Assembly (NCBI GenBank): GCA_963734705.1
Contig: CAVTII010000015.1
Location: forward strand, 400,778-464,777
Direction of reading: 5' to 3'
Length of the DNA stretch: 64,000 nucleotides
Source: an uncultured Acidobacteriota bacterium
GTDB taxonomy: Bacteria; Acidobacteriota; Terriglobia; Acidiferrales; UBA7541
The position numbers and the translations under genes are program-made. The notes under the pieces were generated by a model. The model was not told the origin of the DNA. It was given only the letters and a program-made list of their open reading frames with translations, and did no database searches. Below, piece by piece: positions 1-64,000 of this stretch. Positions within the stretch are counted from its first letter, which is position 1, and each line of letters begins with the position of its first letter.

Positions 1-1
1 G

Positions 2-826
2 GATCCGAACGATCCTTACAACATTTACAAGCCGCTGCGGAAAAAGGCGGGGCTGGCGGAGATTGTGGCCGCGCTCGTTGTGGTGCTGCTGCTGATCGGC
101 GGCGGAGGATTCGCGTGGTATCAGAATTGGCTGCCGTTTTTGCATCATCGCGTGCCGGCGATGCCAACCTTGCCGAAGAACGCGCCGGTTGCGAAACCGG
201 CTGCGGTTGCGAACACGGCGAAGGCGCCTGGTAACCCAAACGGTGGCGCAGCGAACGCACAGCCTGGTGGAAACGCCGCGACTGCGGCTACGCCGAGTGC
301 GGCGGGGACTCCACTGGCGGCGGTTGAGAGCAAGCCTGGGACTGGCAGCGACGTGAAGGCTGAGCTGCCCGCGGAGAAAGCTGTGGAAGCGGTTGTAGCA
401 GAAGAAAAGCCGGCGGAGAAGACGGATAGCAAGAAGGAATCTGCGTCTGCGGCGAAGGCTTCGAACAAGAAAGCCGCAGCGAAGAATCATGGGAAGGCGG
501 AGACGAGTACGGAGTCGAAGCCAAAGCCGGCCGTGGTGGATGACGTGAGCGACGCGCCGATTGAGCCGGCGAAATTGTTGCACTCGGTTTCGCCGGTCTA
601 CCCGCCGGACGCAATGCGCGGCTACATCACGGGCGATGTGCGGCTTGAAGCAGAAGTGGACGCAGCGGGGCATGTGGGCGCGATGAAAATTTTGGTGGGG
701 CCCGAGGCGCTGCGGCAGGCGGCAAAGGACGCGCTGAAGCAGTATGAGTATGCACCGGCGACGCAGGGAGGCAAGGCAGTGGCGTCGAAGGTGGTGGTGA
801 CGGTGAAGTTTTGGTTTGATCCGTAG
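2..826 (+). CDS. TonB family protein (TonB_C domain); 5' end outside window
   Basis: The frame is open from the window edge (track ORF 65..826). It has a TM-like AALVVVLLLIGGGGFAWY, an Ala/Pro/Lys-rich spacer, then the TonB C-terminal signature SPVYPPDAMRGYITGDVRLEAEVDAAGHV...YEYAPATQGGKAV...VKFWF. TAG stop. Confidence 0.8.
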   Translation, partial: DPNDPYNIYKPLRKKAGLAEIVAALVVVLLLIGGGGFAWYQNWLPFLHHRVPAMPTLPKNAPVAKPAAVANTAKAPGNPNGGAANAQPGGNAATAATPSAAGTPLAAVESKPGTGSDVKAELPAEKAVEAVVAEEKPAEKTDSKKESASAAKASNKKAAAKNHGKAETSTESKPKPAVVDDVSDAPIEPAKLLHSVSPVYPPDAMRGYITGDVRLEAEVDAAGHVGAMKILVGPEALRQAAKDALKQYEYAPATQGGKAVASKVVVTVKFWFDP

Positions 827-922
827 GGGAATAAAGTTATCAGTAATCGGTAATTAGTAATCGGAAAGAGGCGCCGCGTGACGCGGATTGCCAGAGTCTT
901 GGATTTGGCCTAAAGTGAGGCT

Positions 923-1147
923 ATGAAGTACGAGGGAATTATTACTATCGAGCCGGGAAAACGCGGGGGCAAGCCCTGCGTGCGTGGCTTGCGCATTACG
1001 GTCTATGAAGTGTTGGAATTGTTGGCGAGCGGAATGTCCCACGCGGAAGTGATCCAGGATTTTCCTGATTTGACGGAACAGGATATCCTCGCGTGCCTCA
1101 GTTATGCTGCCGATCGGGAACGCCGAGTGGAATTGCTTAAGGCGTGA
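923..1147 (+). CDS. DUF433 domain protein (antitoxin-like)
   Basis: 74 aa. The sequence GKRGGKPCVRGLRITVYEVLELLASGMSHAEVIQDFPDLTEQDILACLSYA is the typical DUF433 fold signature. ATG start; its stop overlaps the next gene's start as GTGA. Confidence 0.8.
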   Translation: MKYEGIITIEPGKRGGKPCVRGLRITVYEVLELLASGMSHAEVIQDFPDLTEQDILACLSYAADRERRVELLKA

Positions 1148-1401
1148 AACTGCTGTTCGACGAGAATCTCTCTCCTCGACTTCCCCAATTACTAGCGAAA
1201 TCTTACCCAGACTCTCTTCACGTCCGCGACTGCGGTTTAAAGTCTGCAACCGACACGGAAGTGTGGGAGTATGCGAAAGCCAATGGCTACACCATCGTGT
1301 CGAAGGCCTTCGATTTTCAAGAGAGAAGCATATTGTGGGGGCCTCCACCGAAGGTGATTTGGCTCCGAATGCTGAATTGCAGGAGCGCAGAAGTAGCCTA
1401 G
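1144..1401 (+). CDS. DUF5615 (PIN-like/Mut7-C-like) putative toxin, apparently truncated by an in-frame TAG
   Basis: MKLLFDENLSPRLPQLL...GYTIVSKAFDFQERS...PPKVIWLRMLNC matches the DUF5615 pattern. The GTG start overlaps the DUF433 stop by 4 bp. The frame stays open after TAG 1399..1401 until TGA 1477..1479. Confidence 0.7.
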   Translation: MKLLFDENLSPRLPQLLAKSYPDSLHVRDCGLKSATDTEVWEYAKANGYTIVSKAFDFQERSILWGPPPKVIWLRMLNCRSAEVA

Positions 1402-1576
1402 GTGTTGAGTGCTTCCCGATTGATGGTAGAACGATTCATTGAATATGGACCGGGGACTTGCCTGGTTCTTGGCCGATGAAACTTCCCGTCTTCCGAAACA
1501 AATTTCAAAGCTAAGAAGAAGTGGTGTCGGATGTTTGAATGTCCTTGATTGTGGGTCGCTTCGAGATTCGGGAAGA

Positions 1577-1601
1577 GCCGACCTGAAGGTCGGCCAGTAC
1601 A
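1577..1601 (+). repeat. REP hairpin family a (GCCGACCTGAAGGTCGGCC + AGTACA)
   Basis: Perfect 8-bp stem and the same unit as at 11803, 19096, 20021 and 21817. Confidence 0.8.
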
Positions 1602-1642
1602 TTTGGAGTTGAAGGAAAGCATTTTGGGGATTGCGGATGGCT

Positions 1643-1665
1643 GGACAGGCGAAAGCCTGTCCTAC
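1643..1665 (+). repeat. REP-like hairpin GGACAGGC-GAAA-GCCTGTCC + TAC
   Basis: Perfect 8-bp stem with a GAAA loop, followed by TAC. Confidence 0.6.
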
Positions 1666-1676
1666 GGGAGGGGAGC

Positions 1677-1719
1677 GGCCCGCCTCCCTCTACGAGGGCA
1701 AGCAGAAGGCGGGCCCTAC
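1677..1719 (+). repeat. REP family d variant (GGCCCGCC ... GGCGGGCC + CTAC, long loop)
   Basis: The outer stem GGCCCGCC/GGCGGGCC is identical to the copies at 19153 and 48026. CTAC tail. Confidence 0.6.
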
Positions 1720-1777
1720 GGAGACGGATTAGAACTTACGGCTTAGGGCTTACGGCATATGGCTTACGGCTGGGCGC

Positions 1778-2179
1778 TTAGTTTGTGGGGACTACTTTGG
1801 CTACGGGGGGCTTAAGCTCGACTTGGACTTGCTGGAAGTCGGAGGGGCCAATGTTTTGAGCTTCGTGGGTGGTGGCGTCGCTCCAGCCGGCGGTGCCCGC
1901 TTTGACGACGCGTTCCATGGATTTGCCGCTGGGCAGAGTGATCTTCAGTTTTCCATCGGTCAGGAAATAGGAAACATTTTCGGGGTGCGAATGCATGGGA
2001 GCGACTTGGCCAGGCTTGATGTCCACGGCGAGAACGCGGACGTGTTCGTTTTCGAAGATGACGCGATGGGAATCGCCGGCGACCTGGATGACGTCTTGAG
2101 GCGGCGCGGGGCGAGAGGTGGCGTAGAGGGCGGAAGAGGTTAGGAGAGTGGCGGCGATGAGGGTACGGGAGAGGTTCAT
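1778..2179 (-). CDS. secreted cupin domain protein
   Basis: Start chosen at MNLSRTLIAATLLTSSALYA (signal peptide), with GGAG upstream. Cupin motif PMHSHPENVSYFLTDGKLKITLPSG...EAQNIG. Confidence 0.75.
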   Translation of the reverse strand: MNLSRTLIAATLLTSSALYATSRPAPPQDVIQVAGDSHRVIFENEHVRVLAVDIKPGQVAPMHSHPENVSYFLTDGKLKITLPSGKSMERVVKAGTAGWSDATTHEAQNIGPSDFQQVQVELKPPVAKVVPTN

Positions 2180-2273
2180 GGTGGCTCCTGGCGGATCGGA
2201 TGTGGGAACGGCGGGATGATACAACAGAAAGTTTAAAGTCGACAGTCTGCAGTCGACAGTTTCCGGAATCCGA

Positions 2274-2299
2274 GTAGAACAGGCTTAAGCCTGTTCTAC
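2274..2299. repeat. perfect 26-bp palindrome GTAGAACAGGC-TTAA-GCCTGTTCTAC
   Basis: Read directly from the sequence, in the divergent region between the cupin gene and the kinase gene. It starts with GTAG and ends with CTAC. Confidence 0.7.
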
Positions 2300-2463
2300 C
2301 TTTCCGACGCTCGCGCGCCATTCGCATTTACCGAAATACTATAATGTGCAGCGGTGTACTTTCCGGATAAAGAACGTTTGGGAAAGGAATAGTTGAGTTT
2401 TATTGGGAAGCGAGGAGGATAGGAGAATCCGGCATTTGGGAACCTGTACGTGAGGCTCAGCTC

Positions 2464-4980
2464 GTGGAAAGAAAAGAGTCTTCCCGATGGCGAGGGAGTG
2501 TCTATCCAGCATTGGCCGCGGCGGTGGTTTTTGCGCACGTGGCGGTGTTGGCGGCTGCCCCGGCATGGCGCGGCTTGGGGAGCGACGTTTTGTGCACCAT
2601 CAGTGGCCTGGTGGTGGCATGCACGGCGGCATGGGCGGCGCGGCGAGCGAATGGATTTGTGCGCATGTTCTGGATGTTCCAGGCGTGCGGATTGTTTTTG
2701 TACACGGCGGCGCAGGGACTGGCAACGGTTTATGACAGCATCCTGCACAAACCGCTGGATCAGCCCTGGCCTAGCGATCTGCTGTTTTTCCTGTGGATGA
2801 CACCGGCGTTTCTTTCCCTCTTTCTGAACGAAAAAGCAAAATCACAACGAATCGAATGGGTGCGCTGGCTGGATTTCGCGCAAGTGGGAATCCTGGTGGT
2901 GTCGCTGCACGTGTTTGCGTTTGAGGTGCCGGAGCACTGGAACATCCAGGGATTTTCGTTCGAGAGACTGGAGTTTGTGGCCACGTGCATTCGCAATGTT
3001 GGACTGGTGGCCTTGTTCGCCTGGCGGTCGAACCGTGCGCGGGAGAAGCAGGCAAAATCGCTTTTCGGGAGGATGGCGCTTTTTCTGGGGGCGTTCAGCC
3101 TGGCGGAATGCTCGTATCTCTACCTTCAGGTGTTCGAGAGGCTGCGGGTGGCTTCGTTCTGGGATCTGCCCTGGACGATATCGATGGCGTTGGGGACCGT
3201 GCTGATATTTGCGTCGAGTCCCGCCGATATCGTGGCGCGGGAGGAAGCGCCGCGGGCCAAGAAACGCGAACGGTTGTATGCGCGGGCGGCCTTGAAGCTG
3301 GTGCCGCTGTTCTTCCCGATGGCGGTACTTCTGATGGCGGCGCATATCGCCGAGCAGCAATTTGCGATCGCGGTGATTGCAGTGCTGGCATCATTTGCAT
3401 GTTCCAGCGCAAGGATTGTGCTGACCGAGCGGCAACAGGTGCGTTCGGATGCGGCGCTGGGGGAGCGGAACGCGCTGCTGAAATCGGTGTTTGAAGGCAC
3501 TGGTGACGCCGTTTTCGTGAAGGATGCGGGGGGCCGGTATTTGATTGTGAACAAGCAGGTGGCGGCGTTCTTCGAGAGGCCGATTGAGGAAATTATCGGA
3601 AAGACGGCGTTTGAACTGACAGATGCGGAATCCGCGCGGAACCTGACGAAGTATGACGACAAGATTCTGGAGACCGGGGGGAGCAATACGGTTGATTTTC
3701 AATTGCTACAGGAAGGAACGCCACGGCATTTCCTGGTGACCCGGGCGCCTTACCGCGATCCCAGCGGCGCGATTATCGGCGTGATCGGCGTGTCGCGGGA
3801 CATCACGCAGTACAAGGGAATTGAAGACCGGCTGCGGCAGTCGCAGAAGATGGAGGCGATTGGCACGCTGGCGGGCGGCGTGGCGCACGACTTCAATAAT
3901 ATTTTGATGGTGATTGGCGGGTACAGCTCCGTGCTGGCGGAAGCACTGCGGACCAATGCGAAGCTGCACGGGCACGTGGAACAGATCCAGAAGGCGGGGG
4001 AGCGCGCGGCTTCGCTGACGCGGCAATTGCTGGCGTTCAGCCGGAAAGAGACGATCCAGCCGGCGCCGCTGAATGTGAACGACGTGGTGGCGGGGATTGA
4101 AAAATTGCTGCATCGGTTGATTGGCGAGCACATTGCCATTTCGACGCAATTGCAGATGAGCCTGGGAATGGTAATGGCCGATGCGGGCCAACTGGAGCAG
4201 GTGATTCTGAATCTGGCGGTTAACGCGCGGGATGCGATGCCGGACGGCGGGCAGTTGTTCATCGAAACGCGAAACACGCTTTTGGGATATGGCTCGGCGC
4301 AAGGGCCGAATGGGGTGAAGCCCGGGGAATACGTGGAGTTGACGATTCGAGATACGGGCGTGGGGATGGGCGCGGCGGTGCGGGCGCACGTCTTCGAACC
4401 ATTTTTCACCACAAAGCCGGCGGGAAAAGGGACCGGGCTGGGGCTTTCGACGGTGTATGGGATCGTGCAGGAGGCGGGCGGCTACGTGACGTTTGAGAGC
4501 GAGCCTGGAGCGGGGACGAGCTTTCACGTTTTTCTGCCGCGCGATTATTCGGCTGCGAAGAAACCGGAATTCGCGGAAGAAGGCAGCGGGCGATTGCACG
4601 GCGGAGAGACGGTGCTGCTGGTGGAGGACGACGCCTCGGTTTGCGAACTGGTGCGCGCGGTGCTGACAAAGCAGGGTTATACGGTGCTGGCGGCGCGGCG
4701 TCCGCAGGAGGCGGAAACGATTTGCCGGGAGCATGGACAGGGAATTGATCTGCTGCTGACGGACGTGATTCTGCCAGAGATGAGCGGGCCGGGGCTGGCG
4801 AAGCGGCTGGTGGAAGGGCGCGCGGGGATGCGGGTGCTGTTCATGTCCGGATACATCGATGATTCGGTGGTGCGGCAGGAGATTCGAGAAAAAGGGATTG
4901 CGTATCTGCAGAAGCCGTTTACGCCGGGGAGTCTGGTGAAGAAGGTGAGAGAAGTGTTGGATGCGGTGGTGGCGCGGTAG
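2464..4980 (+). CDS. hybrid sensor histidine kinase (multi-TM sensor, PAS, HisKA, HATPase_c, REC)
   Basis: The N-terminus is hydrophobic. PAS: LLKSVFEGTGDAVFVKDAGGRYLIVN. H-box: GGVAHDFNNILMVIGGY. ATPase boxes: NLAVNARDAM, DTGVGM, GTGLGLS. C-terminal REC: VLLVEDD...LLLTDVILPEMSG...QKPF. The exact start (GTG) is uncertain. Confidence 0.9.
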   Translation: MERKESSRWRGSVYPALAAAVVFAHVAVLAAAPAWRGLGSDVLCTISGLVVACTAAWAARRANGFVRMFWMFQACGLFLYTAAQGLATVYDSILHKPLDQPWPSDLLFFLWMTPAFLSLFLNEKAKSQRIEWVRWLDFAQVGILVVSLHVFAFEVPEHWNIQGFSFERLEFVATCIRNVGLVALFAWRSNRAREKQAKSLFGRMALFLGAFSLAECSYLYLQVFERLRVASFWDLPWTISMALGTVLIFASSPADIVAREEAPRAKKRERLYARAALKLVPLFFPMAVLLMAAHIAEQQFAIAVIAVLASFACSSARIVLTERQQVRSDAALGERNALLKSVFEGTGDAVFVKDAGGRYLIVNKQVAAFFERPIEEIIGKTAFELTDAESARNLTKYDDKILETGGSNTVDFQLLQEGTPRHFLVTRAPYRDPSGAIIGVIGVSRDITQYKGIEDRLRQSQKMEAIGTLAGGVAHDFNNILMVIGGYSSVLAEALRTNAKLHGHVEQIQKAGERAASLTRQLLAFSRKETIQPAPLNVNDVVAGIEKLLHRLIGEHIAISTQLQMSLGMVMADAGQLEQVILNLAVNARDAMPDGGQLFIETRNTLLGYGSAQGPNGVKPGEYVELTIRDTGVGMGAAVRAHVFEPFFTTKPAGKGTGLGLSTVYGIVQEAGGYVTFESEPGAGTSFHVFLPRDYSAAKKPEFAEEGSGRLHGGETVLLVEDDASVCELVRAVLTKQGYTVLAARRPQEAETICREHGQGIDLLLTDVILPEMSGPGLAKRLVEGRAGMRVLFMSGYIDDSVVRQEIREKGIAYLQKPFTPGSLVKKVREVLDAVVAR

Positions 4981-5026
4981 GGGGTGGATGGGAGGAAGAA
5001 GAAGGAGAAGAAGATTTGTGACGTTA

Positions 5027-5081
5027 GATCGTAAGAGCCCACCCTTAGAAGGCAAGGGTGGGGCGCCCTCAAGTTCATTTC
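5027..5081 (+). repeat. interspersed repeat GATCGTAAGAGCCCACCCTT-loop-AAGGGTGGGGCGCCCTCAAGTTCATTT
   Basis: A second copy lies at 25621..25685. Both are just downstream of a + strand gene stop. Confidence 0.75.
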
Positions 5082-5152
5082 GGGCTGAAGTAGAAGTGAA
5101 GGAAACTCAAGAAGGCGGCCTGAAGCCGACCTTAGAGCGTCGGAACCCAGGA

Positions 5153-5177
5153 GCACAGGCAGGAGTGCCTGTGCCAC
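5153..5177 (+). repeat. REP-like hairpin GCACAGGC-AGGAGT-GCCTGTGC + CAC (GTGG variant)
   Basis: Perfect 8-bp stem. A second copy lies inside leuS at 22178. Confidence 0.7.
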
Positions 5178-5184
5178 TGGGGGA

Positions 5185-6315
5185 TTAGAAGAGTTTGACG
5201 GCTAGGCGCTGGGGGTTGGAGGTGATGGGGATTAGGGTCAGGAGGGAGTCGGTGCGGAGGCGGAGGATGGCGAGGTCGCCGGAGGAGTCGTCGGCGACGA
5301 GGAGCATGGTGGGCTTGGCGGCGGGATCGGAAGAGTCGAATCGCATGACGCCGGGGGAGGCGCCGACGTTGATGGGTTTGCCGACGCGGCGATTGACGAT
5401 ATCGACGGGAAAGATGCGAGAGGCAGCGCGATCCGCGATATACATTTCGGAGGCGTCTTCGGTGAGGATGGCGCTGGCGGGGGCATCGCCGACGAGAACT
5501 GTATCGCCGACTTCGTGCGTCCAGATATTGATGGCCTGCACGACGTGGGCTTCGGGCGAGAGGACGTAAAGTTCGCCGCCATCGGGTTTGAGGAGCATCT
5601 GGGAAGGGCGGCCGGCAAGTTCGAGATTGGTGAGCAGTACACCGCGCTGTAAATCCACCACAGACAAACGATTTTGCGAGCGGCTCATGACGAAAGCGAG
5701 GGAGCTGGTGGGGAGAATTGCGACTTCATCGGGCTGCGCAACAACGGGGATGGAGGCGCGCATCTGTAGAGTGGCGGGATCGTGGAGCGTGAGCGTGGCG
5801 CTGCCGCGATTCACGACCACGATGGTTTTTTGATCCGGCGTGATGCGCGCTTGCACGGGTTCAGAGCCGGCGCGCGCGCGGCCGGCGATGGAGCGCGAGG
5901 CGGTATTGATGGCGATGAGCTGGTCGGATGCGGCGGAGGTGGTGAAGACGCGCTTGCCGTCGGCAGAGAAATCGAGCTCGAGGGGCGATGGGCCGACGGG
6001 AATTTTGGCGAGTTCGTTGGAGCGCGTGTCGAGCACGAAGAGATAGCCGCCTGCGCTGCTGACGCCCCAGACTTCGGGGCGGAGGGCGTGCTCGCGAAGA
6101 TCGGAGATGCCGGGGCCTGCGGCAATTTTGTTGATCACGCGGAGCGAGGCGAGATCCACAACGGAGAGAGAGCCGTCCGAGGTGGCGACGTAGGCGTTGA
6201 GGTGCAGGCCGGGGCGAAGGAAGGAGGGGCGATGCTCGCCAAGAAGAATAACGATGGAGAAAAGGAGCAGGACGGTGAGCAGAAAGTAGACGCGGAAATT
6301 TCGGGAATGGGGCAT
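5185..6315 (-). CDS. YVTN-family beta-propeller repeat protein (membrane-anchored/secreted)
   Basis: Start chosen at MPHSRNFRVYFLLTVLLLFSIVILL (signal/anchor). The sequence has repeated ~40-aa units of the type G..P..l..s.DG+.lyv.n..s..lsviD. Confidence 0.75.
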   Translation of the reverse strand: MPHSRNFRVYFLLTVLLLFSIVILLGEHRPSFLRPGLHLNAYVATSDGSLSVVDLASLRVINKIAAGPGISDLREHALRPEVWGVSSAGGYLFVLDTRSNELAKIPVGPSPLELDFSADGKRVFTTSAASDQLIAINTASRSIAGRARAGSEPVQARITPDQKTIVVVNRGSATLTLHDPATLQMRASIPVVAQPDEVAILPTSSLAFVMSRSQNRLSVVDLQRGVLLTNLELAGRPSQMLLKPDGGELYVLSPEAHVVQAINIWTHEVGDTVLVGDAPASAILTEDASEMYIADRAASRIFPVDIVNRRVGKPINVGASPGVMRFDSSDPAAKPTMLLVADDSSGDLAILRLRTDSLLTLIPITSNPQRLAVKLF

Positions 6316-6555
6316 TGCTGAAAATGATTTTACAGGAGAGTGGAAGAAAGGCGAGGGTATGAATTTTCTAATGCAGGAAAAGGTGACCAGCGCGAAGAAA
6401 TAGCGACAGTTGGAACAGGGGTGTCTGGGCGGCACAAGAGTTTTGCAATGGGGCCGCAGGCCAAATGTCAATGCGCTCAAGGCAAGCAGGTTAACGGGGT
6501 TAGTAGCAGGGGATTTGGCGGGTGAGATGCGTGACTCCACAGGGGAGTTGCGCGC

Positions 6556-8805
6556 ATGGACAGATATTTCTGGCGATGGCGAAACGGAGACGGCGGGGCC
6601 GTGTGGCGCCGGTTGCTGCTGGTGTGCGCGCTGGGTGCGCCGGGTGTTTGGGGGCAAGGCGCGCAAACGCCGCCAAAGGACCTGACCAGCACGAGCCTGG
6701 AAGACCTGATGAACGTGGAAGTGACATCGGTCTCAAAGAAGGAGCAGAAGCTTTCGGAAGTGGCGGCGGCGATTTACGTGATTACGCCGGAGGATATCCG
6801 GCGATCCGGGGCGAGGAACATTCCGGACTTGCTGAGGATGGTGCCGGGGCTGGATGTGGCGCAGATTGACGCGAGCAGGTGGGCGATTTCGGCGCGGGGT
6901 TTCAATTTACAATTTTCGAACAAGTTGCTGGTGCTGATTGATGGGCGGGCGGTCTACACGCCGTTGTTTGGAGGAGTGAACTGGGACACGAAGGATGTGC
7001 CGCTGGAAGATATCGAGCGGATTGAAGTGATTCGCGGGCCGGGCGGAACGATCTGGGGAGCGAACGCGGTGAAAGGGGTGATCAACGTGATCACCAGGCA
7101 GGCGGCGGACACGCAGGGAGTTTTATTGACGGGCGGCGGCGGAACGGTGACGCAGTCGTTCGGGACCGTGCAGTACGGCGGAAGGATCAAACAGGACACG
7201 AGCTATCGCGTATTCGGGAGTTATCAGAGCACGGACCATTATCTGGATGCGGCGGGGCTGGATGCGAATGACGGCTGGCACCTGGCGCACGGTGGCTTCC
7301 GCGAGGATTCAAAACTGGGCGCGAAGGACACGCTGACGACGCAGGGCGATATCTACACCGGTGAGGCGGGGGCGACGATTGTTCATTCGGAATTTACGCC
7401 GCCGGACAATGTGAGCCTAATTCGGCTGGAAAGTTTATCCGGCGGAAATATTCTTGGCCGGTGGAACCATGTTTTTTCGGAGCGAAGCGACACCACGCTG
7501 CAGGAAGCAAAAGACGATCTGGAGCGCCGCGTGGAAGCGCGGACGGCGGAATTACAGCATGAGGTGCGGGAACGAATTCAAGCGGAAGAGAAGTTGCAGA
7601 AATCGCTGAAGGAACTGGAAGACCTGAAGTTCGCGCTGGACCAGCACTGCATTGTGGCGAGAACGGATGCCCGAGGCGTGATCACGTCGGTGAATGAAAA
7701 GTTCTGCACCGTCTCAAAATATGCGCCGGAGGAACTGATCGGGCAAACGCACAAGATTGTGAATTCGCGGCATCACTCGAAGGAATTTTTCGATGAGCTG
7801 TGGAGAACCATCTCCAGCGGACAGACATGGAGGTGGGTGGACACGACGATTGTTCCGTTCCGCGGCGCGGATGGCAGGCCCTTCCAATATATTGCAATCC
7901 GAATGGACATCACCAACCTGAAGCGCATCGAAGAGGAGTTGCGCGGGTCAAAAGATGTGGCGGAACAGGCGAGCCGGGCGAAGAGCGAGTTTCTGGCGAA
8001 CATGAGCCATGAAATCCGGACGCCGCTGAACGGCATCATGGGCATGACGGATTTGGCGTTGGATACGCAATTGACGCAGGAGCAGCGGGATTACCTGGAG
8101 ACAGTGAAGAGTTCTTCGGACTCGCTGCTGACGGTGATCAACGACATTCTGGATTTTTCGAAGATCGAAGCCGGCAAACTGGACCTGGAGTGCGCGGAGT
8201 TTGAGCTGCGCGACGTGGTGGAGAGCACTCTGAAGACGCTTGCGATGCGCGCAGGCGAAAAGAAACTGGAATTATTGTGCGAGATTGCGGCGGATGTGCC
8301 GGAGATGGTGCGTGGGGATGCGGTGCGAATACGGCAGGTGCTGACGAACCTGACGGGCAACGCGATCAAATTTACGGAACACGGCGAAGTGGCACTGCGA
8401 GTGGAGAAGGACGCGGGCGCACACGCGGGGCAGGAACTTTCGTTGCGGTTTACGGTGGCGGATACGGGAGTGGGGATACTGGCGAGCAAGCTGAAGTTGA
8501 TTTTCGATCCGTTTTCGCAGGCGGACACTTCCACGACGCGGAAATACGGCGGGACGGGACTGGGGCTGACGATTTCCGCGCGGCTGGTGGAAATGATGGA
8601 CGGGAAAATCTGGGTGGAGAGCGAATTGGGGCGCGGGAGCCAGTTCCACTTCACAGTGAAACTGGAGGTGAGCGGGAGCAAGGAAAGCCAGGCAATCTGG
8701 AACACGGCTGTGGAGCAATTGCGCGGGCTGCGCGTGCTGGTGGTGGACGACAATCCCACGAACCGGCGAATTCTGGATGGGATGCTGAGGAATTGGTTTA
8801 TGTAG
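6556..8805 (+). CDS. chimeric ORF: signal peptide + TonB-dependent receptor plug and first barrel strands fused to coiled-coil/PAS/HisKA/HATPase_c kinase core; ends at in-frame TAG
   Basis: Plug: [54 protein letters not shown]...[26 protein letters not shown]. The sequence switches at ~7504 to [19 protein letters not shown]-box: [20 protein letters not shown]. ATPase: [26 protein letters not shown]. The REC domain starts at [16 protein letters not shown] and then hits TAG. Confidence 0.85.
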
Positions 8806-8895
8806 CCGGCATGCGCGGAAAGCGGAGAGCAGGCGCTGGCGAAGCTGCAAGCGGCTGCGGAGGCGGGTGAGGCTTTTCCAATTATTCTGACCGAC

Positions 8896-9672
8896 ATGCA
8901 GATGCCGGAGATGAATGGTTTTGAGCTTGTGGAGCGCATCCGGGAAACTCCCGGATGGAATGCGGCGACGATTGTGATGCTGAGTTCGGCGGGAGGCAGC
9001 GGCGACCGAGAGCGGAGCCGGGAGCTGGGAGTAGCCGCGTATTTGTTGAAGCCAATCCGTCAGGCGGAATTGCGCGACACGATTGTGCGGGTGATGGGGG
9101 CGCGTGAAGGGAAAGCGGCGGCCCAGGCGCAGGAACCGGTGGCAGAGCCAGCGTCGGAGAAGCGTGATGCGGCGGACATTCTGCGTGTGCTGGTGGCGGA
9201 AGATAACGCGGTGAACCAGAAATTGATTGTGCGGCTGCTGGAGAAGCGCGGGCATCGCGTGACGGTGGCGGGCAATGGGCGCGAGGCGGTGGACGCGGCG
9301 GCGCGGGCGAGCTTCGATCTGGTGCTGATGGATATGCAAATGCCGGAGATGGACGGGTTTGAGGCGACGGCGATGATCCGCGTGGGGGAGCGGCGCTCTG
9401 GGGCGCATCTGCCGATTGTGGCGTTGACGGCGCATGCGATGAAGGGGGATCGCGAGAAATGTCTGGCGGCGGGGATGGATGATTATTTGTCGAAGCCGAT
9501 TCAGCCGGGGGAGTTGGAGGAGGTTTTGGCGCGGTTTGCGGGGGGAAGGAAACAATTGTCAACAGTCGGCAGTTTACGGTCGGCGAAAAGAAGCTCGCAG
9601 ATAGCAGGAGGCACCCGCCTTCGCCGCAAAGAACGCGGCTACGGCGGGCAGGCAGAGGGAGCGGAGATTTGA
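8896..9672 (+). CDS. remainder of the same hybrid kinase (end of REC1 + complete REC2), as callable from the first ATG after the TAG
   Basis: It is in the same frame as 6556..8805, and codons 8806..8895 read PACAESGEQALAKLQAAAEAGEAFPIILTD. REC2: VLVAEDNAVNQKLIVRLL...LVLMDMQMPEMDG...LTAHAMKGD...DDYLSKP. Confidence 0.8.
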   Translation: MQMPEMNGFELVERIRETPGWNAATIVMLSSAGGSGDRERSRELGVAAYLLKPIRQAELRDTIVRVMGAREGKAAAQAQEPVAEPASEKRDAADILRVLVAEDNAVNQKLIVRLLEKRGHRVTVAGNGREAVDAAARASFDLVLMDMQMPEMDGFEATAMIRVGERRSGAHLPIVALTAHAMKGDREKCLAAGMDDYLSKPIQPGELEEVLARFAGGRKQLSTVGSLRSAKRSSQIAGGTRLRRKERGYGGQAEGAEI

Positions 9673-9879
9673 CTGAGCGGGATTATTTTTGGGGATGTAT
9701 CGGGGGTCACAGAGGGAAGGGTGGTGTTGGGGCATGATGCAGGCTGGAGGCATATGCCAATTCAACTGGGACGGGATATTCTGAGGGAGAAAGACGCCAC
9801 GCGGGAACAGATCGAAGTTACGAATCTACAGACGGCCGAACTGCAGCAAATTCAACGGGAACAAATCGGGCAGGAGTCG

Positions 9880-11538
9880 ATGACGGTTGTGCCGGTGCAT
9901 CCGAAGGGGAGGCGCGCGCGGGTGCTGCTGAGCGCTGTCTTTGGGCCTTACGCACAGGATGATGAATTTGGCAGCCGGGCGATGAACCCGATGGAGCTTT
10001 ATCACAACCAGGTGACGCGGGCGCAGGGGAGCTTTTCGCTGCGGATGTTTCACCGGTCGTGGGGGATCATGCTGATCCAGGCGAATATTGCGGCGCCGTG
10101 CACGGTGCTGGATTTTCCGACGCGGGAGGACTTTGCGCGGGAATTGCGCGAGCAGCTCTACGACGTTGTGGGGATTTCCTCGATCATCGTGAATGTGGGC
10201 AAGGCGCGGGAAATGTGCCGGATGGTGCGAGAGATTTCGCCGGGGTCCGTGATTGTGCTGGGCGGGCACGTGGCGGCGGTGCCGGGGATTGAAACGATGG
10301 TGGACGCGGACTACATCGTAAAGGGCGAGGGGATTGCGTGGATGCGGCGATATCTGGGCGAGGACGATGGCGCGCCGATTCGGCACCCTTCGATTGTGTC
10401 CGGGTTGAAGACGCGAATCATGGGCGTGAGCCTGCCGGAGCGCAAGGGCGGGACGGCGGCGACGATTATTCCTTCGGTGGGCTGCCCGATGGGGTGCAAT
10501 TTCTGCACGACGTCGGCGTTTTTTGGAGGTAAAGGAAAGTTTGTGAATTTTTTCGAGACCGGCGATGAAGTGTTTGAGGTGATGAGCCAGTCTGAACGCG
10601 AACTGGGAGTGCAGACGTTTTTTGTGATGGACGAGAATTTTCTGCTGCACAAGAAACGGGCAATGCGGCTGCTGGAGCGGATGAAAGAGGCGGGAAAGAC
10701 CTGGGGGCTTTCGGTCTTTGCTTCCGCGAACGCGATTCGCAAGTACACGATGCAGGAACTGGTGGAGCTGGGAATTTCGTGGGTATGGATGGGACTGGAA
10801 TCGCCGGAGGGAAAATACGGAAAGCTGCAGGGCACCAACGCGGGCGAATTGACGCGGGAATTGCGCGAGCACGGGATCCGCGTGCAGGGTTCGACGATCA
10901 TCGGGCTGGAACATCACACACCGGAAAATATCGGCGGGGAGATTGAGCGCGCGGTGAGTTACCAGACGGATTATCACCAGTTCATGTTGTACACGCCAGT
11001 GCCGGGCACGCCGCTGCATGCGGAGATGACGGCGCAGGGGCGGATGCTGCCGGGCGTGAATCTGGCGGACATTCACGGGCAGGACAAATTCAATTTCCGG
11101 CACGCAGCGATTTCACGGGAAGAGTCCAAGCGGCTACTGGATTGGGCATTTTGGCGGGATTTTGAGATGAACGGGCCGAGCCTCTACCGGATGTGCCAAA
11201 CGATGCTGCAGGGCTGGCGTAGATACAAGGATTATCCGGACGCGCGGGTGCGCGAGCGGTTCGCGCGCGAAGTGAAGAAGCTGGGGAGCGGGTATAACGC
11301 GGCGCTGTGGGCGATGGAGAAGGAGTTTCGGAGAGTGAATGAGGGCGTGAGCGAGCGGATCCACGGATTGCGGCGCGAGGTGGAGAAGGAATTCCCGGTG
11401 ATCGCGCGGGCGACGGCGGCGGTGGCGGGGCCTTATTTATTGTGGGCGGCGCGGAGGGAAGAGAGAAGATTGGCCGCGGGGAAGACGTATGAGCCGCCGA
11501 CGTTTATTGAGCGGAAGAATTGGGTGGAGGCGGGGTAA
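9880..11538 (+). CDS. B12-binding domain radical SAM protein (class B)
   Basis: Start chosen at MTVVPV, preceded by AGGAG. The N-terminal part is a Rossmann-like B12-binding domain (VVGISSIIVNVGKAREM...VIVLGGHVA). Radical SAM cluster motif: CPMGCNFCTTSAF. Confidence 0.8.
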   Translation: MTVVPVHPKGRRARVLLSAVFGPYAQDDEFGSRAMNPMELYHNQVTRAQGSFSLRMFHRSWGIMLIQANIAAPCTVLDFPTREDFARELREQLYDVVGISSIIVNVGKAREMCRMVREISPGSVIVLGGHVAAVPGIETMVDADYIVKGEGIAWMRRYLGEDDGAPIRHPSIVSGLKTRIMGVSLPERKGGTAATIIPSVGCPMGCNFCTTSAFFGGKGKFVNFFETGDEVFEVMSQSERELGVQTFFVMDENFLLHKKRAMRLLERMKEAGKTWGLSVFASANAIRKYTMQELVELGISWVWMGLESPEGKYGKLQGTNAGELTRELREHGIRVQGSTIIGLEHHTPENIGGEIERAVSYQTDYHQFMLYTPVPGTPLHAEMTAQGRMLPGVNLADIHGQDKFNFRHAAISREESKRLLDWAFWRDFEMNGPSLYRMCQTMLQGWRRYKDYPDARVRERFAREVKKLGSGYNAALWAMEKEFRRVNEGVSERIHGLRREVEKEFPVIARATAAVAGPYLLWAARREERRLAAGKTYEPPTFIERKNWVEAG

Positions 11539-11598
11539 GTTTTTAAAAGCGAAGAAGAGGATTTATCACAAAGGGAGCAGAGGGGCCACAGAGGTCAC

Positions 11599-11665
11599 AG
11601 AGAAGAAAAAAGAAGAGAAGAGAAAGAGAAGAGAAGAGAAGAGAAGAGAAGAGAAGAGAAGAGGA
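11599..11665 (+). repeat. 67-nt all-purine tract with (GAGAA)n microsatellite core
   Basis: The stretch contains only A and G, with about nine tandem GAGAA units. Confidence 0.9.
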
Positions 11666-11666
11666 C

Positions 11667-11698
11667 CCCAAGAGGGCACGATGTATCGTGCCCCTACA
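11667..11698 (+). repeat. REP family b (CCCCAAGAG-GGCACGATGTATCGTGCC-CCTACA)
   Basis: Near-identical copies lie at 15021, 23841 and 40031. Confidence 0.85.
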
Positions 11699-11802
11699 GC
11701 GGTGGCCATCTCTGCCGAGGATATTGATTCAGGGGCGTAGAGGCACGGAAGTAATACAGGAAAGAAGGGTGGACAGGCTGAAACCTATGCTACTGGGAGG
11801 TT

Positions 11803-11828
11803 GGCCGATCTGAAGATCGGCCACTACA
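11803..11828 (+). repeat. REP family a (GGCCGATCTGAAGATCGGCC + ACTACA)
   Basis: 9-bp stem and CTACA tail, just beyond the 3' end of the RAYT gene. Confidence 0.85.
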
Positions 11829-11861
11829 CAAGGCAAGAGGCGTGTGCGCATAGAAGGTTTG

Positions 11862-11886
11862 TGTAGTGGCCAGTCTTTAGACTGGC
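11862..11886 (-). repeat. inverted-orientation REP (TGTAG + TGGCCAGTC-TTTA-GACTGGC)
   Basis: This is the only copy I found with GTAG 5' of the hairpin on the + strand. It overlaps the RAYT stop codon. CCACTACACAA (11821) and TTGTGTAGTGG (11858) form an inverted pair. Confidence 0.65.
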
Positions 11887-12398
11887 GGGGTCGACCTCCA
11901 AACTGGAAAAAATTGTTGGCCGGTTCTCGATTTCTTGATCCACTCGATTGTCTGAGATCCGGAAAACGGATAATCCTCCGGGCGCGTGCAGAGTTGCTTG
12001 CGAACCGGGTTGGCCCAGATGTAGCAAGCGACGCCCTCAATTTCATCTCCTTTCCGCAGGATGTGATCGTAAAAGCTCATTTCCCATAGACGGCGGTTGC
12101 TTTCTTTTTTGAAATCGTAGGCCGTGCGCAGTTTGAACACCCGCACGAGCTCGAAGAGATTCGAGGTGGGCTGGGTTCCATGGGCGAGGAAATGCAGGTG
12201 GTCTGGCATGGCGGAATAGGCATGGAGAAGGAAGAACCGCTTGGCGGCGCACTCACAGAGAGTTGAAAGGACGCGTCTTGCCGTCGGAGGATTTTCGAGA
12301 TAGGGCGAGCGTCGATCACAACAGATAGTTACGAAACGAGCCTTTGTGCCCACGTAGCTCAGAAGTGGGAGGCGGATCGCTTTTCGGTGCACCGGCAT
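11877..12398 (-). CDS. REP-associated tyrosine transposase (RAYT, IS200/IS605 Y1 transposase-like)
   Basis: 173 aa. HUH motif in AMPDHLHFLAHG and catalytic-Tyr region GVACYIWANPVRKQL. The gene is flanked by REP hairpins. Confidence 0.8.
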   Translation of the reverse strand: MPVHRKAIRLPLLSYVGTKARFVTICCDRRSPYLENPPTARRVLSTLCECAAKRFFLLHAYSAMPDHLHFLAHGTQPTSNLFELVRVFKLRTAYDFKKESNRRLWEMSFYDHILRKGDEIEGVACYIWANPVRKQLCTRPEDYPFSGSQTIEWIKKSRTGQQFFPVWRSTPPV

Positions 12399-12473
12399 GA
12401 GACGGACATATAACGTAAATTAAATAGTATTGATAGATATATGTTTGCGCGAGGCGTCGGAGGGCCGACCTTC

Positions 12474-13845
12474 AGAGTCCGTGTGAGAACTCGTCTTGAC
12501 TGGTAATTTATACTGCGGGGGAGGCGAGGGGCGATGAGCAAATTTTTGGAATACCACCCGGATCAGGCGTATCTGTTGCCGCCGAGTGTACGGGATGTGC
12601 TGGGCGAAGGGCATTTGTGTTTTTTTCTGAGGCGCGTGATGGCCAGGATGAACCTGGACCGTTTTCGCGAGGACTATGGGAGCGAGGGCGGGCCGGCCTA
12701 CGCGCCGGAGATGCTGGCGTCGGTGTGGCTGTATGCCTATGCGTTGGGGGTGACCAGTTCGCGGCGGCTGGAGCAGCGCATCCGCGAGGATTTGGCGTTT
12801 CGTTATTTAGCGGGTGGGGCGACGCCGGATCATTGGACGCTGAATGCATTTCGCCGCCGCCACGGGTGCGGGCTGAACGATTTATTCACGCAGGTAGTGG
12901 AGTTGGCGCGAGCCAGCGGGCTGGCGCGACTGGGGCATGTGGCCATCGATTCGACGCGCATTGCCGGAAACGCTTCGCGGAACCGAATCGACAGCGAGCA
13001 GGCGCTGCGTGACGAACGGGCACGCTTGCGGCGGGAGATTCGCCGCTGGCAGAAGCAGTGTGACGGGGAGGATCCGAACGAAGGAGCCGGGGTGCAGGTA
13101 AGTCGGGAAGCGCTTAGCGAGCTGGAGCGGCAGTTGGGAGAAATACCCGTGCGGCTGCAACGCCTGCAGAAAAGCGGGATGCAGAAGATTTCGCGGAGCG
13201 ATCCGGACAGCCGGTTTTTGCGGGAGCGCGGTGGATTCGTGCTGGGTTATACCGGGACGCTGGCGGTGAGCGGGGATCATTTGATCGTCGCGCAGCGGGT
13301 GAGTCAGGAGACCAACGACAATGAAGCGCTGCTGCCGATGATCGATCAGGTGCAACGACGATGCGGCGAATGTCCGCAGCGAGTGAGCGCCGACAGCGGA
13401 TTTTTCTCGCACGCCAACCTGGAAGCATTGGAAGAACGGAGCATCGACGGCTATGTGCCGGACAACAATATGGCGCGGGTGCTGAATCGCGGCGGTCGAC
13501 TGCATCATCCTGCAAGGCACCCGGCGCATCAACGCATGCGACGGAAGCTACGCGACCCGGCAGGCCGGGCAGTCTATGCACGACGCAAGGCAATCGTGGA
13601 ACCAGTGAACGGAGTGCTAAAAGAACAACGAGGAATGCGGCGCTTTCGGATGAAGGGCCTCGAAAAAGTCAAAGTGGAGTGGACCCTGGCGAGCATCGCC
13701 TACAACCTTACCCGCATCTGGCGCAGTAGCTAGCCATTGCGCGGCGCAAAGCAATCCTCACCCCGCGCCCTGCAAAGCAGAATCCGTCTTTTCCCAGCAC
13801 CACGCCCGCCACAAAAATAAAAAACAGAGTCCTCACACGGACTCT
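12474..13845 (+). mobile_element. IS1182/IS5-like insertion sequence (~1.37 kb) inserted in a REP hairpin loop
   Basis: Terminal inverted repeats AGAGTCCGTGTGAGAACTC (12474) and the reverse complement of GAGTCCTCACACGGACTCT (13827..13845). The flanks GGCCGACCTTC / AAAGATCGGCCACTACA are the two halves of a family-a REP. Confidence 0.75.
12534..13733 (+). CDS. DDE transposase, IS1182-family-like
   Basis: 399 aa. The N-terminus resembles the InsH-type transposase N-terminus (YHPDQAYLLPPSVRDVL...HLCFF...YAPEMLASVWLYAYALGVTSSRRLE). The DDE region has HVAIDSTRI...VSADSGF...IVEPVNGVLK. Confidence 0.75.
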   Translation: MSKFLEYHPDQAYLLPPSVRDVLGEGHLCFFLRRVMARMNLDRFREDYGSEGGPAYAPEMLASVWLYAYALGVTSSRRLEQRIREDLAFRYLAGGATPDHWTLNAFRRRHGCGLNDLFTQVVELARASGLARLGHVAIDSTRIAGNASRNRIDSEQALRDERARLRREIRRWQKQCDGEDPNEGAGVQVSREALSELERQLGEIPVRLQRLQKSGMQKISRSDPDSRFLRERGGFVLGYTGTLAVSGDHLIVAQRVSQETNDNEALLPMIDQVQRRCGECPQRVSADSGFFSHANLEALEERSIDGYVPDNNMARVLNRGGRLHHPARHPAHQRMRRKLRDPAGRAVYARRKAIVEPVNGVLKEQRGMRRFRMKGLEKVKVEWTLASIAYNLTRIWRSS

Positions 13846-13870
13846 AAAGATCGGCCACTACACAAGGCAC

Positions 13871-14899
13871 TTAGTTGACTTGGCGGTGGAGGACGGCGGC
13901 GATTTGTTGGATTTCGAATTGGAGGTCGGCGAACTCGCTCGGGAGGATGGATTGAATGCCGTCGGAGAGGGCTTTGTCGGGCTGGTGGTGGACTTCGACG
14001 AGGAGGCCATCGCAGCCGACGGCTACGGCGGCGCGGGAGAGCGGGAGAACTTTGTGGCGTTTGCCGGTGCCGTGGCTGGGATCGACCATGATGGGAAGAT
14101 GGCTGCGTTTTTTGACGGCGGGCACGACGGCGAGGTCGAGGGTGTTGCGGGAAAAATCGGAGAAGGTGCGCACGCCGCGTTCGCAGAGGATGACGTTGTA
14201 ATTGCCTTCGCTCATCACGTATTCGGCAGCCATCAGGAATTCATCGAGCGTGGCAGCCATGCCGCGTTTGAGAAGCACGGGAAGTTTGGCGCGGCCGGCG
14301 CGTTTGAGGAGCGAGAAGTTCTGCATGTTGCGGGCGCCAATCTGGATGACGTCGGCGTATTCCTCGACGAGGTCGAGCGATTCGTTGTCGATAGCTTCGG
14401 TGACGATGCCGAGGCCGTAATGTTTGCGGACTTTTTCGAGGATTTTGAGGCCGGCGAGGCCGAGTCCCTGGAAGCTGTAGGGCGAGGTGCGCGGTTTGTA
14501 GGCGCCGCCGCGGAAAAGGCGCACGCCGGTGGGCTTGAGGAGTTCGGCGGTGCGCAGGCACTGCTCTTCGGTTTCGACGGCGCAGGGACCGGCGACCATG
14601 GCGAGATGCGGGCCGCCGACGAGGACGTCACCCGACGGAGTGGGGATGCGCACGATGGTGGAATCGGATTTAGCGTCGAGGGAGACGAGTTTATAGGGCT
14701 TGGTGACGGGAATGCATTCGACGACGCCGGGCATGGATTCGAGAATGCCGAGGTCGAGCGCATCTTTATTGCCGGTGATGCCGATGGCGGTGCGGCCGGC
14801 GCCGGGGAGCGGATGCGCTTTGAGGCCGAGGGATTCGATTTTTTCGCAGACGGAACGGACTTCGGCTTCCGTGGCGTGAGATTGCATGACGACTAACAT
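13871..14899 (-). CDS. aroF: 3-deoxy-7-phosphoheptulonate (DAHP) synthase, type I-beta with N-terminal ACT-like regulatory domain
   Basis: Start chosen at [14 protein letters not shown] with AAGGAA upstream. Conserved motifs: [47 protein letters not shown]. Confidence 0.85.
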
Positions 14900-15020
14900 G
14901 GGCGATTCCTTTGGGTGCGAAGAGAGGAGTGTACTAGAGGGAATTGGGAGGGGCAAATTTGGGAGGGGATTTCACCACGGAGGACACAGAGGGCGCGGAG
15001 TTCGGAGGGGGCCGGGGGAA

Positions 15021-15053
15021 CCCCAAGAGGGCACGATGTATCGTGCCCCTACA
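15021..15053 (+). repeat. REP family b
   Basis: CCCCAAGAGGGCACGATGTATCGTGCCCCTACA, identical to the copy at 11667. Confidence 0.85.
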
Positions 15054-15183
15054 ATTTTTAAAGGTGTGAGTGGGGAGTCCGAACGTGTGAGTGTGGGGTT
15101 GGAATGTGGGGTGACGTTTTTGGTGCGGGGAATTATGATGTGGGCGGACGGGGAGTTAATTAATTGGGGATTGGGAGGCGGAC

Positions 15184-16182
15184 TTGGGGAAGAAATTTTT
15201 GGTGAGGGCGATTGGGTTGGTAGTGGCGGGGATTTTGGTGGGGGGCGCGGCGTGGGGCCAGGGGAAGAAGATGCCGCAGCCGGGGCTGGTGGTGTTGAGC
15301 AAGGATGAGAGCCGGTTGCTGCTGCTGGATCCGGAAACGTTCAAGGTGGCGGGATATGAGTCTACAGGCGCGTATCCGCACGAGGTGGCGGTGACGGAGG
15401 ATGGGAAGCTGGCGATCACGACGAATTATGGGGCGCACGCGGATGGAGATTCACTGTCTGTGATTGATCTGGACAAGCTGCAGGAAGTGGGACACGTGAC
15501 GTATCCGGGATGCAAAGGTCCGCACGGGATTGTGATTCAGGGGAACAAGGCGTATTTCACGAACGAGGGCGACAAGACGGTGGTGGTGTTTGATTTTGTG
15601 GCCAACACGCTGGACCAGCAGATTGTGGAGGGGCAGAAGCGTCCGCACATGCTGGTGCTGACGAAGGATGGGCACACGATTTTTGTGTCGAATGTGGAGT
15701 CGAATAGCGTTTCAGTGCTGACGACGAAAGACGGCAAGTCCTGGGATCAATCGAATATTGGGACGGGAAAAGGGCCGGAAGGGGTAGATATTTCGCCGGA
15801 TGACAAGGAGGTGTGGGCGGCGAATTCGGGGGATGGAACGGTGTCTGTGATTGATGTGAAAAAGAAAAAAGTGGTGGAGAAGATTGATGTGCAGACGAAG
15901 CACTCGAACCGGTTGAAGTTTACGCCGGATGGAAAGCTGGCGCTGATTTCGGATATGGGCAGCGGGGAACTGGTGATTGTGGATACGGCGACGCGGAAGC
16001 AGGTGAAGCGGCTGCCGCTGGGGAAGAGCGCGGAGGGGATTTTGGTGCTGCCGGATGGGTCGCGGGCGTTTGTGGCGGTTAGCGGGGACGATAAGGTGGC
16101 GGTGGTGGATTTGAAGACGCTGGAGGTGACGACGTCGTTTCCGGCGGGGAAGAATCCGGATGGGCTGGCTTGGAGGAAATGA
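15184..16182 (+). CDS. YVTN-family beta-propeller repeat protein, secreted
   Basis: Signal peptide KKFLVRAIGLVVAGILVGGAAWGQG. Repeated units: GPEGVDISPDDKEVWAANSGDGTVSVID and so on. Non-ATG (TTG) start per the ORF track. Confidence 0.75.
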   Translation: MGKKFLVRAIGLVVAGILVGGAAWGQGKKMPQPGLVVLSKDESRLLLLDPETFKVAGYESTGAYPHEVAVTEDGKLAITTNYGAHADGDSLSVIDLDKLQEVGHVTYPGCKGPHGIVIQGNKAYFTNEGDKTVVVFDFVANTLDQQIVEGQKRPHMLVLTKDGHTIFVSNVESNSVSVLTTKDGKSWDQSNIGTGKGPEGVDISPDDKEVWAANSGDGTVSVIDVKKKKVVEKIDVQTKHSNRLKFTPDGKLALISDMGSGELVIVDTATRKQVKRLPLGKSAEGILVLPDGSRAFVAVSGDDKVAVVDLKTLEVTTSFPAGKNPDGLAWRK

Positions 16183-16332
16183 AGAAAGAAGGAAGTGAAG
16201 AGGTAATGAGGTAAGGAAGTAAGGAAAAGGCGTCGGATAAAGATTACCGCAGAGGCAGCAGAGGGGCCACAGAGAGCGCAGAGAAGAAAAGACGAGGGCG
16301 GAGTTGAATGGATGTTGGTGGCGGCTCGCCGT

Positions 16333-16941
16333 TTACTTTCTGGAGATGCGAATTTCTTCCCGCAACTTATCGAATTCTTCGGCGTGGTGGGATTGCGCGG
16401 CCTGTCCGAGCTTGTAGCAGATCAAGAATGCGCTCGCGAAAGAGATGCTCCTGCGAACTGCTTCTTGCACTCGCGGGAAAATAAGATCGAAATGAATTTC
16501 CAGCAAGTGCTCCAGCAGAAGCGTTGCGATCGCCTGGCTCAGGTCTTCCGCGTCGGGCACAGAACCCCATTTTAGGGCAAAATGCCAGACCGGTTCAGGT
16601 TGCGATTCGATAAAATCCTCGATTTTCATGATCGCTTGCCATCGGAGATCGGTCTCGCCCTTAGGCGCGGGCTTGCCGGGGAGGAGCGCTTCCGCGGCCT
16701 GGATTGCGAAGTAAACATTTTTTTCAGCACGCAGGCTGTCGCTGAAGAATTCAAGGACACCCTGCACGTGCCCGTCCGTCAGGCCTTCATATAGACCCAA
16801 GATTTCATCCACCGTAAGACCATCTTGCAGATTATCAAAGAGAGCTGAAACCGGAATGCGAGTGCCGTGAAAGACCCAAGCCCCGCCAAGTTTGCCGGGT
16901 ATGCTTTCCACTGCTGCGCATTGTGACCAGTCGAGTGCCAT
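16333..16941 (-). CDS. DUF433 domain fused to an unknown ~120-aa helical C-terminal domain
   Basis: N-terminal IPGKLGGAWVFHGTRIPVSALFDNLQDGLTVDEILGLYEGL matches DUF433. I do not recognise the C-terminal half. The gene lies in a lower-GC patch. Confidence 0.7.
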   Translation of the reverse strand: MALDWSQCAAVESIPGKLGGAWVFHGTRIPVSALFDNLQDGLTVDEILGLYEGLTDGHVQGVLEFFSDSLRAEKNVYFAIQAAEALLPGKPAPKGETDLRWQAIMKIEDFIESQPEPVWHFALKWGSVPDAEDLSQAIATLLLEHLLEIHFDLIFPRVQEAVRRSISFASAFLICYKLGQAAQSHHAEEFDKLREEIRISRK

Positions 16942-17239
16942 TTATTGGAGTTTAAAAACGTGGGGGTATAGTGTCAATTTTTAAGAGTGCGAGAGTAGCT
17001 AAGCACTTTAGATCGCGTTCTTACAAGCAACCTTCCAAACGTCCTTTAACATAGATTTTTGTAAGAATGTCGGTTGGCGATGCGTCATTGATCTGCCCAG
17101 AGTTTTTCCCCTGAAAATCGAAAGCAATATAAATATTGTGCTCGCTACAGACCCAAGGGGCGTCCTCTTCCGCTATTTTGACCCAGTCTGTCCAGGCCGC
17201 GCAGGCACCCAGAGAAGCCTGCTGGAATTGTACTCCTCG

Positions 17240-17437
17240 CTATTTCAGGTATTCCTCAACGGGCTTGCGAGTCATCCCAGGAGCTAAGTCGCGAGTATAT
17301 GTGGCTAGAATCGCCTGATACCCAGCGTTACGTATTTCCTCTTTCTGCTTGCGGCGGGACGAACGGACGAGAAAGATCAGAGTTAAGAGGCCAAAGAATG
17401 CGATTGAGGCAGTGAGGAAAATTCTTCGCATCAGCAA
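17240..17437 (-). CDS. small membrane-anchored protein (65 aa as called; frame continues after in-frame TAG to 17021)
   Basis: TTG start. TM segment IFLTASIAFFGLLTLIFLV. After TAG the same frame reads RGVQFQQASLGACAAWTDWVKIAEEDAPWVCSEHNIYIAFDFQGKNSGQINDASPTDILTKIYVKGRLEGCL and then TAA. Confidence 0.45.
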   Translation of the reverse strand: MLMRRIFLTASIAFFGLLTLIFLVRSSRRKQKEEIRNAGYQAILATYTRDLAPGMTRKPVEEYLK

Positions 17438-17631
17438 TTATCATAACGCGGAAAGCGCAGCGAACGCGTAACCCGTCACGAGTGTGCTCAAACCGAGCAT
17501 CTTTGCCTGTACCATATGATCGAACAAACTAAAGAATAAATGAACAGGGACAATGGGAGAGGACTATACTGAGGCGAAAGTGGGCCCGATAAACCGTCGG
17601 CGCGGAGTGGCGCCGGGATTGGAGATCGGCC

Positions 17632-18051
17632 ATGCGATTGTTACTTGGGTGTGTGGTGGCGGTTCTGCTGTGGCAACAACCTTCCGCAGATACGAAGAAA
17701 CCAACTGAAGATAAAACCGCGGTGCAGGCGCCTAGCGCTGCGGAGACTACGGGCGGGTCGGTTGCCGTGAAGGCGACTCCGGCTTCGCTGGCGTCCGGGA
17801 AGAAGATTTATTCGACGGACTGTTTGATGTGCCATGGGAAAGAAGGCGCGGGCGACGGAGATCTAGCAGTAGATATGAAGTTGAGTTTGAAGGATTTTCG
17901 CGACCCGGCGGTGTTGAAGGATGTGAGTGAAAAAGAGATGTATGAGCTGATTGATAAGGGCAAAGGGAAGATGATGGGGGAAGAGGGACGGTTGAAGGCG
18001 GAACAGATTTCGGATGTGGCGAAATATGTGCGGTCGCTGGGGAAGAAGTGA
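17632..18051 (+). CDS. class I c-type cytochrome, secreted
   Basis: Signal peptide MRLLLGCVVAVLLW. Heme motif CLMCHG, with a distal Met in GKGKMMG. Confidence 0.8.
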   Translation: MRLLLGCVVAVLLWQQPSADTKKPTEDKTAVQAPSAAETTGGSVAVKATPASLASGKKIYSTDCLMCHGKEGAGDGDLAVDMKLSLKDFRDPAVLKDVSEKEMYELIDKGKGKMMGEEGRLKAEQISDVAKYVRSLGKK

Positions 18052-18251
18052 GGGAAGAAAGAAGTTTTAAGTTTTAACTCGAGAAACGCCCGTGAGGGGC
18101 GTAGGAGCTTTGGAAGATTTCGAAGTATGCGTACGGCGGCCAGCGAGGTAGCTGGCAGTAGTCCTGGTGTAAATCCTTAATACAAGTCAAAAGTGATTTC
18201 AAACACGACGCGAACGGGGACAGGTTCACCCTTGGAATCCCGTGCAGGTTT

Positions 18252-18992
18252 TCAGCGCCATGCGCCAATGGTGTTCATCGAGTTGCTGTCGAATTTCGGA
18301 TCGGGAGATTTGACAATCCGAGCGTTCACGACCTTCTCTTCCGGAGTTATAAGACCCGAGACCATAACGATCCCTGAAATGCGAGCATTTCGCATTTCGG
18401 GGGGATAAGGGGGATTCGGCATGAAATAGCACTTCGGTGTAGAGATCCCATCCATACCCATGAAATAGAAAGGCCAACCAGAGGCCCCAGCACCCGCGGG
18501 GAGCGCCCCAATCGTGGATTTTTCCGGCTCAGAATAGGAGTCCTTGTACAATTCTTTTCCCGAGAGATCTTTCAAGCTGAACGACACGACCTGGTCGGAA
18601 TTCGTGGATTGAGCCGTGCCGAAGAGAACGGCATCCAGTTGGAATTGCGCCGCGAACTTGGAGAGTGCGGCGGGGTCAGTCAGAGAATAATCGGTCAAAT
18701 TGTTCTGCAATAGAAACGCGTGGGCGTCCGCGCGATTCTGCACGAAATACTTATGGGATTTTGTGGCGAGAAGCTTTGAAAAGGATGCCGCGAACATGGC
18801 TCCCGCGCCGGAGGGTTGGCCGGAAGCGTCGGGAAAGTCCGGGACGTAGATCCTTTTCAGATGTGCGGAATTGATAGATTTGGACAGTCGTTCGACGACG
18901 GGAGAGCGGTCTTGCGCGATGGTGGGATGAAGGGCAACGACTGCTAAGAAAATGACCAGCGGAATTGCGAGGAAGAAACGTGAAGGCAACAT
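18252..18992 (-). CDS. secreted protein with C-terminal TonB_C-like domain, cut 24 codons short by an in-frame TGA
   Basis: Signal peptide MLPSRFFLAIPLVIFLAVVAL. The TonB_C-like region is PNPPYPPEMRNARISGIVMVSGLITPEEKVVNARIV...NTIGAWR, then TGA, then in the same frame KPARDSKGEPVPVRVVFEITFDLY and TAA at 18177..18179. Confidence 0.7.
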   Translation of the reverse strand: MLPSRFFLAIPLVIFLAVVALHPTIAQDRSPVVERLSKSINSAHLKRIYVPDFPDASGQPSGAGAMFAASFSKLLATKSHKYFVQNRADAHAFLLQNNLTDYSLTDPAALSKFAAQFQLDAVLFGTAQSTNSDQVVSFSLKDLSGKELYKDSYSEPEKSTIGALPAGAGASGWPFYFMGMDGISTPKCYFMPNPPYPPEMRNARISGIVMVSGLITPEEKVVNARIVKSPDPKFDSNSMNTIGAWR

Positions 18993-19095
18993 CGCTCCGG
19001 GTTGGATTGAGTCGGAATCGGGAGTGAGTTTGGGGGAAGTTTAGATTAGTGTCAAGGAGGCTGGAGAGGCCAAACTGCGTGTTAGTCGGATGGAT

Positions 19096-19121
19096 GGCCG
19101 ACTTAAAAGTCGGCCAGTACA
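19096..19121 (+). repeat. REP family a (GGCCGACTTAAAAGTCGGCC + AGTACA)
   Basis: Hairpin plus tail, read directly from the sequence. Confidence 0.8.
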
Positions 19122-19152
19122 TTGGGAGGGGACGCCTACAACCACGGGGAGC

Positions 19153-19178
19153 GGCCCGCCACGGTCGGCGGGCCCTAC
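19153..19178 (+). repeat. REP family d (GGCCCGCC-ACGGTC-GGCGGGCC + CTAC)
   Basis: Identical to the copy at 48026..48051. Confidence 0.8.
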
Positions 19179-19210
19179 GTGGATGTGGTTTGGGACTTGG
19201 AATCGAAGAG

Positions 19211-19234
19211 GCTGGCATGAAAGCCAGCGCTACA
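19211..19234 (+). repeat. REP family c (GCTGGC-ATGAAA-GCCAGC + GCTACA)
   Basis: Copies lie at 36903, 37805 and 38750. Confidence 0.8.
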
Positions 19235-19358
19235 TTACGTCGGATTGAGCGTCGGCCGGCGCTGGATGGTGGCGGAGTGGGCTTCGGACTTGGGTGAAAG
19301 GGGTGTGTTAGAATGGGGGTTTAATGAGAGAGAGGAATTTGTGGTGAGCGAGACGGGG

Positions 19359-20522
19359 ATGGCGGAATTTCCAATTATCGAGAACACGAAGTTTGAGCCG
19401 GAGGATGAGTATATTCCGGTGCCGCACGTGGAGCCTGGGCCTCCTGCGTGGATGGACGGGAGCCTGCGGATCGGCATACATACTTCGATTTCTGGGAGTT
19501 ATCTGAACGCGCTGGAATCGGCGAAGAAGCTGGGGGCGAACGCGCTGCAGATTTTTTCGGCGAGCCCGCGGATGTGGCAGACAGCGAACGTGCGGATTCC
19601 AGAGTCGGATGTGAAGGCGTTTCGGGCGCGGCGGGAAGAGTTGGGGCTGGGTCCGCTGGTGATTCACGCGAATTATCTGATCAATCTGGCGGCGGGACAG
19701 CCGATGCTGCGGACGCGGTCGATCCAGGCGTTTCATGAAGAGTTGGTGCGCGGGCGGGAACTGGGCGCGGACTTTGTGGTGGTGCATCCGGGGGCGCGCG
19801 GAGAGTCGACCATCGAGCAGGCGATTTCGACGATTGTGGACAGCGTGAAGCAGGCGGCGCGGCGCGTGCCGCTGGGGAAGATGCGGATTTTGATTGAGAA
19901 CACCGCGGGGATGGGGACGGCGGTGGGGTCGCGGCTGGAAGAGGTGGCGGCGATTTTGTACGAATTGAATCGCGGCCAAGGGACGGCGGAAGGGGCAGCA
20001 CAACAGAATTCTACGGAAAACCGACCTGAAGGTCGGCCACTACAATACGCGGCTTGTTTGGACACGGCGCATTTGTTTGCGGCGGGGTATGACATCAAGA
20101 GCGAGGCGGGGTTCGAGCAGACTCTGGAGACGATTGACCGGATATTGGGATTGGAGAATGTACCGGTGTTCCACGTGAACGATTCGAAGATTCCGCTGGG
20201 TGGGCGCGTGGATCGTCACGAGAATATTGGGGATGGAAAGATCGGCGCGGAGGCGTTTGCGCGGATCTTGCGGGCGAAGCGACTGGGGAGCGCGGGGCCG
20301 GAGGGATTGGCGGGTCGGGCGTTCTTGCTGGAGACGCCGATTGATGATCCGGGCGACGACCGGAAGAATGTGGCGAAATTGTGGGCACTGGCGGGCCTGG
20401 AAGGGCCGGAGGCGGAGAAGGGATATTCGATGATGACGCCGGGGCTGAAGAAGATGATTGCGAAGGGGAAGAAGGCGAGTGCGCGGCATTTGCCGGCGGC
20501 GAAGAGTAAAAAGAAGAAGTAA
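19359..20522 (+). CDS. nfo: deoxyribonuclease IV (endonuclease IV) with internal repeat-derived insertion and Lys-rich tail
   Basis: Motifs: IGIHTSISGS, LQIFSASPRMW, VIHANYLINL, VVVHPG, ILIENTAG, CLDTAHLFAAGYD, VFHVNDS, DRHENIGDG. The start is uncertain (19359 or 19452). Confidence 0.85.
   Translation: MAEFPIIENTKFEPEDEYIPVPHVEPGPPAWMDGSLRIGIHTSISGSYLNALESAKKLGANALQIFSASPRMWQTANVRIPESDVKAFRARREELGLGPLVIHANYLINLAAGQPMLRTRSIQAFHEELVRGRELGADFVVVHPGARGESTIEQAISTIVDSVKQAARRVPLGKMRILIENTAGMGTAVGSRLEEVAAILYELNRGQGTAEGAAQQNSTENRPEGRPLQYAACLDTAHLFAAGYDIKSEAGFEQTLETIDRILGLENVPVFHVNDSKIPLGGRVDRHENIGDGKIGAEAFARILRAKRLGSAGPEGLAGRAFLLETPIDDPGDDRKNVAKLWALAGLEGPEAEKGYSMMTPGLKKMIAKGKKASARHLPAAKSKKKK
20021..20044 (+). 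repeat. REP family a copy inside the nfo coding sequence
   Basis: CCGACCTGAAGGTCGGCCACTACA is read in frame as RPEGRPLQY. Confidence 0.8.
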
Positions 20523-20601
20523 GGAAGCAAGGAGATGGCAGGAGTTTGCACGCAGTTCGCGTAATTCGTGATGCGATGAGTTGTTCGGGGGATCGTTGGT
20601 A

Positions 20602-20684
20602 GCCACGGTCCCTCCGCTCCGCAGCCGGCGCGCCGAAATGCGGCGCGCAAGAAAAGACCGGCTGCTTCGGTCGGGATGACGGGG
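20602..20684 (+). repeat. interspersed repeat GCCACGGTCCCTCCGCT-[hairpin]-TTCGGTCGGGATGAC
   Basis: Shared ends with the copies at 23691, 30908 and 31051. The internal hairpin differs between copies. Confidence 0.7.
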
Positions 20685-20770
20685 TTGGGGGCCTGAGGCG
20701 TGAAAGAATTTTGGCAGGTTGGGTGGGGGCTTAGGCCCCCACTTCGTTAAGAGGCGGAGGCGGACGAGAC

Positions 20771-23617
20771 GTGGGGGACTACAAGCCGCAGGAGATTGAG
20801 GCGAAGTGGCAGAAGCGGTGGGAAGAGAACCGCGTATTTGAGGCGGAAGCGGAAGTGGGGGAGCGGCAGCCTGCGGCTGGTGCCGGGGAGAGTGCGGACA
20901 AGATTTCGGAGAAGACTGCGGAGAAGAGGTCGGAGGAGCCCGGTTCGAAAGGCGAACCTGGGGCTCAGGCTGGCCGGCCCTTCGTAGCTCAGGGTAAACA
21001 AGATGCAGGCGCTACCAAGAGGAAATATTATGTGCTGGAGATGCTGCCGTATCCTTCGGGGACGCTGCATATGGGGCACATGCGCAACTACACAATTGGG
21101 GACGTGGTTGCGCGGGTAAAGAGAATGCGCGGGTACAACGTGCTGCACCCGATGGGGTGGGACGCGTTTGGCCTGCCGGCAGAAAATGCGGCGATCAAGA
21201 ACCACACGCATCCGCGTGTGTGGACCAATAAAAACATTGCGGAATTTCAGAGGGTGCTGCGGCGCTTCGGGTTCAGTTATGACTGGCGGCGGGAAATTTC
21301 CACGTGCGAGCCGGAATATTACCGGTGGAACCAATGGTTTTTCCTGCGCATGCTGGAGCGGGGGATTGCGTACAAGAAAAAGAGCCGGGTGAACTGGTGT
21401 CCGAAATGCTGCACGGTGCTGGCGAACGAGCAGGTGGTGAACGGGGGATATTGCTGGCGGCATGAAGATACGCGCGTGGAAGCGCGGGAGATTGAGCAGT
21501 GGTTTTTGAAGATCACGGCGTATGCGGAGCAGTTGCTGGAGGATCTGAAGCAGTTGGAGGGTGCGTGGCCGGATCGCGTGATCGCGATGCAGAGGAATTG
21601 GATTGGGAAGTCGGTGGGGGCGAAGGTTTGGTTTGCGATAGAAGGGGAAAAGAGTTTCATCACAGAGGACACGGAGGGCACAGAGAAGGAAGGGAAGAGG
21701 CGGATTGAGATTTTTACTACGCGGATTGACACGATTTATGGGGCTAGCGCGATTATTTTGGCGCCGAATCATCCGATGGTGGTGGGGTTGGTGGGGGCCG
21801 CAGTGGCGGATCCGGAGGCCGACCTGAAGGTCGGCCACTACACTTCGGAGGGGCGAGCTGCGAAGTTGGGGGCGATGAAGGCGTCTTCGGTTAAGGCGGA
21901 GGATATTGCTACTGCGGAGAAGGATGGGTTTTTTACGGGGCGGTATGCGATCAATCCGTTTAGTCGGGAGCGGGTGCCCATTTGGGTGGGAAATTTTGTG
22001 CTGATGGAGTATGGGACCGGGGCGATTATGGCGGTGCCGGCGCATGATGAGCGGGATAACGAGTTTGCGGTGAATTTTGGGTTGCGGATTCCGGTGGTGG
22101 TGGCAGAAGAGAAGAACAGAAAACCTAACGCAGAGACGCTGAGGGCACAGAGTTCCGCGGAGGAAGAAACCCCAAGAGCACAGGAAGGAGTGCCTGTGCC
22201 ACATTTGTTTACGGAGTATGGGTATAGCGTGAATTCGGGTAAGTATTCGGGGTTGCGGTCGGAAGAGGCGATTGAGCGGATGGCGGCGGATGGGGAGGCC
22301 GGCGGATTTGGGAAGAAGGAGACGATTTTTCGTCTGCGGGATTGGGGAATTTCGCGGCAAAGATATTGGGGCACGCCGATCCCGGTGATTTATTGCGACA
22401 AGGATGGGATGGTGCCGGTGCCGGATGACCAGTTGCCCGTGGTGCTGCCGGCGAATCCGAAGTTGACGGGGGAAGGGCAGTCTCCGCTGGCAACGGATCC
22501 GGACTTTGTGAATGTGAAATGCCCGAAGTGCGGCGGGCCGGCGCGGCGCGATGCGGATACGATGGACACGTTTGTGGATTCGTCGTGGTATTTCTACCGG
22601 TACACGGATGCGAAAAACGATCGGGCGCCGTTTGATCCGGCGAAAGCGGGATATTGGTTTCCGATTGACCAGTATATCGGCGGGATCACGCACGCGATTC
22701 TGCACCTGCTCTATTCGAGGTTCTGGTGCAAAGTGATGCGAGATCTGGGATTGGTGAAGCACGACGAGCCGATTGCGCGGCTGTTTACGCAGGGAATGGT
22801 GCAAAAGGGCGGCGTGGCGATGTCGAAATCGCGCGGGAATGTGGTGGGCGCGGAAGAGATGGCGGAGAAGTATGGGGCGGATACGGGGAGAATTTATACA
22901 CTGTTTGCGGCGCCGCCGGAGAAGGATCTGGAGTGGAGCGAAGAGAGTATTGAGGGTGCGTGGAGGTTTTTGAATCGGGTATATCGAGTTATCGACAAGC
23001 ATGCGGGCTCCGCGAGAGAAGTGGCGAGTGGCGAGTGGCGGGTGGCGAGTGAAGAGAAAAAGGATAACGCAGAGACGCTGAGCGCGCAGAGGTTCGCAGA
23101 GAAAGAGAAGTGGACGGAGAAGGAGAAGGGGTTGCTGCGGAAGGCGCACCAGACTTTGCGGAGGGTGACGCAGGATTTTGAGGGGCGGTGGCATTTTAAT
23201 TCGGCGATTGCGCAGATTATGGAATTGGTGAATGCGATTTATGCGGCGGAGCCGCTGGAAGAGGGCGTGCGGGCGGTGGTACGGAAGGAAGTGCTGGAGT
23301 TGGTGACGCTGATGCTGGCGCCGATGACGCCGCATCTGGCGGAAGAGTTGTGGGAGAAGCTGGGGCATGCGAATGGGTTGTGGACCGTGGGATGGCCGGA
23401 GTTTAATGCGGATTTGGCGAAACAGGATGAGGTGGAAATTCCGGTGCAGGTGAATGGAAAGGTGCGGGCGCGGCTGACGGTGCCGGCGGGGTCGGGGCAG
23501 GATGTGGTGATGGAGAAGGCGATGGCGGATGCGGTGGTGAAGGGGTATTTGGCGGGGAAGACGGTGCGGAAGGTGATTTTTGTGGGGGATAAGATGTTGA
23601 ATTTGGTGGTGGGGTAG
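20771..23617 (+). CDS. leuS: leucine--tRNA ligase
   Basis: Motifs: [47 protein letters not shown], the KMSKS motif as VAMSKSRGN, and the editing (CP1) domain. GTG start. It contains several repeat-derived in-frame segments. Confidence 0.95.
20968..21016 (+). repeat. composite repeat ...CCCTTCGTAGCTCAGGGTAAACAAGATGCAGGCGCTACC inside leuS
   Basis: The same unit occurs intergenically at 28383..28425, 29812..29855 and 41475..41521. Confidence 0.8.
21817..21842 (+). repeat. REP family a copy inside leuS
   Basis: GGCCGACCTGAAGGTCGGCCACTACA is read as ADLKVGHYT. Confidence 0.85.
22178..22202 (+). repeat. REP-like hairpin (GCACAGG-AAGGAGT-GCCTGTGC + CAC) inside leuS
   Basis: Same as 5153. It is preceded by ACCCCAAGA and a CACAGAG module, as in the intergenic composites. 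Confidence 0.8.
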
Positions 23618-23690
23618 GAAACGCCTTTACCGCGGAGGGAGCGGAGAGTTGGGAGAAGCGGCCGGCGTGTTGTGGCTGGGTTGGTTGGGT

Positions 23691-23747
23691 GCCACGGTCC
23701 CTCCGCTGCGAGTCGCAGAAGGCGCGACTCTCCGGTCGGGATGACAG
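23691..23747 (+). repeat. interspersed repeat GCCACGGTCCCTCCGCT-[hairpin]-TCCGGTCGGGATGACAG
   Basis: Same family as 20602. Confidence 0.7.
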
Positions 23748-23840
23748 ATGGGGAGAAGATTGGAAGAGAAAGTATTAACACCGAGAACACAGGGGCGGAG
23801 CACAGAGGGCACGGAGAAGCGGGGAGCGGAGGAAGAGTAA

Positions 23841-23873
23841 CCCAAGAGGGGCACGATTTATCGTGCCCCTACA
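23841..23873 (+). repeat. REP family b
   Basis: CCCAAGAGGGGCACGATTTATCGTGCCCCTACA. Confidence 0.85.
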
Positions 23874-23960
23874 TGTTTGCGGATGGCGTTAACCGGTGCG
23901 CGGAGTGGGTGGTTAGAATCGGTGGGGATGCGAGGTGCGGGGATGGAAGGGACGTCGAAG

Positions 23961-25547
23961 ATGGCGCAGAGTGAGGCGAAGGGGATGCTGAAGACGGAGC
24001 GGGGCGGGATTGTGGTGCTGGATTTTGGGGGGCAGTATACGCAATTGATTGCGCGGCGGGTGCGGGAGCAGCAGGTGTTCAGCGCGGTGTTGCCGTGCAC
24101 GAGTTCGGTGGAAGAGATTCGGAGGCACGAGCCGGCGGGAATTATTCTGTCGGGTGGGCCGAGTTCGGTGTACGACAAGGACGCACCGGTGTGCGATGCC
24201 GCAGTGTTGGCGCAGGGGATTCCTGTCCTGGGGATTTGTTATGGAATGCAGTGGATGGCGAAGAATCTGGGCGGGAAAGTTGAGCCGGTGCAGCGGCGGG
24301 AGTACGGACCGGCGCAATTCAATATGGAAAGGGCGGAGAGCCATATCCTGGGCGGGCTGCCGGAGACTCTGAAGATCTGGGCGAGCCACGGGGACAACGT
24401 GCTGGCGCTTCCGCCGGGATTTCATTTGACAGGGAAGACGGCGAACGCGATTGCATCGGCGGAAGATCCGAAGCGGAAGATGTACGCGGTGCAATTCCAT
24501 CCGGAAGTGAATCACACGGATCACGGAACGGAGATCCTGCGGAATTTTCTGTTTCGCGTGTGCAACGCGGAGCCGAAGTGGAGTGGGAAGGCGTTCATTG
24601 CAGAGACGGTGGAGGCGATCCGCGCGAAGGTGGGAACACATCACGCGATTTGCGGGTTGAGCGGCGGGGTGGACTCAACGGTGGCGGCGGTGCTGGTGCA
24701 TCGCGCGATGGGCGACCGGCTGACGAATATTTTCGTGAACACCGGGCTGCTGCGCAAGAATGAGTTTGAACACACGCTGGAGATGTACCGCGAGCGACTG
24801 GGGCTGCGGGTGATCGGCGTGGACGCGACGGAGCATTTCCTGGGGAAGCTGGAGGGCGTGAGCGACCCGGAGCAGAAGCGGAAGATTATTGGACGTGAAT
24901 TCATCACGATTTTTGCGGCAGAAGCGGAGAAGCTGCAGAAAAGCGCGTCGGGGGATATCAAGTTTCTGGTGCAGGGGACGCTGTATCCGGATGTGATCGA
25001 ATCGGTGTCCGTGAAGGGGCCGTCGGCGACAATCAAGTCGCATCACAATGTGGGCGGACTGCCGGAGAATATGCCGTTCGCGCTGGTGGAACCGCTGCGG
25101 GATTTATTTAAGGATGAAGTGCGGCGGATTGGAAAAGACTTAGGATTGCCGGAAGAGATTCTGGTGAAGCACCCATTCCCGGGGCCGGGGCTGGCGGTGC
25201 GGCTGCTTGGCGCGATCACAAAAAAAGATCTGGAGACGCTGCGGGACGCGGACGCGATTGTGGTGGAAGAGATCCGGCGGGCGGGACTGTACGAAAAGGT
25301 GTGGCAGGCGTTTGCGGTGCTGCTGCCGGTGCGCAGCGTGGGTGTGATGGGAGATGGGCGGACGTACGGACTTACGGTGGCGGTGCGCGTAGTGCAGTCG
25401 GATGACGCGATGACGGCGGACTGGGTGAGGTTGCCGGGGGATGTGCTGGAGCGGATGTCGACACGGATTGTGAATGAGGTGAGTGGGGTGACGCGGGTGG
25501 TGTATGACGTGAGTAGTAAGCCGCCTAGTACGATTGAGTGGGAGTAG
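23961..25547 (+). CDS. guaA: GMP synthase (glutamine-hydrolysing)
   Basis: GATase: [34 protein letters not shown]-PPase P-loop: [11 protein letters not shown]-terminal PPSTIEWE. Start chosen at MAQSE (23961); the ORF is open from 23877. Confidence 0.95.
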
Positions 25548-25620
25548 GGGGGAGGAAGTCGACAGTCTGCAGCTGACAGATTATAGCTAAGAGAAGAGGG
25601 GAGCGAAAGGTTGGGCGCTT

Positions 25621-25685
25621 GATCGTAAGAGCCCACCCTTTCCGCAGAAGGCGCGGAAAGGGTGGGGCACCCTCAAGTTCATTTG
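25621..25685 (+). repeat. interspersed repeat, same family as 5027
   Basis: GATCGTAAGAGCCCACCCTT...AAAGGGTGGGGCACCCTCAAGTTCATTT. Confidence 0.75.
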
Positions 25686-25881
25686 AGTGAGAGATTTGGG
25701 TCGGCGAGAGGCGGGAACTGGCGGGGCTGGGAAGAGTGAATATGGAGTGGAATCGCGAGCACGGGATTAAAGGTTTCTAATGTTGCAGGGCAGAGAAAAA
25801 GGAAAAGCCGCTCACGGCTGGAGTGGAGCGGCTCCTTTGGGCGATTAGTTGTCTCTACGCGGGCGGGGCGTGGACTGCAAG

Positions 25882-26253
25882 CTAGCGATTGGCCATTTTC
25901 TGCGCCATATACAGCAGCAGCTTGCGATCCTCGTCGTCGGCCTTGCTCAGCAAGCGGCGAAGCTTGTTGAGATAGCGAGCCTCTTTCCCGGAAGTGCCCC
26001 AGGCGATGTCGTCAGACGACTTGCGCTTGGGGAGATTCGGGAGTTGAGGAGGCTCTTCGCCGTCGTAGAAGAGTTGATAAAGTGGGCATTCGAGAGCGCG
26101 CGCCAGTTTTTCCAACGTCTCAATGGCAGGAACGGTATGGCCGTTCTCGACACGAGAGATATAACAACGAAGGAGACCAGTGCGCTTCTCGATATCACCC
26201 TGGGAGAGTTTCTTTTCTTCGCGCAGAGCGCGAAGACGGTCGCCGATAATCAT
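25882..26253 (-). CDS. XRE-family helix-turn-helix transcriptional regulator
   Basis: IGDRLRALREEKKLSQGDIEKRTGLLRCYISRVENGHTVPAIETLEKLARAL. Confidence 0.85.
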   Translation of the reverse strand: MIIGDRLRALREEKKLSQGDIEKRTGLLRCYISRVENGHTVPAIETLEKLARALECPLYQLFYDGEEPPQLPNLPKRKSSDDIAWGTSGKEARYLNKLRRLLSKADDEDRKLLLYMAQKMANR

Positions 26254-26377
26254 GGGTGGAGTATTCCATAAAGAGTACCGGGTAGCAAGTCGAAACTAGC
26301 AAGAAATGTGGATAACTGGGGAGTAGGGGTGGGCGCTGGGGTGGACACGGAAAGGGAAATAGCGTAACCAAATACAT

Positions 26378-27037
26378 ATGGCACGCGTCCCAAAAACAGA
26401 GGCTTTGGCCCTGCCGGAGATGGGGAAACCCCGGGCGGCGGGCGCTGGGGCGGCTCTCCGGGCCGAAGAGGACAGGGAGCTGGTCAGGCGGGCCCAGAAG
26501 GAGGACAAGCAGGCGTTTGAGGCCCTGGTGATGCGCCACCAAAGCCGGGTTTTCGCGGTTGCGGGAGGAATCCTAAGGAACCGCGAGGACGTGGAAGACA
26601 TCGCGCAGCAGGTATTCCTGAAGGCTTATTTTTCGATAAAGCGATTCGATCAAAGAGCGGCGTTTAGCACGTGGTTGTATAAGATAACGGTGAACGAATG
26701 CTGGGATTTGCTGCGGAAGAAGAAGGTGCGGCCACTGGTGTTTGAAGCGGAGTTGAGCGAAGAGCAGGCGCAGACGTACCAGGCCTCGTCGGAGCAGTCC
26801 GACGGGCGGCCGGATACGAGCGAGCGGCTGGCGACCCAGGAACAAGTGGAAGAGATGATGAGCTGCCTGGACGAGCGGGACCGCACAATGCTGGTGCTGA
26901 AGGAAGTGCAAGGGTTTTCGGTGGAAGAGATCGCGGAGATCATGGAGATTAACGCGAACACGGTGAAGGTGAGGTTGTTCCGGGCGCGGCAGAAGATCAC
27001 GGAGCGAGCGAGAAGGAAACGGGGACCACAACGATAG
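26378..27037 (+). CDS. ECF (sigma-70 family) RNA polymerase sigma factor
   Basis: Region 2: FEALVMRHQSRVFAVAGGILRNREDVEDIAQQVFLKAY...FSTWLYKITVNECWDLLR. Region 4: VLKEVQGFSVEEIAEIMEINANTVKVRLFRARQK. Confidence 0.9.
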   Translation: MARVPKTEALALPEMGKPRAAGAGAALRAEEDRELVRRAQKEDKQAFEALVMRHQSRVFAVAGGILRNREDVEDIAQQVFLKAYFSIKRFDQRAAFSTWLYKITVNECWDLLRKKKVRPLVFEAELSEEQAQTYQASSEQSDGRPDTSERLATQEQVEEMMSCLDERDRTMLVLKEVQGFSVEEIAEIMEINANTVKVRLFRARQKITERARRKRGPQR

Positions 27038-27088
27038 AGAGAAAAGCGGGCCAAACAGGATACGGGCTGAAAAAGAGGTAACGGAAAC

Positions 27089-27592
27089 ATGGGCAACTTG
27101 TTGCAGCGGGAAAATGAAAATTGCGGGCGGTTCCGGGATGCGCTGGATGCGCTGCCGTTGGGTGAGAGTCCGCGGAGAAGCGCCGGAGAATGGCGCGCGA
27201 AATTGCCGGAAGCGGAAGCGCGGCATGGCGCCGAGTGCGCGGCGTGCCTGACGGCGCTGGAGGAGTTTGCGGAGACTCGGAATTTGGTGGCGGGTATGCC
27301 GCTGGCGCAGCCGGGGCCGTGGTTCACGGCGCGGGTGATGGCGGCGATTAACGCTCGTGAACGCGAAGAGGAAACTCGTGATGGCGTGTGGATCAGCGTG
27401 CGGAGACTGGCGCCGCGGATGGTGGCGTTCAACGCGCTGCTGCTGATTCTGGGAGGAAGCTGGGCGGTGCAGCAGCAAAGCAACGATACGGCAACCGTGG
27501 ACCGGCGCACCGGAGACGTGGTGTTTGACTCGCCGGGGGCGCCGACGTGGTATGACGATGGATTGAACACCATGAACGAGGTACGGCCGTGA
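27089..27592 (+). CDS. putative anti-sigma factor (zf-HC2-like N-terminus, one TM)
   Basis: It lies immediately downstream of the ECF sigma gene. It has H...C..C (HGAECAACLTALEEF) and a TM segment MVAFNALLLILGGSWAV. Confidence 0.6.
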   Translation: MGNLLQRENENCGRFRDALDALPLGESPRRSAGEWRAKLPEAEARHGAECAACLTALEEFAETRNLVAGMPLAQPGPWFTARVMAAINAREREEETRDGVWISVRRLAPRMVAFNALLLILGGSWAVQQQSNDTATVDRRTGDVVFDSPGAPTWYDDGLNTMNEVRP

Positions 27593-27999
27593 CGGGTGAA
27601 GTGAGAAAGAAGGCGGCGCTCTGGCTGGCGCTGGTGTTTGTGCTGGGCGCGGCAACGGGCGGAGTGTTTGGGTTCAACCTGGCACACCGGAGTTATGCGT
27701 CAACAAAGGCGCCCGTGCTGAATGATGCGGAGCGGCGGGCGAAGAAAGTGGACGAGATGACGCGGGAGATTGGGTTGGACGCGGAGCAATCGAAGAAAGT
27801 GGACGCGATCATCACCGGGGCACAAGCAGAGATGCGTTCGATCCGGGATAAGGGCGAAACGGAAGTGGACGCGGTGCGGATGAAGGCGCGGGACGAAATG
27901 CGGACGCTTTTGACGCCGGAGCAGAAAGCGAAATTTGAGGAGTATGTGAAGCGATTGGACGAGGAGCATAAGAGGACGAAAGAGGGGCAGGGGCATTGA
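27589..27999 (+). CDS. periplasmic Spy/CpxP-like (LTXXQ motif) protein
   Basis: It overlaps the previous stop by 4 bp. It has a signal/anchor ALWLALVFVLGAATGGVFG and motifs LDAEQSKKV and LLTPEQKAKFEEY. Confidence 0.65.
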   Translation: MTGEVRKKAALWLALVFVLGAATGGVFGFNLAHRSYASTKAPVLNDAERRAKKVDEMTREIGLDAEQSKKVDAIITGAQAEMRSIRDKGETEVDAVRMKARDEMRTLLTPEQKAKFEEYVKRLDEEHKRTKEGQGH

Positions 28000-28038
28000 T
28001 CGAAAGATAGAAAATAGAAATTGGAAAATAGAAAGTAC

Positions 28039-28066
28039 GGGAGGCCTGGGGCCTCCCGTTTTTTTT
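28039..28066 (+). terminator. rho-independent terminator
   Basis: GGGAGGCC-TGG-GGCCTCCC followed by GTTTTTTTT, 40 nt after the stop at 27999. Confidence 0.85.
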
Positions 28067-28122
28067 GGTGGAACGTCGGTGAGGCGGGTTTATTCGGTGC
28101 CGGGTTGTGAGGTGGGTGGGTT

Positions 28123-28208
28123 GTGTCGCGCCTACGGCGCTTGGGATGTTTCGGGGTTTTTTCCCCAGCTTACGCGCTGGGCTAGATTGTTTTGCGCTTA
28201 CGGCGCTT
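28123..28208 (+). repeat. ~86-bp three-hairpin interspersed repeat (GCGCCTACGGCGC ... CCCAGC-N-GCTGGG ... GCGCTTACGGCGC)
   Basis: Copies lie at 36626..36710 and 38551..38638. Confidence 0.75.
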
Positions 28209-28468
28209 GTTTGGGAGCGGGATTGGTATTCGCGACGAATTTAGGTGTCAGCAGAAAGAGCGGGAAGGCTCGAGAATCCAAGCAATCGACATAAAGCAGC
28301 CCTTACGGAATCGAAGGTTGGGAGAAGAGGGCGACCGCCTGCGCCGCAAAAGGCGCGGCTACGGCGGGCTGGCCCTTGCTCGCCTGGCCTTCGTTGCTCA
28401 GGGTAAACAAGATACAGGCGCCACCATGGCGTGCAGCTACGCGGAGCACGGGACACGAGACATGTGGG

Positions 28469-29617
28469 TTAGTGGTCGAGGTAGAAGCCGTCGCGGGTTT
28501 GGACGGTGAGGTCTTTGGGTTTAACGGCGAGGGAGAGTTTGTGGTAGCCGGGCGTGGCGTCGGGCTTGTCGGGAGTGTAGCCGAGGACGTATTGGTTGCG
28601 GAGTTCTTGATCGATGGCGGCGTAAATTTTGTCGAGTGGTTCTTTTTTGGAGACTTCGAAGAAACGGCCGCCGGAGGTTTTTGCGAGTTGTTGCAGGACT
28701 TTTTTGCCGTCCGGGCGTGACTCTTCGGTGCGACGCGGATAGCCTCCGCCGTGACCGCCCATCCCCCCGCCGCCCATACCGCCGCCATGGCCGCCCATGC
28801 CCCCGCCCATGTGAGGCCCCCCGTAGCCACCACCGCCGCCGTAACCTTCTTTGTCTTCGAAGAGGATGCAGTAGACGAGCGTGTCGGCGCGTTGCGCGGT
28901 TTCGATGGCTTCATCGAGAGATTCCTTGCTGCCGCGGTCCACGCCATCGGTGAGGATGATGAGGGCTTTGCGGCCTTGTTGTTTTTTCATGAGCTCGACG
29001 GAGGCTAGATAGACTGCGTCATAGAGGAGTGTGCCGGCGCCGCTGTGGCCATGGGAGCCGTGGCCGCCGCTTCCACCGCCGGAGTTTCCTCCGCTAGTGG
29101 ATGTTTGAGAGAACTGCGGAGAATGGAAGTGGTCAATGGCAGCCTCGAGTTTCTGGCGCGAGGAGGTGAGGTCCTGGAGGAGTTCGACTTCGTAATCGAA
29201 ATGGATGACGAAGGCTTTGTCTTTATCTTCACGGAGAAGATGGTCGAGAAAAGAGCGGCTGGCGGAAAGTTCCTGAGCGAGGACGCGGCGCTGGCTGAGG
29301 CTGGTGTCCACGAGGAGGCCGAGTGTGAGGGGGAGATCGGATTCTTTGGCGAAATAGGTGATGGTTTGTGGCTTGGTGTCCTGAGTGAGGACGAAGTCGT
29401 CTTTGGAGAGATTGTTGACGAGGGCGCCGTGTTTATCGCGAACGGTGGCGAGGAGATTGACCGCATTGACGTTGACAGTGATGGGAGCGGACTGTTGGGC
29501 GAGTACGAGAGGGAGGTTAAGGAGGAAAAGGAAGAAAAGGAGATAGAGGAACGGATGTGAGGGAGTGCGCGATGTTTGGCGAACGGAAGAGTTTGGGCGT
29601 GCGGGGGGTTGGGTCAT
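28469..29617 (-). CDS. VWA domain protein of the VWFA-related Acidobacterial type, with Gly/His/Met-rich inserts
   Basis: Signal/anchor FLYLLFFLFLLNLPLVLAQQ. N-terminal ITVNVNAVNLLATVRDKHGALVNNLSKDDFVLTQD is typical of this family. VWA: LVDTSLSQ...ALIILTDGVDRGS. The start is uncertain (29617 or 29662). Confidence 0.75.
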   Translation of the reverse strand: MTQPPARPNSSVRQTSRTPSHPFLYLLFFLFLLNLPLVLAQQSAPITVNVNAVNLLATVRDKHGALVNNLSKDDFVLTQDTKPQTITYFAKESDLPLTLGLLVDTSLSQRRVLAQELSASRSFLDHLLREDKDKAFVIHFDYEVELLQDLTSSRQKLEAAIDHFHSPQFSQTSTSGGNSGGGSGGHGSHGHSGAGTLLYDAVYLASVELMKKQQGRKALIILTDGVDRGSKESLDEAIETAQRADTLVYCILFEDKEGYGGGGGYGGPHMGGGMGGHGGGMGGGGMGGHGGGYPRRTEESRPDGKKVLQQLAKTSGGRFFEVSKKEPLDKIYAAIDQELRNQYVLGYTPDKPDATPGYHKLSLAVKPKDLTVQTRDGFYLDH

Positions 29618-29762
29618 TTCGCGTTGGGAGGGGGTGGCCGGTCCGGGGACCGGCCACTGCATTGATGTCTCCTGCAGGATTGCTCGGTTGCTGTAGGGTA
29701 TTCCCGGATGAGGGGAAGAAAGTTCCCGGGAGTTGGGTGGGGGTTTGGTATGCTCCCCCCTT

Positions 29763-29893
29763 CGCCCGCCTTCGCCGCGTGAGGCGCGCGGCTACGGCGG
29801 GCTGGCCCGGGGTGCCTGCCCTTCGATGCTCAGGGTAAACAAGATGCAGGCCCTACCGGTGGCGCGGCCCGCTTCAGAAAGCGGGCGCTACGG
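29763..29893 (+). repeat. tandem block of three repeat modules (CGCC-TTCGCCGC..GCGGCTACGGCGGG; CCCTTCGATGCTCAGGGTAAACAAGATGCAGGCCCTACC; GGCCCGC-TTCAGAAA-GCGGGCGCTAC)
   Basis: Each module recurs elsewhere (9612, 28331, 38824, 41428). Confidence 0.7.
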
Positions 29894-29906
29894 AGAGAGA
29901 AAAGGG

Positions 29907-30866
29907 ATGAAGCGGAAATTTTTGGTGGATACGGATACGGCTTCGGATGATGCGGTGGCGCTGATTATGGCGCTGCGGTCACCGGAGGTGGAGGTGGTTG
30001 GGATTACTGCGGTGGCGGGGAATGTGGAGGTGCGACAGGCGAGCCGGAATGCGTTGTATACGGCGGAACTCTGTGGCGCGAATGTACCGGTGTTTACTGG
30101 GGCGGAGAAGCCGCTGACGCGGGCGCATAAGAGTGCGGACTGGTTCCACGGGAAGGATGGGTTGGGGGATCACGGGTATGCAGCGCCGCGGCGGGAGTCG
30201 GAAAAGTTGGCGGCGTGGGATGCGATTGTGGAGTTGGTGGAGGCGCATCCGGGATTGGTGATGGTAACGCTGGGGCCGCTTACGAATGTGGCGTTGGCGC
30301 TGCAGCGCGCGCCGGAGATTGCGCGGAAGGTTGGCCGGTGCGTGGTGATGGGCGGGGCGCCGTGCTGCGAAGGGAATGTGACGCCGGCGGCGGAATACAA
30401 CATCTGGTGCGATCCGGAGGCGGCGCGAATCGTGGTGCGGAGCGGGTTGCCGGTGGAGTTGGTGGGATGGCATTTGTGCCGCGGAGATGCGGTGTTGAAT
30501 CCGCAGGATATTGACAAAGTTTTGGGCTTCGGGACGCCGCTGGCGAAATTTGCGATTGAGTGCAACAGCCGGGCGAAGGAGGCGTATTTTGTGCAGACCG
30601 GGGAGCACGGAATTTCGTTGCCGGACCCGGTGGCGATGGCAGTGGCGTTGAAGGAAGAGATTGTGACGTCGGCATCAGAGCATTGGATGGATGTGGAGAC
30701 GGAGAGCGCTCTGACGCTGGGAATGACGGTGGTTGACCGGTTGAATGTTGCGGAGGATGAGCGGAATCGCGAGGTGTGGGCGAGGAAGAGGGGGAGGAAG
30801 GCGAAGATTGTTTGGGAGATTAAAAATGAGGAGTGGAAAGCGGAGTTGTTTGCGAGGTTGAGGTAA
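29907..30866 (+). CDS. nucleoside hydrolase (inosine/uridine-preferring family)
   Basis: Start chosen at MKRKFLVDTDTASDDAVALIMAL (DXDXXXDD motif). Further motifs: VVGITAVAGNV, TLGPLTNVA. Confidence 0.85.
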   Translation: MKRKFLVDTDTASDDAVALIMALRSPEVEVVGITAVAGNVEVRQASRNALYTAELCGANVPVFTGAEKPLTRAHKSADWFHGKDGLGDHGYAAPRRESEKLAAWDAIVELVEAHPGLVMVTLGPLTNVALALQRAPEIARKVGRCVVMGGAPCCEGNVTPAAEYNIWCDPEAARIVVRSGLPVELVGWHLCRGDAVLNPQDIDKVLGFGTPLAKFAIECNSRAKEAYFVQTGEHGISLPDPVAMAVALKEEIVTSASEHWMDVETESALTLGMTVVDRLNVAEDERNREVWARKRGRKAKIVWEIKNEEWKAELFARLR

Positions 30867-30907
30867 AGGAAGTTAAGGAGGTAGAGGAGCGGAGGGAGGA
30901 AAAGCGG

Positions 30908-30959
30908 ATCCCTCCGCTTCTGCCAGCGAAAGACGCTGGCCTTCGGTCGGGATGACAGG
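30908..30959 (+). repeat. interspersed repeat ATCCCTCCGCT-[hairpin]-TTCGGTCGGGATGACAGG
   Basis: Same family as 20602. A further diverged copy lies at 31051..31117. Confidence 0.65.
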
Positions 30960-31274
30960 TTTTTTTGGGCGGGAAAGTGGGGGAGTTTTTTGTCGTAGCG
31001 CGTTGGCAGAGGGCGGTGGAGGAGAGATATTGCTGCGGTGATAGGTTGAGATCCTTCGGCCCGCTTAGGGCGCCCTTCGCGAAAGCGCTTGGGGCGAGCG
31101 GGCCTCAGGATGACAGGTTTTTTTTCGGTGCGGTGAGAGAAGAGGGATTTTTTTTGGGGCGGGTCGGAGTGGTGACGAGTTTTGGGAGCGGCGGTAGGTT
31201 TCGGGATTGAGGAATGCTTGAAATCGAAGAGGGATGGGCAAGCCCATCCCCTACAAGGAAAGGAGAGGAGGAAT

Positions 31275-32336
31275 ATGTACATAGGTGGGGGGTATATGCG
31301 GAATGGTTGGGTGGCCGTGGCGCTTGTGATTGGGATGCTGGTGACGGGAAGTATGTTGGGGGCGGCGGCGAAGGGGAGCGGGGAGGGAAAGGCGACGCTG
31401 CTGGTGGTGAACCAGGGCGATGCGAATTTGAGTCTAGTGGATCCGGTGGCGGAAAAGGTGGTGGGCGGGATTTCTGAGGAGTTGACGGACGTGCACGGAC
31501 ACGAAGTGGCGGCTTCGCCGGATGGGCAGACGGCGTACGTGCCGATTTACGGAAGCACCGGTGTGGGGAAGCCAGGCATTGACGGGCACGAAATGCTGGT
31601 GATGGATATCAAGAAAAAGAAGATTACCGGCCGCGTGGATTTTGGGAGCGGCGTGCGGCCGCACTGCGTGGTGTATGACCCGGTGAGCAAGATGCTTTAC
31701 GTGACCACAGAGCTGAAGAACAGCGTGACGATTGTGGATCCGAAGACGCTGAAGATTGTGGGAGAAATCCCGACGGGGCAGGCCGAGTCTCACATGCTGG
31801 CGATTTCGCCGGATGGGCAGCGGGGGTACACAGCGAATGTGGGGCCGGGGACAGTGTCCGTGCTGGATATTCCGGGACGCAAAACGATCGCGGTGATTCC
31901 GGTTTCACAGACGGTGCAGCGGATCGCGCTTTCGCGCAGCGGAGGGACGGCGTTCACGGCGGACCAGACGAAGCCGCAACTGGTGGTGATTGATACGGCG
32001 ACGGACACGGTGAAGCGGCGGATCGATTTGCCTTCGCTGGCGTACGGAACGGCGGCGACGCTGGATGGGCAATGGCTGGTGGTGACGACGGATCATGCCG
32101 TGGCGGTGGTGGACCTGGGGATACTGGAAGTGTCGCAGATGATTGATGTGCCGGGGAAACCGCAGGAGGTGCTGATGTCGCCGGATGGAAGAGTGGCGTA
32201 CATTTCGTGCGAGATGGGCGCGGAAAATGGCAAGGTGGCGGTGCTGGATTTGCACGAGTGGAAGGTGAAGGCGTTGATCGATGCGGGGAAGTATCCGGAT
32301 GGATTGGCTTGGGCGGAAGGGGGAGAAACGAAGTAA
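31275..32336 (+). CDS. YVTN-family beta-propeller repeat protein, secreted
   Basis: ATG preceded by AGGAGAGGAGG. Signal peptide WVAVALVIGMLVTGSMLGAAA. It is a paralogue of 15184..16182 and 5185..6315. Confidence 0.75.
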   Translation: MYIGGGYMRNGWVAVALVIGMLVTGSMLGAAAKGSGEGKATLLVVNQGDANLSLVDPVAEKVVGGISEELTDVHGHEVAASPDGQTAYVPIYGSTGVGKPGIDGHEMLVMDIKKKKITGRVDFGSGVRPHCVVYDPVSKMLYVTTELKNSVTIVDPKTLKIVGEIPTGQAESHMLAISPDGQRGYTANVGPGTVSVLDIPGRKTIAVIPVSQTVQRIALSRSGGTAFTADQTKPQLVVIDTATDTVKRRIDLPSLAYGTAATLDGQWLVVTTDHAVAVVDLGILEVSQMIDVPGKPQEVLMSPDGRVAYISCEMGAENGKVAVLDLHEWKVKALIDAGKYPDGLAWAEGGETK

Positions 32337-32517
32337 GGAAATAAGGAAGTAAAGAAGTAATGAAATAAAGAAGTAATGGGATAAGAAAAAGGCGGGATTG
32401 GAGAAGACGGCCTGCTACAGTCGGCGGGCCCTACCGGATGATTGCGGAGACGCGGCAGCACCGGGATGGAATGGGAGTGGGATTTGAAATAGGATGGGGC
32501 GGGACAGGAGGCAGGAC

Positions 32518-33093
32518 ATGAGACGGAATTGGGCGGGGAAATTTGTTTGGGCGATGGTGTTGGCGGCTGGATTGGTGACGTGCGCGGCGGCGCAGGAGAA
32601 GATGGCGCCGGAGGCGTACTCGGGAGTGGCGGTTGGCACCGGCGGGTCGGTGGGCGGGAAGACGGTGCAATTTGATTTTCGGGTGACGAGCTGGACGACG
32701 GACGATGAGGTGCAGAAGTTCGCGCAACTGGTGAAGGATCAGGGAACGGATGCGCTGAGGCGGGCGCTGGAAAAGGAAGACAAGGGGCGCATCAACGCGG
32801 TGGGGACGACGGGGACGCAGATCGGGGTGGCGCGGAAACGCCAGGTGGCCGACGGGACGGTGATCACGATTGTGACGGCGCGGTATATGCCGTTTGTGGA
32901 GCTCTATAATTCGGGCCGGTCCAAGGACTATCCATTTGCGTATATCCAGGTGAAGCTGAACGAAAAGGGCGAAGGAACCGGGCAGATTATGGCGGCGGCG
33001 AAGATCAAATTTAACAAGAAGAGCGGGAAGTATGAGATTGAGAGTTTCGGGAATCAGTATATTAAGGCGGTGAATGTGCGGCCGTGGAAATAG
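32518..33093 (+). CDS. secreted protein of unknown function
   Basis: Signal peptide MRRNWAGKFVWAMVLAAGLVTCAAAQ. I recognise no motif. A terminator follows. Confidence 0.6.
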   Translation: MRRNWAGKFVWAMVLAAGLVTCAAAQEKMAPEAYSGVAVGTGGSVGGKTVQFDFRVTSWTTDDEVQKFAQLVKDQGTDALRRALEKEDKGRINAVGTTGTQIGVARKRQVADGTVITIVTARYMPFVELYNSGRSKDYPFAYIQVKLNEKGEGTGQIMAAAKIKFNKKSGKYEIESFGNQYIKAVNVRPWK

Positions 33094-33137
33094 GAAGCGA
33101 ACAGATAGCAGCTAGCAGATAACAGGAAGCAGGAGGG

Positions 33138-33168
33138 CCGGGCTTGGTTGTGGGCCCGGTCTTTTTTT
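33138..33168 (+). terminator. rho-independent terminator
   Basis: CCGGGC-loop-GCCCGG followed by TCTTTTTTT. Confidence 0.65.
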
Positions 33169-33239
33169 GTGCGGAAGGGGCACTGGTGGATTGAACACAG
33201 GTGGAGGTGGGTGGGGCGAGGTTGTGATTTGATTAAAGT

Positions 33240-33575
33240 ATGCAAGGATTACGCCCGCAGGATCGGCGACAGAGCCGACGCCTGAAAATTGGACAGCCGC
33301 TGAAGCTGCGCCCAACAGACCCGCAGGTTGCGGTGTTTGAAGATTTCAGCACCACGAAAAATGTGTCCCGCGAGGGGATTTATTTTCTGACGCAGAAGAA
33401 GGCGTACCTGGAGGGGATGCGGCTGTTTGTGACGCTGCCCTACCACGGGCCGAACGACATGCGGAACCACGAGTACGTGGGACAGGTGCTGCGGGTGGAC
33501 ATGAGCCGGGAAGGCCAGTGGGGGGTTGCGCTGCAACTGCTGACGCCGCTGACGAGTAATGAAGTAAAGAAATAA
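33240..33575 (+). CDS. PilZ domain protein (c-di-GMP binding)
   Basis: It has the RRQSRR (RxxxR) and NVSREG (D/NxSxxG) motif pair at the correct spacing. Confidence 0.75.
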   Translation: MQGLRPQDRRQSRRLKIGQPLKLRPTDPQVAVFEDFSTTKNVSREGIYFLTQKKAYLEGMRLFVTLPYHGPNDMRNHEYVGQVLRVDMSREGQWGVALQLLTPLTSNEVKK

Positions 33576-33783
33576 AGAAAAAGCGGAAGAGGGAATTCAC
33601 CACAGAGGGCACAGAGCACACGGAGAAATTCGGAGTTCAGGAAGAAGTTGGATGGTCCCACCGTTGTTAAAGTGAAATCCAGGACAATTTAAGTGAATTG
33701 AAATCCAGCGGAGTGGCGACGCATGGCGGTGAGCGGGCGTGCTAAGCTCGCAGGTCCAGCCAAATTACCGGTGCGAGGAGCGT

Positions 33784-36612
33784 ATGGGGGAAGAAAACGC
33801 CAAGCCTGGGCCTGATCCGGAAACCGGCAAGAGAAGCGACGCAAATTCCAAAGAGACAAACGAACAGCAGAGCGCACAGCCAAATCCAGAGCTGGAGGAG
33901 ACGTTCGAAGGGACGGCTCGCACCGCTGGAGGGAATGAAACCACTCTGGAGGGTGGAGGGCGAACGCCTAGCGGCGCGGGGCTGGGCGCTCGCTCGATTG
34001 GACCCTACACGCTGCTGCGCATACTGGGCGAAGGCGGCATGGGACAGGTGTGGCTGGCGGAACAGACTACGCCGGTGAAGCGGCGCGTGGCGCTGAAGCT
34101 GATCAAGGGCGGACTCTACGACAACCGGGTGATGCAGCGGTTTGATGCCGAGCGCCAATCGCTGGCGGTGATGAATCACCCGACGATCGCGAAGATTTTC
34201 GATGCGGGCTCAACGGCGGATGGGCAGCCGTATTTCGTAATGGAGTACGTGGATGGGCCTTCCATCACGCGTTATTGCGACAATAAAAAGTTTAAAATTC
34301 GCGAGCGGCTAGAATTGTTTATGAAGGTTTGCGAAGGCGTGCAGTACGCGCACCAGAAGGCGATCATTCACCGAGACCTGAAGCCATCGAACGTGCTGGT
34401 GGAAGAGGTGGACGGCAAACCGGTGCCGCGGATTATTGATTTCGGAATCGCGAAAGCAATTATCGCCGAAGGAGATGAGGAGCGCGCGCAGATGACGCGG
34501 GCGGGCGCGCTGATCGGGACGCCAGGATTTATCAGCTCGGAACAGGCGGATCCGGGTTTGCAGGACGTGGATACGCGCGCGGACGTTTACTCACTGGGAG
34601 TGATTCTTTATGTGCTGCTGACGGGCTGTTTGCCGTCTGACCACAGAGAGTGGACCAACCGGCCGATTGATGAAGTGCTGCGGCAATTGCGGCAGGAAGA
34701 CCCGCCAAGTCCAAGCGCGAAACTGAGAGACGACCGGAAGACAGCGACGGAAAGCGCCGAGAAACGATCCAGCGACCAGGAGCAGTTGGTGAGCCAACTG
34801 CGCGGGGACCTGGACTGGATCACGATGAAGGCGGTGGAGAAAGACCGCACGCGGCGGTATGGAAAGCCGACGGAGCTTGCGGCGGACATCGAGCGGTATC
34901 TGACGAACCAGCCGGTGACAGCGCGAAAGGCGAGCGCGGGGTACCGGCTGCAGAAATATGTGCGGCGGCACCGGCTGGGCGTGGCGGTTGGACTGGGGGC
35001 GGCGGCATTGCTGGTGGTTTTCGCAGGGATGCAGACTGTGGAGTTGCGGCGGATCCGGCGGGAGCGTGACCGGGCAAACCGGATCGCGGAGTTTATGTCC
35101 AACATGTTTCGTGTTTCAGACCCGAGCGAGTCAAGAGGGAATACGGTGACCGCGCGGGAGATTTTGGATAAGGCGGCGGCGAATATTGACAAGGGACTGA
35201 CGCAAGATCCGGGAGTGCGTACGCAGTTGATGGATTTGACGGGGACGGTGTACCAGAATTTGGGATTGTATTCCAGGTCGCAGGCGCTGCTGGAGCGCGC
35301 CGTGGAGATTCAGAAGCAGGCGCTTGGGCCGGAGAAGGAGGAGACGCTGAAGTCGGAATCGGATCTGGCATGGACGCTGGATCACGAAGGGGAGTACGCG
35401 GAAGCGGAAAAACTGGAGCGGGAAGTGTTGGCGGCCGAGCACCGCACGATGGGTGCGACGGACCCGCAAACCATCCGGACCATGAACAACCTGGGGTGGA
35501 CACTGCACCGAGGAGGCCATCCGGCAGAGGCGGAGAAGGTGGAGCTGGGGTCCAGCGTGGCGGCGCGGAAAGCGTTTGGAGCGCAAAGTCCGCTGACGAT
35601 TGCCGCGGAGGCCAACCTGGCGGTGATTCTGTCTTCCGAAGAAAAATATCCGGAGGCGGAAAAACTGCAGCGAGAGCTGCTGGAAGCCTACCGGAAACTC
35701 TATGGAGCGGACCAGCCGGAGACTTTGCAGGTGATGGACAACCTGGCAACCACGCTGAGCCATGAGAAGAAATACGCGGACGCGGAGAAACTGGAGCGCG
35801 AGACTTTGGAGGCGGAGCGACGCGTGTTGGGTCCAGACCATCCGTTTACCGCCGAAACGATCGACAACCTGGCGTACACGCTGCTGCGAGACGGACACTA
35901 CGCGGAAGCGGAAGCAATGCAGCGGGAATCGCTGGAGATTGAAAAGCGCGTCTTAGGGCCGGAACACCCAGACACGCTGCTGACGATGCTGAATATCGCG
36001 GTGACGCTGAATGCAGTGGGCAAGGTGGCGGAGGGAGACAAACTGGCACGGGAAACGCTGGGAATCTCACAACGCGTGTTGGGGCCAGCGCACCCGTTCA
36101 CGCCGAACACGATGCAATATTTTGTGGAGGAATATACGCCGCTGCACAAATACAAAGAAGTGGAGATGGAGCAGCGCGAGATTTTGGTGGTGGAGGAGAA
36201 GAATTTTGGGCCAGAAGATCCGAGGCCTTTAAGTGAGATGCAGTCGATCGCGTTTACGCTGGCGAATGAGAAACGATTTGAGGATGCGCAGAGGATGCTG
36301 GGGGCGGTAAGGGAGATTCAGAGGAAGAAATTGGGCATGGATGATGCGCGGACGGCGGGGACGACGTACAACATGGCGTGCATTGCCGCGCGTGCGGGGA
36401 AGAAGGAGGAGGCGCTGGCGTATTTGCAGGAGGCGATGGAGAACGGGTTGGGGGCGGATGTGGCGGCGGGGATGGGGGAGGATACGGATTTGGCGGGATT
36501 GCGGAGGGATGTGAGATTTGCGGGTTTGGTGGAAGAGGGAAGAAGAGGGGAACGAAGTAAAGAGGAGGGATGCGGGGATATTTTTGCGGGGAGCGAGAAT
36601 CTTGGGTCGTGA
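33784..36612 (+). CDS. Ser/Thr protein kinase with one TM segment and C-terminal TPR repeat array
   Basis: Kinase motifs: GEGGMGQVWLA, VALKLIK, HRDLKPSNVLV, DFGIAK, GTPGFISSEQ. TM: LGVAVGLGAAALLVVFAG. Then about 12 repeats of the type YAEAEKLEREVL...LG.DHP.T. The start is uncertain. Confidence 0.9.
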   Translation: MGEENAKPGPDPETGKRSDANSKETNEQQSAQPNPELEETFEGTARTAGGNETTLEGGGRTPSGAGLGARSIGPYTLLRILGEGGMGQVWLAEQTTPVKRRVALKLIKGGLYDNRVMQRFDAERQSLAVMNHPTIAKIFDAGSTADGQPYFVMEYVDGPSITRYCDNKKFKIRERLELFMKVCEGVQYAHQKAIIHRDLKPSNVLVEEVDGKPVPRIIDFGIAKAIIAEGDEERAQMTRAGALIGTPGFISSEQADPGLQDVDTRADVYSLGVILYVLLTGCLPSDHREWTNRPIDEVLRQLRQEDPPSPSAKLRDDRKTATESAEKRSSDQEQLVSQLRGDLDWITMKAVEKDRTRRYGKPTELAADIERYLTNQPVTARKASAGYRLQKYVRRHRLGVAVGLGAAALLVVFAGMQTVELRRIRRERDRANRIAEFMSNMFRVSDPSESRGNTVTAREILDKAAANIDKGLTQDPGVRTQLMDLTGTVYQNLGLYSRSQALLERAVEIQKQALGPEKEETLKSESDLAWTLDHEGEYAEAEKLEREVLAAEHRTMGATDPQTIRTMNNLGWTLHRGGHPAEAEKVELGSSVAARKAFGAQSPLTIAAEANLAVILSSEEKYPEAEKLQRELLEAYRKLYGADQPETLQVMDNLATTLSHEKKYADAEKLERETLEAERRVLGPDHPFTAETIDNLAYTLLRDGHYAEAEAMQRESLEIEKRVLGPEHPDTLLTMLNIAVTLNAVGKVAEGDKLARETLGISQRVLGPAHPFTPNTMQYFVEEYTPLHKYKEVEMEQREILVVEEKNFGPEDPRPLSEMQSIAFTLANEKRFEDAQRMLGAVREIQRKKLGMDDARTAGTTYNMACIAARAGKKEEALAYLQEAMENGLGADVAAGMGEDTDLAGLRRDVRFAGLVEEGRRGERSKEEGCGDIFAGSENLGS

Positions 36613-36625
36613 CTGGGTGAGAATG

Positions 36626-36710
36626 TGTCGCGCCTACGGCGCTGGGATTTGGGTGGGTGATGACCCAGGGCTGCGCGCTGGGCAAGACTCTTGCGCGGCT
36701 CCGCAGCTGG
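36626..36710 (+). repeat. ~86-bp three-hairpin repeat (family as 28123)
   Basis: TGTCGCGCCTACGGCGCTGGGA...CCCAGGGCTGCGCGCTGGGC...GCGCGGCTCCGCAGCTGG. Confidence 0.7.
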
Positions 36711-36770
36711 AGCGGAAAAGGGTACGCGTTCGCGACGGAAGGCGGGAGGTAGGTGATGAAGAGGGGATTC

Positions 36771-36870
36771 GCTGGCCAATCTGGAGATTGGCGCTCCTTT
36801 AAGGAGGAGTTGCTGGCCGATCTGGAGATTCAATCCGCACAATTCGCGGGATGGCGAAGAGTTGGGGCTC
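36771..36870 (+). repeat. two copies of the ~60-bp GCTGGCCAATCTGGAGATT...GGCGCTCC repeat; the first (36771..36797) lacks the internal hairpin
   Basis: Compare the copies at 45568, 55975 and 58063. Confidence 0.75.
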
Positions 36871-36902
36871 GGAGGAGCGGGCTGGGTACTGGGGAAAAGG
36901 CG

Positions 36903-36926
36903 GCTAGCATGAAAGCTAGCGCTACA
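36903..36926 (+). repeat. REP family c (GCTAGC-ATGAAA-GCTAGC + GCTACA)
   Basis: Hairpin plus CTACA tail. Confidence 0.8.
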
Positions 36927-37102
36927 TAGAGAGGGGCAGCGGTTGCACGAGGGGCGGATTGCGATTGGGGAGCTACTGGTGCCAGGGGGGGAAGTGGGGG
37001 GCTAGCGGGGGACGTTTTGGGAGTATAGGTGCTTCGTACAGGCGGCCGAGGAGGACGGCGACGAGTCGCGTAGGAGGGGCGAGGGTTGGCTAAGCTTTCC
37101 TG

Positions 37103-37654
37103 TCACTGCTTTCGGTAATGAAGCGCAACACAACCTGACTTCAGAATCTTTGACTCCACAAGTTTCAATTGTAGTTTCTCGGGCAGGCTACTACCCTCCA
37201 ACAGGTGTCTCCCTTTCCCTGCAACTATTGGCTGAACGACAAAATGAAATTCATCAACCAGACCAAGCTCAACCAGTTGGGAAGGAATACTTACACCGCC
37301 GACCAAAATATTCTTGCCAGGCCGCTGTTTCAATTTAAGCATCTCGTCTTGCAGCTTCGCGCGAACAATTCTTGTATTTCCTTCGGCAGTTTCTAAGGAT
37401 TGCGAGAAAACGACTTTGTTTAAGGAGTCGAATGTTCGGGCAAATTCGTTCTCTGCTTTTGTCCCAGACTGGTTTTTTGCGATATCCGGCCAATAAGGAA
37501 CCATCAATTGATAGGTTTTACGCCCATAGACGAGCAGGTCGGTATCCCGCAGGAGCAGCGTGAAGTGTTCGAGTAATTCTTTATCGGCATTTGTAATGGT
37601 GTGGTCGCAGCAGCCATCCAGGGTAATGTTGATTGCGAAGATTAGGTTTCTCAT
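37103..37654 (-). CDS. dihydrofolate reductase-like (RibD C-terminal domain) family protein
   Basis: MRNLIFAINITLDGCCDH...LLVYGRKTYQLMVPYWP...NILVGGVSIPSQLVELGLVDEFHFVVQPIVAGKG. Clearly lower GC than the flanks. Confidence 0.8.
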   Translation of the reverse strand: MRNLIFAINITLDGCCDHTITNADKELLEHFTLLLRDTDLLVYGRKTYQLMVPYWPDIAKNQSGTKAENEFARTFDSLNKVVFSQSLETAEGNTRIVRAKLQDEMLKLKQRPGKNILVGGVSIPSQLVELGLVDEFHFVVQPIVAGKGRHLLEGSSLPEKLQLKLVESKILKSGCVALHYRKQ

Positions 37655-37804
37655 TCCCGCCTCGGATCAAGCAGCATGGTGTTCGAACATGGAAACAATA
37701 ATCCCGGACCGCGCGCGATTCCAACAGAAAGATTGAGTGGAAAAGCCGTGGTGGTTCGTGGGCCGGTGGAGTTCGCGCGTTCGCCGGAGAGTAGGTCACC
37801 AAAG

Positions 37805-37828
37805 GCTGACATGAAAGTCAGCGCTATA
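37805..37828 (+). repeat. REP family c (GCTGAC-ATGAAA-GTCAGC + GCTATA)
   Basis: Hairpin plus a degenerate tail. Confidence 0.7.
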
Positions 37829-37874
37829 TTTTGGCCGATCGGTCTGGGTTGGCGGGTCGGGCGGTCGGAAATGG

Positions 37875-37906
37875 AAAAAGGCGGCCCTTGATCTGGCCGC
37901 CTTTTT
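37875..37906 (-). terminator. rho-independent (bidirectional-looking) terminator
   Basis: AAAAAGGCGGCC-CTTGATCT-GGCCGCCTTTTT, 42 nt downstream of the minus-strand stop at 37948. Confidence 0.8.
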
Positions 37907-37947
37907 GGTTTGGGAGGAGTGGGATCGGTTGTTTGCGTTCGCTAGCG

Positions 37948-38376
37948 TTAACGGTGACCGCCGCCGTGGTACGAGGCGCCGCCGTGGTGGGCGGAGTTGC
38001 CGTGGAAATTGGTGCTGGCGTGGTAGTTGCCGCCGACGTAGCCGCGGGCTACTGGGGCGTGATAGACCGCGTGAGGCGCGTAGACGGGGCGGCCGTAGTA
38101 ACGGTTTCCGTAGTAAGGATGGCCGTAGTAGCCGTGATACCAGGGACCGGCGCCGATGAAGACGCCATTCGCGAAGTAGTTGGCGCCGTAATATCCGTAG
38201 GGCGCGCAGGCGTAAGGATAATAACCGTAGTAACCGTAGGCGCAGGCAGGGGCGGCCCCAACCGCGACTCCAACGGGACCAACTCCGATGCCAACACCGA
38301 CGCGAACTTGGGCGTTCGCGTTTCCAGCGGCGAAGAGAAGAATTCCCAACAAGGCTGCATATTTCAGGTATCGCAT
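37948..38376 (-). CDS. secreted Gly/Tyr/His-rich low-complexity protein
   Basis: Signal peptide MRYLKYAALLGILLFAAGNANAQ, then YGYYGYYPYACAPYGYYGANY...WYHGYYGHPYYGNRYYGRP...HHGGASYHGGGHR. Confidence 0.7.
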   Translation of the reverse strand: MRYLKYAALLGILLFAAGNANAQVRVGVGIGVGPVGVAVGAAPACAYGYYGYYPYACAPYGYYGANYFANGVFIGAGPWYHGYYGHPYYGNRYYGRPVYAPHAVYHAPVARGYVGGNYHASTNFHGNSAHHGGASYHGGGHR

Positions 38377-38550
38377 GGTGTCCCTCGATTCCGGTCCCGG
38401 TTAAGTGGTGCTGATCCTGGCCGGAGAGCTTGTCCGGTTGGTGCCGGTAAGCTGCTTACATTCGATTAAACACGGGGGTGGGGGAAGAGTTTTGATTTAT
38501 CGGTATGTGGTGTTTTATCAGTTGGTTATGGGTGGTTTGGAGAGAGAAGG

Positions 38551-38638
38551 TGGCGCGCCTACGGCGCTTTCGGCGTTTGGAGAGGGATTACCCCGGGCTT
38601 GCGCCCGCGGCTAGATTGTGGCGCGCCTCCGGCGCTGG
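38551..38638 (+). repeat. ~86-bp three-hairpin repeat (family as 28123)
   Basis: TGGCGCGCCTACGGCGCT...CCCCGGGCTTGCGCCCGCGGCTAGATTGTGGCGCGCCTCCGGCGCTGG. Confidence 0.7.
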
Positions 38639-38643
38639 GGAGG

Positions 38644-38684
38644 GGCGGAAAGGCGGAAAGACGGAAAGACGGAAAGACGGAAGA
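38644..38684 (+). repeat. tandem 8-mer (G/A)(G/A)CGGAAA x5
   Basis: GGCGGAAAGGCGGAAAGACGGAAAGACGGAAAGACGGAAG. Confidence 0.85.
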
Positions 38685-38717
38685 GCGGCCCGCTCGGGGC
38701 GAGCTGGAGCCGAGATT

Positions 38718-38773
38718 GCCTGCAAGATGCAAGCGCTACCGGCGGGGGAGCTGACATGAATGTTAGCGCTACA
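38718..38773 (+). repeat. adjacent REP family e (GCCTGCAAGATGCAAGC+GCTACC) and family c (GCTGACATGAATGTTAGC+GCTACA) copies
   Basis: Two hairpin-CTAC units 10 nt apart. Confidence 0.75.
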
Positions 38774-38865
38774 TTGAGTCGTGCGGGGCTGGATTGACGG
38801 ATAGGGGTAGATTGGGGAGGAGCGGCCCGCCTTCGTCGCGAAAGGCGCGGCTACGGCGGGGAGCG

Positions 38866-39870
38866 TTAGAGCTCGACGATGAGTTTGCCTATGTTTTCGC
38901 CGCGGAAGAGCATGTTGATGGCTTCGGGGGCTTTTTCGAGGCCGTGAACGAGGGTTTGGCGGTCTTTGAGTTTGCCGGTCATTTTCCACATGCCGAGTTT
39001 CTGGCCGACTTCCATAAAGCGGGAAATGTAATCGAGAATGAGGAAGCCTTCGACGCGAAGGCGCTTGATGATGATCTGGCCAAAGCTGGCCAGACCGGGA
39101 TCGTGTTTGGTGTAGCCAGAAATGAGGCCGCAGAGAACGACGCGGCCGTGGAGATTCATGCGGTCGAGGACGGCTTGCATGATTTCGCCGCCGACGTTTT
39201 CGAAGTCGATGTCCACGCCTTTCGGGGTTGCGGCGGCGAGTTGGGCTTTCCAGTCGGGATGCTTGTAGTTGATGGCGGCGTCGAAGCCGAGATCGTCTTT
39301 AATCCATTTACATTTTTCATCGGTGCCGGCAATGCCGACGACGTGGCAGCCGTGAATTTTGCCGAGCTGGCCGACGATGCTGCCGGTGGCTCCGGCGGCG
39401 GCGGAGACGACGAGCGTTTCGCCGGACTTGGGCTGGCCGACTTCGATGAGGCCGAAGTAGGCAGTGAGGCCGTTGACGCCGAGAAGGTTGAGGAAATTGG
39501 TGTCCGATAGAAATGGAATCGAGGGGAGTTTTTGGAAGCTTCGTTTCTCGGCGCCGGTGATGAGAACGTATTCCTGAAGGCCGGTGAGGCCGGAAACTTT
39601 ATCTCCCTTTTTGTAGTCGGGATGGCGGGATTCGACGATTTCCGCGAGGCCGAAGGAACGCATGACTTCGCCGATCTGGACGGGAGGCATGTACTGGGGG
39701 AAATCGGTCATCCAAACGCGCATGGTGGGATCGATGGAGAGATATTTTACTTTGGCGAGGGCTTGGCCTTCGGCGACGGTGGGGATGGGGGATTCGGTGA
39801 GTTGGAGGACGTCAGGAGTGATGAGGCCGGTTGGGCGGGTGGAGAGTTTCCATTGACGGTTGGTGGGCAT
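38866..39870 (-). CDS. NADP-dependent oxidoreductase, medium-chain dehydrogenase/reductase family (YncB/CurA-like)
   Basis: 334 aa. Cofactor motif VSAAAGATGSIVGQLGK. Overall pattern of alkenal/one oxidoreductases. Confidence 0.8.
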   Translation of the reverse strand: MPTNRQWKLSTRPTGLITPDVLQLTESPIPTVAEGQALAKVKYLSIDPTMRVWMTDFPQYMPPVQIGEVMRSFGLAEIVESRHPDYKKGDKVSGLTGLQEYVLITGAEKRSFQKLPSIPFLSDTNFLNLLGVNGLTAYFGLIEVGQPKSGETLVVSAAAGATGSIVGQLGKIHGCHVVGIAGTDEKCKWIKDDLGFDAAINYKHPDWKAQLAAATPKGVDIDFENVGGEIMQAVLDRMNLHGRVVLCGLISGYTKHDPGLASFGQIIIKRLRVEGFLILDYISRFMEVGQKLGMWKMTGKLKDRQTLVHGLEKAPEAINMLFRGENIGKLIVEL

Positions 39871-39980
39871 GGGGAAAGAGTAGGGAAGGAGGGAGAGGAA
39901 GTAAAGGAGGGGATTAGAAATTCAAAATTCGAAATTCGCGAGGAGAAGAGGGGCCGCATCGGAATGCGCGGCCCCTGCTT

Positions 39981-40003
39981 GCCTGCAAGATGCAGGCGCT
40001 ACC
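39981..40003 (+). repeat. REP family e (GCCTGCA-AGA-TGCAGGC + GCTACC)
   Basis: Perfect 7-bp stem. Confidence 0.8.
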
Positions 40004-40030
40004 AAAAAGGTAAAGGAACGGAGAAGAGAA

Positions 40031-40057
40031 GAGGGCACGATGTATCGTGCCACTACA
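40031..40057 (+). repeat. REP family b
   Basis: GAGGGCACGATGTATCGTGCCACTACA. Confidence 0.8.
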
Positions 40058-40065
40058 GATTTGGG

Positions 40066-40707
40066 TTAGGGGGTTTTTAGGAGGCGCATCAGGTCGGCGG
40101 CGGATTTGGTGGCTTTTTTGATTTGGGAGACGCTGCGGACGCCGTTGTGGGCAGAGTCAAGCTGATCGGTGAGTATGTCTGCGTTGGCGTTGATGACGCA
40201 GAGGAGATTATTGATGGCGTGAGAGATGGCGTCGAGCTTGGAAGAAGGAAGACGGTCCATTCCCGCGGCGGTTTGTTCAAGAGGAAGTGTCATGTGCGTG
40301 CCCTTTCGATAAGACAGTCGAAGCGTGGCGCTGTTGATCGCGGTGACGACGGCGTGCTGCAGGGAAGCGGCGGAGACGTCCGCGAGAACAATGGAACAGG
40401 CGGCGCCTGCTTGCGAGGCTGCGAACTGGAATTGGGGATCGGCGATGGGGAGCAGAGCGATGAGTGGAACAGAACCCAGCCCGTCGTGGAGCTTCCGGGC
40501 GGCCAGAAGCTCCTGCGCGGACGGGTGGCTGAGGTCAAGCAAAAGAGCTTGCCACTCCTCGGAATCTAAGCGACGTAGAGCGTCGCGAAGAGACGGAGAT
40601 CGGTGAATCTGAAAAGGCGCGGAGGGCGACTCGACGATGGTTTGCGAAAGCTTGAGCCAAAATGGGAGCTCCCCCAGGAACAGCACTTGCGAACTTGCGT
40701 TTGACAT
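40066..40707 (-). CDS. degenerate receiver-like domain fused to a stand-alone HisKA/DHp helix pair (no ATPase domain)
   Basis: The REC-like segment runs from VLFLGELP to ALLLDLSHP to IALLP and lacks the acidic pair and the conserved Lys. The C-terminal H-box is LDAISHAINNLLCVINANADIL. The protein ends ~45 aa later with no N/G1/G2 boxes. Confidence 0.65.
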   Translation of the reverse strand: MSNASSQVLFLGELPFWLKLSQTIVESPSAPFQIHRSPSLRDALRRLDSEEWQALLLDLSHPSAQELLAARKLHDGLGSVPLIALLPIADPQFQFAASQAGAACSIVLADVSAASLQHAVVTAINSATLRLSYRKGTHMTLPLEQTAAGMDRLPSSKLDAISHAINNLLCVINANADILTDQLDSAHNGVRSVSQIKKATKSAADLMRLLKTP

Positions 40708-40823
40708 CTTTCGTTCTGACCACTCCTAACTTTGACCCGCTCGATTGCCGGGGATGCATACACATCCAGCAAACTGCGGAGATTCCGAGCGCAGACCACG
40801 CGCAAAATCGTCGGGGACACACC

Positions 40824-41213
40824 TTACAAAACGGACTCCGGGAACAAACGGCGAATTTCCAGCAGTAGGCCGTCCGGAAGACGGCTTTTGGCGATAAAAC
40901 AATCCGCGCCATGGCTACGGCACTCTTCTTCGAGAGTGGGGCCGTTGATTTCGGAATAGATGATGACGCGCAACGCCGGAAGTGAACGGCGAAGCTCTTG
41001 GGCCGCCTGCAGGCCGTTGAGACGCGGCATTCGGAAATCGAGAAGCGCGAGATCCGGCTGGTGACGCGAAGCCATTTGGACGGCGTTCATGCCGTCGCTG
41101 GCAGTGCAGACCACGTCAAAGCCGCCCGCAAATTCCAGATAGTCACAGACGGATCTGAGGGCCGTGGGCGAATCATCGGCAATCAGGACGCGAATGGGAC
41201 TGGCGGGCGACAT
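40824..41213 (-). CDS. single-domain response regulator (CheY-like)
   Basis: IRVLIADDSPTALRSV...PDLALLDFRMPRLNG...VIIYSE...ADCFIAKS. Confidence 0.9.
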   Translation of the reverse strand: MSPASPIRVLIADDSPTALRSVCDYLEFAGGFDVVCTASDGMNAVQMASRHQPDLALLDFRMPRLNGLQAAQELRRSLPALRVIIYSEINGPTLEEECRSHGADCFIAKSRLPDGLLLEIRRLFPESVL

Positions 41214-41427
41214 TGCTACTCCGAGGCGGAATTTATTAAAGCGTGTTAATAGTGGGGGAAAAGAGGGGTTGGGGAAATTGGGGAGATTGCGTAGTGAAAA
41301 AGCACTAGAAGATAGCCGTAAGCTTTAAGCCGTAAGCTATTAGTCAAAAGCCCTGAGCTTTAAGTTTTGGGACGGTAGTTTTTTGCTTCTGGCCTTCAGC
41401 AGCGGGGAAACAGAGCGGAACAGAACG

Positions 41428-41522
41428 GCGGGCCGCATCCCTCCTTCGGCGGGCAGGCGGAATGCGGGGCCCTGACTTGCCTGCCCTTCGACGCTCAGGG
41501 TACACAAGATGCAGGCGTTACG
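41428..41522 (+). repeat. composite repeat block (GGCGGGCCGCATCC...GGAATGCGGGGCCC; CCCTTCGACGCTCAGGGTACACAAGATGCAGGCGTTAC)
   Basis: Same modules as 28331..28425 and 29763..29855. Confidence 0.7.
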
Positions 41523-41550
41523 AAGAGCGGGCTTGCGGCTTGCGTTGCGG

Positions 41551-42192
41551 CTAGGTGTGGATGATTTTGTTGCGGATGGCGTACATGACCAGGTCGGCTA
41601 GGGAGTGGAAGTCGAGTTTTAGCATGATGTTGGCGCGGTGGGCTTCGGCGGTGTTGACGCTGATGTTGAGGAGGCTGGCGACCTCTTTGTTGGATTTGCC
41701 TTCGGCGAGGAGTTGAAGGATTTCGCGTTCGCGCGGGGTCAGGCGGGAGCGCGAGGATTTGGCGGGATCGGAGGGGCCGGCGCCATCGGCGGCATCGGAG
41801 ACGCGCGTGGAGAAATAGGGTTTGTGCTGGCGGAGAGCGTCGACGGCGGCGAGGAGCACGCGGTCGGCTTCGTCCTTGAGGATGTAGCCGCGGGCGCCTG
41901 CTTCGACGACCTGCTGAACGAGTTCATCGGACTGGTGCATGGTGAGGATCAGGATTTCGCAATTCGGAAGGGCTTTGTGAATGCGGCGGGCGGCTTCGAC
42001 GCCGTTTAAAAGCGGCATGCCGATATCGAGGATCAGAATATCGGGCTTGAACTTGGCGGCTTTTTCGACCGCTTCGCGGCCGTCCGAGGCTTCGGCACAA
42101 ACTTCCCATCCTTTATGAGATTCAAGTAAAGCACGAAGGCCGGCGCGCACCACAGCGTGATCATCCGCGATGAGAAGGCGTAGAAGGTTCAT
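41551..42192 (-). CDS. NarL/LuxR-family response regulator (REC + HTH)
   Basis: Start chosen at MNLLRLLIADDHAVVRAGL. Motifs: ILILDIGMPLLNG, and the HTH region LTPREREILQLLAEGKSNKEVASLLNISVNTAEAHRANIMLKL. Confidence 0.9.
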   Translation of the reverse strand: MNLLRLLIADDHAVVRAGLRALLESHKGWEVCAEASDGREAVEKAAKFKPDILILDIGMPLLNGVEAARRIHKALPNCEILILTMHQSDELVQQVVEAGARGYILKDEADRVLLAAVDALRQHKPYFSTRVSDAADGAGPSDPAKSSRSRLTPREREILQLLAEGKSNKEVASLLNISVNTAEAHRANIMLKLDFHSLADLVMYAIRNKIIHT

Positions 42193-45100
42193 AGAAAGCG
42201 TCCTTGAGGGCGGGGGCGGAGAGGAAAATGCGGGCGCGAACGGTGGTGCCACGGGTATCGGAATCAATCTCGAGATAGCCACCGAGCTGTACCATGCGTT
42301 CGCGCATGCCGGGAATGCCAACACCCAAGCGGGGAGGACGCGGAGGTTCGCCGTTGTGAGGAATGGACATGCCGTGACCGTAGTCGGTGATTTCGAGAGT
42401 AACCGCTTCGGAGTCTTCTTGGAGAGAAACTTTTGCCTTTTTGCTGCCGGAGTGGCGCTGGATGTTGGACAAGCTTTCCTGGGTGATACGGAAGAAAGCG
42501 GTTTCGGCCATTTGCGGGAGGCGGCGGAAGCGAGGCGGCAGGTCGAGCGAAGTGTCGATGCCGCTGCGCTCGCTGAAGCCGTTGACATATTCCTTGAGGG
42601 CGGTGACCAGGCCGAGATCGTCCAGCAGCGGTGGATGTAAAAGATAGGAAAGGGTGCGAATTTCGCGGGACATCTGCTGGAGAAGTTCGCGGGCTTTATC
42701 GAGGGCGCGCTTGGAGGTATCCGTGAGCGGCTGGCCGGAGTGGCGGAGTTGCGCGAGGCTGAGGTTGACGGCGAGAACGGTTTGCGCCATGCCGTCGTGC
42801 AGTTCGCGGCCGATGCGGCGGCGTTCTTCGTCCTGGAGTTTGAGGAGTTCGGTGGAGAGTTGATGAATGGAGCGCTCCGCGTTTTTCATCTCGGTGATGT
42901 CGGAAAAAGAAGTGATCACGCGGAGGATGGAGCCGCCGGGACCGAACTGGGGAACGGCGTTGCCAAAAATCCAGAAAGGGTCCTGGGATTTCGGGCGGCG
43001 CCAGCCCATGACGATGTTGCGCACGGGAAGTTTGGTGCGTAAGACAGTGGGGGCGGGGAGATTTTCGGGGGCAATGACGCGGCCGGTGAGGTCCACGGGA
43101 GTGAAACCGGTGTCCATGGAGTGGCGGCCCTGCATCATTTCGAGCGTGAGGTCGAACATGGCAAGCGCGGCTTCGTTGGCGAACTGGATGGTGGCATCCG
43201 GGTTGTGGAGCACCACACCGACGTGGAGATCGCGGACGAGCGTGCGGAAACGTTCCTCGCTTTCACGAAGGGCATCGAGCACGCGGCGCTGTTCGGTGAG
43301 ATTGGTGAGGGAAAGAAGAATGGCGTTTACTTCGCCGGCGGCGTTGATTTGCGGAACGGCATCGAGAAGGGTCCAGACAATTTCGCGGGATTTCAGATAG
43401 CGCCAGCCGATGACGCGACTGTGAATGGCCTGGCGGGAGCTGACGACAGTGGGGATGAGGCCCTCGGAATCGGGGAGGAGGGAGCCGTCCTCGTTGAGGG
43501 GTTCGATTCCCAGATCGAACGGAGTTTTCCAGAGAACGTCTTCGAGCTTCAAGCCGAACATGTCGAGCGCGGCCGGATTGGCGTAGACGATTTCGGCATT
43601 GGGGCTGGCGGAGACGATGGCCACGTGGAGGTTTTCGACAAAGGAGCGGAAACGCTTTTCACTGTCGCGCAAGGCTTCGGTGGCGCGGCGCTGTTCGGTG
43701 ACATCGGTGAGAGAAATCAGGATGCCCAGGAGTTCGCCGGAGGGGCCGTGCTGGGGGACAACGTCAATCACTGTCCATCCAAAGTCGGTATGGCCCTTCC
43801 GCCGATAGCCGACGATTTGATTGAGCGAAGCTTTGCCGGTACGCAGAACGGTGGCAACAGGACGTTCGGATTCCGGGATCGGAGTGCCGTCCTCGCGAAA
43901 GGCGTTGAGGCCAAGATCATAGATGGATTTGCCGACGAGTTGATCCTTGGGAACGCCGATGAGACTGAGGATGGCTTGATTGGCGAAGAGAATTTTTGCG
44001 TTGGCGTCACACGTGACGATGCCAACGTGAACGTCGTTGACGAGGGTGCGGAAGCGCTCTTCGCTATTGCGGATCAGGTCTTCAGCGGCCTTGCGATCGG
44101 TGATATCGCGGACGACGATAAGCGAGCACTGCTGGCGGTCAAGAGTGATCAGTGAGCCGGAAAGCTGTCCGGTGCGGTTCTGCCCGGATTTTGTACGGAA
44201 AATAAATTCCAGATTGTGGACTTCGCCGTGTTGCCGGAGGTCTTGAAGGAATTGCTGGCGGGCGGGCGCCGAGACCCAGAGGCCGAGGTCGACAGGATTT
44301 TTGTTGAGAACTTCCTCGCGGGAATAGCCAGTGAGTTGCGTATAACCGTCGTTGACTTCGAGATAATTTCCCTCGGGAAACGTGCTGATGGAGAAGCCGT
44401 CTGGACTATTGCGGAAGGCGGTGAAAAATATCTGCTCGGAGCGGTGCAGGGCCCGTTCGGTGGCGAGGAGATTATCGGAGATGCGGCGCTGGCGGCGATT
44501 GGTGAGGATGAGCCGGATAGAGGAACAAAGGACCGAGGCGGCAACGATGGGCCAGGCGAGAAAGCCGTGCTCGCGGGCAACGGCGCCAGCCAGGAGGATG
44601 ACAAGCAAGGGCATCACGATGGGAAATAACTGTGAGCCGAGGAAGCGGTCCACGCGCGTGGGAGAAGCCGGAAATGGGGCGGGGTCGCGCTCTTTCCAAG
44701 ATGCGGCGAGGCAAATGATCAGCACGTAGGGGAGCATCCACAACAGATCGCCCCAGGTGGCATCGCCGGTGGCGGCGGCGAGGGTGATCAGATAGGTGGA
44801 ATCGGCGGCGACCGAGGCCAGGAAGGTGAGGGCGAGGACGAGCGAGAAGATGCGAAACCAGTGGGGAGACGCGCCGCGCGAGCGGAACAGGAACGCGAAG
44901 GCAATCAACAGATCGCGGACGATATAGACGAACAGGATGCCGCGGACGAGGGCGATCTGGTCTGATTCCCAGCGTGCCGTGAAATAGAAGAAATAGAGAT
45001 AGGCGGCGAGTGCGACGATGGCGATTTGCACGAAGTCCAAGACGCGGAGGAAATCGAGTCCGGCAGTCTGCTCCTCAGAGCGGGGAAGCAGGATCATGAT

Positions 45101-45460
45101 TACCGGGGCGGCCCAGACGAACATGAAGATATCCGAGGGTTCCGCGTTCATCGTAGAGCCTGGGACGAAGCTCTGATAATAGGTGCTGAGAATCATGCCG
45201 CAGGATTCCAGGGAGAATGCTATGCCGAGCAGGAGCCAGATCTGGCGAACGTAGCCGGAGGCACGAACAGCGACGTAGTAACAGACGGCGGCGGCGAGAA
45301 GGAGGACGAAGGTGTCCAGTGCGTTGGAAAGCAGGAGGCGGGCGAAGCGGGATTGTACGAACTCGAGATCGTAAATGAGGAGGAGAGCCGCGGTGATGGC
45401 GGCGAATAGGGCAAAACGAGGAAACTTGCCAGAGGGTAGCAAGCTGACCTCTCCTGGCAC
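42161..45460 (-). CDS. sensor histidine kinase: multi-TM sensor, four PAS domains, HisKA_3, HATPase_c
   Basis: The N-terminus has ~8 hydrophobic segments. There are four PAS repeats, each ending in ...DITE/DVTEQRR. H-box: ERRRIGRELHDGMAQ. ATPase: ESLSNIQRHS, DYGHGM. It overlaps the response-regulator start by 32 nt. The start (GTG) is uncertain. Confidence 0.9.
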   Translation of the reverse strand: MPGEVSLLPSGKFPRFALFAAITAALLLIYDLEFVQSRFARLLLSNALDTFVLLLAAAVCYYVAVRASGYVRQIWLLLGIAFSLESCGMILSTYYQSFVPGSTMNAEPSDIFMFVWAAPVIMILLPRSEEQTAGLDFLRVLDFVQIAIVALAAYLYFFYFTARWESDQIALVRGILFVYIVRDLLIAFAFLFRSRGASPHWFRIFSLVLALTFLASVAADSTYLITLAAATGDATWGDLLWMLPYVLIICLAASWKERDPAPFPASPTRVDRFLGSQLFPIVMPLLVILLAGAVAREHGFLAWPIVAASVLCSSIRLILTNRRQRRISDNLLATERALHRSEQIFFTAFRNSPDGFSISTFPEGNYLEVNDGYTQLTGYSREEVLNKNPVDLGLWVSAPARQQFLQDLRQHGEVHNLEFIFRTKSGQNRTGQLSGSLITLDRQQCSLIVVRDITDRKAAEDLIRNSEERFRTLVNDVHVGIVTCDANAKILFANQAILSLIGVPKDQLVGKSIYDLGLNAFREDGTPIPESERPVATVLRTGKASLNQIVGYRRKGHTDFGWTVIDVVPQHGPSGELLGILISLTDVTEQRRATEALRDSEKRFRSFVENLHVAIVSASPNAEIVYANPAALDMFGLKLEDVLWKTPFDLGIEPLNEDGSLLPDSEGLIPTVVSSRQAIHSRVIGWRYLKSREIVWTLLDAVPQINAAGEVNAILLSLTNLTEQRRVLDALRESEERFRTLVRDLHVGVVLHNPDATIQFANEAALAMFDLTLEMMQGRHSMDTGFTPVDLTGRVIAPENLPAPTVLRTKLPVRNIVMGWRRPKSQDPFWIFGNAVPQFGPGGSILRVITSFSDITEMKNAERSIHQLSTELLKLQDEERRRIGRELHDGMAQTVLAVNLSLAQLRHSGQPLTDTSKRALDKARELLQQMSREIRTLSYLLHPPLLDDLGLVTALKEYVNGFSERSGIDTSLDLPPRFRRLPQMAETAFFRITQESLSNIQRHSGSKKAKVSLQEDSEAVTLEITDYGHGMSIPHNGEPPRPPRLGVGIPGMRERMVQLGGYLEIDSDTRGTTVRARIFLSAPALKDAFYEPSTPSHRG

Positions 45461-45567
45461 GGACGGCGAGCCGAGCCAACTGGGGAAGATACGAGTTCAG
45501 TGTACACCACGGGGAAGAGTTGTCAGTAATCGGAAGGAGGGATCGGGGCCTTGGGATGGGGGCCTGG

Positions 45568-45628
45568 GCTGGCCAATCTGGAGATTCAACCCGCAGACTT
45601 CGCGGGTTGGTGAAGAGGTGGCGCTCCC
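45568..45628 (+). repeat. ~60-bp interspersed repeat GCTGGCCAATCTGGAGATTCAACCCGC-loop-GCGGGTTGGTGAAGAGGTGGCGCTCCC
   Basis: Copies lie at 36771/36812, 55975 and 58063. Confidence 0.8.
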
Positions 45629-45792
45629 ATGAGGAACGGCCGCCTCCCGCCTTCGCGAAAACGGCTGCGGCGGGCAAGCGGAAGGCAGGCCCTGCGGGGG
45701 GCTGAGGGGTTGGTTGAAAATTGGGTAAAGGGAGGTAACGGAGGGGTTTCGGAGGCATCGGAGAGTTAATGATGTGGATGAGGTGGGCGGTA

Positions 45793-46710
45793 ATGAAAAA
45801 TTGGGGATGGAAGGCAAGGTGGGTGGGCCCGGCGGCGGGAGTGTTGGCGGGATTGCTGTGGTTGGGAGGAGCGTTGTGTGTTGAGGCGCAGACTCGAGGG
45901 GATGAGGGGGGAGGCGGAGGTTCGGAGGAGATACCGCTGGAGAAGTGCGACGTGCTGCCGGTGGTGCAGGTGACGGTGGATGGGAGTGAAATGCGGTTTC
46001 TGGTGGATACGGGAGCAACGACGATTCTGAATTTGGGTTCGTTTACTTCCGGGCGGTCGAAGGAGATTCAGGTGAGTTCTTGGAGCGGGACAGCGGCGAC
46101 GAGCGCGCGGGAAGTACGGTTGCCGGAACTTGCGTTGGGAAGCCACCGGTTGAAGGATTTGAAATTGCCGGCGATTGATTTAAGTCCGATTGGGAAAGCG
46201 TGCGGCGGAAAAATTGACGGGATTCTTGGCGTGGATTTGCTGGACAGAATGGGAGTGACGATCGATTTGAAGAGGCAGGTGGCTTCGATAGGGACGGAGC
46301 CGGCGGGTGCTCGGGCGATGTATGGGCTGATGGAGTCGCAGATGCATCAGTGTACCGATGCGTTTGAACAAGGGAAGGCGAAGGAGCTGGAAGAATGCTT
46401 TGATCCGGAGATTGTGCTTTATACGCCGGATGGGGAGTATCGCGGGCGCAAGCAGGCGGTGGAGTATTTGCAGGCGCGGTATATGAAGTATGCGCCCAAT
46501 CTTTCGTACTCGATGGTATTGAAGGATGTGCAGAGTTTTGGGGATGCGCTTTGGTATTCGTACGATTATGAGATTACGGCGCCGAAGGAGCATGTGGTGG
46601 GGCACGGGATGTCTATGTGCAGGCGGACGGCGGGGAAGTGGTATGTTTTGAATTTGCATAATTCGTTGGTGGGGACAGAAGCGGCGGGGAAGAGTTCACC
46701 ACAGAGGTAG
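45793..46710 (+). CDS. secreted retropepsin-like aspartyl protease domain fused to SnoaL/DUF4440-like (NTF2 fold) domain
   Basis: Signal WVGPAAGVLAGLLWLGGALCVEAQ. Asp-protease motif FLVDTGATTILN ... GILGVDLL. The C-terminal half has FDPEIVLYTPDGEYRGRKQAVEYL...GKWYVLNLH. Confidence 0.65.
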   Translation: MKNWGWKARWVGPAAGVLAGLLWLGGALCVEAQTRGDEGGGGGSEEIPLEKCDVLPVVQVTVDGSEMRFLVDTGATTILNLGSFTSGRSKEIQVSSWSGTAATSAREVRLPELALGSHRLKDLKLPAIDLSPIGKACGGKIDGILGVDLLDRMGVTIDLKRQVASIGTEPAGARAMYGLMESQMHQCTDAFEQGKAKELEECFDPEIVLYTPDGEYRGRKQAVEYLQARYMKYAPNLSYSMVLKDVQSFGDALWYSYDYEITAPKEHVVGHGMSMCRRTAGKWYVLNLHNSLVGTEAAGKSSPQR

Positions 46711-46815
46711 CGGAGGTCCGCAAAGTTAACCGAGATTTGGGAGTTGGCGCTAGATGGTTTTGTTGGGTTGAATTTGGACGGTTGAGGATCGAGAAAGCAA
46801 ATAGGAGAGACTGAG

Positions 46816-47832
46816 ATGGCGAAGAATTTGGTGGCGCAGGTTGGTAAGGCGGGCGGGGAGTTTGAGTTGGTGGAGCGGGATATGCCGGTGCCGGGGGCGG
46901 GAGAGATCCGGATCAAGGTGCTGGCTTGCGGAGTGTGTCACAGCGATCAGGCAACGAAGGAAGGGATGTTTCCATTTATCACATTCCCGCGCGTGCCGGG
47001 GCATGAGGTGGCGGGGATTGTGGACGAAGTGGGCGCGGGCGTGACGGAATGGAAGAAGGGGGATCGGGTAGGGGCAGGCTGGCACGGCGGACATTGTTTT
47101 GTGTGCGAGTCTTGCCGGCGCGGAGAGTTTGTGACCTGCAAGAACGAGCAGATCAATGGTGTGACGCGGGACGGCGGATACGGGCAATACATGATCGCGC
47201 GGCATGAGGCGGTGGCGCGGCTGCCGGAGTCCATGAATGCGGCGGAGGCGGGGCCGCTGCTGTGCGCGGGGATCACCACGTTTAATGCGCTGCGACACAG
47301 CGGCGCGGGGCCCGGAGATCTGGTGGCAGTGCAGGGAATCGGTGGGCTGGGGCATCTAGGAATTCAGTTCGCGGCGAAGTTCGGGTATCGCGTGGTGGGG
47401 ATCGGGCGCGGGCCAGAGAATGGAGCGCTGGCGAAGAAACTGGGCGCTTCGGTTTACATCGACAGCAAGAATTCGAATGCGGCGGAGGAGTTGCAGAAGT
47501 TGGGAGGGGCGCAGGTGATCCTGGCAACGGCGCCGAGCGCGAAGGCGATGTCTGAACTTGTGGGCGGATTGAAGGCGGGCGGCGAGCTGCTGACCATAGG
47601 TGTCTCCGGGGAGCCGCTGGAGGTTTCGCTGGCGCCGCTGATTATGGGGAAGAGGCGGATTCAAGGATGGCCCTCGGGAACGGCGATGGATTCGGAAGAT
47701 ACGCTGCAGTTTTCGGAGATGACCGGAGTGCGGGCGATGATTGAGAAATATCCGCTGGCGAAGGTGAAAGAGGCGTACGAGCGGATGATGTCGGGGAAGG
47801 CTGAGTTTCGGGTGGTGTTGACGATGGAGTGA
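46816..47832 (+). CDS. zinc-dependent alcohol dehydrogenase (AdhP-like)
   Basis: Motifs: GVCHSDQ, PGHEVAGIVDEVG, CxxCxxC...C structural zinc site (CFVCESCRRGEFVTC), GIGGLGHLGIQFA. Confidence 0.9.
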   Translation: MAKNLVAQVGKAGGEFELVERDMPVPGAGEIRIKVLACGVCHSDQATKEGMFPFITFPRVPGHEVAGIVDEVGAGVTEWKKGDRVGAGWHGGHCFVCESCRRGEFVTCKNEQINGVTRDGGYGQYMIARHEAVARLPESMNAAEAGPLLCAGITTFNALRHSGAGPGDLVAVQGIGGLGHLGIQFAAKFGYRVVGIGRGPENGALAKKLGASVYIDSKNSNAAEELQKLGGAQVILATAPSAKAMSELVGGLKAGGELLTIGVSGEPLEVSLAPLIMGKRRIQGWPSGTAMDSEDTLQFSEMTGVRAMIEKYPLAKVKEAYERMMSGKAEFRVVLTME

Positions 47833-47993
47833 TCGAGAGGAGATAGCCGACAGTCCACAGTCGACAGCTGACAGTTTTCGGATTTCGGAGAAGAGTTTGG
47901 GCGGAGGGGCGATGGCGCTTCTCCGCTTTTTGTTTGTGGAGGACGCACGATGAATAAGAGGTGGGCTCGCCTGGGAAGGCTTTGCTTTGGCTT

Positions 47994-48051
47994 GCCTGCA
48001 AGTTGCAGGTGCTACCAATGCGGGCGGCCCGCCACGGTCGGCGGGCCCTAC
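47994..48051 (+). repeat. adjacent REP family e (GCCTGCAAGTTGCAGGT+GCTACC) and family d (GGCCCGCCACGGTCGGCGGGCC+CTAC) copies
   Basis: The family d copy is identical to 19153..19178. Confidence 0.8.
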
Positions 48052-48077
48052 TAGCGGCTGGGCTATCGCGAAATGGT

Positions 48078-48557
48078 TTAGAAGGGGATATCTTCGTCGG
48101 AGATTTCCGGGGCGGAATTGGGGCCGAATTCTTCGGAGGGGGCTTCGTGGCCGAAGTCGTCGCCGCCGCCGCTGCTGCGGGCTGCGCCAGCGGCGGCACC
48201 TGCGCCGGCTCCCGCGGCCATGCCATCGCCGCGGCCGCCGAGCATGCGAAAATTGGTGGCTACGATTTCGAAGCTGGTGCGCTTCTGGCCTTCCTTATCC
48301 TGCCATTCGCGGGACTGGATGCGGCCCTCGATAAAGACGAGCGAGCCTTTTTTCAGATATTGCTGCGCAATTTCCGCTTGTTTGCCCCAGACAACGATCT
48401 TGTGCCATTCGGTGCGCTTCTGGCGTTCGCCGTTACGATCTTTATAGGATTCATCGGTGGCGACGGAGAAATTGGCGACGGCCTGGCCGCCGGAGGTGAA
48501 GCGGGTTTCGGGATCGCGGCCAAGGCGGCCGACGAGGATGACTTTATTGACGGACAT
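48078..48557 (-). CDS. ssb: single-stranded DNA-binding protein
   Basis: [17 protein letters not shown]...[14 protein letters not shown]...[12 protein letters not shown], a Gly-rich linker, and the acidic tip DEDIPF. Confidence 0.95.
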
Positions 48558-49177
48558 GCAAATTTCTCCTGTTCAGGCGGGGAGCGGTGGACGAGATGAT
48601 GCGTCACGATGCTCCTGGGGCCAGGGGTCCTCGCGGGATCGCCAGGGAAATTACCAGCACACGAGCTTCCCCTGAAGGAGGGAGGATAACACGGTGGCGA
48701 AGAAAAATAAAATGTGGACGGTGACTGATACTTCTGACAATGGTCCCGGCGGGTGTTGGGGCGGATAGTGTTGCGAGGTCGTGGACGACCTGAATGGGAA
48801 ATGCGGACGGAGGCGTGCGTCCCGGGAAGTACATGAGGGGCGATTTGGCGGCGGATTGGGCCTAACAGTTATGGACAAAGAAATCGGTGAACGAAGGAGC
48901 GGGCATCCCGGTGAGAGCAGGATGTAACCAAAGTACGAAAAATGGCAAGTAACGAGGAGTTAGTAGAAGCGGGAAGCCCTGGTTGAAGATCACAGACGGA
49001 GTCCTTGGGAAAATAGAAAATGTTGGAACCCGGGAACTTTGTGCATTAGAGTAGGTAAGACTAAATTAAGCCCAATGTGGGTCGACCGCTCCAGAAAAAG
49101 GAAGATCACGCCAAGAAACTGAAGTGAAGGCAAATCCCAGCCACCGCCTGGCCACGGGAAAAAACTGGTAGAAAAAA

Positions 49178-50818
49178 GTGAACCGAAGACTCGGTGTCTT
49201 GGGCGCCGTGGCTTTTGCTGTATTCGCAGCGAGCGCGCCCGCACAACAAAAGGTACCAGCAAGCAATAGCCAGAGGGATGCGCTCTATGCGCAGTCTGAA
49301 TGGCTGAAGACGACGTTTACGGACGACGGCTATGCACCCGACGTGCGTCTGGTGCTGCCGCCGCGCCTGGATTTGCCGATGACCGATCCTATTTTGCTGC
49401 CGGGTGATGAGCCGGCGAGCGCTGCGAAGAAAACCCCGTTCGGCGGGAAGAATTCGAGTTCCGGATCCAGTTCCTCTTCTGAGTCCAGCATCAAGCCGGT
49501 AAAACCAGCCGAAGAAGACACGAAGGTGCATTGGGGACCTGCGCTGATGGAAGCCCTGCTCTACACAGGGACGATGCACGCATTCAATCTTTCGCAGCAG
49601 CCGGGAACGCGGGACACGCTAAACGGGCATTGGCTGCAACATTACGCAAGTTCGGTTTCTGAATTGCGTGGCTGGAGCGACAGCGACACCTTCATGGCTC
49701 CCTATGTGGGGCACCCGATCGAAGGGTCTGTGTTCGGGTACATTTTCCGGCAGAACGATCCGAAATATAAAACGGTGCAGTTCGGGGACGGGCGGGATTA
49801 TTACGTGAGCCTGCTGCGCTCGATGGCGTATTCGGCGGTGTGGCATACGCAGTGGAAGATCGGACCGGTCAGCGAGGCGTCGCTGGGAAATGTGATGCTA
49901 CACGCCTCACCGGGATTCATCACGCTGGTGGACACGCCAACGCTGGGGGCGATCACCATGCTGGCGGAAGACGCCGCGGACCGGTATTGGATCATGGGAC
50001 TTGAGAATCACACCAGCAACCGGGCGGCGATTATTCTGGCGCGGAGCTTTCTGAATCCGGGACGAAGCATGGCGAACATGATGGCGTTCCGTCCGCCCTG
50101 GGTGAGAGACACGCGAATGAATTTGGGCGGCGAGAGCTACGAACTGCGGAAAGAACTGGTGCGCGAGTACAAGGAAGAGGGCGGCGGGAAGCCGTTTGAG
50201 TTCATCAAGCGGACGCCAGTGGATTATGGCGTGGATTTCAAAAAGGATTTTCCGCGGGAAGCGCCGATTGAACTGGAGGCGTTTTCCTACTACGAGAGTT
50301 TCCTGGGTGGCGGGAGTTGCGTTGGCGGAGGCGGGCAGGGCGCGGCGCGGATCAATCCGCAATGGCAGATTGTGACCGAGGTGAGCGGCTGCCTGGTGAT
50401 GCACATGCCGGCGAGCAATTTGAGCGGCGATTCACTGTTCTATGGTGCGGGACCGCGGTGGACTCCGCGAGCTTCGGAGAAGATTTCGCCGTTCGCGGAG
50501 GTGATGATTGGCGGGCGCAGGGTGACCCACGAAATTGATAACACGGAACTGCGGACGGAGTTGATGAAAGAGTGGAACGACGGCAAGGGAACGCTGCCGC
50601 ATTATCCGACGCGATTTGACTGGTCCGTGGAGCGGCAGGCGAATGGGTTGGCACTGCTGGCCGGAAGCGGCGTGGACGTGGTGTTCACGCGGGCGTTCGC
50701 TTGGCGGGTGGTGAACGTGGAGTATACGCACACGTGGATTCCGGACGTGGATATGATTCACGCGCAGAATGCGATCAAGGTGACGACGGGAGCGGTGTTG
50801 CGGATTGGGACGTGGTAG
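49178..50818 (+). CDS. secreted protein of unknown function, probable outer-membrane beta-barrel C-terminus
   Basis: GTG start. Signal peptide MNRRLGVLGAVAFAVFAASAPAQQ. It has a Ser-rich linker, and the C-terminus ends ...TTGAVLRIGTW (aromatic terminal residue). Confidence 0.6.
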   Translation: MNRRLGVLGAVAFAVFAASAPAQQKVPASNSQRDALYAQSEWLKTTFTDDGYAPDVRLVLPPRLDLPMTDPILLPGDEPASAAKKTPFGGKNSSSGSSSSSESSIKPVKPAEEDTKVHWGPALMEALLYTGTMHAFNLSQQPGTRDTLNGHWLQHYASSVSELRGWSDSDTFMAPYVGHPIEGSVFGYIFRQNDPKYKTVQFGDGRDYYVSLLRSMAYSAVWHTQWKIGPVSEASLGNVMLHASPGFITLVDTPTLGAITMLAEDAADRYWIMGLENHTSNRAAIILARSFLNPGRSMANMMAFRPPWVRDTRMNLGGESYELRKELVREYKEEGGGKPFEFIKRTPVDYGVDFKKDFPREAPIELEAFSYYESFLGGGSCVGGGGQGAARINPQWQIVTEVSGCLVMHMPASNLSGDSLFYGAGPRWTPRASEKISPFAEVMIGGRRVTHEIDNTELRTELMKEWNDGKGTLPHYPTRFDWSVERQANGLALLAGSGVDVVFTRAFAWRVVNVEYTHTWIPDVDMIHAQNAIKVTTGAVLRIGTW

Positions 50819-50867
50819 AAGAGAGGTAGCAGCTAGCAGATAACAGATATCAGGAAGCGGTTTGTGG

Positions 50868-50892
50868 GGAGGCCTTGGGGCCTCCTTTTTTT
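50868..50892 (+). terminator. rho-independent terminator
   Basis: GGAGGCC-TTGG-GGCCTCC followed by TTTTTTT. Confidence 0.85.
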
Positions 50893-51009
50893 GTATGGTC
50901 GCGAGGGGGATTTTGCACGGGTGGTGCTTTCGCAGTGAACTTGTTTCAGAGCGGTGTGCAATTGAGAGATGCGGGATTGCGAGATCTTTTGTATGGAAGG
51001 CTCGCGCGG

Positions 51010-51366
51010 CTAGGCAGCGTAGTTGGCGACAACCCGCGTAACCTTCTGGTTTTCGGATAGCTCCATGAACTCTGCTGCGAGTATGCCTTTGTGATTTTTG
51101 TATAAGAGCACCATGCTGCTGATACCTACGAATATGTTTTCCAGGTGGAAGCGCAGGTCGGGATACGCCTGGAGGCCTCTCTGGAAGTAGGCTCGCACAT
51201 TTTGCTTGCCGATTACTTTTCCAGTGGGCGTTCCCAGGAGTTGCGCGGCAACTGGCGAGGTCAATTCAACTGCATCTTGATAGTGGGTCATGATCAAGTC
51301 CAGATCATGGGCGTTCCAGGCGGCGATCCAATGTTCGGCGAGCTTCCGGGCTTCTTCTTGCGTCAC
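51010..51366 (-). CDS. SnoaL-like / NTF2-fold protein
   Basis: AEHWIAAWNAHDLDLIMTHYQDAVELTSP... is the typical SnoaL_2 pattern. Confidence 0.7.
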   Translation of the reverse strand: MTQEEARKLAEHWIAAWNAHDLDLIMTHYQDAVELTSPVAAQLLGTPTGKVIGKQNVRAYFQRGLQAYPDLRFHLENIFVGISSMVLLYKNHKGILAAEFMELSENQKVTRVVANYAA

Positions 51367-51449
51367 GACATTTTCTCCAGCAGTTTATTTTCACGAAAAA
51401 CGAGAGTGCGCAGATTTAGCGGCCAAGATATAACGGCAGCCAGATCCGT

Positions 51450-51866
51450 CTACATCCAGCCGAGCTCTTTCAGGGCCAGACCGGCATGCCAGATTTTTGT
51501 CATGTGGACAATTTTGTCGCCATCAAACTGCATGACGTAAACATAGTCGGTGCTGGTGGTTCGTCCCGTTGGGGGAACCGGGCCACCTGCACCTGTGTGG
51601 GTTGCGTGGAAGACGCCATAGGCCGACACGTTGTGGCGAGCTGCATCGGTGGCGAAAGACTTCACCTCATACCTGGCGTCTGGAAGAACGGTCATTATCC
51701 CTTTCATCCAATCGGTGTACTTTTCAAGAGTTTTGACTTCAAGCAGAGGCTCGGCTTGTGCGGAAAACGTGGCGTTGGGTGCGCAGTAGGCTCGGCAAAC
51801 TTCCCACCCTTTGCCGGTCTCGCAGGCTGCGAAGAATGCTTCGGCAATGTTCGTGATTTCTGACAT
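51450..51866 (-). CDS. SnoaL-like polyketide cyclase / ester cyclase family protein
   Basis: Start chosen at MSEITNIAEAFFAA. It continues ...YVYVMQFDGDKIVHMTKIWH. Confidence 0.65.
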   Translation of the reverse strand: MSEITNIAEAFFAACETGKGWEVCRAYCAPNATFSAQAEPLLEVKTLEKYTDWMKGIMTVLPDARYEVKSFATDAARHNVSAYGVFHATHTGAGGPVPPTGRTTSTDYVYVMQFDGDKIVHMTKIWHAGLALKELGWM

Positions 51867-51936
51867 ACATAGTCTCCTTTTCGATTCGGAGAATACCACG
51901 GGCCGAAGGTGGTTGATTCCTATTCGACTGATCGGC

Positions 51937-53247
51937 TTAAGGCCTCAGCATGATGACGCGGGCGATTGTGAAATAGATGACCAGGCCGGTTACATCGACG
52001 AGGGTGGCGACGAAGGGGGCGGAGGCACTGGCGGGGTTTAGGCCGAGGCGGCGGAGGATGAAGGGCAACATGGAGCCGGCGAGGGTGCCGAAGGCGACGA
52101 CGCCGATGAGGGCACAGAAAATAGTCAGCGCCAGAATGGCTGTTCGTGCGCCATAGGTGCCGAAGAGTTTTTGCCAGACAAAGATGCGCGTGAGCCCGAT
52201 GATGCCGAGAATGACGCCCAGGGCGAGGCCGGAAATTAATTCCCTGCGGATGACGCGGAACCAGTCGCGGAGCTTCACGTCTCCCATCGCCATGGCTTGA
52301 ATGATGAGAGAGGTGGCCTGCGAACCGGAATTTCCGCCGCTGCTGATAATCAGGGGGAGAAAGAGGGCCAGGACAACGGCTTTGGCGATCTCTTCTTCGA
52401 AGAAGCCCATCGCCGTGGCGGTGAACATTTCTCCGACGAAGAGGATGGCAAGCCATCCCGCGCGTTTGCGAACCATCTCGAGCAGGGAAGTGTGCAGGTA
52501 GGGAGTGTCGAGCGCTTCCATGCCGCCGATGTTCTGGATGTCGCGGCTGGCCTGTTCTTCGACTACGTCGACGATGTCGTCGACGGTGACGATGCCGACC
52601 ATGCGACGATCCGCCTCGAGGACAGGAACGGCAAGCAGGCGGCCTTCGCGGACGATCCGGGAGACTTCTTCCTCGTCGGTCTGCGGCGTGACGGAGACCA
52701 GGTCTTTCGTGGTCATGATTTGTTGAACGATGCTGCCGGGATCCGCGGTGAAGAGTTGGCGCAGGGAGACTACACCGAGCAGGTGTTGCTCCTGGTCCAA
52801 GACGTACGCGTAATACATTTGGGCGACCGTCGGGGCCTCTTTGCGCAGATAAGAGATGGCGACGTCCACGGTTGAGTCTGGGCGCAACCGCGCGAACCGC
52901 GGGTTCATCAGGCCGCCGGCTTCATCTTCTTGATAGGCGAGCAGGGCAATTACTTCTTTGCGCGTGGGTTCGTCGAGAAGGGCGAGGAGCTTTTCGCGCT
53001 GCGCGGGGCCGGCTTCCTGGATAGCGTCGGCAGCATCGTCTGGCGCGAGCAGGCGGATCCAGACGTGGCGCTGGTCTTCTGGGAGCCCCAGGAGCAAGTA
53101 GACCTGGTCATGAGCGCTGAGGGCGAGGAAAAAATCCGCCCGCTCGCCGGTGTGCAATTCACGAAATTGTTTCAAACGCTGGGCGTGGGAGAGGTACGGC
53201 CAGCGATCGCGGAGTTGATCCGTTGCGGATGCAAGTTGGGTGGTCAT
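51937..53247 (-). CDS. mgtE: magnesium transporter MgtE
   Basis: It has the MgtE N-domain, a tandem CBS region (HLLGVVSLRQLF, RLLAVPVLEADRRMVGIVTVDDIVDV), and a TM domain with LPLIISSGGNSGSQA and FVATLVDVTGLVIYF. Confidence 0.9.
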   Translation of the reverse strand: MTTQLASATDQLRDRWPYLSHAQRLKQFRELHTGERADFFLALSAHDQVYLLLGLPEDQRHVWIRLLAPDDAADAIQEAGPAQREKLLALLDEPTRKEVIALLAYQEDEAGGLMNPRFARLRPDSTVDVAISYLRKEAPTVAQMYYAYVLDQEQHLLGVVSLRQLFTADPGSIVQQIMTTKDLVSVTPQTDEEEVSRIVREGRLLAVPVLEADRRMVGIVTVDDIVDVVEEQASRDIQNIGGMEALDTPYLHTSLLEMVRKRAGWLAILFVGEMFTATAMGFFEEEIAKAVVLALFLPLIISSGGNSGSQATSLIIQAMAMGDVKLRDWFRVIRRELISGLALGVILGIIGLTRIFVWQKLFGTYGARTAILALTIFCALIGVVAFGTLAGSMLPFILRRLGLNPASASAPFVATLVDVTGLVIYFTIARVIMLRP

Positions 53248-53472
53248 TTTAATTTCGCCTCAGAGGTTGATTGGGCAGAGGATGGCGGGCCACTTTAGCA
53301 TGGGGACAAACACGGGGCGGTTACAATGCCAGTGCCAGCAGGCTGTACGATTCATTGAGTGTGCTGGTTCAGGCTGCTGGCTCGGGAAGGGCTTTGATCG
53401 GGTATAGCAGGAGTTTGGGACTGAGGTAATCTTGGACGCCAGACTACAGGTGAGCAAGGACTGAAAAAAGCG

Positions 53473-54000
53473 ATGATCCGACTGTCTCGAAATAGTGCAC
53501 GCTACTTGCGCGTATGCTTTTTTCTGGCGGCATACCTTTCTGCAGGTTGTTTTGGTCCGGCGTTCGCGCAGTCAAACGAAGCGAGCGCTGCTTCGGAGTG
53601 TGGCGGAGGAACCACGGTAGACACACTGGGGCCGGAGAAGGCGAAGCTCGCGCGGACTTTTCTCTCTGAACTTAAAACTGCCGTAGAACTGGACCAACGG
53701 TCGAAAGTTGCGAACATGATCCGATTTCCGGTACCGGTGGGCACGCCCAAGAGACGTTTGCAAATCAAGGACCGCGAAGAATTTTTGTACAACTACGAGC
53801 CCATAGTTACCTCGAAAGTGAAAGCCACTCTTGCTAACGAGGTGTCGTCCAAATGCCTGTTCGCGAATTGGCAGGGATTCATGGTTGGGGACGGCGAAGT
53901 GTGGTTCGATGAGATAAGTCCGGGAAATTTGAAAGTCATTACATTTAACATCGACGAGGATTTTTCGCCGCGGCATCCAGCGAAGAGCGCGGCCAACTGA
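53473..54000 (+). CDS. secreted protein of unknown function
   Basis: Signal peptide YLRVCFFLAAYLSAGCFGPAFAQ. Lower-GC region. I recognise no motif. Confidence 0.55.
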   Translation: MIRLSRNSARYLRVCFFLAAYLSAGCFGPAFAQSNEASAASECGGGTTVDTLGPEKAKLARTFLSELKTAVELDQRSKVANMIRFPVPVGTPKRRLQIKDREEFLYNYEPIVTSKVKATLANEVSSKCLFANWQGFMVGDGEVWFDEISPGNLKVITFNIDEDFSPRHPAKSAAN

Positions 54001-54020
54001 ATCGGTCAAGATTTATGTGG

Positions 54021-54521
54021 CTAAGTACTCCCCATGTATTGCTTCTCTAGTTGAAGCATGCTCTCCCGGGATGACGAGTAAAACTCGTGAAATCGGGGAC
54101 CATCAATCCGGAGGATGGCGGGGATTGTTTTCCCGTAATGGACGCGCAACAGAATTTCGGCCCTGTCACCGATAATCTTTCCCTTGGGGTCCAGTTTCTT
54201 CTCTCGTTTGATGACCTTGGCTGCTTTGAGTATCTGTTTGTCAAAATAATCCTGAGCATCGGCAAAGTCGGGGAAATCGTCGTACAAGACCGTCAGCGCG
54301 CTTCCGTCCGAGCCTTTGAAGTTTGTGAAACCGAGATGAACCTTGTTCTCATCGAGTAATTCTCCCATTACAATGTTCTGAAATTCGATACGCGCGGGAG
54401 CTTGTTTGGTGGGTGCTTGAGCCTTTTCCTGTCCTGCGAGGCCCGACACTCTGGCCGCGAGAATCGAAATACCTCTATATCCCACGCAAGCGAGCCGGAA
54501 TTTTATTTTGGATTTGTACAT
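54021..54521 (-). CDS. protein of unknown function
   Basis: 166-aa ORF in the lower-GC region, convergent with 53473..54000. I recognise no motif. Confidence 0.5.
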   Translation of the reverse strand: MYKSKIKFRLACVGYRGISILAARVSGLAGQEKAQAPTKQAPARIEFQNIVMGELLDENKVHLGFTNFKGSDGSALTVLYDDFPDFADAQDYFDKQILKAAKVIKREKKLDPKGKIIGDRAEILLRVHYGKTIPAILRIDGPRFHEFYSSSRESMLQLEKQYMGST

Positions 54522-54657
54522 CTAGGGGTTCTCCCAGAGGCGGGGTTCGCGCCGTTGCACATCCAGATGTGGGACACGTGGTGCAGCTTCATGTTGGGGC
54601 CGGCGCGGTTCCCAAGGCTTATGCTGGCTCGGAACCAGGTTGAGTCTAGAAGCCATC

Positions 54658-55427
54658 TCATAAATACCTCAGGAGGATGATGGCGCAAGCCAACTGCACC
54701 ATCCCGAGGAAATTCTCTGGGTAGTATTCCCAGCGAATGACCACACGACGAAAATTATGAAGCCAGGCGAACAAACGCTCAATTTTCCACCGCCGACGGT
54801 AGCGGCGCAGCACGCGCCCATCTTGGGTGGCCTTCCGGCTGCGTGTGGAGTTGTGCGGCGCAACCAACTCGACGCCGAAGCGTTCGCGAATCTGCGCATC
54901 CAAAGGATCGCTGTCGTAGGCGCGGTCGCCGATCAAGCGTTCGGGAGTTTCCGCAAGGAAGCATCGCTGGAGCGTGGGCTCGACGAGTTTTGTTTCATGA
55001 GGCGAAGCGCTGGCCACGTGTACGGCGAGAGGAAGACCATGGCCGTCGCTGATCGCCATGATTTTGCTGCCTTTGCCGCGCCGAGTAGGGCCGACAGCAG
55101 AGCCCCCTTTTTCGCCGAACTGAAGGTGGCATCGATGAACGATTCGCTCAGGTCCAGCTTCCCTCGATCGCGTAAGTCTTCCGCCAGTTTCTGCAGCAGC
55201 CGAGTGAGCAACCCGGACCGCTGCCACTGCTGGAAGCGACGATGACAGGTTTGGTAGGGAGGATAACGACGCGGCAGATCGTGCCAAGGAGCGCCGGTGC
55301 GCAAGACCCAAAAAACTCCGTTCAGCACCGCTCGCGTATCTTGCCACGGACGGCCACGCCCATCGTCCCTGCGTTTCGGACGAAACAGTGTTTCGAGCAC
55401 CGCCCACTGGGCGTCGGTGAGGTCCAT
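54658..55427 (-). CDS. IS5-family transposase, two overlapping frames (probable programmed -1 frameshift)
   Basis: orfA (55427..54933) has MDLTDAQWAVLETLF...GRPWQDTRAVLNGVFWVLRTGAPWHDLP. The orfB frame continues with GGSAVGPTRRGKGSKIMAISDGHGLPLAV...LIGDRAYDSD...RRWKIERLFAWLHNFRR. Confidence 0.8.
55103..55112 (-). other. A5G5 run at the orfA/orfB frame junction (candidate slippery site)
   Basis: The coding strand reads GCG AAA AAG GGG GCT, and orfB is in the -1 frame from here. Confidence 0.55.
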
Positions 55428-55483
55428 GCTCTTGATTTACGCTAGTTTGCATAACTCACAAGCTTCCAATGACCTGAAAGTGT

Positions 55484-55879
55484 TTATGAGATAACTTCTA
55501 GTGTTCCGTTGACTGTGACGTGGTGGGTTTCGACGATTTGTTCGTTTGAAGGGTATTCGACGATGTGCGGTACCCATTCGCCTTCCATTGTCAGTTTTTT
55601 GCCGACGATGTGGCCTGAAAGGGAGATGCCGTCCTTGTTGGGTTCGCCTTGATAAAAATAGAGTTGCCCGTCGATCAAATTGCCTTCATGGCGCTTTACG
55701 GCCAGTTCATCTCCAACGACATCACCGGCTTCTTCGACATAACGGGCATCCGAGTACACCTGCATCTGTGCGGTGTGTTCGCAGGCGTCTGGGGATTCGT
55801 CTTGGGCAAGGTTGAATGGGGCGGAGAGGAGTATGGCGAGGAATGCTGGGACGGGAAGCCGGATGTTGCGGCGATGCAT
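55484..55879 (-). CDS. secreted protein of unknown function whose last 5 codons and stop come from the IS end
   Basis: Signal peptide MHRRNIRLPVPAFLAILLSAPFNLAQ. The C-terminus ...HHVTVNGT|LEVIS* crosses the IS boundary at 55501. Confidence 0.55.
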   Translation of the reverse strand: MHRRNIRLPVPAFLAILLSAPFNLAQDESPDACEHTAQMQVYSDARYVEEAGDVVGDELAVKRHEGNLIDGQLYFYQGEPNKDGISLSGHIVGKKLTMEGEWVPHIVEYPSNEQIVETHHVTVNGTLEVIS

Positions 55880-55974
55880 GGGAGGAATGCTAGCACGGGC
55901 GAGTGCGGATTTTTCCAATTGGCGATGCCTTGTGTGCAGTGGGCGACAAGCGTCGGAGAAGGAGGGGTTGGAAG

Positions 55975-56034
55975 GCTGGCCAATCTGGAGATTCATCCCG
56001 CGAAAAGCGCGGGATGAAGGGGAGGGGGCGCTCC
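55975..56034 (+). repeat. ~60-bp interspersed repeat (family as 45568)
   Basis: GCTGGCCAATCTGGAGATTCATCCCGCGAAAAGCGCGGGATGAAGGGGAGGGGGCGCTCC. Confidence 0.8.
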
Positions 56035-56235
56035 TTCGGGAGGTGCGGGTGAGGCAAAGAGGCTGCTTCGCGTAGATCGGTGAGGGTAAACAGTCTGCGG
56101 GTTAGAGGCGGGTGTATTGATGGGTGGGGGTTCGGGGGCTATGTTAACGACGGTAGCTAGCCGCTTTTGTTAGCGAATGTGGGGAGCAGTGCGTGGGGCT
56201 CCGAGCGGTATTGGTTCCCTTAATACAGGAAGCCA

Positions 56236-57366
56236 ATGACGCAGACAAGTCCAATTCAACAGCCGGTTGGGGACAAGAAGGTTAGCCAGAACAACGAACT
56301 GTTCCGCCTGCTGGTGGAGAGCGTGAAGGATTACGCAATTTTTGTGATCAGCCTGGACGGCCATGTACTGACATGGAATCTTGGGGCGCAGGCATTGAAG
56401 GGATATGCGAAAGAAGAAATCATAGGGAAACACTTTTCTGTTTTTTATCCGCCAGAGGCGGTGCAAACCGGGTGGCCCACGCGGGAATTGTTACTTGCGG
56501 ATAAAGAAGGGCGATTCGAGGATGAGGGGTGGCGGGTCCGAAAGGATGGCTCGTCTTTTTGGGTTTCCGTTGTGATCACAGCATTGCGGTGCGAGGATGG
56601 GAAGCTGACGGGATTTGCCAAGGTTACGCAGGATATGACCGAGCGGCGTGAAGCGGAAGAGCGCATCCAGAATCTGAACCGGGAATTGCGCAACCGCATT
56701 ACGCAATTGAATGAATCCCAGCGAGTTGTGGAATTGAGGCCGCTGGAATTCCAGAGACTATCGGCACGGGTTCTTAGCATTCAGGATGAGGAACGCCGGC
56801 GGGTGGCGCGCGACCTGCATGATGACCTTGGGCAGCAGCTTGCGGTGCTGAAAATGATTCTGGACACGAATCCGGACAATGAGGCCGGCGAAATCGTGGA
56901 CTCGGCGATAAACACGGTGCGCAATTTGTCGTATCTGCTCCACCCACCGCTGCTGGATGAAACGGGTTTGCACGCGGCGCTGCATTGGTTTGTAGAGGGC
57001 TTGGCGAAGAGAAGCGGGATTGAAATCGAGCTGAACCTGAACCCGGTGAGCTTTCCGCGGCTGACGATGGAACTGAAAACAGCAATTTTTCGAGTGGTTC
57101 AGGAATCGCTGACGAACGTTTACCGTCACGCAAACGCGGCCAAGGCCCGGGTGGAACTCGATAAGCGGGCCGAGTGGATATCCATACGTATTCGCGATTA
57201 CGGGAAGGGGTTGGCGCGGGACGTTGACGGCGCAACGCCTTCGCCCAAGAACAGTGTGGGTATTGCGGGAATGCGGGAACGTGTGCGGCAATTGGGCGGG
57301 GAACTGACAGTTTCTAATTGTGAGCCGGGGACTTTGGTGGAAGCGAAGATTCCGTTGTTTTCTTGA
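56236..57366 (+). CDS. cytoplasmic PAS / HisKA_3 / HATPase_c histidine kinase (no TM, no adjacent regulator)
   Basis: PAS: FRLLVESVKDYAIFVISLDGHVLTWN. H-box: ERRRVARDLHDDLGQ. ATPase: ESLTNVYRHA, DYGKGL. Confidence 0.9.
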   Translation: MTQTSPIQQPVGDKKVSQNNELFRLLVESVKDYAIFVISLDGHVLTWNLGAQALKGYAKEEIIGKHFSVFYPPEAVQTGWPTRELLLADKEGRFEDEGWRVRKDGSSFWVSVVITALRCEDGKLTGFAKVTQDMTERREAEERIQNLNRELRNRITQLNESQRVVELRPLEFQRLSARVLSIQDEERRRVARDLHDDLGQQLAVLKMILDTNPDNEAGEIVDSAINTVRNLSYLLHPPLLDETGLHAALHWFVEGLAKRSGIEIELNLNPVSFPRLTMELKTAIFRVVQESLTNVYRHANAAKARVELDKRAEWISIRIRDYGKGLARDVDGATPSPKNSVGIAGMRERVRQLGGELTVSNCEPGTLVEAKIPLFS

Positions 57367-57501
57367 GGCTGCGCTTTTTAGAGAGACTTGCAAGCACTCC
57401 CTTACAACACGGGACAATATGCACCGCGACTCCGCCGCGGTGGCACGGACAATTGCATTCGCGCCTGCTTTTCATCGATTGTTGCTCCACGCTGCGCCTG
57501 G

Positions 57502-57894
57502 TCACGCGCGCAGGTCTAGTTCGATGGCGTCGATCAGGGGGACTAGCCACTTGAGAAGGGCTTGGTGGGTGGGGTGCTGGACGTAGGCGTCGAGGGCGGC
57601 CTGATCCTTGAACTGCATGATGCCGCCGAAGGTGTAGCCCTTTCCGCGAGGGGAAATGTTTGGGCCGACGTGGGTTTGGAGAAGCCCGGGGATTTGCCCC
57701 TGGAAGGCAGCGATGTCTTTCGCGGCTTTTTCTTTTTGTGCGTCCGAAGTACCGGGCTTCCACTGAAATGCGAATACGTGAAAGACAGTTCCGGAGGCTT
57801 CGTCGCCCGCGGGCAGGCTGGCGGGGAGAAGAGTGGCCAGCGAGGCGGTGAGGCTGGCGTTACGGATCAGAGTGCGGCGTGTGAGCGTCGACAT
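57502..57894 (-). CDS. Dabb (stress-responsive A/B barrel) domain protein with Tat-type signal
   Basis: Start chosen at MSTLTRRTLIRNASLTASLA (twin-Arg). Dabb pattern: VFHVFAFQWKPG...HVGPN...GYTFGGIMQFKDQAALDAYVQHPTH. Confidence 0.7.
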   Translation of the reverse strand: MSTLTRRTLIRNASLTASLATLLPASLPAGDEASGTVFHVFAFQWKPGTSDAQKEKAAKDIAAFQGQIPGLLQTHVGPNISPRGKGYTFGGIMQFKDQAALDAYVQHPTHQALLKWLVPLIDAIELDLRA

Positions 57895-58062
57895 GTGTGT
57901 ATCCCTTATTGGCGGAGCAATCCACTTTGCAAGAGTGTGTGGTCGCATGAATCATACACAACTAGTGCGGTGAAGTGCGGAAGAGTGGGGTAGACGGAAA
58001 TATTTTACTTCGTGGCGATTTCGGCGGTTTGCTTCCGAACTAACACCAGGATTGACGGGAAG

Positions 58063-58126
58063 GCTGGCCAATCTGGAGATCGGTGCTCCCCAGAGTGGAT
58101 CGGGCTGAAGGGGAGGTGGCGCTCCC
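58063..58126 (+). repeat. ~60-bp interspersed repeat (family as 45568, divergent core)
   Basis: GCTGGCCAATCTGGAGATCGG...GGGCTGAAGGGGAGGTGGCGCTCCC. Confidence 0.7.
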
Positions 58127-58165
58127 TTGAGGGCGGACGGCTGCGGGTGGCGGGCGCTTGGCGGG

Positions 58166-58549
58166 TCAGCGGAGGAAAAAGATCAGGGTGTAGATTCCCA
58201 AAGTTGTGCCGAGGGGGATGTCGGACACGGAGAGCAGGCCGGCGACGATTGACAGGGAGCGTGCTGAAGACTTTCCGGCGAGGAGGGTTAATCCTGCGAG
58301 GATGCCGAAGAGTCCGGAGAGGATGGTGATGAGTATGGCGACGGCATAAAAGAAGTGGAAGAGACTCATCAAGGGTATGTAATCGGGCACGCGGGTGAGG
58401 AGTGCGCCAAACATTACGGTGGCGGTTCCACTGTAGAGAACTAGCACAATCGCCACAGCCAGACGGAGGATTCCGTAAACTATCCACAATGACGCTAAGG
58501 CACCCCAGTTCCTGCCTGGAATTCTTGCGGCCACGGTATTTGTTGACAT
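58166..58549 (-). CDS. small integral membrane protein (4 predicted TM)
   Basis: The 127-aa sequence is highly hydrophobic: LASLWIVYGILRLAVAIVLVL, and so on. Confidence 0.6.
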   Translation of the reverse strand: MSTNTVAARIPGRNWGALASLWIVYGILRLAVAIVLVLYSGTATVMFGALLTRVPDYIPLMSLFHFFYAVAILITILSGLFGILAGLTLLAGKSSARSLSIVAGLLSVSDIPLGTTLGIYTLIFFLR

Positions 58550-58978
58550 GCGGTCCTCCCGACCAATCGCCGGCCTGCCTCGCCGAAGCGAAGGACTAAA
58601 ATTTCAACGCGGGTATTGTGATGGCGCCTGAAGTGTACCCGCTTTATGAAAGCTTTCTATCGGGGAAAGAATGTAGCGGAAGTTGGGGACGACACTTGCT
58701 ATGCTGGGTGGCCGGGCAAGTTCGTTCCCGTACCCAGAGAGGCGATGTGCGCGATCACCCCGCGCCCGCCGGACAAAGATGGTGGCTATGGATTATTCTC
58801 CGCGAGATAGCCACGGAACAAACTTAAAATCATTGGGTTGGGGATTCCCCTAGTTGTTCCCACGAAGGGGCGACTCTAGCATTTACAGGCGTGAATGGAT
58901 TATCCGAGGCGGGAAAATCAGTCTCGGATGCATGTGAACCTGAAAATAAGTAGGAATCTCACCACCCGGGAGAGTGAC

Positions 58979-59566
58979 ATGGCAACAGTTGCGAAGGCGA
59001 CACCGTCCGTGCCAGAAGAACAAGATTGGACGAAACCAAAGGCGATGGCGATACCGAAAGAGGGCTACTTCCAACTTCAAAACGGGAGGTATGGCCCAGT
59101 ATATCCACGAACTCCAGCCTGCTATGGATTTACCCTCATCGCGAAAATCAAACCAGGCAGGGAAGAGACCATCCGTGCGTATGGCAAGACCATCGAAAAG
59201 GCGATCGCAGATATTCCTGATGCCCTGGCGACGCTTAAGCTCCACTACCTTCGTTGGGTTCTGTTCGACATCGGGAAAGAAACATATTTCATGTACCAGG
59301 GGATCTTTGACACAGATTTCGACAAGTACACGGAGGACGCCGTAGCCCTGTTCACAAAGTTAGGAGTGAACACGACTTTTGAGAACCTGGAAGGTTTTCC
59401 GGAAGACTGGAAGACCAACGTACCAGCGTTCGTCAAGTTCGTTCGTGAACATCAATGTCCAAGCTTCCTGGAATACGGGGAATATCCATACGTGACGGCG
59501 GACGAAATCAAGAAAGCCCTTAAGCTCAAGGCGGCCTTCACCGGCATGCTCGACCTGATGCAATAG
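58979..59566 (+). CDS. protein of unknown function, first gene of the DyP operon
   Basis: ATG preceded by GGGAGAG. 195 aa. I cannot name a motif. 33 nt upstream of the DyP gene. Confidence 0.6.
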   Translation: MATVAKATPSVPEEQDWTKPKAMAIPKEGYFQLQNGRYGPVYPRTPACYGFTLIAKIKPGREETIRAYGKTIEKAIADIPDALATLKLHYLRWVLFDIGKETYFMYQGIFDTDFDKYTEDAVALFTKLGVNTTFENLEGFPEDWKTNVPAFVKFVREHQCPSFLEYGEYPYVTADEIKKALKLKAAFTGMLDLMQ

Positions 59567-59599
59567 CAAATTATTTTTCACGCGTGACGGAGAGGAGCC

Positions 59600-60988
59600 G
59601 TGGGCATCTTGCAACGATTGCATGGGATTTCCGCTGAACCAGCCGGACGAACGGAAGAACGAGATTTGCTTGAGTTCGAGGATATTCAACATTTCTTAAT
59701 GACGAGGCCACCCGCGCGGGCTGCACGATACGAGTTTTTGTCGTTTAGGCGCGCGACCGGTGGACGTGCGTGGCTGGCGGGCCTACTCGACAAGGTGGGC
59801 ACCGCGAAGGCCGTTGGATCCAGTGCGCTGGACTCCCGATGGGTAACCGTCGGGTTCACTTGGAGCGGCCTTAGGGCGCTTGGAGCGACAGAAGCATCGT
59901 TGGCTTCTTTCCCGGATGAGTTCCGTCAAGGTATGGCTGCCCGGGCCGATATCCTTGGATTAACGGGCGGTAACCAGCCGAATCTTTGGGTTGGAGGGAT
60001 GGCAACTCCGAACCTGCATGCCATTGCCATATTATTCGCCCGCGATGTGGCCGAGCGCGAGCGATGCGCAGTGGAGCATGCAAGCTATCTGAAGCAGTGT
60101 GACGGAGTAGAACTTCTTTCTGCCCTCGATCTGGAGGCCATTCCCCCCTTCGACTACGCCCACGAACACTTTGGCTACCGCGATCGACTTTCGCAGCCGG
60201 TCATCGAGGGAACGGGAGTGGAGCCCACACCAGGATCTGGCCCAGCGCTGAAACCAGGCGAGTTTTTTCTCGGATATTCGGACGAAGAAGGTCCTGCCGC
60301 CGGAATGCCGCAGCCGGAGATTCTCTCACGCAACGGCAGCTATGTTGCCTATCTGAGAATGCAAGAGCATGTAGGCGCATTTCGCGATTTTCTCCGCGCC
60401 CATGGCGAAACGCCGGAGCAGCAGGAGTTGATAGCGGCAAAATTGATGGGGCGATGGCGGAGCGGCGCTCCGCTGGTCCTTACGCCGGATCAGGATGATC
60501 CAGGGCTCGGTGCCGACTCTCAGCGCAACAATGATTTCAACTACGCAAAAATGGACCCTTACGGCTATGGCTGCCCGATGGGAGCGCATATCCGGCGGAT
60601 GAACCCGCGCGATACCGCCGTGAACATGAATCGACGGAAGATGATCCGGCGCGGGGGAACCTACGGGCCGGAGTTGCCGGAGGGCACTCCCGAGGATGGA
60701 ATCGAGCGGGGGATCGCCGCGTTCGTCGGCTGTGCAAGCCTTGTCCGTCAATTTGAATTTGCGATGAATGTGTGGGCGAACGATCCAAACTTTCACGAGT
60801 TGGGCAACGAGCGCGATCCGATTTTCGGTACACAAGACGGCAGCTTTGACATGACCATCCCGAAGCGGCCGGTTCGGAAAAAAATTAAGGGCCTGCCAGC
60901 CTTCACCACGATTCGAGGCGGCGCTTACTTCTTTTTACCGGGTATAAAGGCACTGCGATACCTGGCGTCGCTGAGCGATGGCCTTTAA
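59600..60988 (+). CDS. Dyp-type (dye-decolourising) heme peroxidase
   Basis: GTG start preceded by GGAGAGGAG. Motifs: HFGYRDRLSQP, FLGYSDEEG, GSYVAYLRM, and the proximal-His motif CPMGAHIRRMNPRD. It continues IRRGGTYGP...FAMNVW. Confidence 0.85.
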   Translation: MGILQRLHGISAEPAGRTEERDLLEFEDIQHFLMTRPPARAARYEFLSFRRATGGRAWLAGLLDKVGTAKAVGSSALDSRWVTVGFTWSGLRALGATEASLASFPDEFRQGMAARADILGLTGGNQPNLWVGGMATPNLHAIAILFARDVAERERCAVEHASYLKQCDGVELLSALDLEAIPPFDYAHEHFGYRDRLSQPVIEGTGVEPTPGSGPALKPGEFFLGYSDEEGPAAGMPQPEILSRNGSYVAYLRMQEHVGAFRDFLRAHGETPEQQELIAAKLMGRWRSGAPLVLTPDQDDPGLGADSQRNNDFNYAKMDPYGYGCPMGAHIRRMNPRDTAVNMNRRKMIRRGGTYGPELPEGTPEDGIERGIAAFVGCASLVRQFEFAMNVWANDPNFHELGNERDPIFGTQDGSFDMTIPKRPVRKKIKGLPAFTTIRGGAYFFLPGIKALRYLASLSDGL

Positions 60989-61026
60989 ATGAAAGGTTGT
61001 TGGAAAGTTCAGAAAGGCAGGCAATC

Positions 61027-62088
61027 ATGAGTTCCACTCCTCAACCGCCGCGTACGTACAATCAGAATCATGCAGCCCGCAAGTACACTCCGGGCAAGCG
61101 GAGAGTTTCCATTTACTGGACCTGGAGTTATCCGTGGGAAGCCAACCGGAACCCCGCTGAATTAGACAATCGCTTCTCCAGCATGACCGAAGTGCGGAGA
61201 GTTGCCTGGCCCGCGTATGAAGGAGTGGAATGGGATGAAATGCATTTCCTGCAGGGAATCGCCGGGACTCTGGAACTGTTTCACCGCTCCACGCTCGCGT
61301 TTCAGAAGGTGGTGGGTGAAGTCACCGGGCATTCGGTTGCGGTATTCCAAAGAATCGACCAAGCCGGGTACAAGCTTCCGATCGACGAGCGGATCCTGGC
61401 GGACACCGATACGCTAATGGTGTTCGGTCTCGACCACCTGGTTTCCGAACAAGAGGCGGCCTCTGGGGAGATCGAGGCGATTCGCGAGTGGCTGAAACGA
61501 GAAGGAACTTGCCTGTTGCTTGGCCCTCATCACGATGTGGGATTTACCGAAGACCTGAAGCAGCGCCAAATGGAATATACCCACCACGGAGATGCCCTTG
61601 TACCTCGCCAGCAGCGTTTCGGGCAATATACGCGTTCGCTGATCAAGGCACTTGGTGTGCCGGTGATAAATCAATTTGGACTTCGCCCGGCCGTCGTCAA
61701 GGGCACTAGCCAAATTGCGCCGCTCACAATCAACAAGGACCTGGATAAGCTCGGCCTCCTCAACGGAGTTCGCACATTTAATTTCCATCCGCATCTGCCA
61801 CATTACGCGCTGACCGCCGATGACACAAAATCGGTCCACGTGCTTACGCGCCAACCGATTGATCTTGACCGGCCCCATCCTTTCACCCAGGCGGGCAACA
61901 CCGAGTTCAACTCTTTTATATGGATGCCTCCGAACACACAACGCGCGGGAGACATCCTGCTGGCAGATTCCACGATCTTTACTACCTTGTTTGGTGGCGT
62001 GGAATCTTTGGAAACCTTTTGGAAAAACCTGGCGATGATGCCATTGGCAAGCGGGTCGCAAGCGGGGAAAAGCCAGGCCATCGCCTGA
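61027..62088 (+). CDS. protein of unknown function (353 aa)
   Basis: The ORF is open from 60997; the first ATG-type start MSSTPQ is at 61027. The segment TDTLMVFGLDHLV...EGTCLLLGPHHDVG is faintly reminiscent of ThuA/GATase1-like folds, which is a guess. Confidence 0.55.
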   Translation: MSSTPQPPRTYNQNHAARKYTPGKRRVSIYWTWSYPWEANRNPAELDNRFSSMTEVRRVAWPAYEGVEWDEMHFLQGIAGTLELFHRSTLAFQKVVGEVTGHSVAVFQRIDQAGYKLPIDERILADTDTLMVFGLDHLVSEQEAASGEIEAIREWLKREGTCLLLGPHHDVGFTEDLKQRQMEYTHHGDALVPRQQRFGQYTRSLIKALGVPVINQFGLRPAVVKGTSQIAPLTINKDLDKLGLLNGVRTFNFHPHLPHYALTADDTKSVHVLTRQPIDLDRPHPFTQAGNTEFNSFIWMPPNTQRAGDILLADSTIFTTLFGGVESLETFWKNLAMMPLASGSQAGKSQAIA

Positions 62089-62131
62089 TCCGGAACTCGG
62101 GGCGCGTAGGCACTGCACGAGGAAAGGTCGT

Positions 62132-62980
62132 ATGGAACTCCTGACTAAGGCAGTGCCGATCGCGATGCTCGCCTTCGTGGTTTCAAGCATGCTGGCGGTT
62201 GGTTTGAGTCTCACCATCGGGCAGATCGTGGCGCCACTGCGCAATGGCAAGCTTGTTTTCTTCGCGTTGCTTGCGAATTTTGCGCTGATGCCGGCGGCGG
62301 CGTTAGGCATTGCCAGACTTCTCCGGCTAGACCAACCGCTCGGCGTCGCACTGCTTTTGCTGGGCACAGCTGCTGGGGCGCCGTTCCTTCCCAAGCTGGC
62401 AGGGATCGCGAAAGGGAACGTTGCATTTGCCGTCGGGTTGATGGTGCTACTCATGGTGCTGACGGTGGCCTACATGCCTCTTGTCCTGCCGTTGCTTCTT
62501 GAAGGCGTTTCGGTAGACCCGATGAAAATAGCGCGCTCTCTGGTTCTGCTCATGATGCTTCCGCTGGGTGCGGGACTTGCCGTGAACGCCTGGTTCGTAA
62601 GAGTCGCGGAAAAATTGCGCGCGCCGCTTGGCCGGACCTCCACTCTAAGCCTGGTATTCCTGATTCTGCTCATGCTGGTGACGAACGTTCAGAATCTCGT
62701 CTCCTTATTCGGAACACGCGGCATTCTGGCGAGCATTCTATTTCTATTTGTCGGTGCTGGGGTTGGATGGCTTCTGGGCGGTCCGGGCTCGGGAACCAAG
62801 GGAGTGCTGGCCCTCGCTACTGCACAACGCAATATTGCCGCTGCGCTTGTCGTTGGTGGGAAGGATTTCGACGACCCGAAGGTGCTGGTTATGATTGTGG
62901 TGGTTGCCGTCGTCGGGCTGCTTATTCTGATGCCGCTGGCTCGCGTGCTTGGGAGCCGGAGTGCGGAAAGTCCGGCTTAG
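62132..62980 (+). CDS. bile acid:sodium symporter (BASS) family transporter
   Basis: It has about 8-9 TM segments. The pattern LLLLGTAAGAPFLPKLA ... ATAQRNIAAALVV is typical of SBF-like transporters. Confidence 0.7.
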   Translation: MELLTKAVPIAMLAFVVSSMLAVGLSLTIGQIVAPLRNGKLVFFALLANFALMPAAALGIARLLRLDQPLGVALLLLGTAAGAPFLPKLAGIAKGNVAFAVGLMVLLMVLTVAYMPLVLPLLLEGVSVDPMKIARSLVLLMMLPLGAGLAVNAWFVRVAEKLRAPLGRTSTLSLVFLILLMLVTNVQNLVSLFGTRGILASILFLFVGAGVGWLLGGPGSGTKGVLALATAQRNIAAALVVGGKDFDDPKVLVMIVVVAVVGLLILMPLARVLGSRSAESPA

Positions 62981-62994
62981 GCCAACAGGACTGC

Positions 62995-63936
62995 ATGAGA
63001 CCGGCCTTGGCATTCCGTTTCTTCACTCTGATTACTTCCGTTATAGCCGCCAACTTCATTTTCTTGATTCCCGTGAAAGCGCAAGTCAGAGGCGTTTACC
63101 CCGTAGGCATGAATGCCACCAATTCTGGAGTGACACCTGAAGCGGGAATCACCTATTCAAACCTATTTGTCTTTTTCTCCCGTGATGAAGAAAAGGGCCC
63201 TGACGGGGAAATAGTGGCAACCGGCCAGAACTCGATATTGATGGATCTGAACACTTTTGTCTGGGTAAGCAAAAAGGAGATCGGATTTCTGGGCGGAGCA
63301 GTGTTTTCGGCATCCGCAACGCTTCCAATTGCAAACAACTCTCTCACTTCGGATATCCAGGGTTCCATCAGCGGTGGTGGTGGGTTTGCGGATTCTTACT
63401 ATCAACCAGTTATTTTAGGCTGGCGCAAGCAGCGCGTTGCCGTTCGGGCAATCTACGGGTTTTTGGCCCCCACGGGAAGATTCAGTGCGGGTGCCAATAC
63501 GAATGTCGGTTCGGGTTACTGGACCAACGTGGTTGCGAGTGGCCAGACGATCTATCTCGATTCGGCCAAAACCACTGCGCTGTCCGTTTTTCAGATGTAC
63601 GAATTTCATGGCACCCAAGAGGGCACAATGGTCCACCCCGGCCAGACGCTTAATTTGGATTATTCGCTGACCCATACCTTCCCCCTGAATGGTGCCTTGC
63701 GCCTTCAGCTCGGATTGGTGGGCTATGGCCAATGGCAGACTACCGCTAAGGAAGCCCCAAACATTACGCCGGAAGAGGCGGCCGCGCGCTACAAGGTCAA
63801 CGCGTTGGGGTTTGCCGCCAACGCCCTATTACCGGAGCGGAAGGTAAGTTTAGGTGTTAAGTATTTCCACGAATTCGAGTGCAAATCTACCTACCAGGGA
63901 TACACACTCCAGATTTCGGCCGCGGTAACGTTCTAA
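62995..63936 (+). CDS. outer-membrane channel of the MetA-pathway/phenol-degradation-like family
   Basis: Start chosen at MRPALAFRFFTLITSVIAANFIFLIPVKAQ (signal peptide). The sequence has alternating beta-strand pattern and ends in terminal ...SAAVTF. The longer ORF from 62767 overlaps the transporter gene. Confidence 0.65.
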   Translation: MRPALAFRFFTLITSVIAANFIFLIPVKAQVRGVYPVGMNATNSGVTPEAGITYSNLFVFFSRDEEKGPDGEIVATGQNSILMDLNTFVWVSKKEIGFLGGAVFSASATLPIANNSLTSDIQGSISGGGGFADSYYQPVILGWRKQRVAVRAIYGFLAPTGRFSAGANTNVGSGYWTNVVASGQTIYLDSAKTTALSVFQMYEFHGTQEGTMVHPGQTLNLDYSLTHTFPLNGALRLQLGLVGYGQWQTTAKEAPNITPEEAAARYKVNALGFAANALLPERKVSLGVKYFHEFECKSTYQGYTLQISAAVTF

Positions 63937-64000
63937 GCCAGATAAATCGAGGTAGTGCCGCGACGGCGATTGTGAGCTGACTTGAGGTCTTCCATCCGAG

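What the first reader, a model, noticed from the sequence alone, without database searches (positions are those of the whole stretch)
1577..48051. Sequence-unrelated hairpin families all carry the same CTAC(A) tail, which is the GTAG rule of RAYT substrates
The intergenic DNA holds short, near-perfect hairpins. Their stems differ completely between families, yet on the + strand each is followed by CTAC(A), which is GTAG at the hairpin foot on the other strand. (a) GGCCGACCTGAAGGTCGGCC-ACTACA at 1577, 11803, 19096, 20021 and 21817, plus a split copy at 12464/13846. (b) GGGCACGATGTATCGTGCCC-CTACA at 11667, 15021, 23841 and 40031. (c) GCTGGCATGAAAGCCAGC-GCTACA at 19211, 36903, 37805 and 38750. 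(d) GGCCCGCC-ACGGTC-GGCGGGCC-CTAC, identical at 19153 and 48026, with a long-loop copy at 1677. (e) GCCTGCAAGATGCAGGC-GCTACC at 38718, 39981 and 47994, and embedded at 20968, 28383, 29812 and 41475. (f) GGACAGGCGAAAGCCTGTCC-TAC at 1643. There is also a GTGG variant at 5153 and 22178. A conserved GT[AG]G next to an imperfect palindrome is how REPs are defined in E. coli and Pseudomonas, and it is what the REP-associated tyrosine transposase recognises. One RAYT gene lies in this window. Many stem families sharing one tetranucleotide is unusual.
Basis: partly seen in the sequence, partly recalled or inferred. Interest (0 to 1): 0.78.

Follow-up and report, generated by a model that had tools for sequence, protein, structure and literature searches.

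The report
GTAG-tagged REP hairpins in an acidobacterium
These short hairpins are ordinary REP elements, the small DNA repeats handled by RAYT transposases, found here in a soil acidobacterium; their shared CTAC/GTAG tag is a known hallmark, and the only unusual point is that every copy faces the same way along the chromosome.

Summary
Of 50 perfect hairpins in the window, 12 carry CTAC at the 3' foot on the + strand, against 0.4 expected. This holds across at least 7 unrelated stems.

The reading as REP/RAYT is right. ORF 11877-12398(-) passes NCBI's equivalog model for REP-associated tyrosine transposase. It keeps the HUH and Tyr motifs of E. coli TnpAREP. It sits in a canonical REPtron flanked by family a hairpins, and two other genomes share that layout.

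"Many stems, one tetranucleotide" is not unusual. It is the published GTAG REP superfamily, in which several families coexist in one genome, each with its own RAYT. I found support for that here:
- Family b is flanked by a second RAYT class in 5 of 5 loci examined.
- Two family-a-class RAYT paralogues in one assembly flank different stems.

Corrections to the finding:
- Several copies are in-frame inside LeuRS and endonuclease IV, not intergenic.
- Some tails read GTAC, CTAT or CAC rather than CTAC.
- Other hairpin repeat families in the window lack the tag.

The less ordinary feature is polarity. All 30 copies point the same way, with CTAC on the G-rich strand, whatever the direction of neighbouring genes. 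Metagenomic relatives show the same bias (85 against 10). The elements are single units or head-to-tail mixed arrays, not inverted REPIN pairs.

The parts
11877..12398 (-). RAYT (TnpAREP) gene, 173 aa, with HUH motif DHLH and Tyr motif YIWANP
   Evidence: Pfam Y1_Tnp. NCBIfam NF047646 91.1 bits, cutoff 80. Aligns to 4ER8 TnpAREP. It is the only RAYT-like ORF in the window by HMM scan.
11863..11886 (-). Inverted REP a' (GTAG-T-GGCCAGTC TTTA GACTGGC) overlapping the RAYT stop codon. It is the only copy in the opposite orientation.
   Evidence: Conserved in L120, L121 and L246.
11803..11828 (+). REP family a, 3' of the RAYT, forming a pair with a'
12463..12472 (+). Left half of the REP a copy 5' of the RAYT, split by an IS
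12473..13845 (+). IS1182-family insertion sequence (transposase 12534-13733) inserted in the loop of REP a
   Evidence: NCBIfam NF033551 329.6 bits. Terminal inverted repeats.
13846..13862 (+). Right half of the split REP a, with ACTACA tail
   Evidence: (D14)
1576..1601 (+). REP a (tail AGTACA)
19096..19121 (+). REP a (tail AGTACA), first unit of the array a-d-c
20019..20044 (+). REP a inside endonuclease IV (nfo), in frame. It is part of a 22-aa insertion that is absent from the L121 orthologue.
21817..21842 (+). REP a inside LeuRS, in frame (EADLKVGHY). The L121 orthologue shares it.
11674..11698 (+). REP b
15029..15053 (+). REP b
23849..23873 (+). REP b between LeuRS and GuaA. An orthologous copy is present in L121.
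40033..40057 (+). REP b, lying between two - strand genes
19211..19234 (+). REP c
36903..36926 (+). REP c (compensatory stem change GCTAGC/GCTAGC)
37805..37828 (+). REP c (tail CTATA)
38750..38773 (+). REP c
19153..19178 (+). REP d
32409..32434 (+). REP d, degenerate copy
   Evidence: (D12)
48026..48051 (+). REP d
1677..1719 (+). REP d with a long loop
29867..29891 (+). d-like REP (GCCCGCTT CAGA AAGCGGGC GCTAC)
38718..38740 (+). REP e
39981..40003 (+). REP e
47994..48016 (+). REP e
20974..21015 (+). Long-loop e element inside the N-terminal extension of LeuRS, in frame
   Evidence: (D4)
28383..28424 (+). Long-loop e element
29815..29856 (+). Long-loop e element
41480..41521 (+). Long-loop e element, between two - strand genes
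1643..1665 (+). REP f (tail TAC; the GTAG head overlaps the stem by one base)
2274..2299 (.). f-like hairpin in which GTAG and CTAC pair with each other at the base of the stem
5153..5177 (+). REP g (GTGG head)
22178..22202 (+). REP g inside LeuRS, in frame ([11 protein letters not shown]). The L121 orthologue shares it.
31231..31255 (+). REP h (single copy in the window)
9614..9648 (+). Nested element D6 (CCCGCC-TTC-GCCGCG..CGCGGC-TAC-GGCGGG)
   Evidence: (D6). Its fold is not distinguishable from shuffles.
28334..28368 (+). Nested element D6
38826..38860 (+). Nested element D6

Best explanation
The hairpins are GTAG-tagged REP elements in a Terriglobia-type acidobacterial chromosome. REPs are the miniature, non-autonomous partners of REP-associated tyrosine transposases (RAYT/TnpAREP).

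On the C-rich (-) strand each element reads 5'-(T)GTAG-(0-1 nt)-perfect 7-9 bp stem, tetraloop-like loop, stem-3'. By analogy with the characterised E. coli, Stenotrophomonas and Marinomonas enzymes, a RAYT binds that folded single strand. It uses GTAG as a protein contact and as a guide for choosing a nearby CT (or CA) cleavage site. This step is inferred, not shown here.

The tag is shared because it belongs to the conserved catalytic and guide mechanism. The stems differ because each family has co-evolved with its own RAYT paralogue:
- Family a is the cognate REP of the RAYT in this window (shown by the REPtron layout).
- Family b belongs to a second RAYT class encoded elsewhere (shown in other genomes, inferred for this one).
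- The enzymes for families c-h are unknown.

Copies persist for a long time: orthologous copies are shared with a genome whose LeuRS is 80% identical. Some are more recent, such as the nfo insertion that is absent from that same genome.

All copies share one polarity relative to the replication-type GC skew. This points to a strand-specific step of insertion or retention acting on single-stranded DNA at the fork (inferred).
For: - Tag enrichment: 12 of 50 hairpins against 0.42 expected, in 8 stem families.
- Hairpin stability with the GTAG head unpaired.
- Stems stay paired through compensatory changes: in 80 of 81 tailed family a copies in other genomes the variable stem position keeps a Watson-Crick pair, and the one exception keeps a G-T wobble. 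Within the window, families a and c show the same.
- RAYT identity.
- REPtron layout GTAG-REPa / RAYT / REPa'-CTAC / GTAG-REPa, conserved in the window, L120 and L121. L121 is syntenic with the window.
- The family a hairpin plus NCTAC recurs in about 80 places in GTDB genomes. A RAYT lies next to it in L089, L044 and L099.
- The family b hairpin has 126 metagenome hits, 92 of them with CTAC.
- A distinct RAYT class is flanked by b hairpins in L215, L243, L244, L245 and L247.
- Two a-class paralogues in assembly ERZ25039458 flank the stems GGCCGACC and GGCGGGTC.
- Literature: Di Nocera 2013 (PMC3733652) and Corneloup 2021 (PMC8266576).
Against: - No enzyme activity was tested.
- RAYTs cognate to families c-h were not found.
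- The rest of the source genome could not be read, so its number of RAYT paralogues is unknown.
- The elements are single units or head-to-tail arrays, not the inverted doublets (REPINs, BIMEs) that are thought to be the mobile unit in Pseudomonas and E. coli.
- By the E. coli rule the substrate strand (GTAG strand) here lies on the presumed leading-strand template. That is not what the IS608 model of insertion into the lagging-strand template predicts in its simplest form.
- The eL and D6 elements do not fold better than shuffled sequence and may be a different kind of repeat.
Confidence: 0.85

Rival explanations
1. A single promiscuous RAYT, the one in this window, recognises only the GTAG head plus any short perfect hairpin. 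On this view it mobilises all the stem families.
For: Only one RAYT-like ORF lies in the 64 kb window. E. coli TnpAREP shows cross-activity on REPs that share few features beyond GTAG (PMC8266576 section 16).
Against: Family b is flanked by its own, different RAYT class in 5 of 5 loci. Paralogous a-class RAYTs in one assembly flank different stems. The RAYT in this window is flanked only by family a stems in three genomes. Published work finds repeat-specific REPtrons and co-evolution (PMC3733652, PMC8266576).
Confidence: 0.1
2. The hairpins are host regulatory structures, such as terminators or mRNA-stabilising stem-loops. On this view they were never mobile, and the CTAC tail is a functional RNA or protein-binding motif unrelated to RAYT.
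For: Many copies lie just 3' or 5' of genes. REPs are known to act on mRNA stability in E. coli (background in PMC3733652).
Against: - Orientation is the same whether neighbouring genes are on + or -.
- No T-tract follows the hairpins.
- Copies sit in frame inside LeuRS and nfo.
- The nfo copy is present in one genome and absent in its relative.
- The same hairpin plus tag occurs next to RAYT genes in distant phyla.
Confidence: 0.04
3. CTAC is not part of the element. It is the chromosomal target site next to which unrelated hairpin elements insert, as TTAC is for IS608.
For: IS200/IS605 elements insert 3' of a fixed tetranucleotide. In arrays, an element often follows the CTAC of the previous one after 10-15 nt.
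Against: The empty nfo site in L121 has no CTAC, so there the tag arrived with the insertion. The tag sits at a fixed 0-1 nt from the stem in every family. The REPs that flank RAYT genes carry it too.
Confidence: 0.04

Closest known systems
GTAG-tagged REP superfamily (Nunvar 2010; Di Nocera, De Gregorio & Rocco 2013, PMC3733652), including Stenotrophomonas SMAG and Pseudomonas REPs
   Same: - Stem-loops of 20-40 nt with an unpaired GT[AG]G at one foot.
- Several stem families in one genome.
- Repeat-specific RAYT loci (REPtrons).
- Occasional in-frame copies inside genes, including DNA-repair genes.
   Different: - That survey did not report GTAG REPs in Acidobacteria, only TIR-flanked 'TIRYT' genes.
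[quoted passage not shown] Here every copy is single or in head-to-tail arrays of mixed families.
- Here all copies share one polarity.
Group 3 RAYT / perfect-palindrome REPtrons (S. maltophilia, Marinomonas; Corneloup et al. 2021, PMC8266576; Quentin 2018 subclass 2.5, PMC6006769)
   Same: - Perfect palindromes without a bulge.
- Motifs DH[LF]H and YI.ANP in the enzyme.
- GTAG head, with GTAC and GTGG variants that were tolerated experimentally in Marinomonas.
- A single-copy, syntenic, housekeeping-like RAYT.
   Different: - Different phylum.
- The W motif reads WE rather than WQ.
- Sequence similarity to the solved E. coli enzyme is low (E 1e-4).
- No biochemistry exists for this lineage.
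REPINs (Bertels & Rainey 2011, PMC3116915) and E. coli BIMEs
   Same: The same class of enzyme and the same tagged hairpin module. The pair a / a' next to the RAYT looks like a REPIN.
   Different: REPINs and BIMEs are inverted doublets and so have no net polarity. In this window, 30 of 30 dispersed copies are direct and co-oriented.
Rickettsia palindromic elements (RPEs)
   Same: Small palindromic repeats inserted in frame into essential genes, adding surface peptides. Here the genes are LeuRS and endonuclease IV.
   Different: RPEs are longer (about 100-150 nt). Di Nocera 2013 places them in the CGTC-tagged group, which has no known transposase.
IS200/IS605 (IS608, ISDra2)
   Same: An HUH Y1 enzyme acts on hairpins in single-stranded DNA, and a tetranucleotide 5' of the hairpin foot serves as a guide. 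In genomes these elements also show a replication-linked orientation bias.
   Different: The window's protein scores below the IS200 model cutoff (28.7 bits against 55). There is no tnpB. The gene is single-copy and syntenic. The dispersed units are 25-nt hairpins, not whole insertion sequences.

Membership tests
GTAG-type REP | Short (20-40 nt) palindrome able to form a stem-loop in single-stranded DNA | tested here: met
   Perfect 7-10 bp stems. DNA folding z -2.4 to -5.1 for families a-h. Not met for the long-loop eL and D6 forms.
GTAG-type REP | Conserved unpaired GT[AG]G tetranucleotide at one foot of the palindrome | tested here: met
   12 of 50 hairpins against 0.42 expected; 8 stem families. 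Variant heads GTAC, GTGG and GTAA occur in a minority.
GTAG-type REP | Many dispersed copies in the genome | tested here: inconclusive
   There are 30 copies in the first 48 kb of the window. Families a, b, d and e are also in related genomes and metagenomes. The rest of the source genome could not be read.
GTAG-type REP | Predominantly extragenic | tested here: met
   Of the copies placed on the gene map, most are intergenic and four are clearly in frame in LeuRS and nfo. Intragenic copies are also known for this family (PMC3733652).
GTAG-type REP | A cognate RAYT gene flanked by the same REP (REPtron) | tested here: met
   Family a: window, L120, L121. Family b: L215, L243, L244, L245, L247 in other genomes. 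Families c-h: not found.
REPIN / BIME organisation | Units occur mainly as inverted doublets | tested here: not met
   30 of 30 copies are in one orientation. The only inverted partner is a' at the RAYT stop codon.
RAYT / TnpAREP | HUH motif and catalytic Tyr in the YI..NP helix | tested here: met
   DHLH and YIWANP align to H59-M-H61 and Y115 of 4ER8.
RAYT / TnpAREP | Scores above the curated cutoff of NCBIfam equivalog NF047646 | tested here: met
   91.1 bits against a cutoff of 80. The IS200 model NF033573 scores 28.7 bits against a cutoff of 55. The b-class enzyme scores 58.6 bits, below the cutoff.
RAYT / TnpAREP | Single-copy, vertically inherited, syntenic gene (domesticated transposase) | tested here: met
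   L121 has the same neighbourhood (DAHP synthase, RAYT, radical-SAM; LeuRS, GuaA, nfo nearby) at 55% RAYT identity. There is one copy in the window.
RAYT / TnpAREP | Strand-specific, GTAG-dependent binding and cleavage of single-stranded REP DNA | not testable with these tools
   Needs purified protein and oligonucleotides.
IS200/IS605 insertion sequence | Multi-copy autonomous element with a TnpA above the model cutoff, often with tnpB | tested here: not met
   Below the IS200 cutoff. No tnpB neighbour. The locus is syntenic and single.

The most novel reading that the evidence does not exclude
In this high-GC-skew acidobacterial lineage, REPs spread or survive as single hairpins with a strict polarity relative to replication. 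The RAYT-substrate strand (GTAG-hairpin) always lies on the C-rich strand, whatever the direction of transcription.

Supporting counts:
- 30 of 30 copies in the window.
- 85 against 10 for family b in metagenomes.
- 38 against 8 for about 30 other stems.

I did not find this polarity described in the REP/RAYT papers I read. If it is real, it would be direct genomic evidence that REP dissemination, or RAYT-driven removal, is coupled to the replication fork and does not need inverted REPIN doublets.
Probability: 0.4. Interest if true: 0.6.

Novelty: new member of a known kind. Interest (0 to 1): 0.35.

Why it matters
**Already known.** The core finding only restates textbook REP biology: a GTAG head, a RAYT, and several stem families in one genome.

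**What it adds:**
- It extends GTAG REPs, with at least two RAYT classes and dozens of stems, to Terriglobia-type Acidobacteriota. An earlier survey found only TIR-flanked tyrosine transposases in that phylum.
- It offers a natural system in which the elements are single and fully polar along a chromosome with an extreme replication skew. How REPs spread is still unsettled. A lineage where orientation tracks the replication strand, and where filled and empty sites can be compared (as for nfo), would make that question testable by comparative genomics and with simple oligonucleotide assays.
- The in-frame copies in LeuRS and endonuclease IV are a warning for annotation and for alignments of these proteins.

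Tried and rejected
- **Codon-usage gene caller.** A caller trained on the window called shadow ORFs on the + strand over real - strand genes, because of the strand skew. I replaced it with Pfam checks of - strand ORFs.
- **Source contig.** A search for the source contig through the exact RAYT protein returned only a 982-bp metagenome fragment.
- **nfo DNA alignment.** The first alignment used the wrong L121 coordinates and was redone. The insertion boundaries remain fuzzy, so no target site could be defined.
- **Rfam.** The gathering-threshold scan of the whole window found no family for the hairpins. Its only hit was Acido-Lenti-1, an unrelated repeat. A laxer scan of 28000-39000 added only a second, sub-threshold Acido-Lenti-1 copy.
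- **Terminator reading.** Rejected, because the hairpins have no T-tract and their orientation is independent of the neighbouring genes.
- **"CTAC as target site".** Rejected on the single empty site available.
- **Conserved AAGA 5' flank as the CT cleavage site.** On the GTAG strand it reads TCTT. It is compatible with that role, but the + strand intergenic DNA is purine-rich anyway, so I do not count it as evidence.
- **RAYTs for families c-h.** None were present in the loci fetched.
- **Literature on REP polarity.** Searches for a described REP polarity relative to replication found nothing. The exception is a note on symmetric tandem GI-GIII arrays in P. fluorescens SBW25.

Full report
**1. 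What is in the sequence.**
The window is 58% G+C with an extreme strand asymmetry: the + strand is 36% G and 22% C, and GC skew is about +0.25 over most of its length.

A scan for perfect hairpins (stem >=7 bp, loop 3-8) gives 50. In 12 of them CTAC starts within two bases of the 3' end of the stem on the + strand, against 0.42 expected from the frequency of CTAC in the window (P about 1e-14). CTAC is the commonest word at that position. Collapsed to stem families, the count is 8 of 43 (P about 3e-9). A looser scan (158 hairpins) gives 18 with CTAC at the 3' foot against 3 with GTAG at the 5' foot.

Searching with ten family consensus sequences and allowing mismatches gives 30 copies, all on the + strand.

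As single-stranded DNA, families a-h fold into the expected hairpin with GTAG unpaired at the 5' foot of the - strand (z -2.4 to -5.1). The long-loop forms eL and D6 are no better than shuffles.

Stems stay paired through compensatory changes. Within the window, family a shows GACC/GGTC, GATC/GATC and GACT/AGTC, and family c shows GCTGGC, GCTAGC and GCTGAC. Among family a copies from other genomes that carry the tail, the variable stem position keeps a Watson-Crick pair in 80 of 81. The one exception keeps a G-T wobble.

**2. Corrections to the observation.**
- Two family a copies end in AGTACA, one family c copy ends in CTATA, and family g ends in CAC. The heads are therefore GTAG, GTAC, GTGG and, rarely, others.
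- Not all copies are intergenic. Family a at 21817, g at 22178 and eL at 20974 lie in frame inside leucyl-tRNA synthetase. At those points the protein has insertions relative to T. thermophilus LeuRS 1H3N.
- The a and g insertions are shared with the orthologue in locus L121, which is 80% identical.
- Family a at 20019 lies in frame in endonuclease IV. It is part of a 22-residue insertion that is missing from the L121 orthologue (85% identical) and from the solved homologue shown aligned (24UU).
- Other repeated hairpin families in the window lack the tag. So "all families" really means "one large class of them".

**3. The enzyme and its own repeat.**
ORF 11877-12398(-) is a 173-residue Y1 HUH protein. 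It matches Pfam Y1_Tnp. It scores 91.1 bits on NCBIfam equivalog NF047646, "REP-associated tyrosine transposase", against a cutoff of 80. It is well below the IS200 model cutoff. It aligns to E. coli TnpAREP (4ER8) with the HUH histidines (DHLH) and the catalytic tyrosine (YIWANP) in place. It is the only such ORF in the window.

On its coding strand the locus reads as follows:
- GTAG-REPa, here split by an IS1182-family insertion sequence sitting in the hairpin loop;
- then the RAYT;
- then an inverted variant a' (GGCCAGTC TAAA GACTGGCC-ACTACA) overlapping the stop codon;
- then GTAG-REPa again.

The same layout is found around homologues that are 66% and 55% identical (L120, L121). L121 is syntenic with the window: GuaA, LeuRS, nfo, DAHP synthase, RAYT, radical-SAM. 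So this is a vertically inherited, single-locus gene, as described for domesticated RAYTs.

**4. Outside the window.**
*Family a.* The 20-nt family a hairpin, searched without its tail, occurs in more than 118 places in species-representative genomes. These are mostly Acidobacteriota (including Vicinamibacterales) but also Eremiobacterota, Chloroflexota and others. About 80 of the hits are followed by NCTAC. The untailed hits are mainly coding matches in actinomycetes. RAYT-like genes lie directly next to it in L089, L044 and L099.

*Family b.* The family b hairpin has 126 hits in metagenome contigs, 92 of them followed by CTAC. One of these loci (L215) carries a different, frameshifted RAYT-like gene flanked on both sides by b hairpins. 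Its family has 2546 members at E<=1e-20, and JGI names many of them RayT. In four more loci the gene is again flanked by b hairpins (L243, L244, L245, L247).

*Paralogues.* In assembly ERZ25039458 two a-class paralogues sit in REPtrons of the same design but with different stems (GGCCGACC with a GTAC head; GGCGGGTC with a GTAG head).

*Other stems.* In 361 kb of high-skew metagenome loci, about 30 further stems carry the tag.

**5. Interpretation.**
This is the GTAG REP superfamily. Di Nocera et al. 2013 (PMC3733652) describe GTAG-tagged REPs in many species, sorted into 24 families. Several families can share one organism, each with repeat-specific REPtrons, and they report intragenic copies, many in replication and repair genes.

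Corneloup et al. 2021 (PMC8266576) show that RAYTs bind only the GTAG strand. They also show that GTAG acts in recognition and, for one enzyme, guides the choice of CT/CA cleavage sites. [quoted passage not shown]

The shared tetranucleotide with unrelated stems is therefore expected. It is not a sign of one enzyme with many substrates.

The motifs DHLH and YI.ANP, together with the perfect palindromes, place this system nearest Quentin's subclass 2.5, which is Bertels' group 3.

What is shown here:
- the tag;
- the hairpins;
- the RAYT identity;
- the REPtron layouts;
- the separate RAYT for family b;
- the filled and empty nfo site.

What is inferred:
- that these enzymes cleave these hairpins;
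- that the source genome itself carries further paralogues.

**6. What is less ordinary.**
*Polarity.* All 30 copies point the same way, with CTAC on the G-rich strand. This includes seven copies lying between - strand genes.

*Nature of the skew.* The skew is not a coding-strand effect. Third-position GC skew is +0.27 to +0.77 in + strand genes. It is negative in 14 of 15 - strand genes read on their own strand, mostly -0.4 to -0.7. So it reflects the replication strand.

*Relatives show the same polarity:*
- In seven high-skew genome loci, 7 hairpins carry the CTAC tag and 2 family a copies carry GTAC, all on the G-rich strand, with none opposite.
- In L120 and L121 the counts are 4 against 1 and 6 against 1.
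- For family b in metagenomes the count is 85 against 10.
- For other stems it is 38 against 8.

*Arrangement.* The elements are single or in head-to-tail arrays of mixed families (a-f-d at 1.6 kb, a-d-c at 19.1 kb, e-c-D6 at 38.7 kb, e-b at 40.0 kb, e-d at 48.0 kb). Published surveys call head-to-tail dimers rare and treat inverted doublets as the mobile unit.

*Literature.* I found no description of such polarity in the REP/RAYT papers read.

*Mechanism.* By the E. coli rule the substrate strand would lie on the presumed leading-strand template. That fits purging of copies in the exposed orientation at least as well as it fits directed insertion. This remains open.

**7. Verdict.**
The REP/RAYT reading is supported. 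The claim of unusualness is not. This is a new member of a known kind (an acidobacterial GTAG REP system with several RAYT classes). It has one feature worth following up: strict replication-strand polarity of single REPs.

Noticed in passing
window 1-64000: The strand asymmetry is extreme (+ strand G 36%, C 22%). Third-codon-position GC skew has opposite sign in + and - strand genes, so this is a replication-type mutational skew. Both the skew and the REP density fall after about 48 kb, in a region that also holds an IS5-family transposase (54658-55452).
   Followed up: partly
window 20771-23617 (LeuRS): Besides the three REP copies, LeuRS has further in-frame inserts relative to T. thermophilus LeuRS that look repeat-derived: [14 protein letters not shown] (aa 296-310), NAETLRAQ (about aa 452-459) and [15 protein letters not shown] (about aa 766-780). 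The L121 orthologue has different inserts at the same points.
   Followed up: partly
window 19245-20522 (nfo): Endonuclease IV carries a 66-nt in-frame insertion that includes a family a REP. The insertion is absent from the 85%-identical orthologue in L121, so this is a filled/empty site pair in a DNA-repair gene.
   Followed up: yes
window 12473-13845: An IS1182-family insertion sequence (transposase 12534-13733, terminal inverted repeats AGAGTCCGTGTGA / TCACACGGACTCT) is inserted in the loop of the REP that flanks the RAYT. A 982-bp metagenome contig (L001) has the same junction.
   Followed up: partly
window 38591-38636, 28164-28207, also 36599-36708, 28123-28151, 38550-38578: The Rfam family Acido-Lenti-1 RNA (RF01687) matches once above threshold and once below it. 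Related copies are dispersed in the same intergenic regions as the REPs, so here it behaves as a repeat family rather than as a single sRNA gene.
   Followed up: partly
window 5038-5062 and 25632-25666: The hairpin family CCCACCCTT...AAGGGTGGG followed by GCRCCCTCAA lies just downstream of two + strand genes. A similar copy is in L049. It has no CTAC tag.
   Followed up: no
window 36758-36877, 45555-45633, 55962-56040, 58050-58081: A repeat family of about 65 nt (GCTGGCCAATCTGGAGATTCAACCCGC...GCGGGTTG) contains two small hairpins and has no CTAC tag.
   Followed up: no
window 16175-16226, 32321-32388, 33547-33587: Purine-rich tandem repeats of period 8, (AGTAAGGA)n, begin right at or after the stop codons of three + strand genes.
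   Followed up: no
window 2274-2299: In the hairpin GTAGAACAGGC TTAA GCCTGTTCTAC, the GTAG head and the CTAC tail pair with each other at the base of the stem. L244 has a family b copy carrying both GTAG and CTAC.
   Followed up: no
L244:5870-6700: The b-class RAYT in this locus is flanked by two b hairpins that are direct repeats of each other but inverted relative to those in L215 and L245. REPtrons of this class therefore seem to have direct rather than inverted flanks, with the gene in either orientation.
   Followed up: no

Follow-up and report, generated by a model that had tools for sequence, protein, structure and literature searches.

The 749-aa open reading frame (ORF) at 6556..8805 (+) of the window, the whole 64-kb stretch of DNA analysed here, is very probably a recently formed chimeric pseudogene, the remnant of a three-gene envelope-signalling cassette. 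Deletion fusion followed by decay was the reading preferred in the original prediction. It is borne out by synteny with intact relatives and by four disabling lesions relative to the intact orthologues, namely a 2,403-bp deletion at a microhomology and three further changes: a 39-bp deletion, a nonsense codon, and the loss of a stop codon. The features of the locus are as follows, with the evidence for each in brackets.

5185..6315 (−): intact YncE-like beta-propeller gene, upstream flank and synteny anchor (376 aa, no stops; orthologue L004 8629-9759)
6556..7504 (+): remnant of a TOL_0244-family TonB-dependent receptor (TBDR), codons 1-316 (Pfam, NCBIfam, orthologue identity, colinearity)
7496..7504 (+): deletion junction with one copy of the direct repeat CGCTGCAGG (three-way alignment, codon view, BLAST blocks)
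7505..8802 (+): kinase remnant, from the post-HAMP signalling helix through a damaged PAS, HisKA, and HATPase_c to the first REC1 strands (Pfam, identity, motifs)
7833..7834 (+): in-frame loss of 39 bp from PAS, which takes out GELKNLAKDGTPY (alignment to L004 13682-13720 and to L003)
8803..8805 (+): premature TAG in REC1 (ATG TAG CCG in the window, ATG CAG CCG with Gln in L004 and L003)
8806..9594 (+): untranslated old kinase frame with the rest of REC1, linker, REC2, and native C-terminus (Response_reg matches)
9595..9672 (+): lost native stop, with 25 codons read through into a REP-like repeat between genes (3′-ends aligned by MAFFT)
9754..11538 (+): intact B12-binding radical-SAM gene, downstream flank and synteny anchor (orthologues L003 13025-14809 and L004 15574-17442)

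Codons 1-316 of the ORF encode a TBDR N-terminus, with a signal-peptide-like leader, a Plug domain, and the first barrel strands, and kinase sequence follows directly. Pfam places Plug at aa 66-175, PAS at 365-457, HisKA at 475-540, and HATPase_c at 587-704. The same frame runs beyond the TAG (8803-8805) and ends with a TGA (9670-9672), and two REC stretches lie in this tail (8806-9669; Response_reg, E 9e-47). The ORF and its Pfam domains thus confirm the join of a TBDR N-terminus to a hybrid kinase that had originally been described. The predicted switch near 7504 also agrees with the alignments, in which the window up to 7504 matches the TBDR gene of relatives and the window from 7489 onwards matches their kinase gene. 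The join had further been said to lack a transmembrane (TM) segment, and a scan of the whole fusion found no 19-aa window reaching a Kyte-Doolittle value of 1.6. Two TM segments (aa 13-35 and 157-185) were found by the same scan in the intact orthologous kinase. The description of the kinase as a cytoplasmic type, by contrast, has to be abandoned, since its orthologues are membrane sensors with CHASE8, two TM segments, and HAMP, and it is this N-terminus that is deleted here.

Three related loci with the same flanking genes (L004, L003, and L002; 80-93% nucleotide identity) carry three intact genes at this position. The gene order in L001-L004 is a YncE-like gene (−), a TBDR of 678 aa, a DUF4154 protein of 198-199 aa (called at 179 aa in L001), a CHASE8-HAMP-PAS kinase of 935-946 aa, and a radical-SAM gene. 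A synteny check had been proposed as to whether a full TBDR and a full kinase occur side by side in relatives; both are intact there, with a YfiR-like gene between them. The claim that a deletion fused two neighbouring genes therefore stands as regards a clean deletion, but three genes were involved and the two fused ones were not direct neighbours. The flanks of the window are 93% identical in nucleotide sequence to those of L003 and L004, and are perfectly colinear with the relatives. The intact kinase of 946 aa has the architecture CHASE8-TM-HAMP-PAS-HisKA-HATPase-REC-REC, with CHASE8 and HAMP detected in L004 at E 3.8e-16 and E 1.3e-9, respectively. The YfiR-like protein of the relatives matches PF13689 (E 1.6e-46) and NF053591 (166.3 bits; cut-off 125). 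A separate scan of species-representative genomes, a set that does not include the window's own genome, returned mostly unrelated kinases; the nearest relative in it was an uncultured Acidobacteriota metagenome-assembled genome (MFD06714.bin.1.68).

The receptor remnant shares 95% identity with aa 1-321 of the intact 678-aa TBDR P0009 and is colinear with L004 8586-10949. Its Plug domain (PF07715) is well supported (E 1.4e-22; 80.6 bits against a cut-off of 23.9) and starts at aa 66, right behind the leader, with no signalling extension detected upstream of it by Pfam. The leader is conserved with the intact orthologues; it was called a signal peptide by eye and from this conservation, and its h-region stays below the Kyte-Doolittle value of 1.6. 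NF053590, the model for TOL_0244 TBDRs, aligns to aa 42-344 of the fusion over model positions 1-288 of 604 only, and the score of 367.5 bits is below the cut-off of 645. P0009 covers model positions 1-604 with 692.2 bits. Pfam gave no PF00593 match in the fusion, which falls short of the full-length NF053590 protein with its 22-strand beta-barrel. The 362 C-terminal residues of the TBDR are deleted in the window, including the outer-membrane-protein signature that ends in an aromatic residue (...TWEF in relatives).

A three-way alignment, in which the window is set against the TBDR flank and the kinase flank from L004 and L003, shows exactly 2,403 bp, or 801 codons, to be missing at the junction. 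The 9-nt sequence CGCTGCAGG is common to TBDR codons 314-316 and to the kinase gene at the end of HAMP, and the receptor-side and kinase-side BLAST blocks overlap at 7489-7504. In the outgroup L002 the Leu codon is CTG, which makes the full 9-nt repeat plausible. The deleted content comprises the TBDR barrel, the entire YfiR-like gene, and the kinase sensor with both TM helices and HAMP; CHASE8, HAMP, TM1, and TM2 were all absent from the window kinase by Pfam, alignment, and Kyte-Doolittle analysis. We also considered whether the missing segment had moved elsewhere in the window. This was rejected, as neither blastn nor tblastn found any trace of the deleted DNA or its proteins anywhere in the 64 kb.

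The kinase remnant corresponds to the 946-aa orthologue from aa 239 onwards and is 91% identical to aa 222-946 of P0002. HisKA (PF00512, E 1.3e-24) and HATPase_c (PF02518, E 1.3e-28) are both recognised, and the H, N, G1, and G2 boxes (HEIRTP, NAIKFT, DTGVG, GGTGLGL), both receiver Asp residues, and the REC2 Asp/Lys motifs are kept. The PAS domain is damaged. The 13 codons of GELKNLAKDGTPY, part of the PAS core, are kept by all intact orthologues, including P0002 and P0005 in the protein comparison, and both PAS_9 and PAS_3 fall below their Pfam cut-offs in the fusion. This 13-codon deletion had been missed in the original prediction. The in-frame TAG in REC1 had been seen as a sign of decay, a view upheld by the CAG of the relatives and by the presence of the TAG in all four of the other assemblies described below. 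Recoding of the TAG was set aside, because the relatives encode Gln and the three other lesions make the question moot. Downstream of the TAG, gene callers split off a 258-aa ORF (8896..9672; L005-L007), which starts just past the REC1 phospho-Asp; no Shine-Dalgarno-like sequence was found upstream of its ATG at 8896. At the 3′-end, TAG TAG in the relatives is replaced by TCG CAG and a 28-nt gap in the window, and translation would read through to the TGA at 9670-9672. Members of repeat families D3 (9603-9653; other copies at 28323, 38815, and 45629) and D9 (9585-9616) lie here. The last ~35 codons (9558..9672) had been attributed to repeats; read-through into a repeat does occur, but it amounts to 25 codons (9595..9669), and 9558..9594 is the native C-terminus. 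A promoter and terminator consensus scan of 6250-9800 gave counts no higher than the shuffled expectation and was uninformative.

The same 749-aa ORF, TAG, and tail are found in four other assemblies (JGI 3300053085, 3300086553, and 3300046516; ENA ERZ25039457), which are 99.77-99.88% identical to the window and have contigs of up to 182-537 kb. Five assemblies, drawn from two data sources and four or more samples, thus agree on the junction, the PAS deletion of 39 bp, the TAG, and the tail. On the branch leading to the window, dN/dS is 0.10 in both the TBDR and the kinase portion, compared with 0.09-0.12 for the intact flanking genes. As dN/dS is not raised in the remnant, the decay is read as recent; by a rough estimate from these ratios, the locus would have evolved neutrally for no more than ~5% of the branch. 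The unraised ratio and the intact catalytic motifs fit a very recent inactivation, and taken alone are also compatible with continuing constraint. As a test for relaxed selection, dN/dS thus gave no signal, and it is no proof of a loss of function. Within the population that carries the fusion, 18 polymorphic sites were found, eight of which fall in one 137-bp tract of L007. The alleles of this tract match neither L003 nor L004, so that the tract probably reflects gene conversion from a paralogous kinase. Non-synonymous changes are not enriched once the tract is removed (4 non-synonymous to 6 synonymous, a sample too small to interpret), and the REC region holds three of the six synonymous polymorphisms outside the tract.

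The comparison with intact relatives suggests the following course of events. The ancestor of this soil Acidobacteriota population would have carried, on one strand, genes for a TOL_0244-family TBDR (678 aa) in the outer membrane, a TOL_0243-family YfiR-like protein (198 aa) in the periplasm, and a CHASE8-TM-HAMP-PAS-HisKA-HATPase_c-REC-REC hybrid kinase (946 aa) in the inner membrane. A single event of illegitimate recombination or replication slippage between the CGCTGCAGG copies could then have removed the 2,403 bp. This length is by coincidence divisible by three, so the frame passes from TBDR codon 316 directly to kinase codon 239. Such a deletion would have cost the cassette the barrel that holds the plug in the outer membrane, the YfiR-like partner, the kinase sensor, the membrane anchors, and HAMP. 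The PAS deletion, the CAG to TAG change in REC1, and the loss of the native stop presumably came afterwards or at around the same time. If the product is made, its TBDR leader would direct it to the Sec pathway with no barrel to fold into, and the kinase core would be placed outside the cytoplasm, without ATP. Such a product is most likely without function and degraded.

Plug and kinase domains are also fused in four proteins from other lineages (P0136, P0008, P0007, and P0085), and the pair of breakpoints is different in each. One of these, P0136, was the single new fusion returned by a concatenated query of Plug and kinase core, for which the window's own protein was not among the matches listed. 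The searches could detect in-frame cases only, and the five fusion-bearing lineages counted are a minimum and do not amount to a full tally. In-frame fusions in five lineages, the uninterrupted ORFs of P0007 and P0008 with both REC domains, and the lack of excess non-synonymous change in the remnant could all be taken to favour a genuine new sensor, in which an exported barrel-less plug provides the kinase input and the recurrent fusions represent an emerging family. This is close to the alternative raised in the original prediction, a barrel-less plug serving as a periplasmic sensor of a new architecture, and it fails when examined as a family. The breakpoints fall within the barrel, HAMP, PAS, or even the kinase, P0136 lacks the phospho-acceptor domain HisKA, and P0085 is broken again downstream. 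Since the breakpoints differ, the four other fusions are, as judged from their sequences, separate accidents and not one family, and recurrence in frame is ascertainment, because the search was blind to the other frames. Protein searches found no conserved family with a Plug and kinase architecture. The exact architecture of the window is confined to one population of at least 99.77% identity, and the closest intact allele shares only ~90% amino acid identity with the fusion. With no TM segment between an exported plug and a cytoplasmic kinase, and with the PAS damage, the nonsense codon, and the missing native stop of the window's version, a new sensor is highly improbable, and the differing breakpoints largely refute it. 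It is also very unlikely that the recurrent loss of the YfiR-like and CHASE8/TM parts, with an in-frame TBDR::kinase ORF in five lineages, was a selected rewiring or silencing of the cassette. Some room is left for selection by the low dN/dS, the intact catalytic motifs, and the uninterrupted P0007 and P0008; if it did operate, some activity would be kept by the chimera or by a soluble kinase translated from an internal start. In Pseudomonas, yfiR is reportedly subject to recurrent loss-of-function mutation, a possible parallel to the repeated deletion of the cassette.

The fusion could also be dead as a whole while a piece of it is still used, either as a soluble kinase core translated from an internal start or as a REC2 receiver encoded by the 258-aa ORF. 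The intact kinase and REC2 motifs, the unelevated dN/dS, the prediction of the 258-aa ORF by gene callers in every assembly, and the three of six synonymous polymorphisms in the REC region are in keeping with such a use. However, the PAS domain lacks 13 core residues, the ORF at 8896 opens right after the REC1 phospho-Asp with no Shine-Dalgarno-like sequence before it, its C-terminus is read-through repeat sequence, and the low dN/dS is explained equally well by recency. We consider continued use of a piece unlikely. The source is evidently a metagenome-assembled genome and the junction sits on a short repeat, which might raise the suspicion of a chimeric join, or of a miscalled base behind the TAG. 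The agreement of five independent assemblies on all four features led us to reject an assembly chimera; assembler k-mers are far longer than the 9-nt repeat and the flanks remain colinear with the relatives, so that an artefact of assembly or sequencing is next to inconceivable.

Where microhomology-mediated deletion joins two co-oriented genes, chimeric pseudogenes arise, a general feature of bacterial gene decay. The pseudogene described here resembles them in its clean repeat-flanked deletion, in-frame chimera, additional nonsense and indel lesions, and intact syntenic orthologues; its sole oddity is that this cassette has been struck by similar independent deletions in no fewer than four further lineages. 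TonB-dependent transducers such as FecA and FpvA are comparable in linking a TBDR to signalling. They possess an N-terminal signalling extension and a full barrel and signal to a separate anti-sigma factor, whereas the fusion has neither the extension (by Pfam) nor the barrel. The HisKA-HATPase_c-REC core is similar to that of the BarA, TorS, and ArcB hybrid kinases, and the best NCBIfam matches of aa 461-747 are BarA (E 1e-102) and TorS (E 2e-100). These matches nevertheless do not come near the equivalog cut-offs (344.7 against 890 bits and 337.6 against 676.5 bits), and the fusion lacks HPt and membrane input and is interrupted in REC1.

The closest known counterpart is the TOL_0244/TOL_0243 cassette (NF053590 and NF053591). 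Codons 1-316 of the window are the N-terminal half of its receptor, and the syntenic relatives keep both curated genes whole, with a CHASE8-HAMP hybrid kinase downstream; the window, at 367.5 bits against the cut-off of 645, lacks the barrel, the YfiR-like gene, and CHASE8/TM/HAMP. Literature on YfiR/DUF4154 with TonB-dependent receptors yielded no functional study of the TBDR, YfiR-like, and CHASE8-kinase cassette. CHASE8 is presumably the YfiN-type periplasmic domain, an assignment in line with its Pfam match. The ancestral cassette resembles the YfiBNR (TpbB) system in having an outer-membrane part, a periplasmic YfiR-family protein (DUF4154, 'YfiR/HmsC-like'), and an inner-membrane CHASE8-HAMP protein. 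In Pseudomonas aeruginosa, YfiB is reported to sequester YfiR, which otherwise represses YfiN (PMC2837407, PMC3375315, PMC4655355, PMC4887326). The ancestral cassette differs in having a TonB-dependent receptor instead of the lipoprotein YfiB and a hybrid histidine kinase instead of a diguanylate cyclase. As the YfiR-like and CHASE8 parts are missing from the window, a YfiBNR-like mechanism cannot operate there.

Both automatic names at this locus, "PAS domain S-box-containing protein" and "response regulator", are wrong, and the locus merits a pseudogene flag. It is a fully resolved case in which a microhomology deletion has yielded an exotic-looking pair of domains, an outer-membrane plug joined to an ATP-dependent kinase, that surveys of domain architecture in metagenomes might take for a new class of sensor. 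The TBDR/YfiR-like/CHASE8-kinase cassette seems to be unusually deletion-prone in Acidobacteriota, and the more interesting biology lies in the relatives, where the TBDR, the YfiR-like protein, and the CHASE8 hybrid kinase form an intact cassette.

The fused ORF begins with an ATG at 6556 and runs for 749 codons to a TAG at 8803-8805, beyond which its frame continues as far as a TGA at 9670-9672. Its Pfam domains are arranged as follows.

Residues 66-175: Plug
Residues 365-457: PAS
Residues 475-540: HisKA
Residues 587-704: HATPase_c
3′ of the TAG: two receiver domains

The N-terminus matches the NCBIfam model NF053590 (TOL_0244 TonB-dependent receptor (TBDR) family) over only model positions 1-288 of 604, scoring 367.5 bits where the cut-off is 645. 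A Kyte-Doolittle scan found no membrane-spanning segment along the whole fusion, and all catalytic motifs are still present. The original prediction had thus correctly described a TBDR N-terminus joined to a kinase with receiver domains. It also placed the switch near 7504, which is where (7489-7504) the BLAST blocks against L004, a contig from a relative, meet.

In a search of a large protein collection, the window's own cluster was followed by two intact proteins. These were P0002, a 946-aa kinase (CHASE8, HAMP, PAS, HisKA, HATPase_c, REC; 90% identical across the kinase part), and P0009, a 678-aa TBDR (95% identical across the receptor part). Outside that cluster, the search returned no protein with the same architecture, and no intact allele exceeded ~90% protein identity. 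The contigs of relatives show that the two parental genes belong to one locus. As the original prediction had proposed be checked by synteny, L001-L004 (L002 being the outgroup) carry both a full TBDR and a full kinase, with a DUF4154 gene between them; the order is YncE-like (−), TBDR (678 aa), DUF4154 (198 aa), kinase (935-946 aa) and B12-binding radical-SAM. The window retains the same flanks, each with ~93% DNA identity to L003 and L004.

5185..6315, −: YncE-like gene
9754..11538: radical-SAM gene

The intact relatives clear the curated thresholds of both NF053590 (692 bits against 645) and NF053591 (TOL_0243 YfiR-like periplasmic protein; 166 against 125), and by these thresholds their TBDR and YfiR-like genes are a recognised gene pair. 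Pfam names DUF4154 “YfiR/HmsC-like”. The N-terminus of the intact kinase consists of CHASE8 and HAMP with two flanking hydrophobic segments. A paralogous PAS-HisKA-HATPase-REC kinase of 838 aa lies two genes upstream (2464-4980, +) and is kept in L003 (1865-4381) and L004 (5883-8168). The L004 copy is called at only 761 aa, lacks the receiver domain, and is possibly another truncated kinase.

Compared with these relatives, the window carries a large deletion and three further lesions. Window sequence up to 7504 aligns to L004 up to 10949 (TBDR codon 316), and sequence from 7489 aligns to L004 from 13337 (the end of HAMP in the kinase), which puts the deletion at exactly 2,403 bp (801 codons). 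The overlap between the blocks is due to CGCTGCAGG, which occurs in both parental sequences within a looser shared match, GAGCGA...CGCTGCAGG, that encodes ER(S)D..LQ in each protein. The TBDR-side sequence in L003 and L004 is CGCTACAGG; the corresponding codon is CTG in the outgroup L002, which makes a complete 9-nt repeat plausible as the ancestral state. In L004, the TBDR gene has 122 9-mers in common with the pair of genes downstream of it; with such repeats this frequent, the deletion requires no special mechanism. The deleted DNA was not found elsewhere in the 64-kb window.

The second lesion, at 7833/7834, is an in-frame loss of 39 bp that took GELKNLAKDGTPY out of the PAS core, and the third is a CAG to TAG change at 8803-8805. 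At the 3′ end, the window reads ...AGC TCG CAG where relatives read ...AGC TAG TAG, and 28 nt are missing; the frame therefore reads on for 25 codons, into an intergenic REP-like element of family D3 (9603-9653), until it meets the TGA. A 6-nt in-frame insertion relative to L003 and L004 at ~8410-8440, in a HATPase_c surface loop (EKEAGTGQE in relatives), is harmless-looking length variation and was left out of the lesion count.

Short intergenic repeats of 30-66 nt are scattered across the window in about 20 families, many of them REP-like in that they could form hairpins. Further D3 copies lie at 28323-28373, 38815-38865 and 45629-45679, while two D6 copies (11665-11698 and 15020-15053) are 100% identical. 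Two transposase ORFs are located just downstream of the radical-SAM gene (region 11877-13856), where L003 and L004 have Ser/Thr-kinase/TPR genes instead. Their Pfam labels come from L007 (99.77% identical).

11877..12398, −: Y1 (IS200/RAYT-type) transposase
12534..13733, +: DDE_Tnp_1 transposase, bracketed by 30-nt inverted repeats (12463-12492 / 13827-13856; 90% complementary)

The proximity of the Y1 transposase makes a REP/RAYT relationship with the repeats possible.

The protein cluster of the fused ORF contains four distinct 749-aa sequences, and the fusion is carried by four contigs from other assemblies.

L005: JGI 3300053085
L006: JGI 3300086553 (same protein also recorded from NCBI and ENA; 537 kb contig)
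L007: ENA ERZ25039457 (182 kb)
L008: JGI 3300046516

These contigs are 99.77-99.88% identical to the window, and all share its junction, PAS deletion, TAG and tail. Misassembly is thereby ruled out: one natural population carries the fusion as a fixed feature.

Whether a plug might serve as the periplasmic sensor of a kinase, the new architecture raised in the original prediction, can be judged from four other Plug-kinase fusions. Breakpoints were mapped onto P0009 and P0002.

Breakpoints of Plug-kinase fusions (TBDR residue; kinase residue)
Window fusion: 316; 239, just after HAMP
P0136: ~166; ~503, without HisKA
P0008 (L009 8001-10637): ~260; ~206, mid-HAMP
P0007 (L010 8001-11648): ~462; ~184, start of HAMP
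P0085: 678 (whole TBDR); ~381, ORF ending at kinase ~528

The other four are in-frame, come from other lineages and lie in unrelated genomic neighbourhoods; each has lost the YfiR-like gene, CHASE8 and both TM helices. In P0085, the HATPase_c and receiver portion forms a separate 396-aa ORF immediately downstream. Because all five junctions differ and several destroy essential domains, they represent five independent accidents to the same cassette rather than a conserved architecture, and the proposed new sensor is rejected. In-frame recurrence is expected from ascertainment, since searches for proteins with both halves detect only in-frame deletions, and it is very improbable that it reflects selection. 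The cassette itself seems to be deletion-prone or often dispensable.

Rates of substitution (Nei-Gojobori, L002 as outgroup) revealed no excess amino-acid change in either remnant on the window's branch: the TBDR and kinase remnants each have an omega of 0.10, against 0.11 (YncE-like) and 0.09 (radical SAM) for the intact flanks. We infer that any neutral period can have taken up no more than a small part of a branch whose dS is ~0.13 and that the lesions are recent. The unraised dN/dS counts against a loss of function and offers no proof of one; the case for loss comes from the topology and number of lesions, namely a putatively exported leader and plug without a barrel, a kinase without membrane anchor or input, a damaged PAS and a receiver interrupted by a stop. 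Polymorphism in the fusion-bearing population (18 sites) is too sparse to be informative. Eight of these sites form one 137-bp tract found in L007 only, leaving four non-synonymous and six synonymous elsewhere. This tract (L007 6001+; window equivalent 7980-8116), in the HisKA region, contrasts with a 0.2% background. Its alleles are unlike those of L003 and L004, and just three agree with L002, a pattern that points to gene conversion with a paralogous kinase as donor.

The prediction of a deletion fusion in decay is accordingly supported and sharpened: the locus is very probably an ordinary deletion-generated chimeric pseudogene. It no longer belongs to the TBDR, YfiR-like cassette or hybrid-kinase families, because it fails the TBDR cut-off and lacks the YfiR-like gene, the kinase input and an open frame. 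In published accounts of YfiBNR, the inner-membrane protein YfiN is repressed by periplasmic YfiR unless outer-membrane YfiB sequesters the latter (PMC2837407, PMC3375315, PMC4655355, PMC4887326). By analogy, the ancestral cassette would work like YfiBNR in outline, although it has a TBDR in place of YfiB and its output is a hybrid kinase rather than a diguanylate cyclase. A literature search found no functional paper on this TBDR/YfiR-like/hybrid-kinase variant. The window locus is useful for annotation correction and as a caution in domain-architecture mining, while the object worth studying is the intact TBDR/YfiR-like/CHASE8-kinase cassette.

Follow-up and report, generated by a model that had tools for sequence, protein, structure and literature searches.

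Repetitive extragenic palindromes (REPs) carrying the GTAG head, the feature that defines the elements associated with REP-associated tyrosine transposases (RAYTs), are mostly intergenic (PMC3733652). Di Nocera, De Gregorio and Rocco (2013, BMC Genomics 14:522; PMC3733652) described GTAG and CGTC REPs that lie inside genes for known proteins, where dimers encode 20-30 residues and clusters up to 82, many of the host genes being repair genes and some encoding tRNA synthetases. An earlier precedent of in-frame palindromic repeats is provided by the Rickettsia palindromic elements (RPE; Ogata et al. 2000, as cited in PMC3733652), and REPIN/RAYT systems have been described in Pseudomonas and Enterobacteria (Bertels and Rainey 2011, PMC3116915). 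Here, we analysed a repeat within the endonuclease IV gene, nfo, of an uncultured soil acidobacterium, using a window of 64,000 nucleotides from contig CAVTII010000015.1 of a 5.58 Mb genome, which has one gene for this DNA-repair enzyme. In our assessment, the segment at 19968-20045 is very likely selfish DNA, made up of repeats that entered the gene and are now translated with it; the protein would tolerate the segment, at a site that is unstable over evolution.

The nfo coding sequence (endonuclease IV, or deoxyribonuclease IV) occupies 19359..20522 on the + strand, with an uncertain start (ATG at 19359 is likely and GTG at 19344 possible) in a frame that is open from 19245 to 20522 and encodes 387-425 aa. 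The frame matches Pfam AP_endonuc_2 (PF01261; 1.2e-38, 133.7 bits against a cut-off of 31.1) and NCBIfam TIGR00587 (209.2 bits against 129.65), the latter match being broken in two at residue 203/204. Similarly, phmmer aligns PDB Nfo chains to the protein with E values of 2e-45 to 1e-32 and places a gap exactly over the insert, and Foldseek recovers the Nfo TIM-barrel fold (4hno, 2x7v, 8rly and 1qtw; E 1e-22 to 6e-21, target-normalised TM 0.88-0.90). The trinuclear metal ligands of E. coli Nfo, which we take to be H69, H109, E145, D179, H182, H216, D229, H231 and E261 (1QTW numbering), correspond, according to the phmmer alignment to PDB Nfo chains, to H103, H143, E180, D235, H238, H272, D285, H287 and E325, and all 9 are invariant across 58 orthologues. 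Two of them, Asp235 and His238 (numbered in the 387-aa protein), lie at the strand end encoded by the C-L-D-T-A-H codons at 20055..20072 (+), which align with CIDTCH in the solved Nfo structures. Outside the insert, pN/pS of the gene is 0.14. The protein also has an N-terminal extension of ~35 residues (MAEFPIIENTKFEPEDEYIP..., window 19359-19460) and a lysine-rich C-terminal tail of ~60 residues (window 20380-20519), both absent from solved Nfo structures, modelled with low confidence and conserved across orthologues, with many invariant columns.

The sequence-only reading of this DNA had allowed for nfo being a pseudogene backed by an intact second copy elsewhere. A protein search of the whole genome returned a single match, in an open frame. 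A pseudogene is thus rejected for nfo, which is single-copy and in which none of the nine metal ligands has been lost. An artefact, that is, an assembly error at the repeat or a dead nfo gene, is barely credible on several further grounds. REPs are known to confuse assemblers, and the sequence of the closest GTDB species representative (L061, CAWGRE010000018.1) has a 1-nt frameshift ~10 nt before the insert (GCGATTCTTGTATGAA, against GCGATTTTGTACGAA in the source genome). However, the closest relative, L034, carries the insert peptide of L061 in an intact frame, so that the shift in L061 is probably a read error. Moreover, REP units occupy the same site in independent assemblies (JGI, ENA, NCBI and Logan samples), the source frame is open with all catalytic residues present and no second nfo to take over, and the low pN/pS of the gene speaks against a dead copy.

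The insert itself is delimited by the alignment of 120 close homologues of Nfo and by the DNA of the orthologous sites. Between the anchors EEVAAIL and CLDTAH there are 32 aa in the source protein and exactly 10 aa in each of the 67 orthologues that lack the insert, so the net gain is 22 codons (66 nt). Thus, the insertion of roughly 25 residues that had been read from the sequence is real, if smaller than estimated, and it lies, as claimed, just N-terminal to the metal-binding CxDTxH segment. The REP-derived segment (19968..20045, +) reads NRGQGTAEGAAQQNSTENRPEGRPLQ. Its 3′ part is an intact REP unit, CCGACCTGAAGGTCGGCCACTACA at 20021-20044, consisting of the stem CCGACC (20021-20026), the loop TGAA (20027-20030), the stem GGTCGG (20031-20036) and the tail CCACTACA (20037-20044), all on the + strand. 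The window codons here are GAA AAC CGA CCT GAA GGT CGG CCA CTA CAA TAC GCG GCT TGT TTG GAC ACG GCG CAT, the unit being read in frame as N-R-P-E-G-R-P-L-Q-Y. Two of its three + strand frames are open; the third reads CCG ACC TGA. The hairpin of 6 bp with the TGAA loop folds at -6.1 kcal/mol (z = -2.8), and the unit is an exact copy of family-a (61 copies in the genome) from which the outer two stem pairs of the 8-bp family consensus have been lost, which bears out the in-frame REP with its CTACA tail that had been proposed. The proposed + orientation also stands: the hairpin followed by CTACA on the coding strand is the reverse complement of a canonical GTAG-headed REP, with the tail CCACTACA reading TGTAGTGG on the - strand. 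Chance resemblance to a REP was considered and ruled out, the expected number of matches in shuffles being 0.

The 5′ part of the segment, GGGACGGCGGAAGGGGCAGCACAACAG at 19980..20006 (+), is probably a decayed first REP unit. In L034, which is 92-95% identical, the nfo site holds two intact REPs, GGCCGACC-TGAA-GGTCGGCC-AGTACA followed by GGCCGA-TCTGAAGT-TCGGCC-ACTACA, and it is the positional alignment of the 5′ stretch with the intact unit GGCCGACCTGAAGGTCGGCCAGTACAC of L034 that suggests the assignment. A hand count gives 13 matches over the 27 bases, and no hairpin is left (the fold is at 0 kcal/mol, z = +1.0). The attribution of about 50 nt upstream of the intact unit to the insert is therefore upheld by alignment with an intact REP of L034, heavily diverged as this stretch is. 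Because the REP tail, CGG CCA CTA CAA, overlies native R-x-L-x codons, the exact indel borders are not fixable; the tail shares only 6-7 of 12-15 bases with the native CGG GAT TTG CAA. Comparison of empty and filled nfo sites as DNA yielded no convincing target motif or clean indel borders, and the GTAG present in one empty site is on the wrong strand.

The repeat belongs to a large and diverse genomic population. When up to 3 mismatches are allowed, the window contains 4 copies of the 22-mer core, for which 100 shuffles give an expectation of 0.00; with up to 2 mismatches, the 24-mer that represents family-a is present 61 times in the genome and its reversed control 0 times. Genome-wide, (C)CTAC(A) or CAGTACA follows many GC-rich hairpins of unrelated sequence, whose stems measure 6-11 bp and whose loops measure 3-8 nt; CTAC follows 525 hairpins, compared with 185 for GTAG as the wrong-side control. 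A census of high-confidence REPs, defined by a perfect stem of at least 6 bp, the presence of the tail and at least 3 related copies, identified 399 elements, of which 257 are intergenic, 60 lie at ORF edges and 82 fall in stop-to-stop ORFs. Coding signal extends to both sides of 8 of the 399, including those in nfo and leuS and a tandem pair in an ORF of contig 6, and this count is a lower bound, given that the ORF calls are crude and only perfect stems were admitted. The contig 6 pair (C6:39330-39396, -) consists of two REPs of different stem types in frame in a 519-codon ORF, each translated, one of them as GEDARLGRRPLQEGA, with the same frame relative to the hairpin as in nfo. Three further REPs, of three stem types (19096-19121, 19153-19178 and 19210-19234, +), are intergenic and occupy the 200-nt gap upstream of nfo, each consisting of a hairpin and then (C/G)TAC, in the orientation of the nfo and leuS copies.

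A candidate mobilising enzyme is encoded 8 kb upstream of the nfo REP. The RAYT gene at 11877..12398 (-), with a product of 173 aa, scores 91.1 bits against NCBIfam NF047646 (REP_Tyr_transpos; cut-off 80) and includes one of the three Y1-transposase matches in the genome (Pfam Y1_Tnp, C15:412843-413118). Two related REPs in opposite orientations, GGCCGATCTGAAGATCGGCCACTACA at 11803-11828 and TGTAGTGGCCAGTCTTTAGACTGGC at 11862-11886, lie at its 3′ end (11803..11886), and the RAYT gene with its two flanking REPs constitutes a REPtron layout. Judged from the sequence, this RAYT may mobilise the REP superfamily that is found in nfo. The nfo repeat combines the features of GTAG-type REPs, namely, a palindromic stem-loop, a GTAG foot, a high copy number with mostly intergenic locations, and a REP-flanked RAYT.

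The same repeat is also present in the gene next door. In leuS (window 20771-23617), a REP with an 8-bp stem (GGCCGACCTGAAGGTCGGCCACTACA, 21817..21842, +) contains the 22-mer of nfo, in frame, at 21821-21842, and folds at -10.1 kcal/mol (z = -4.9); its translation, A-D-L-K-V-G-H-Y, uses the other of the two open frames. The earlier mention of a second, independent housekeeping gene hosting an in-frame REP is thus substantiated, with a different reading frame in the two genes. At this site, some LeuS orthologues are without an insert, and others have the same REP, decayed forms of it (EAGQKSGHY, EAERKIGHY) or REPs of another type (AGIKASAT in L050, AAGLKSGH in L053). The occurrence of different REP types by lineage, as with ADLKVGHY and AGIKASAT, indicates that repeated hits do occur in this group, and the leuS site looks like a recurrent REP landing site. 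The leuS region of L034 (4344-7209) is annotated as three successive genes, of 296, 522 and 160 aa, as would result from frameshifts, or from errors in the assembly, in a leuS that is laden with REPs.

Presence or absence of the insert in relatives and metagenomes, including ~60 Acidoferrales genomes, was examined together with an alignment of orthologues, as the sequence-only reading had put forward. Across ~150 orthologues from Acidoferrales-type metagenomes, the nfo site holds 0, 1, 2 or ~5 units, and the insert is absent from 67 of the 120 close homologues. One unit corresponds to 17-24 residues between the anchors, two units to 27-37 and about five to 68. Every net insert length is a multiple of 3, but a fixed unit of 33 nt, considered initially, was dropped, the net inserts measuring 33 and 66 but also 21, 27, 42, 51, 81 and 174 nt; the spacing of intergenic tandem REPs is 33-42 nt. 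The longest insert, with about five units and 58 extra residues, is in L035, which belongs to a 7-member clade with the source genome and L034; its units 3 and 4 resemble a local direct duplication, and in this clade the hairpin of either unit is retained in some relatives and lost in others. Several records labelled Baltobacteraceae, Verrucomicrobiia or Dongiaceae (L036, L045, L055) also contain acidobacterial nfo-leuS blocks that are near-identical; these are probably mis-binned contigs or mislabelled bins.

In different lineages, the identical nfo register is occupied by different stem types: CCGACC/GGTCGG, translated as RPEGRPLQ; GGCCGA/TCGGCC, as RSEVRPLQ; and CGGGTC/GACCCG, as GSKDPPLR. 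All three also exist as multi-copy families at other places in the genomes. Family-a is most abundant, with 23-96 copies, where nfo itself contains an intact unit of this family, compared with 0-13 copies in the same-genus genomes without the insert. REP abundance alone is not predictive of the insert, however, given that three genomes with 21-27 family-a copies lack it. An insert common to the whole genus is rejected: all 21 same-genus species representatives with a readable nfo site are without it, and these contain 0-13 family-a REPs against 61 in the source genome. A deeper clade of ~30 proteins has a single unit, NRGGGSDRTDDRPLQV, whose DNA resembles, by eye, a decayed CCGGTC-TAAA-GACCGG REP; this older one-unit insert shows no hairpin beyond that expected from shuffles, and the genomes of the clade contain 0-46 copies of the TAAA family. 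The earlier expectation that orthologues from genomes without REPs should lack the insert is upheld by the 21 same-genus representatives. One member of the deeper clade, G049, contains neither of the searched REP types and keeps the older one-unit insert, which there persists as a fossil.

How often the site has been hit is a separate question. In a single-gene Nfo tree built with the insert columns removed, the insert state needs at least 13 changes, at least 5-6 of them on well-supported branches, and the AU test rules out monophyly of the insert-bearing sequences (delta lnL 344, p = 0.001). Under one alternative, a single ancient REP insertion in nfo was followed by precise losses, slippage duplication and gene conversion or recombination, with no further transposition at this site. 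We consider this scenario unlikely, although far from negligible. All inserts begin with L-N-R/K and end with (R)P-L-Q, in the same codons, and the shared L-N-R prefix would favour a common origin; the apparent local duplication of units 3 and 4 in L035 points the same way. Soil Acidobacteria recombine, and exchange from one lineage to another could give the appearance of repeated gain and loss. Conversely, the 67 insert-free sites have, without exception, exactly 10 residues and never the REP-derived proline, and so look ancestral rather than repeatedly restored; this invariably exact empty site would favour repeated gain. The number of well-supported state changes and the different REP types per lineage at the neighbouring LeuS site also weigh against a single insertion. 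Nevertheless, the shared prefix and suffix are as compatible with a single old insertion, later remodelled and in places lost, as with repeated hits, so that the direction of change can be read either way. A more specific proposition is that the nfo loop and the LeuS site are sequence- or structure-specific RAYT landing pads, subject to repeated insertion and precise excision. We give this only a slim chance; if it were true, nfo and leuS would represent a natural, phylogenetically replicated record of REP transposition. Equally speculative is an interplay of REP hairpins with DNA repair, which might underlie the preponderance of repair genes among the hosts of intragenic REPs.

Where the insert lies in the protein bears on why it is tolerated. 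As had been suggested from the sequence, the structure was modelled to see whether the insert forms a loop. The AlphaFold model of Nfo (pTM 0.79) places the insert, aa 204-229, between the helix 193-205 and the strand 230-235 that carries CLDTAH, with pLDDT below 50 for residues 209-226, and the insert is thus predicted to be a disordered loop. The strand ends at Asp235, and His238 follows; from the order of the secondary-structure elements and the TIM-barrel topology, the insert would enter at the N-terminal end of the strand, that is, on the face opposite the trinuclear metal site.

The rates of change within the inserts are relevant to a second alternative, namely, that the insert is kept for a useful hairpin or peptide and that the lineage-specific stems are compensatory changes under selection. 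In such a case, a folded segment of the nfo mRNA might hold up ribosomes or shield the transcript, or the acidic/Arg-Pro loop could provide a new contact. Up to 4 of the 6 stem positions vary, and yet pairing stays complete and the register is unchanged, and the older one-unit insert has a pN/pS of 0.28, compared with 0.18 for the rest of the gene, its peptide being conserved through synonymous change, which indicates purifying selection. Furthermore, many intragenic REPs are in repair genes (Di Nocera et al., PMC3733652). We nonetheless find a useful insert very unlikely. Given that each stem variant is a multi-copy genomic family, the differences between stems are explained more simply by replacement or a new insertion than by compensatory evolution. 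The hairpin is gone from the whole older clade and from unit 1 of the source nfo, more than half of the close orthologues have no insert at all, and the loop is modelled as disordered. Finally, the young two-unit insert, with a pN/pS of 0.60 against 0.14 for the rest of the gene, evolves ~4 times faster by this measure. All these pN/pS values are from 5-6 sequences with nearly saturated synonymous sites.

We therefore return to translated selfish DNA as the preferred reading and propose the following scenario. The insert comprises two tandem GTAG-type REP units, the 3′ one an exact family copy and the 5′ one probably decayed. The units would have been placed by the genome's own RAYT through the single-strand 'peel and paste' chemistry or, alternatively, might have arrived by recombination between REP copies. 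Selection would let pass only those insertions that keep the frame, contain no stop codon and fall in a loop that tolerates them, and the nfo insert would survive because its length is a multiple of three, its frame is stop-free and it lies in the loop that leads into the CLDTAH strand. Once established, the insert would be a neutral or nearly neutral passenger: the Nfo enzyme that carries it is very probably still active, and there is no need to ascribe a function to the insert itself. Units would subsequently be added, replaced by other stem variants, decayed or lost, and an old unit without its hairpin may live on as ordinary coding sequence, as seems to be the case in the deeper clade. Both mobilisation of the nfo units by the RAYT and tolerance by the enzyme are what we infer from these patterns.

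The results present a well-replicated case of short selfish repeats joining essential proteins, in an uncultured soil phylum. Every stage can be followed among the orthologues: a site still empty, recent hairpins with perfect stems, tandem growth to about five units, changes of stem type, and a peptide that outlasts its hairpin. The series shows proteins gaining loops from mobile DNA, serves as a warning to annotators and aligners with regard to REP-coded inserts, and offers a site for studies of the target choice of a RAYT. Current understanding of REP and Nfo function is unaffected.

Like the RPE of Rickettsia, which lie in frame within genes that stay functional, the nfo units are in-frame palindromic repeats. 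RPE are thought to sit on protein surfaces, and RPE-1 is ~100-150 nt long; the nfo units, at ~27-42 nt, are shorter. Unlike RPE, which are found in a reduced obligate intracellular genome and for which no cognate RAYT has been shown, the repeats analysed here flank a RAYT gene. In this respect, the locus resembles the REPIN/RAYT systems (PMC3116915), which likewise comprise a genomic REP population and a RAYT gene flanked by the REPs that it presumably moves. By contrast, REPINs are inverted doublets and essentially extragenic, whereas the nfo units are direct tandem singlets in one orientation and are translated. A close match is provided by the REPs of Di Nocera et al. (PMC3733652), which are also short, GC-rich, GTAG-tagged hairpins associated with RAYTs, some of them in frame. 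The host genes correspond as well, a repair gene and a tRNA synthetase gene, nfo and leuS, being involved here, and the 22-residue insert is a dimer of a size comparable to those described. A search of the supplementary tables of that study for 'endonuclease' and 'leucyl' gave no match, and the host phylum here, Acidobacteriota (of the Acidoferrales type), is not represented by its intragenic examples. What the present case adds to that study is a dense orthologue series with 0 to ~5 units, stem swaps in one register and hairpin decay. Intragenic REPs as such are already known; the novelty lies in the phylum, the gene that hosts them here and the fine resolution of the evolutionary series.
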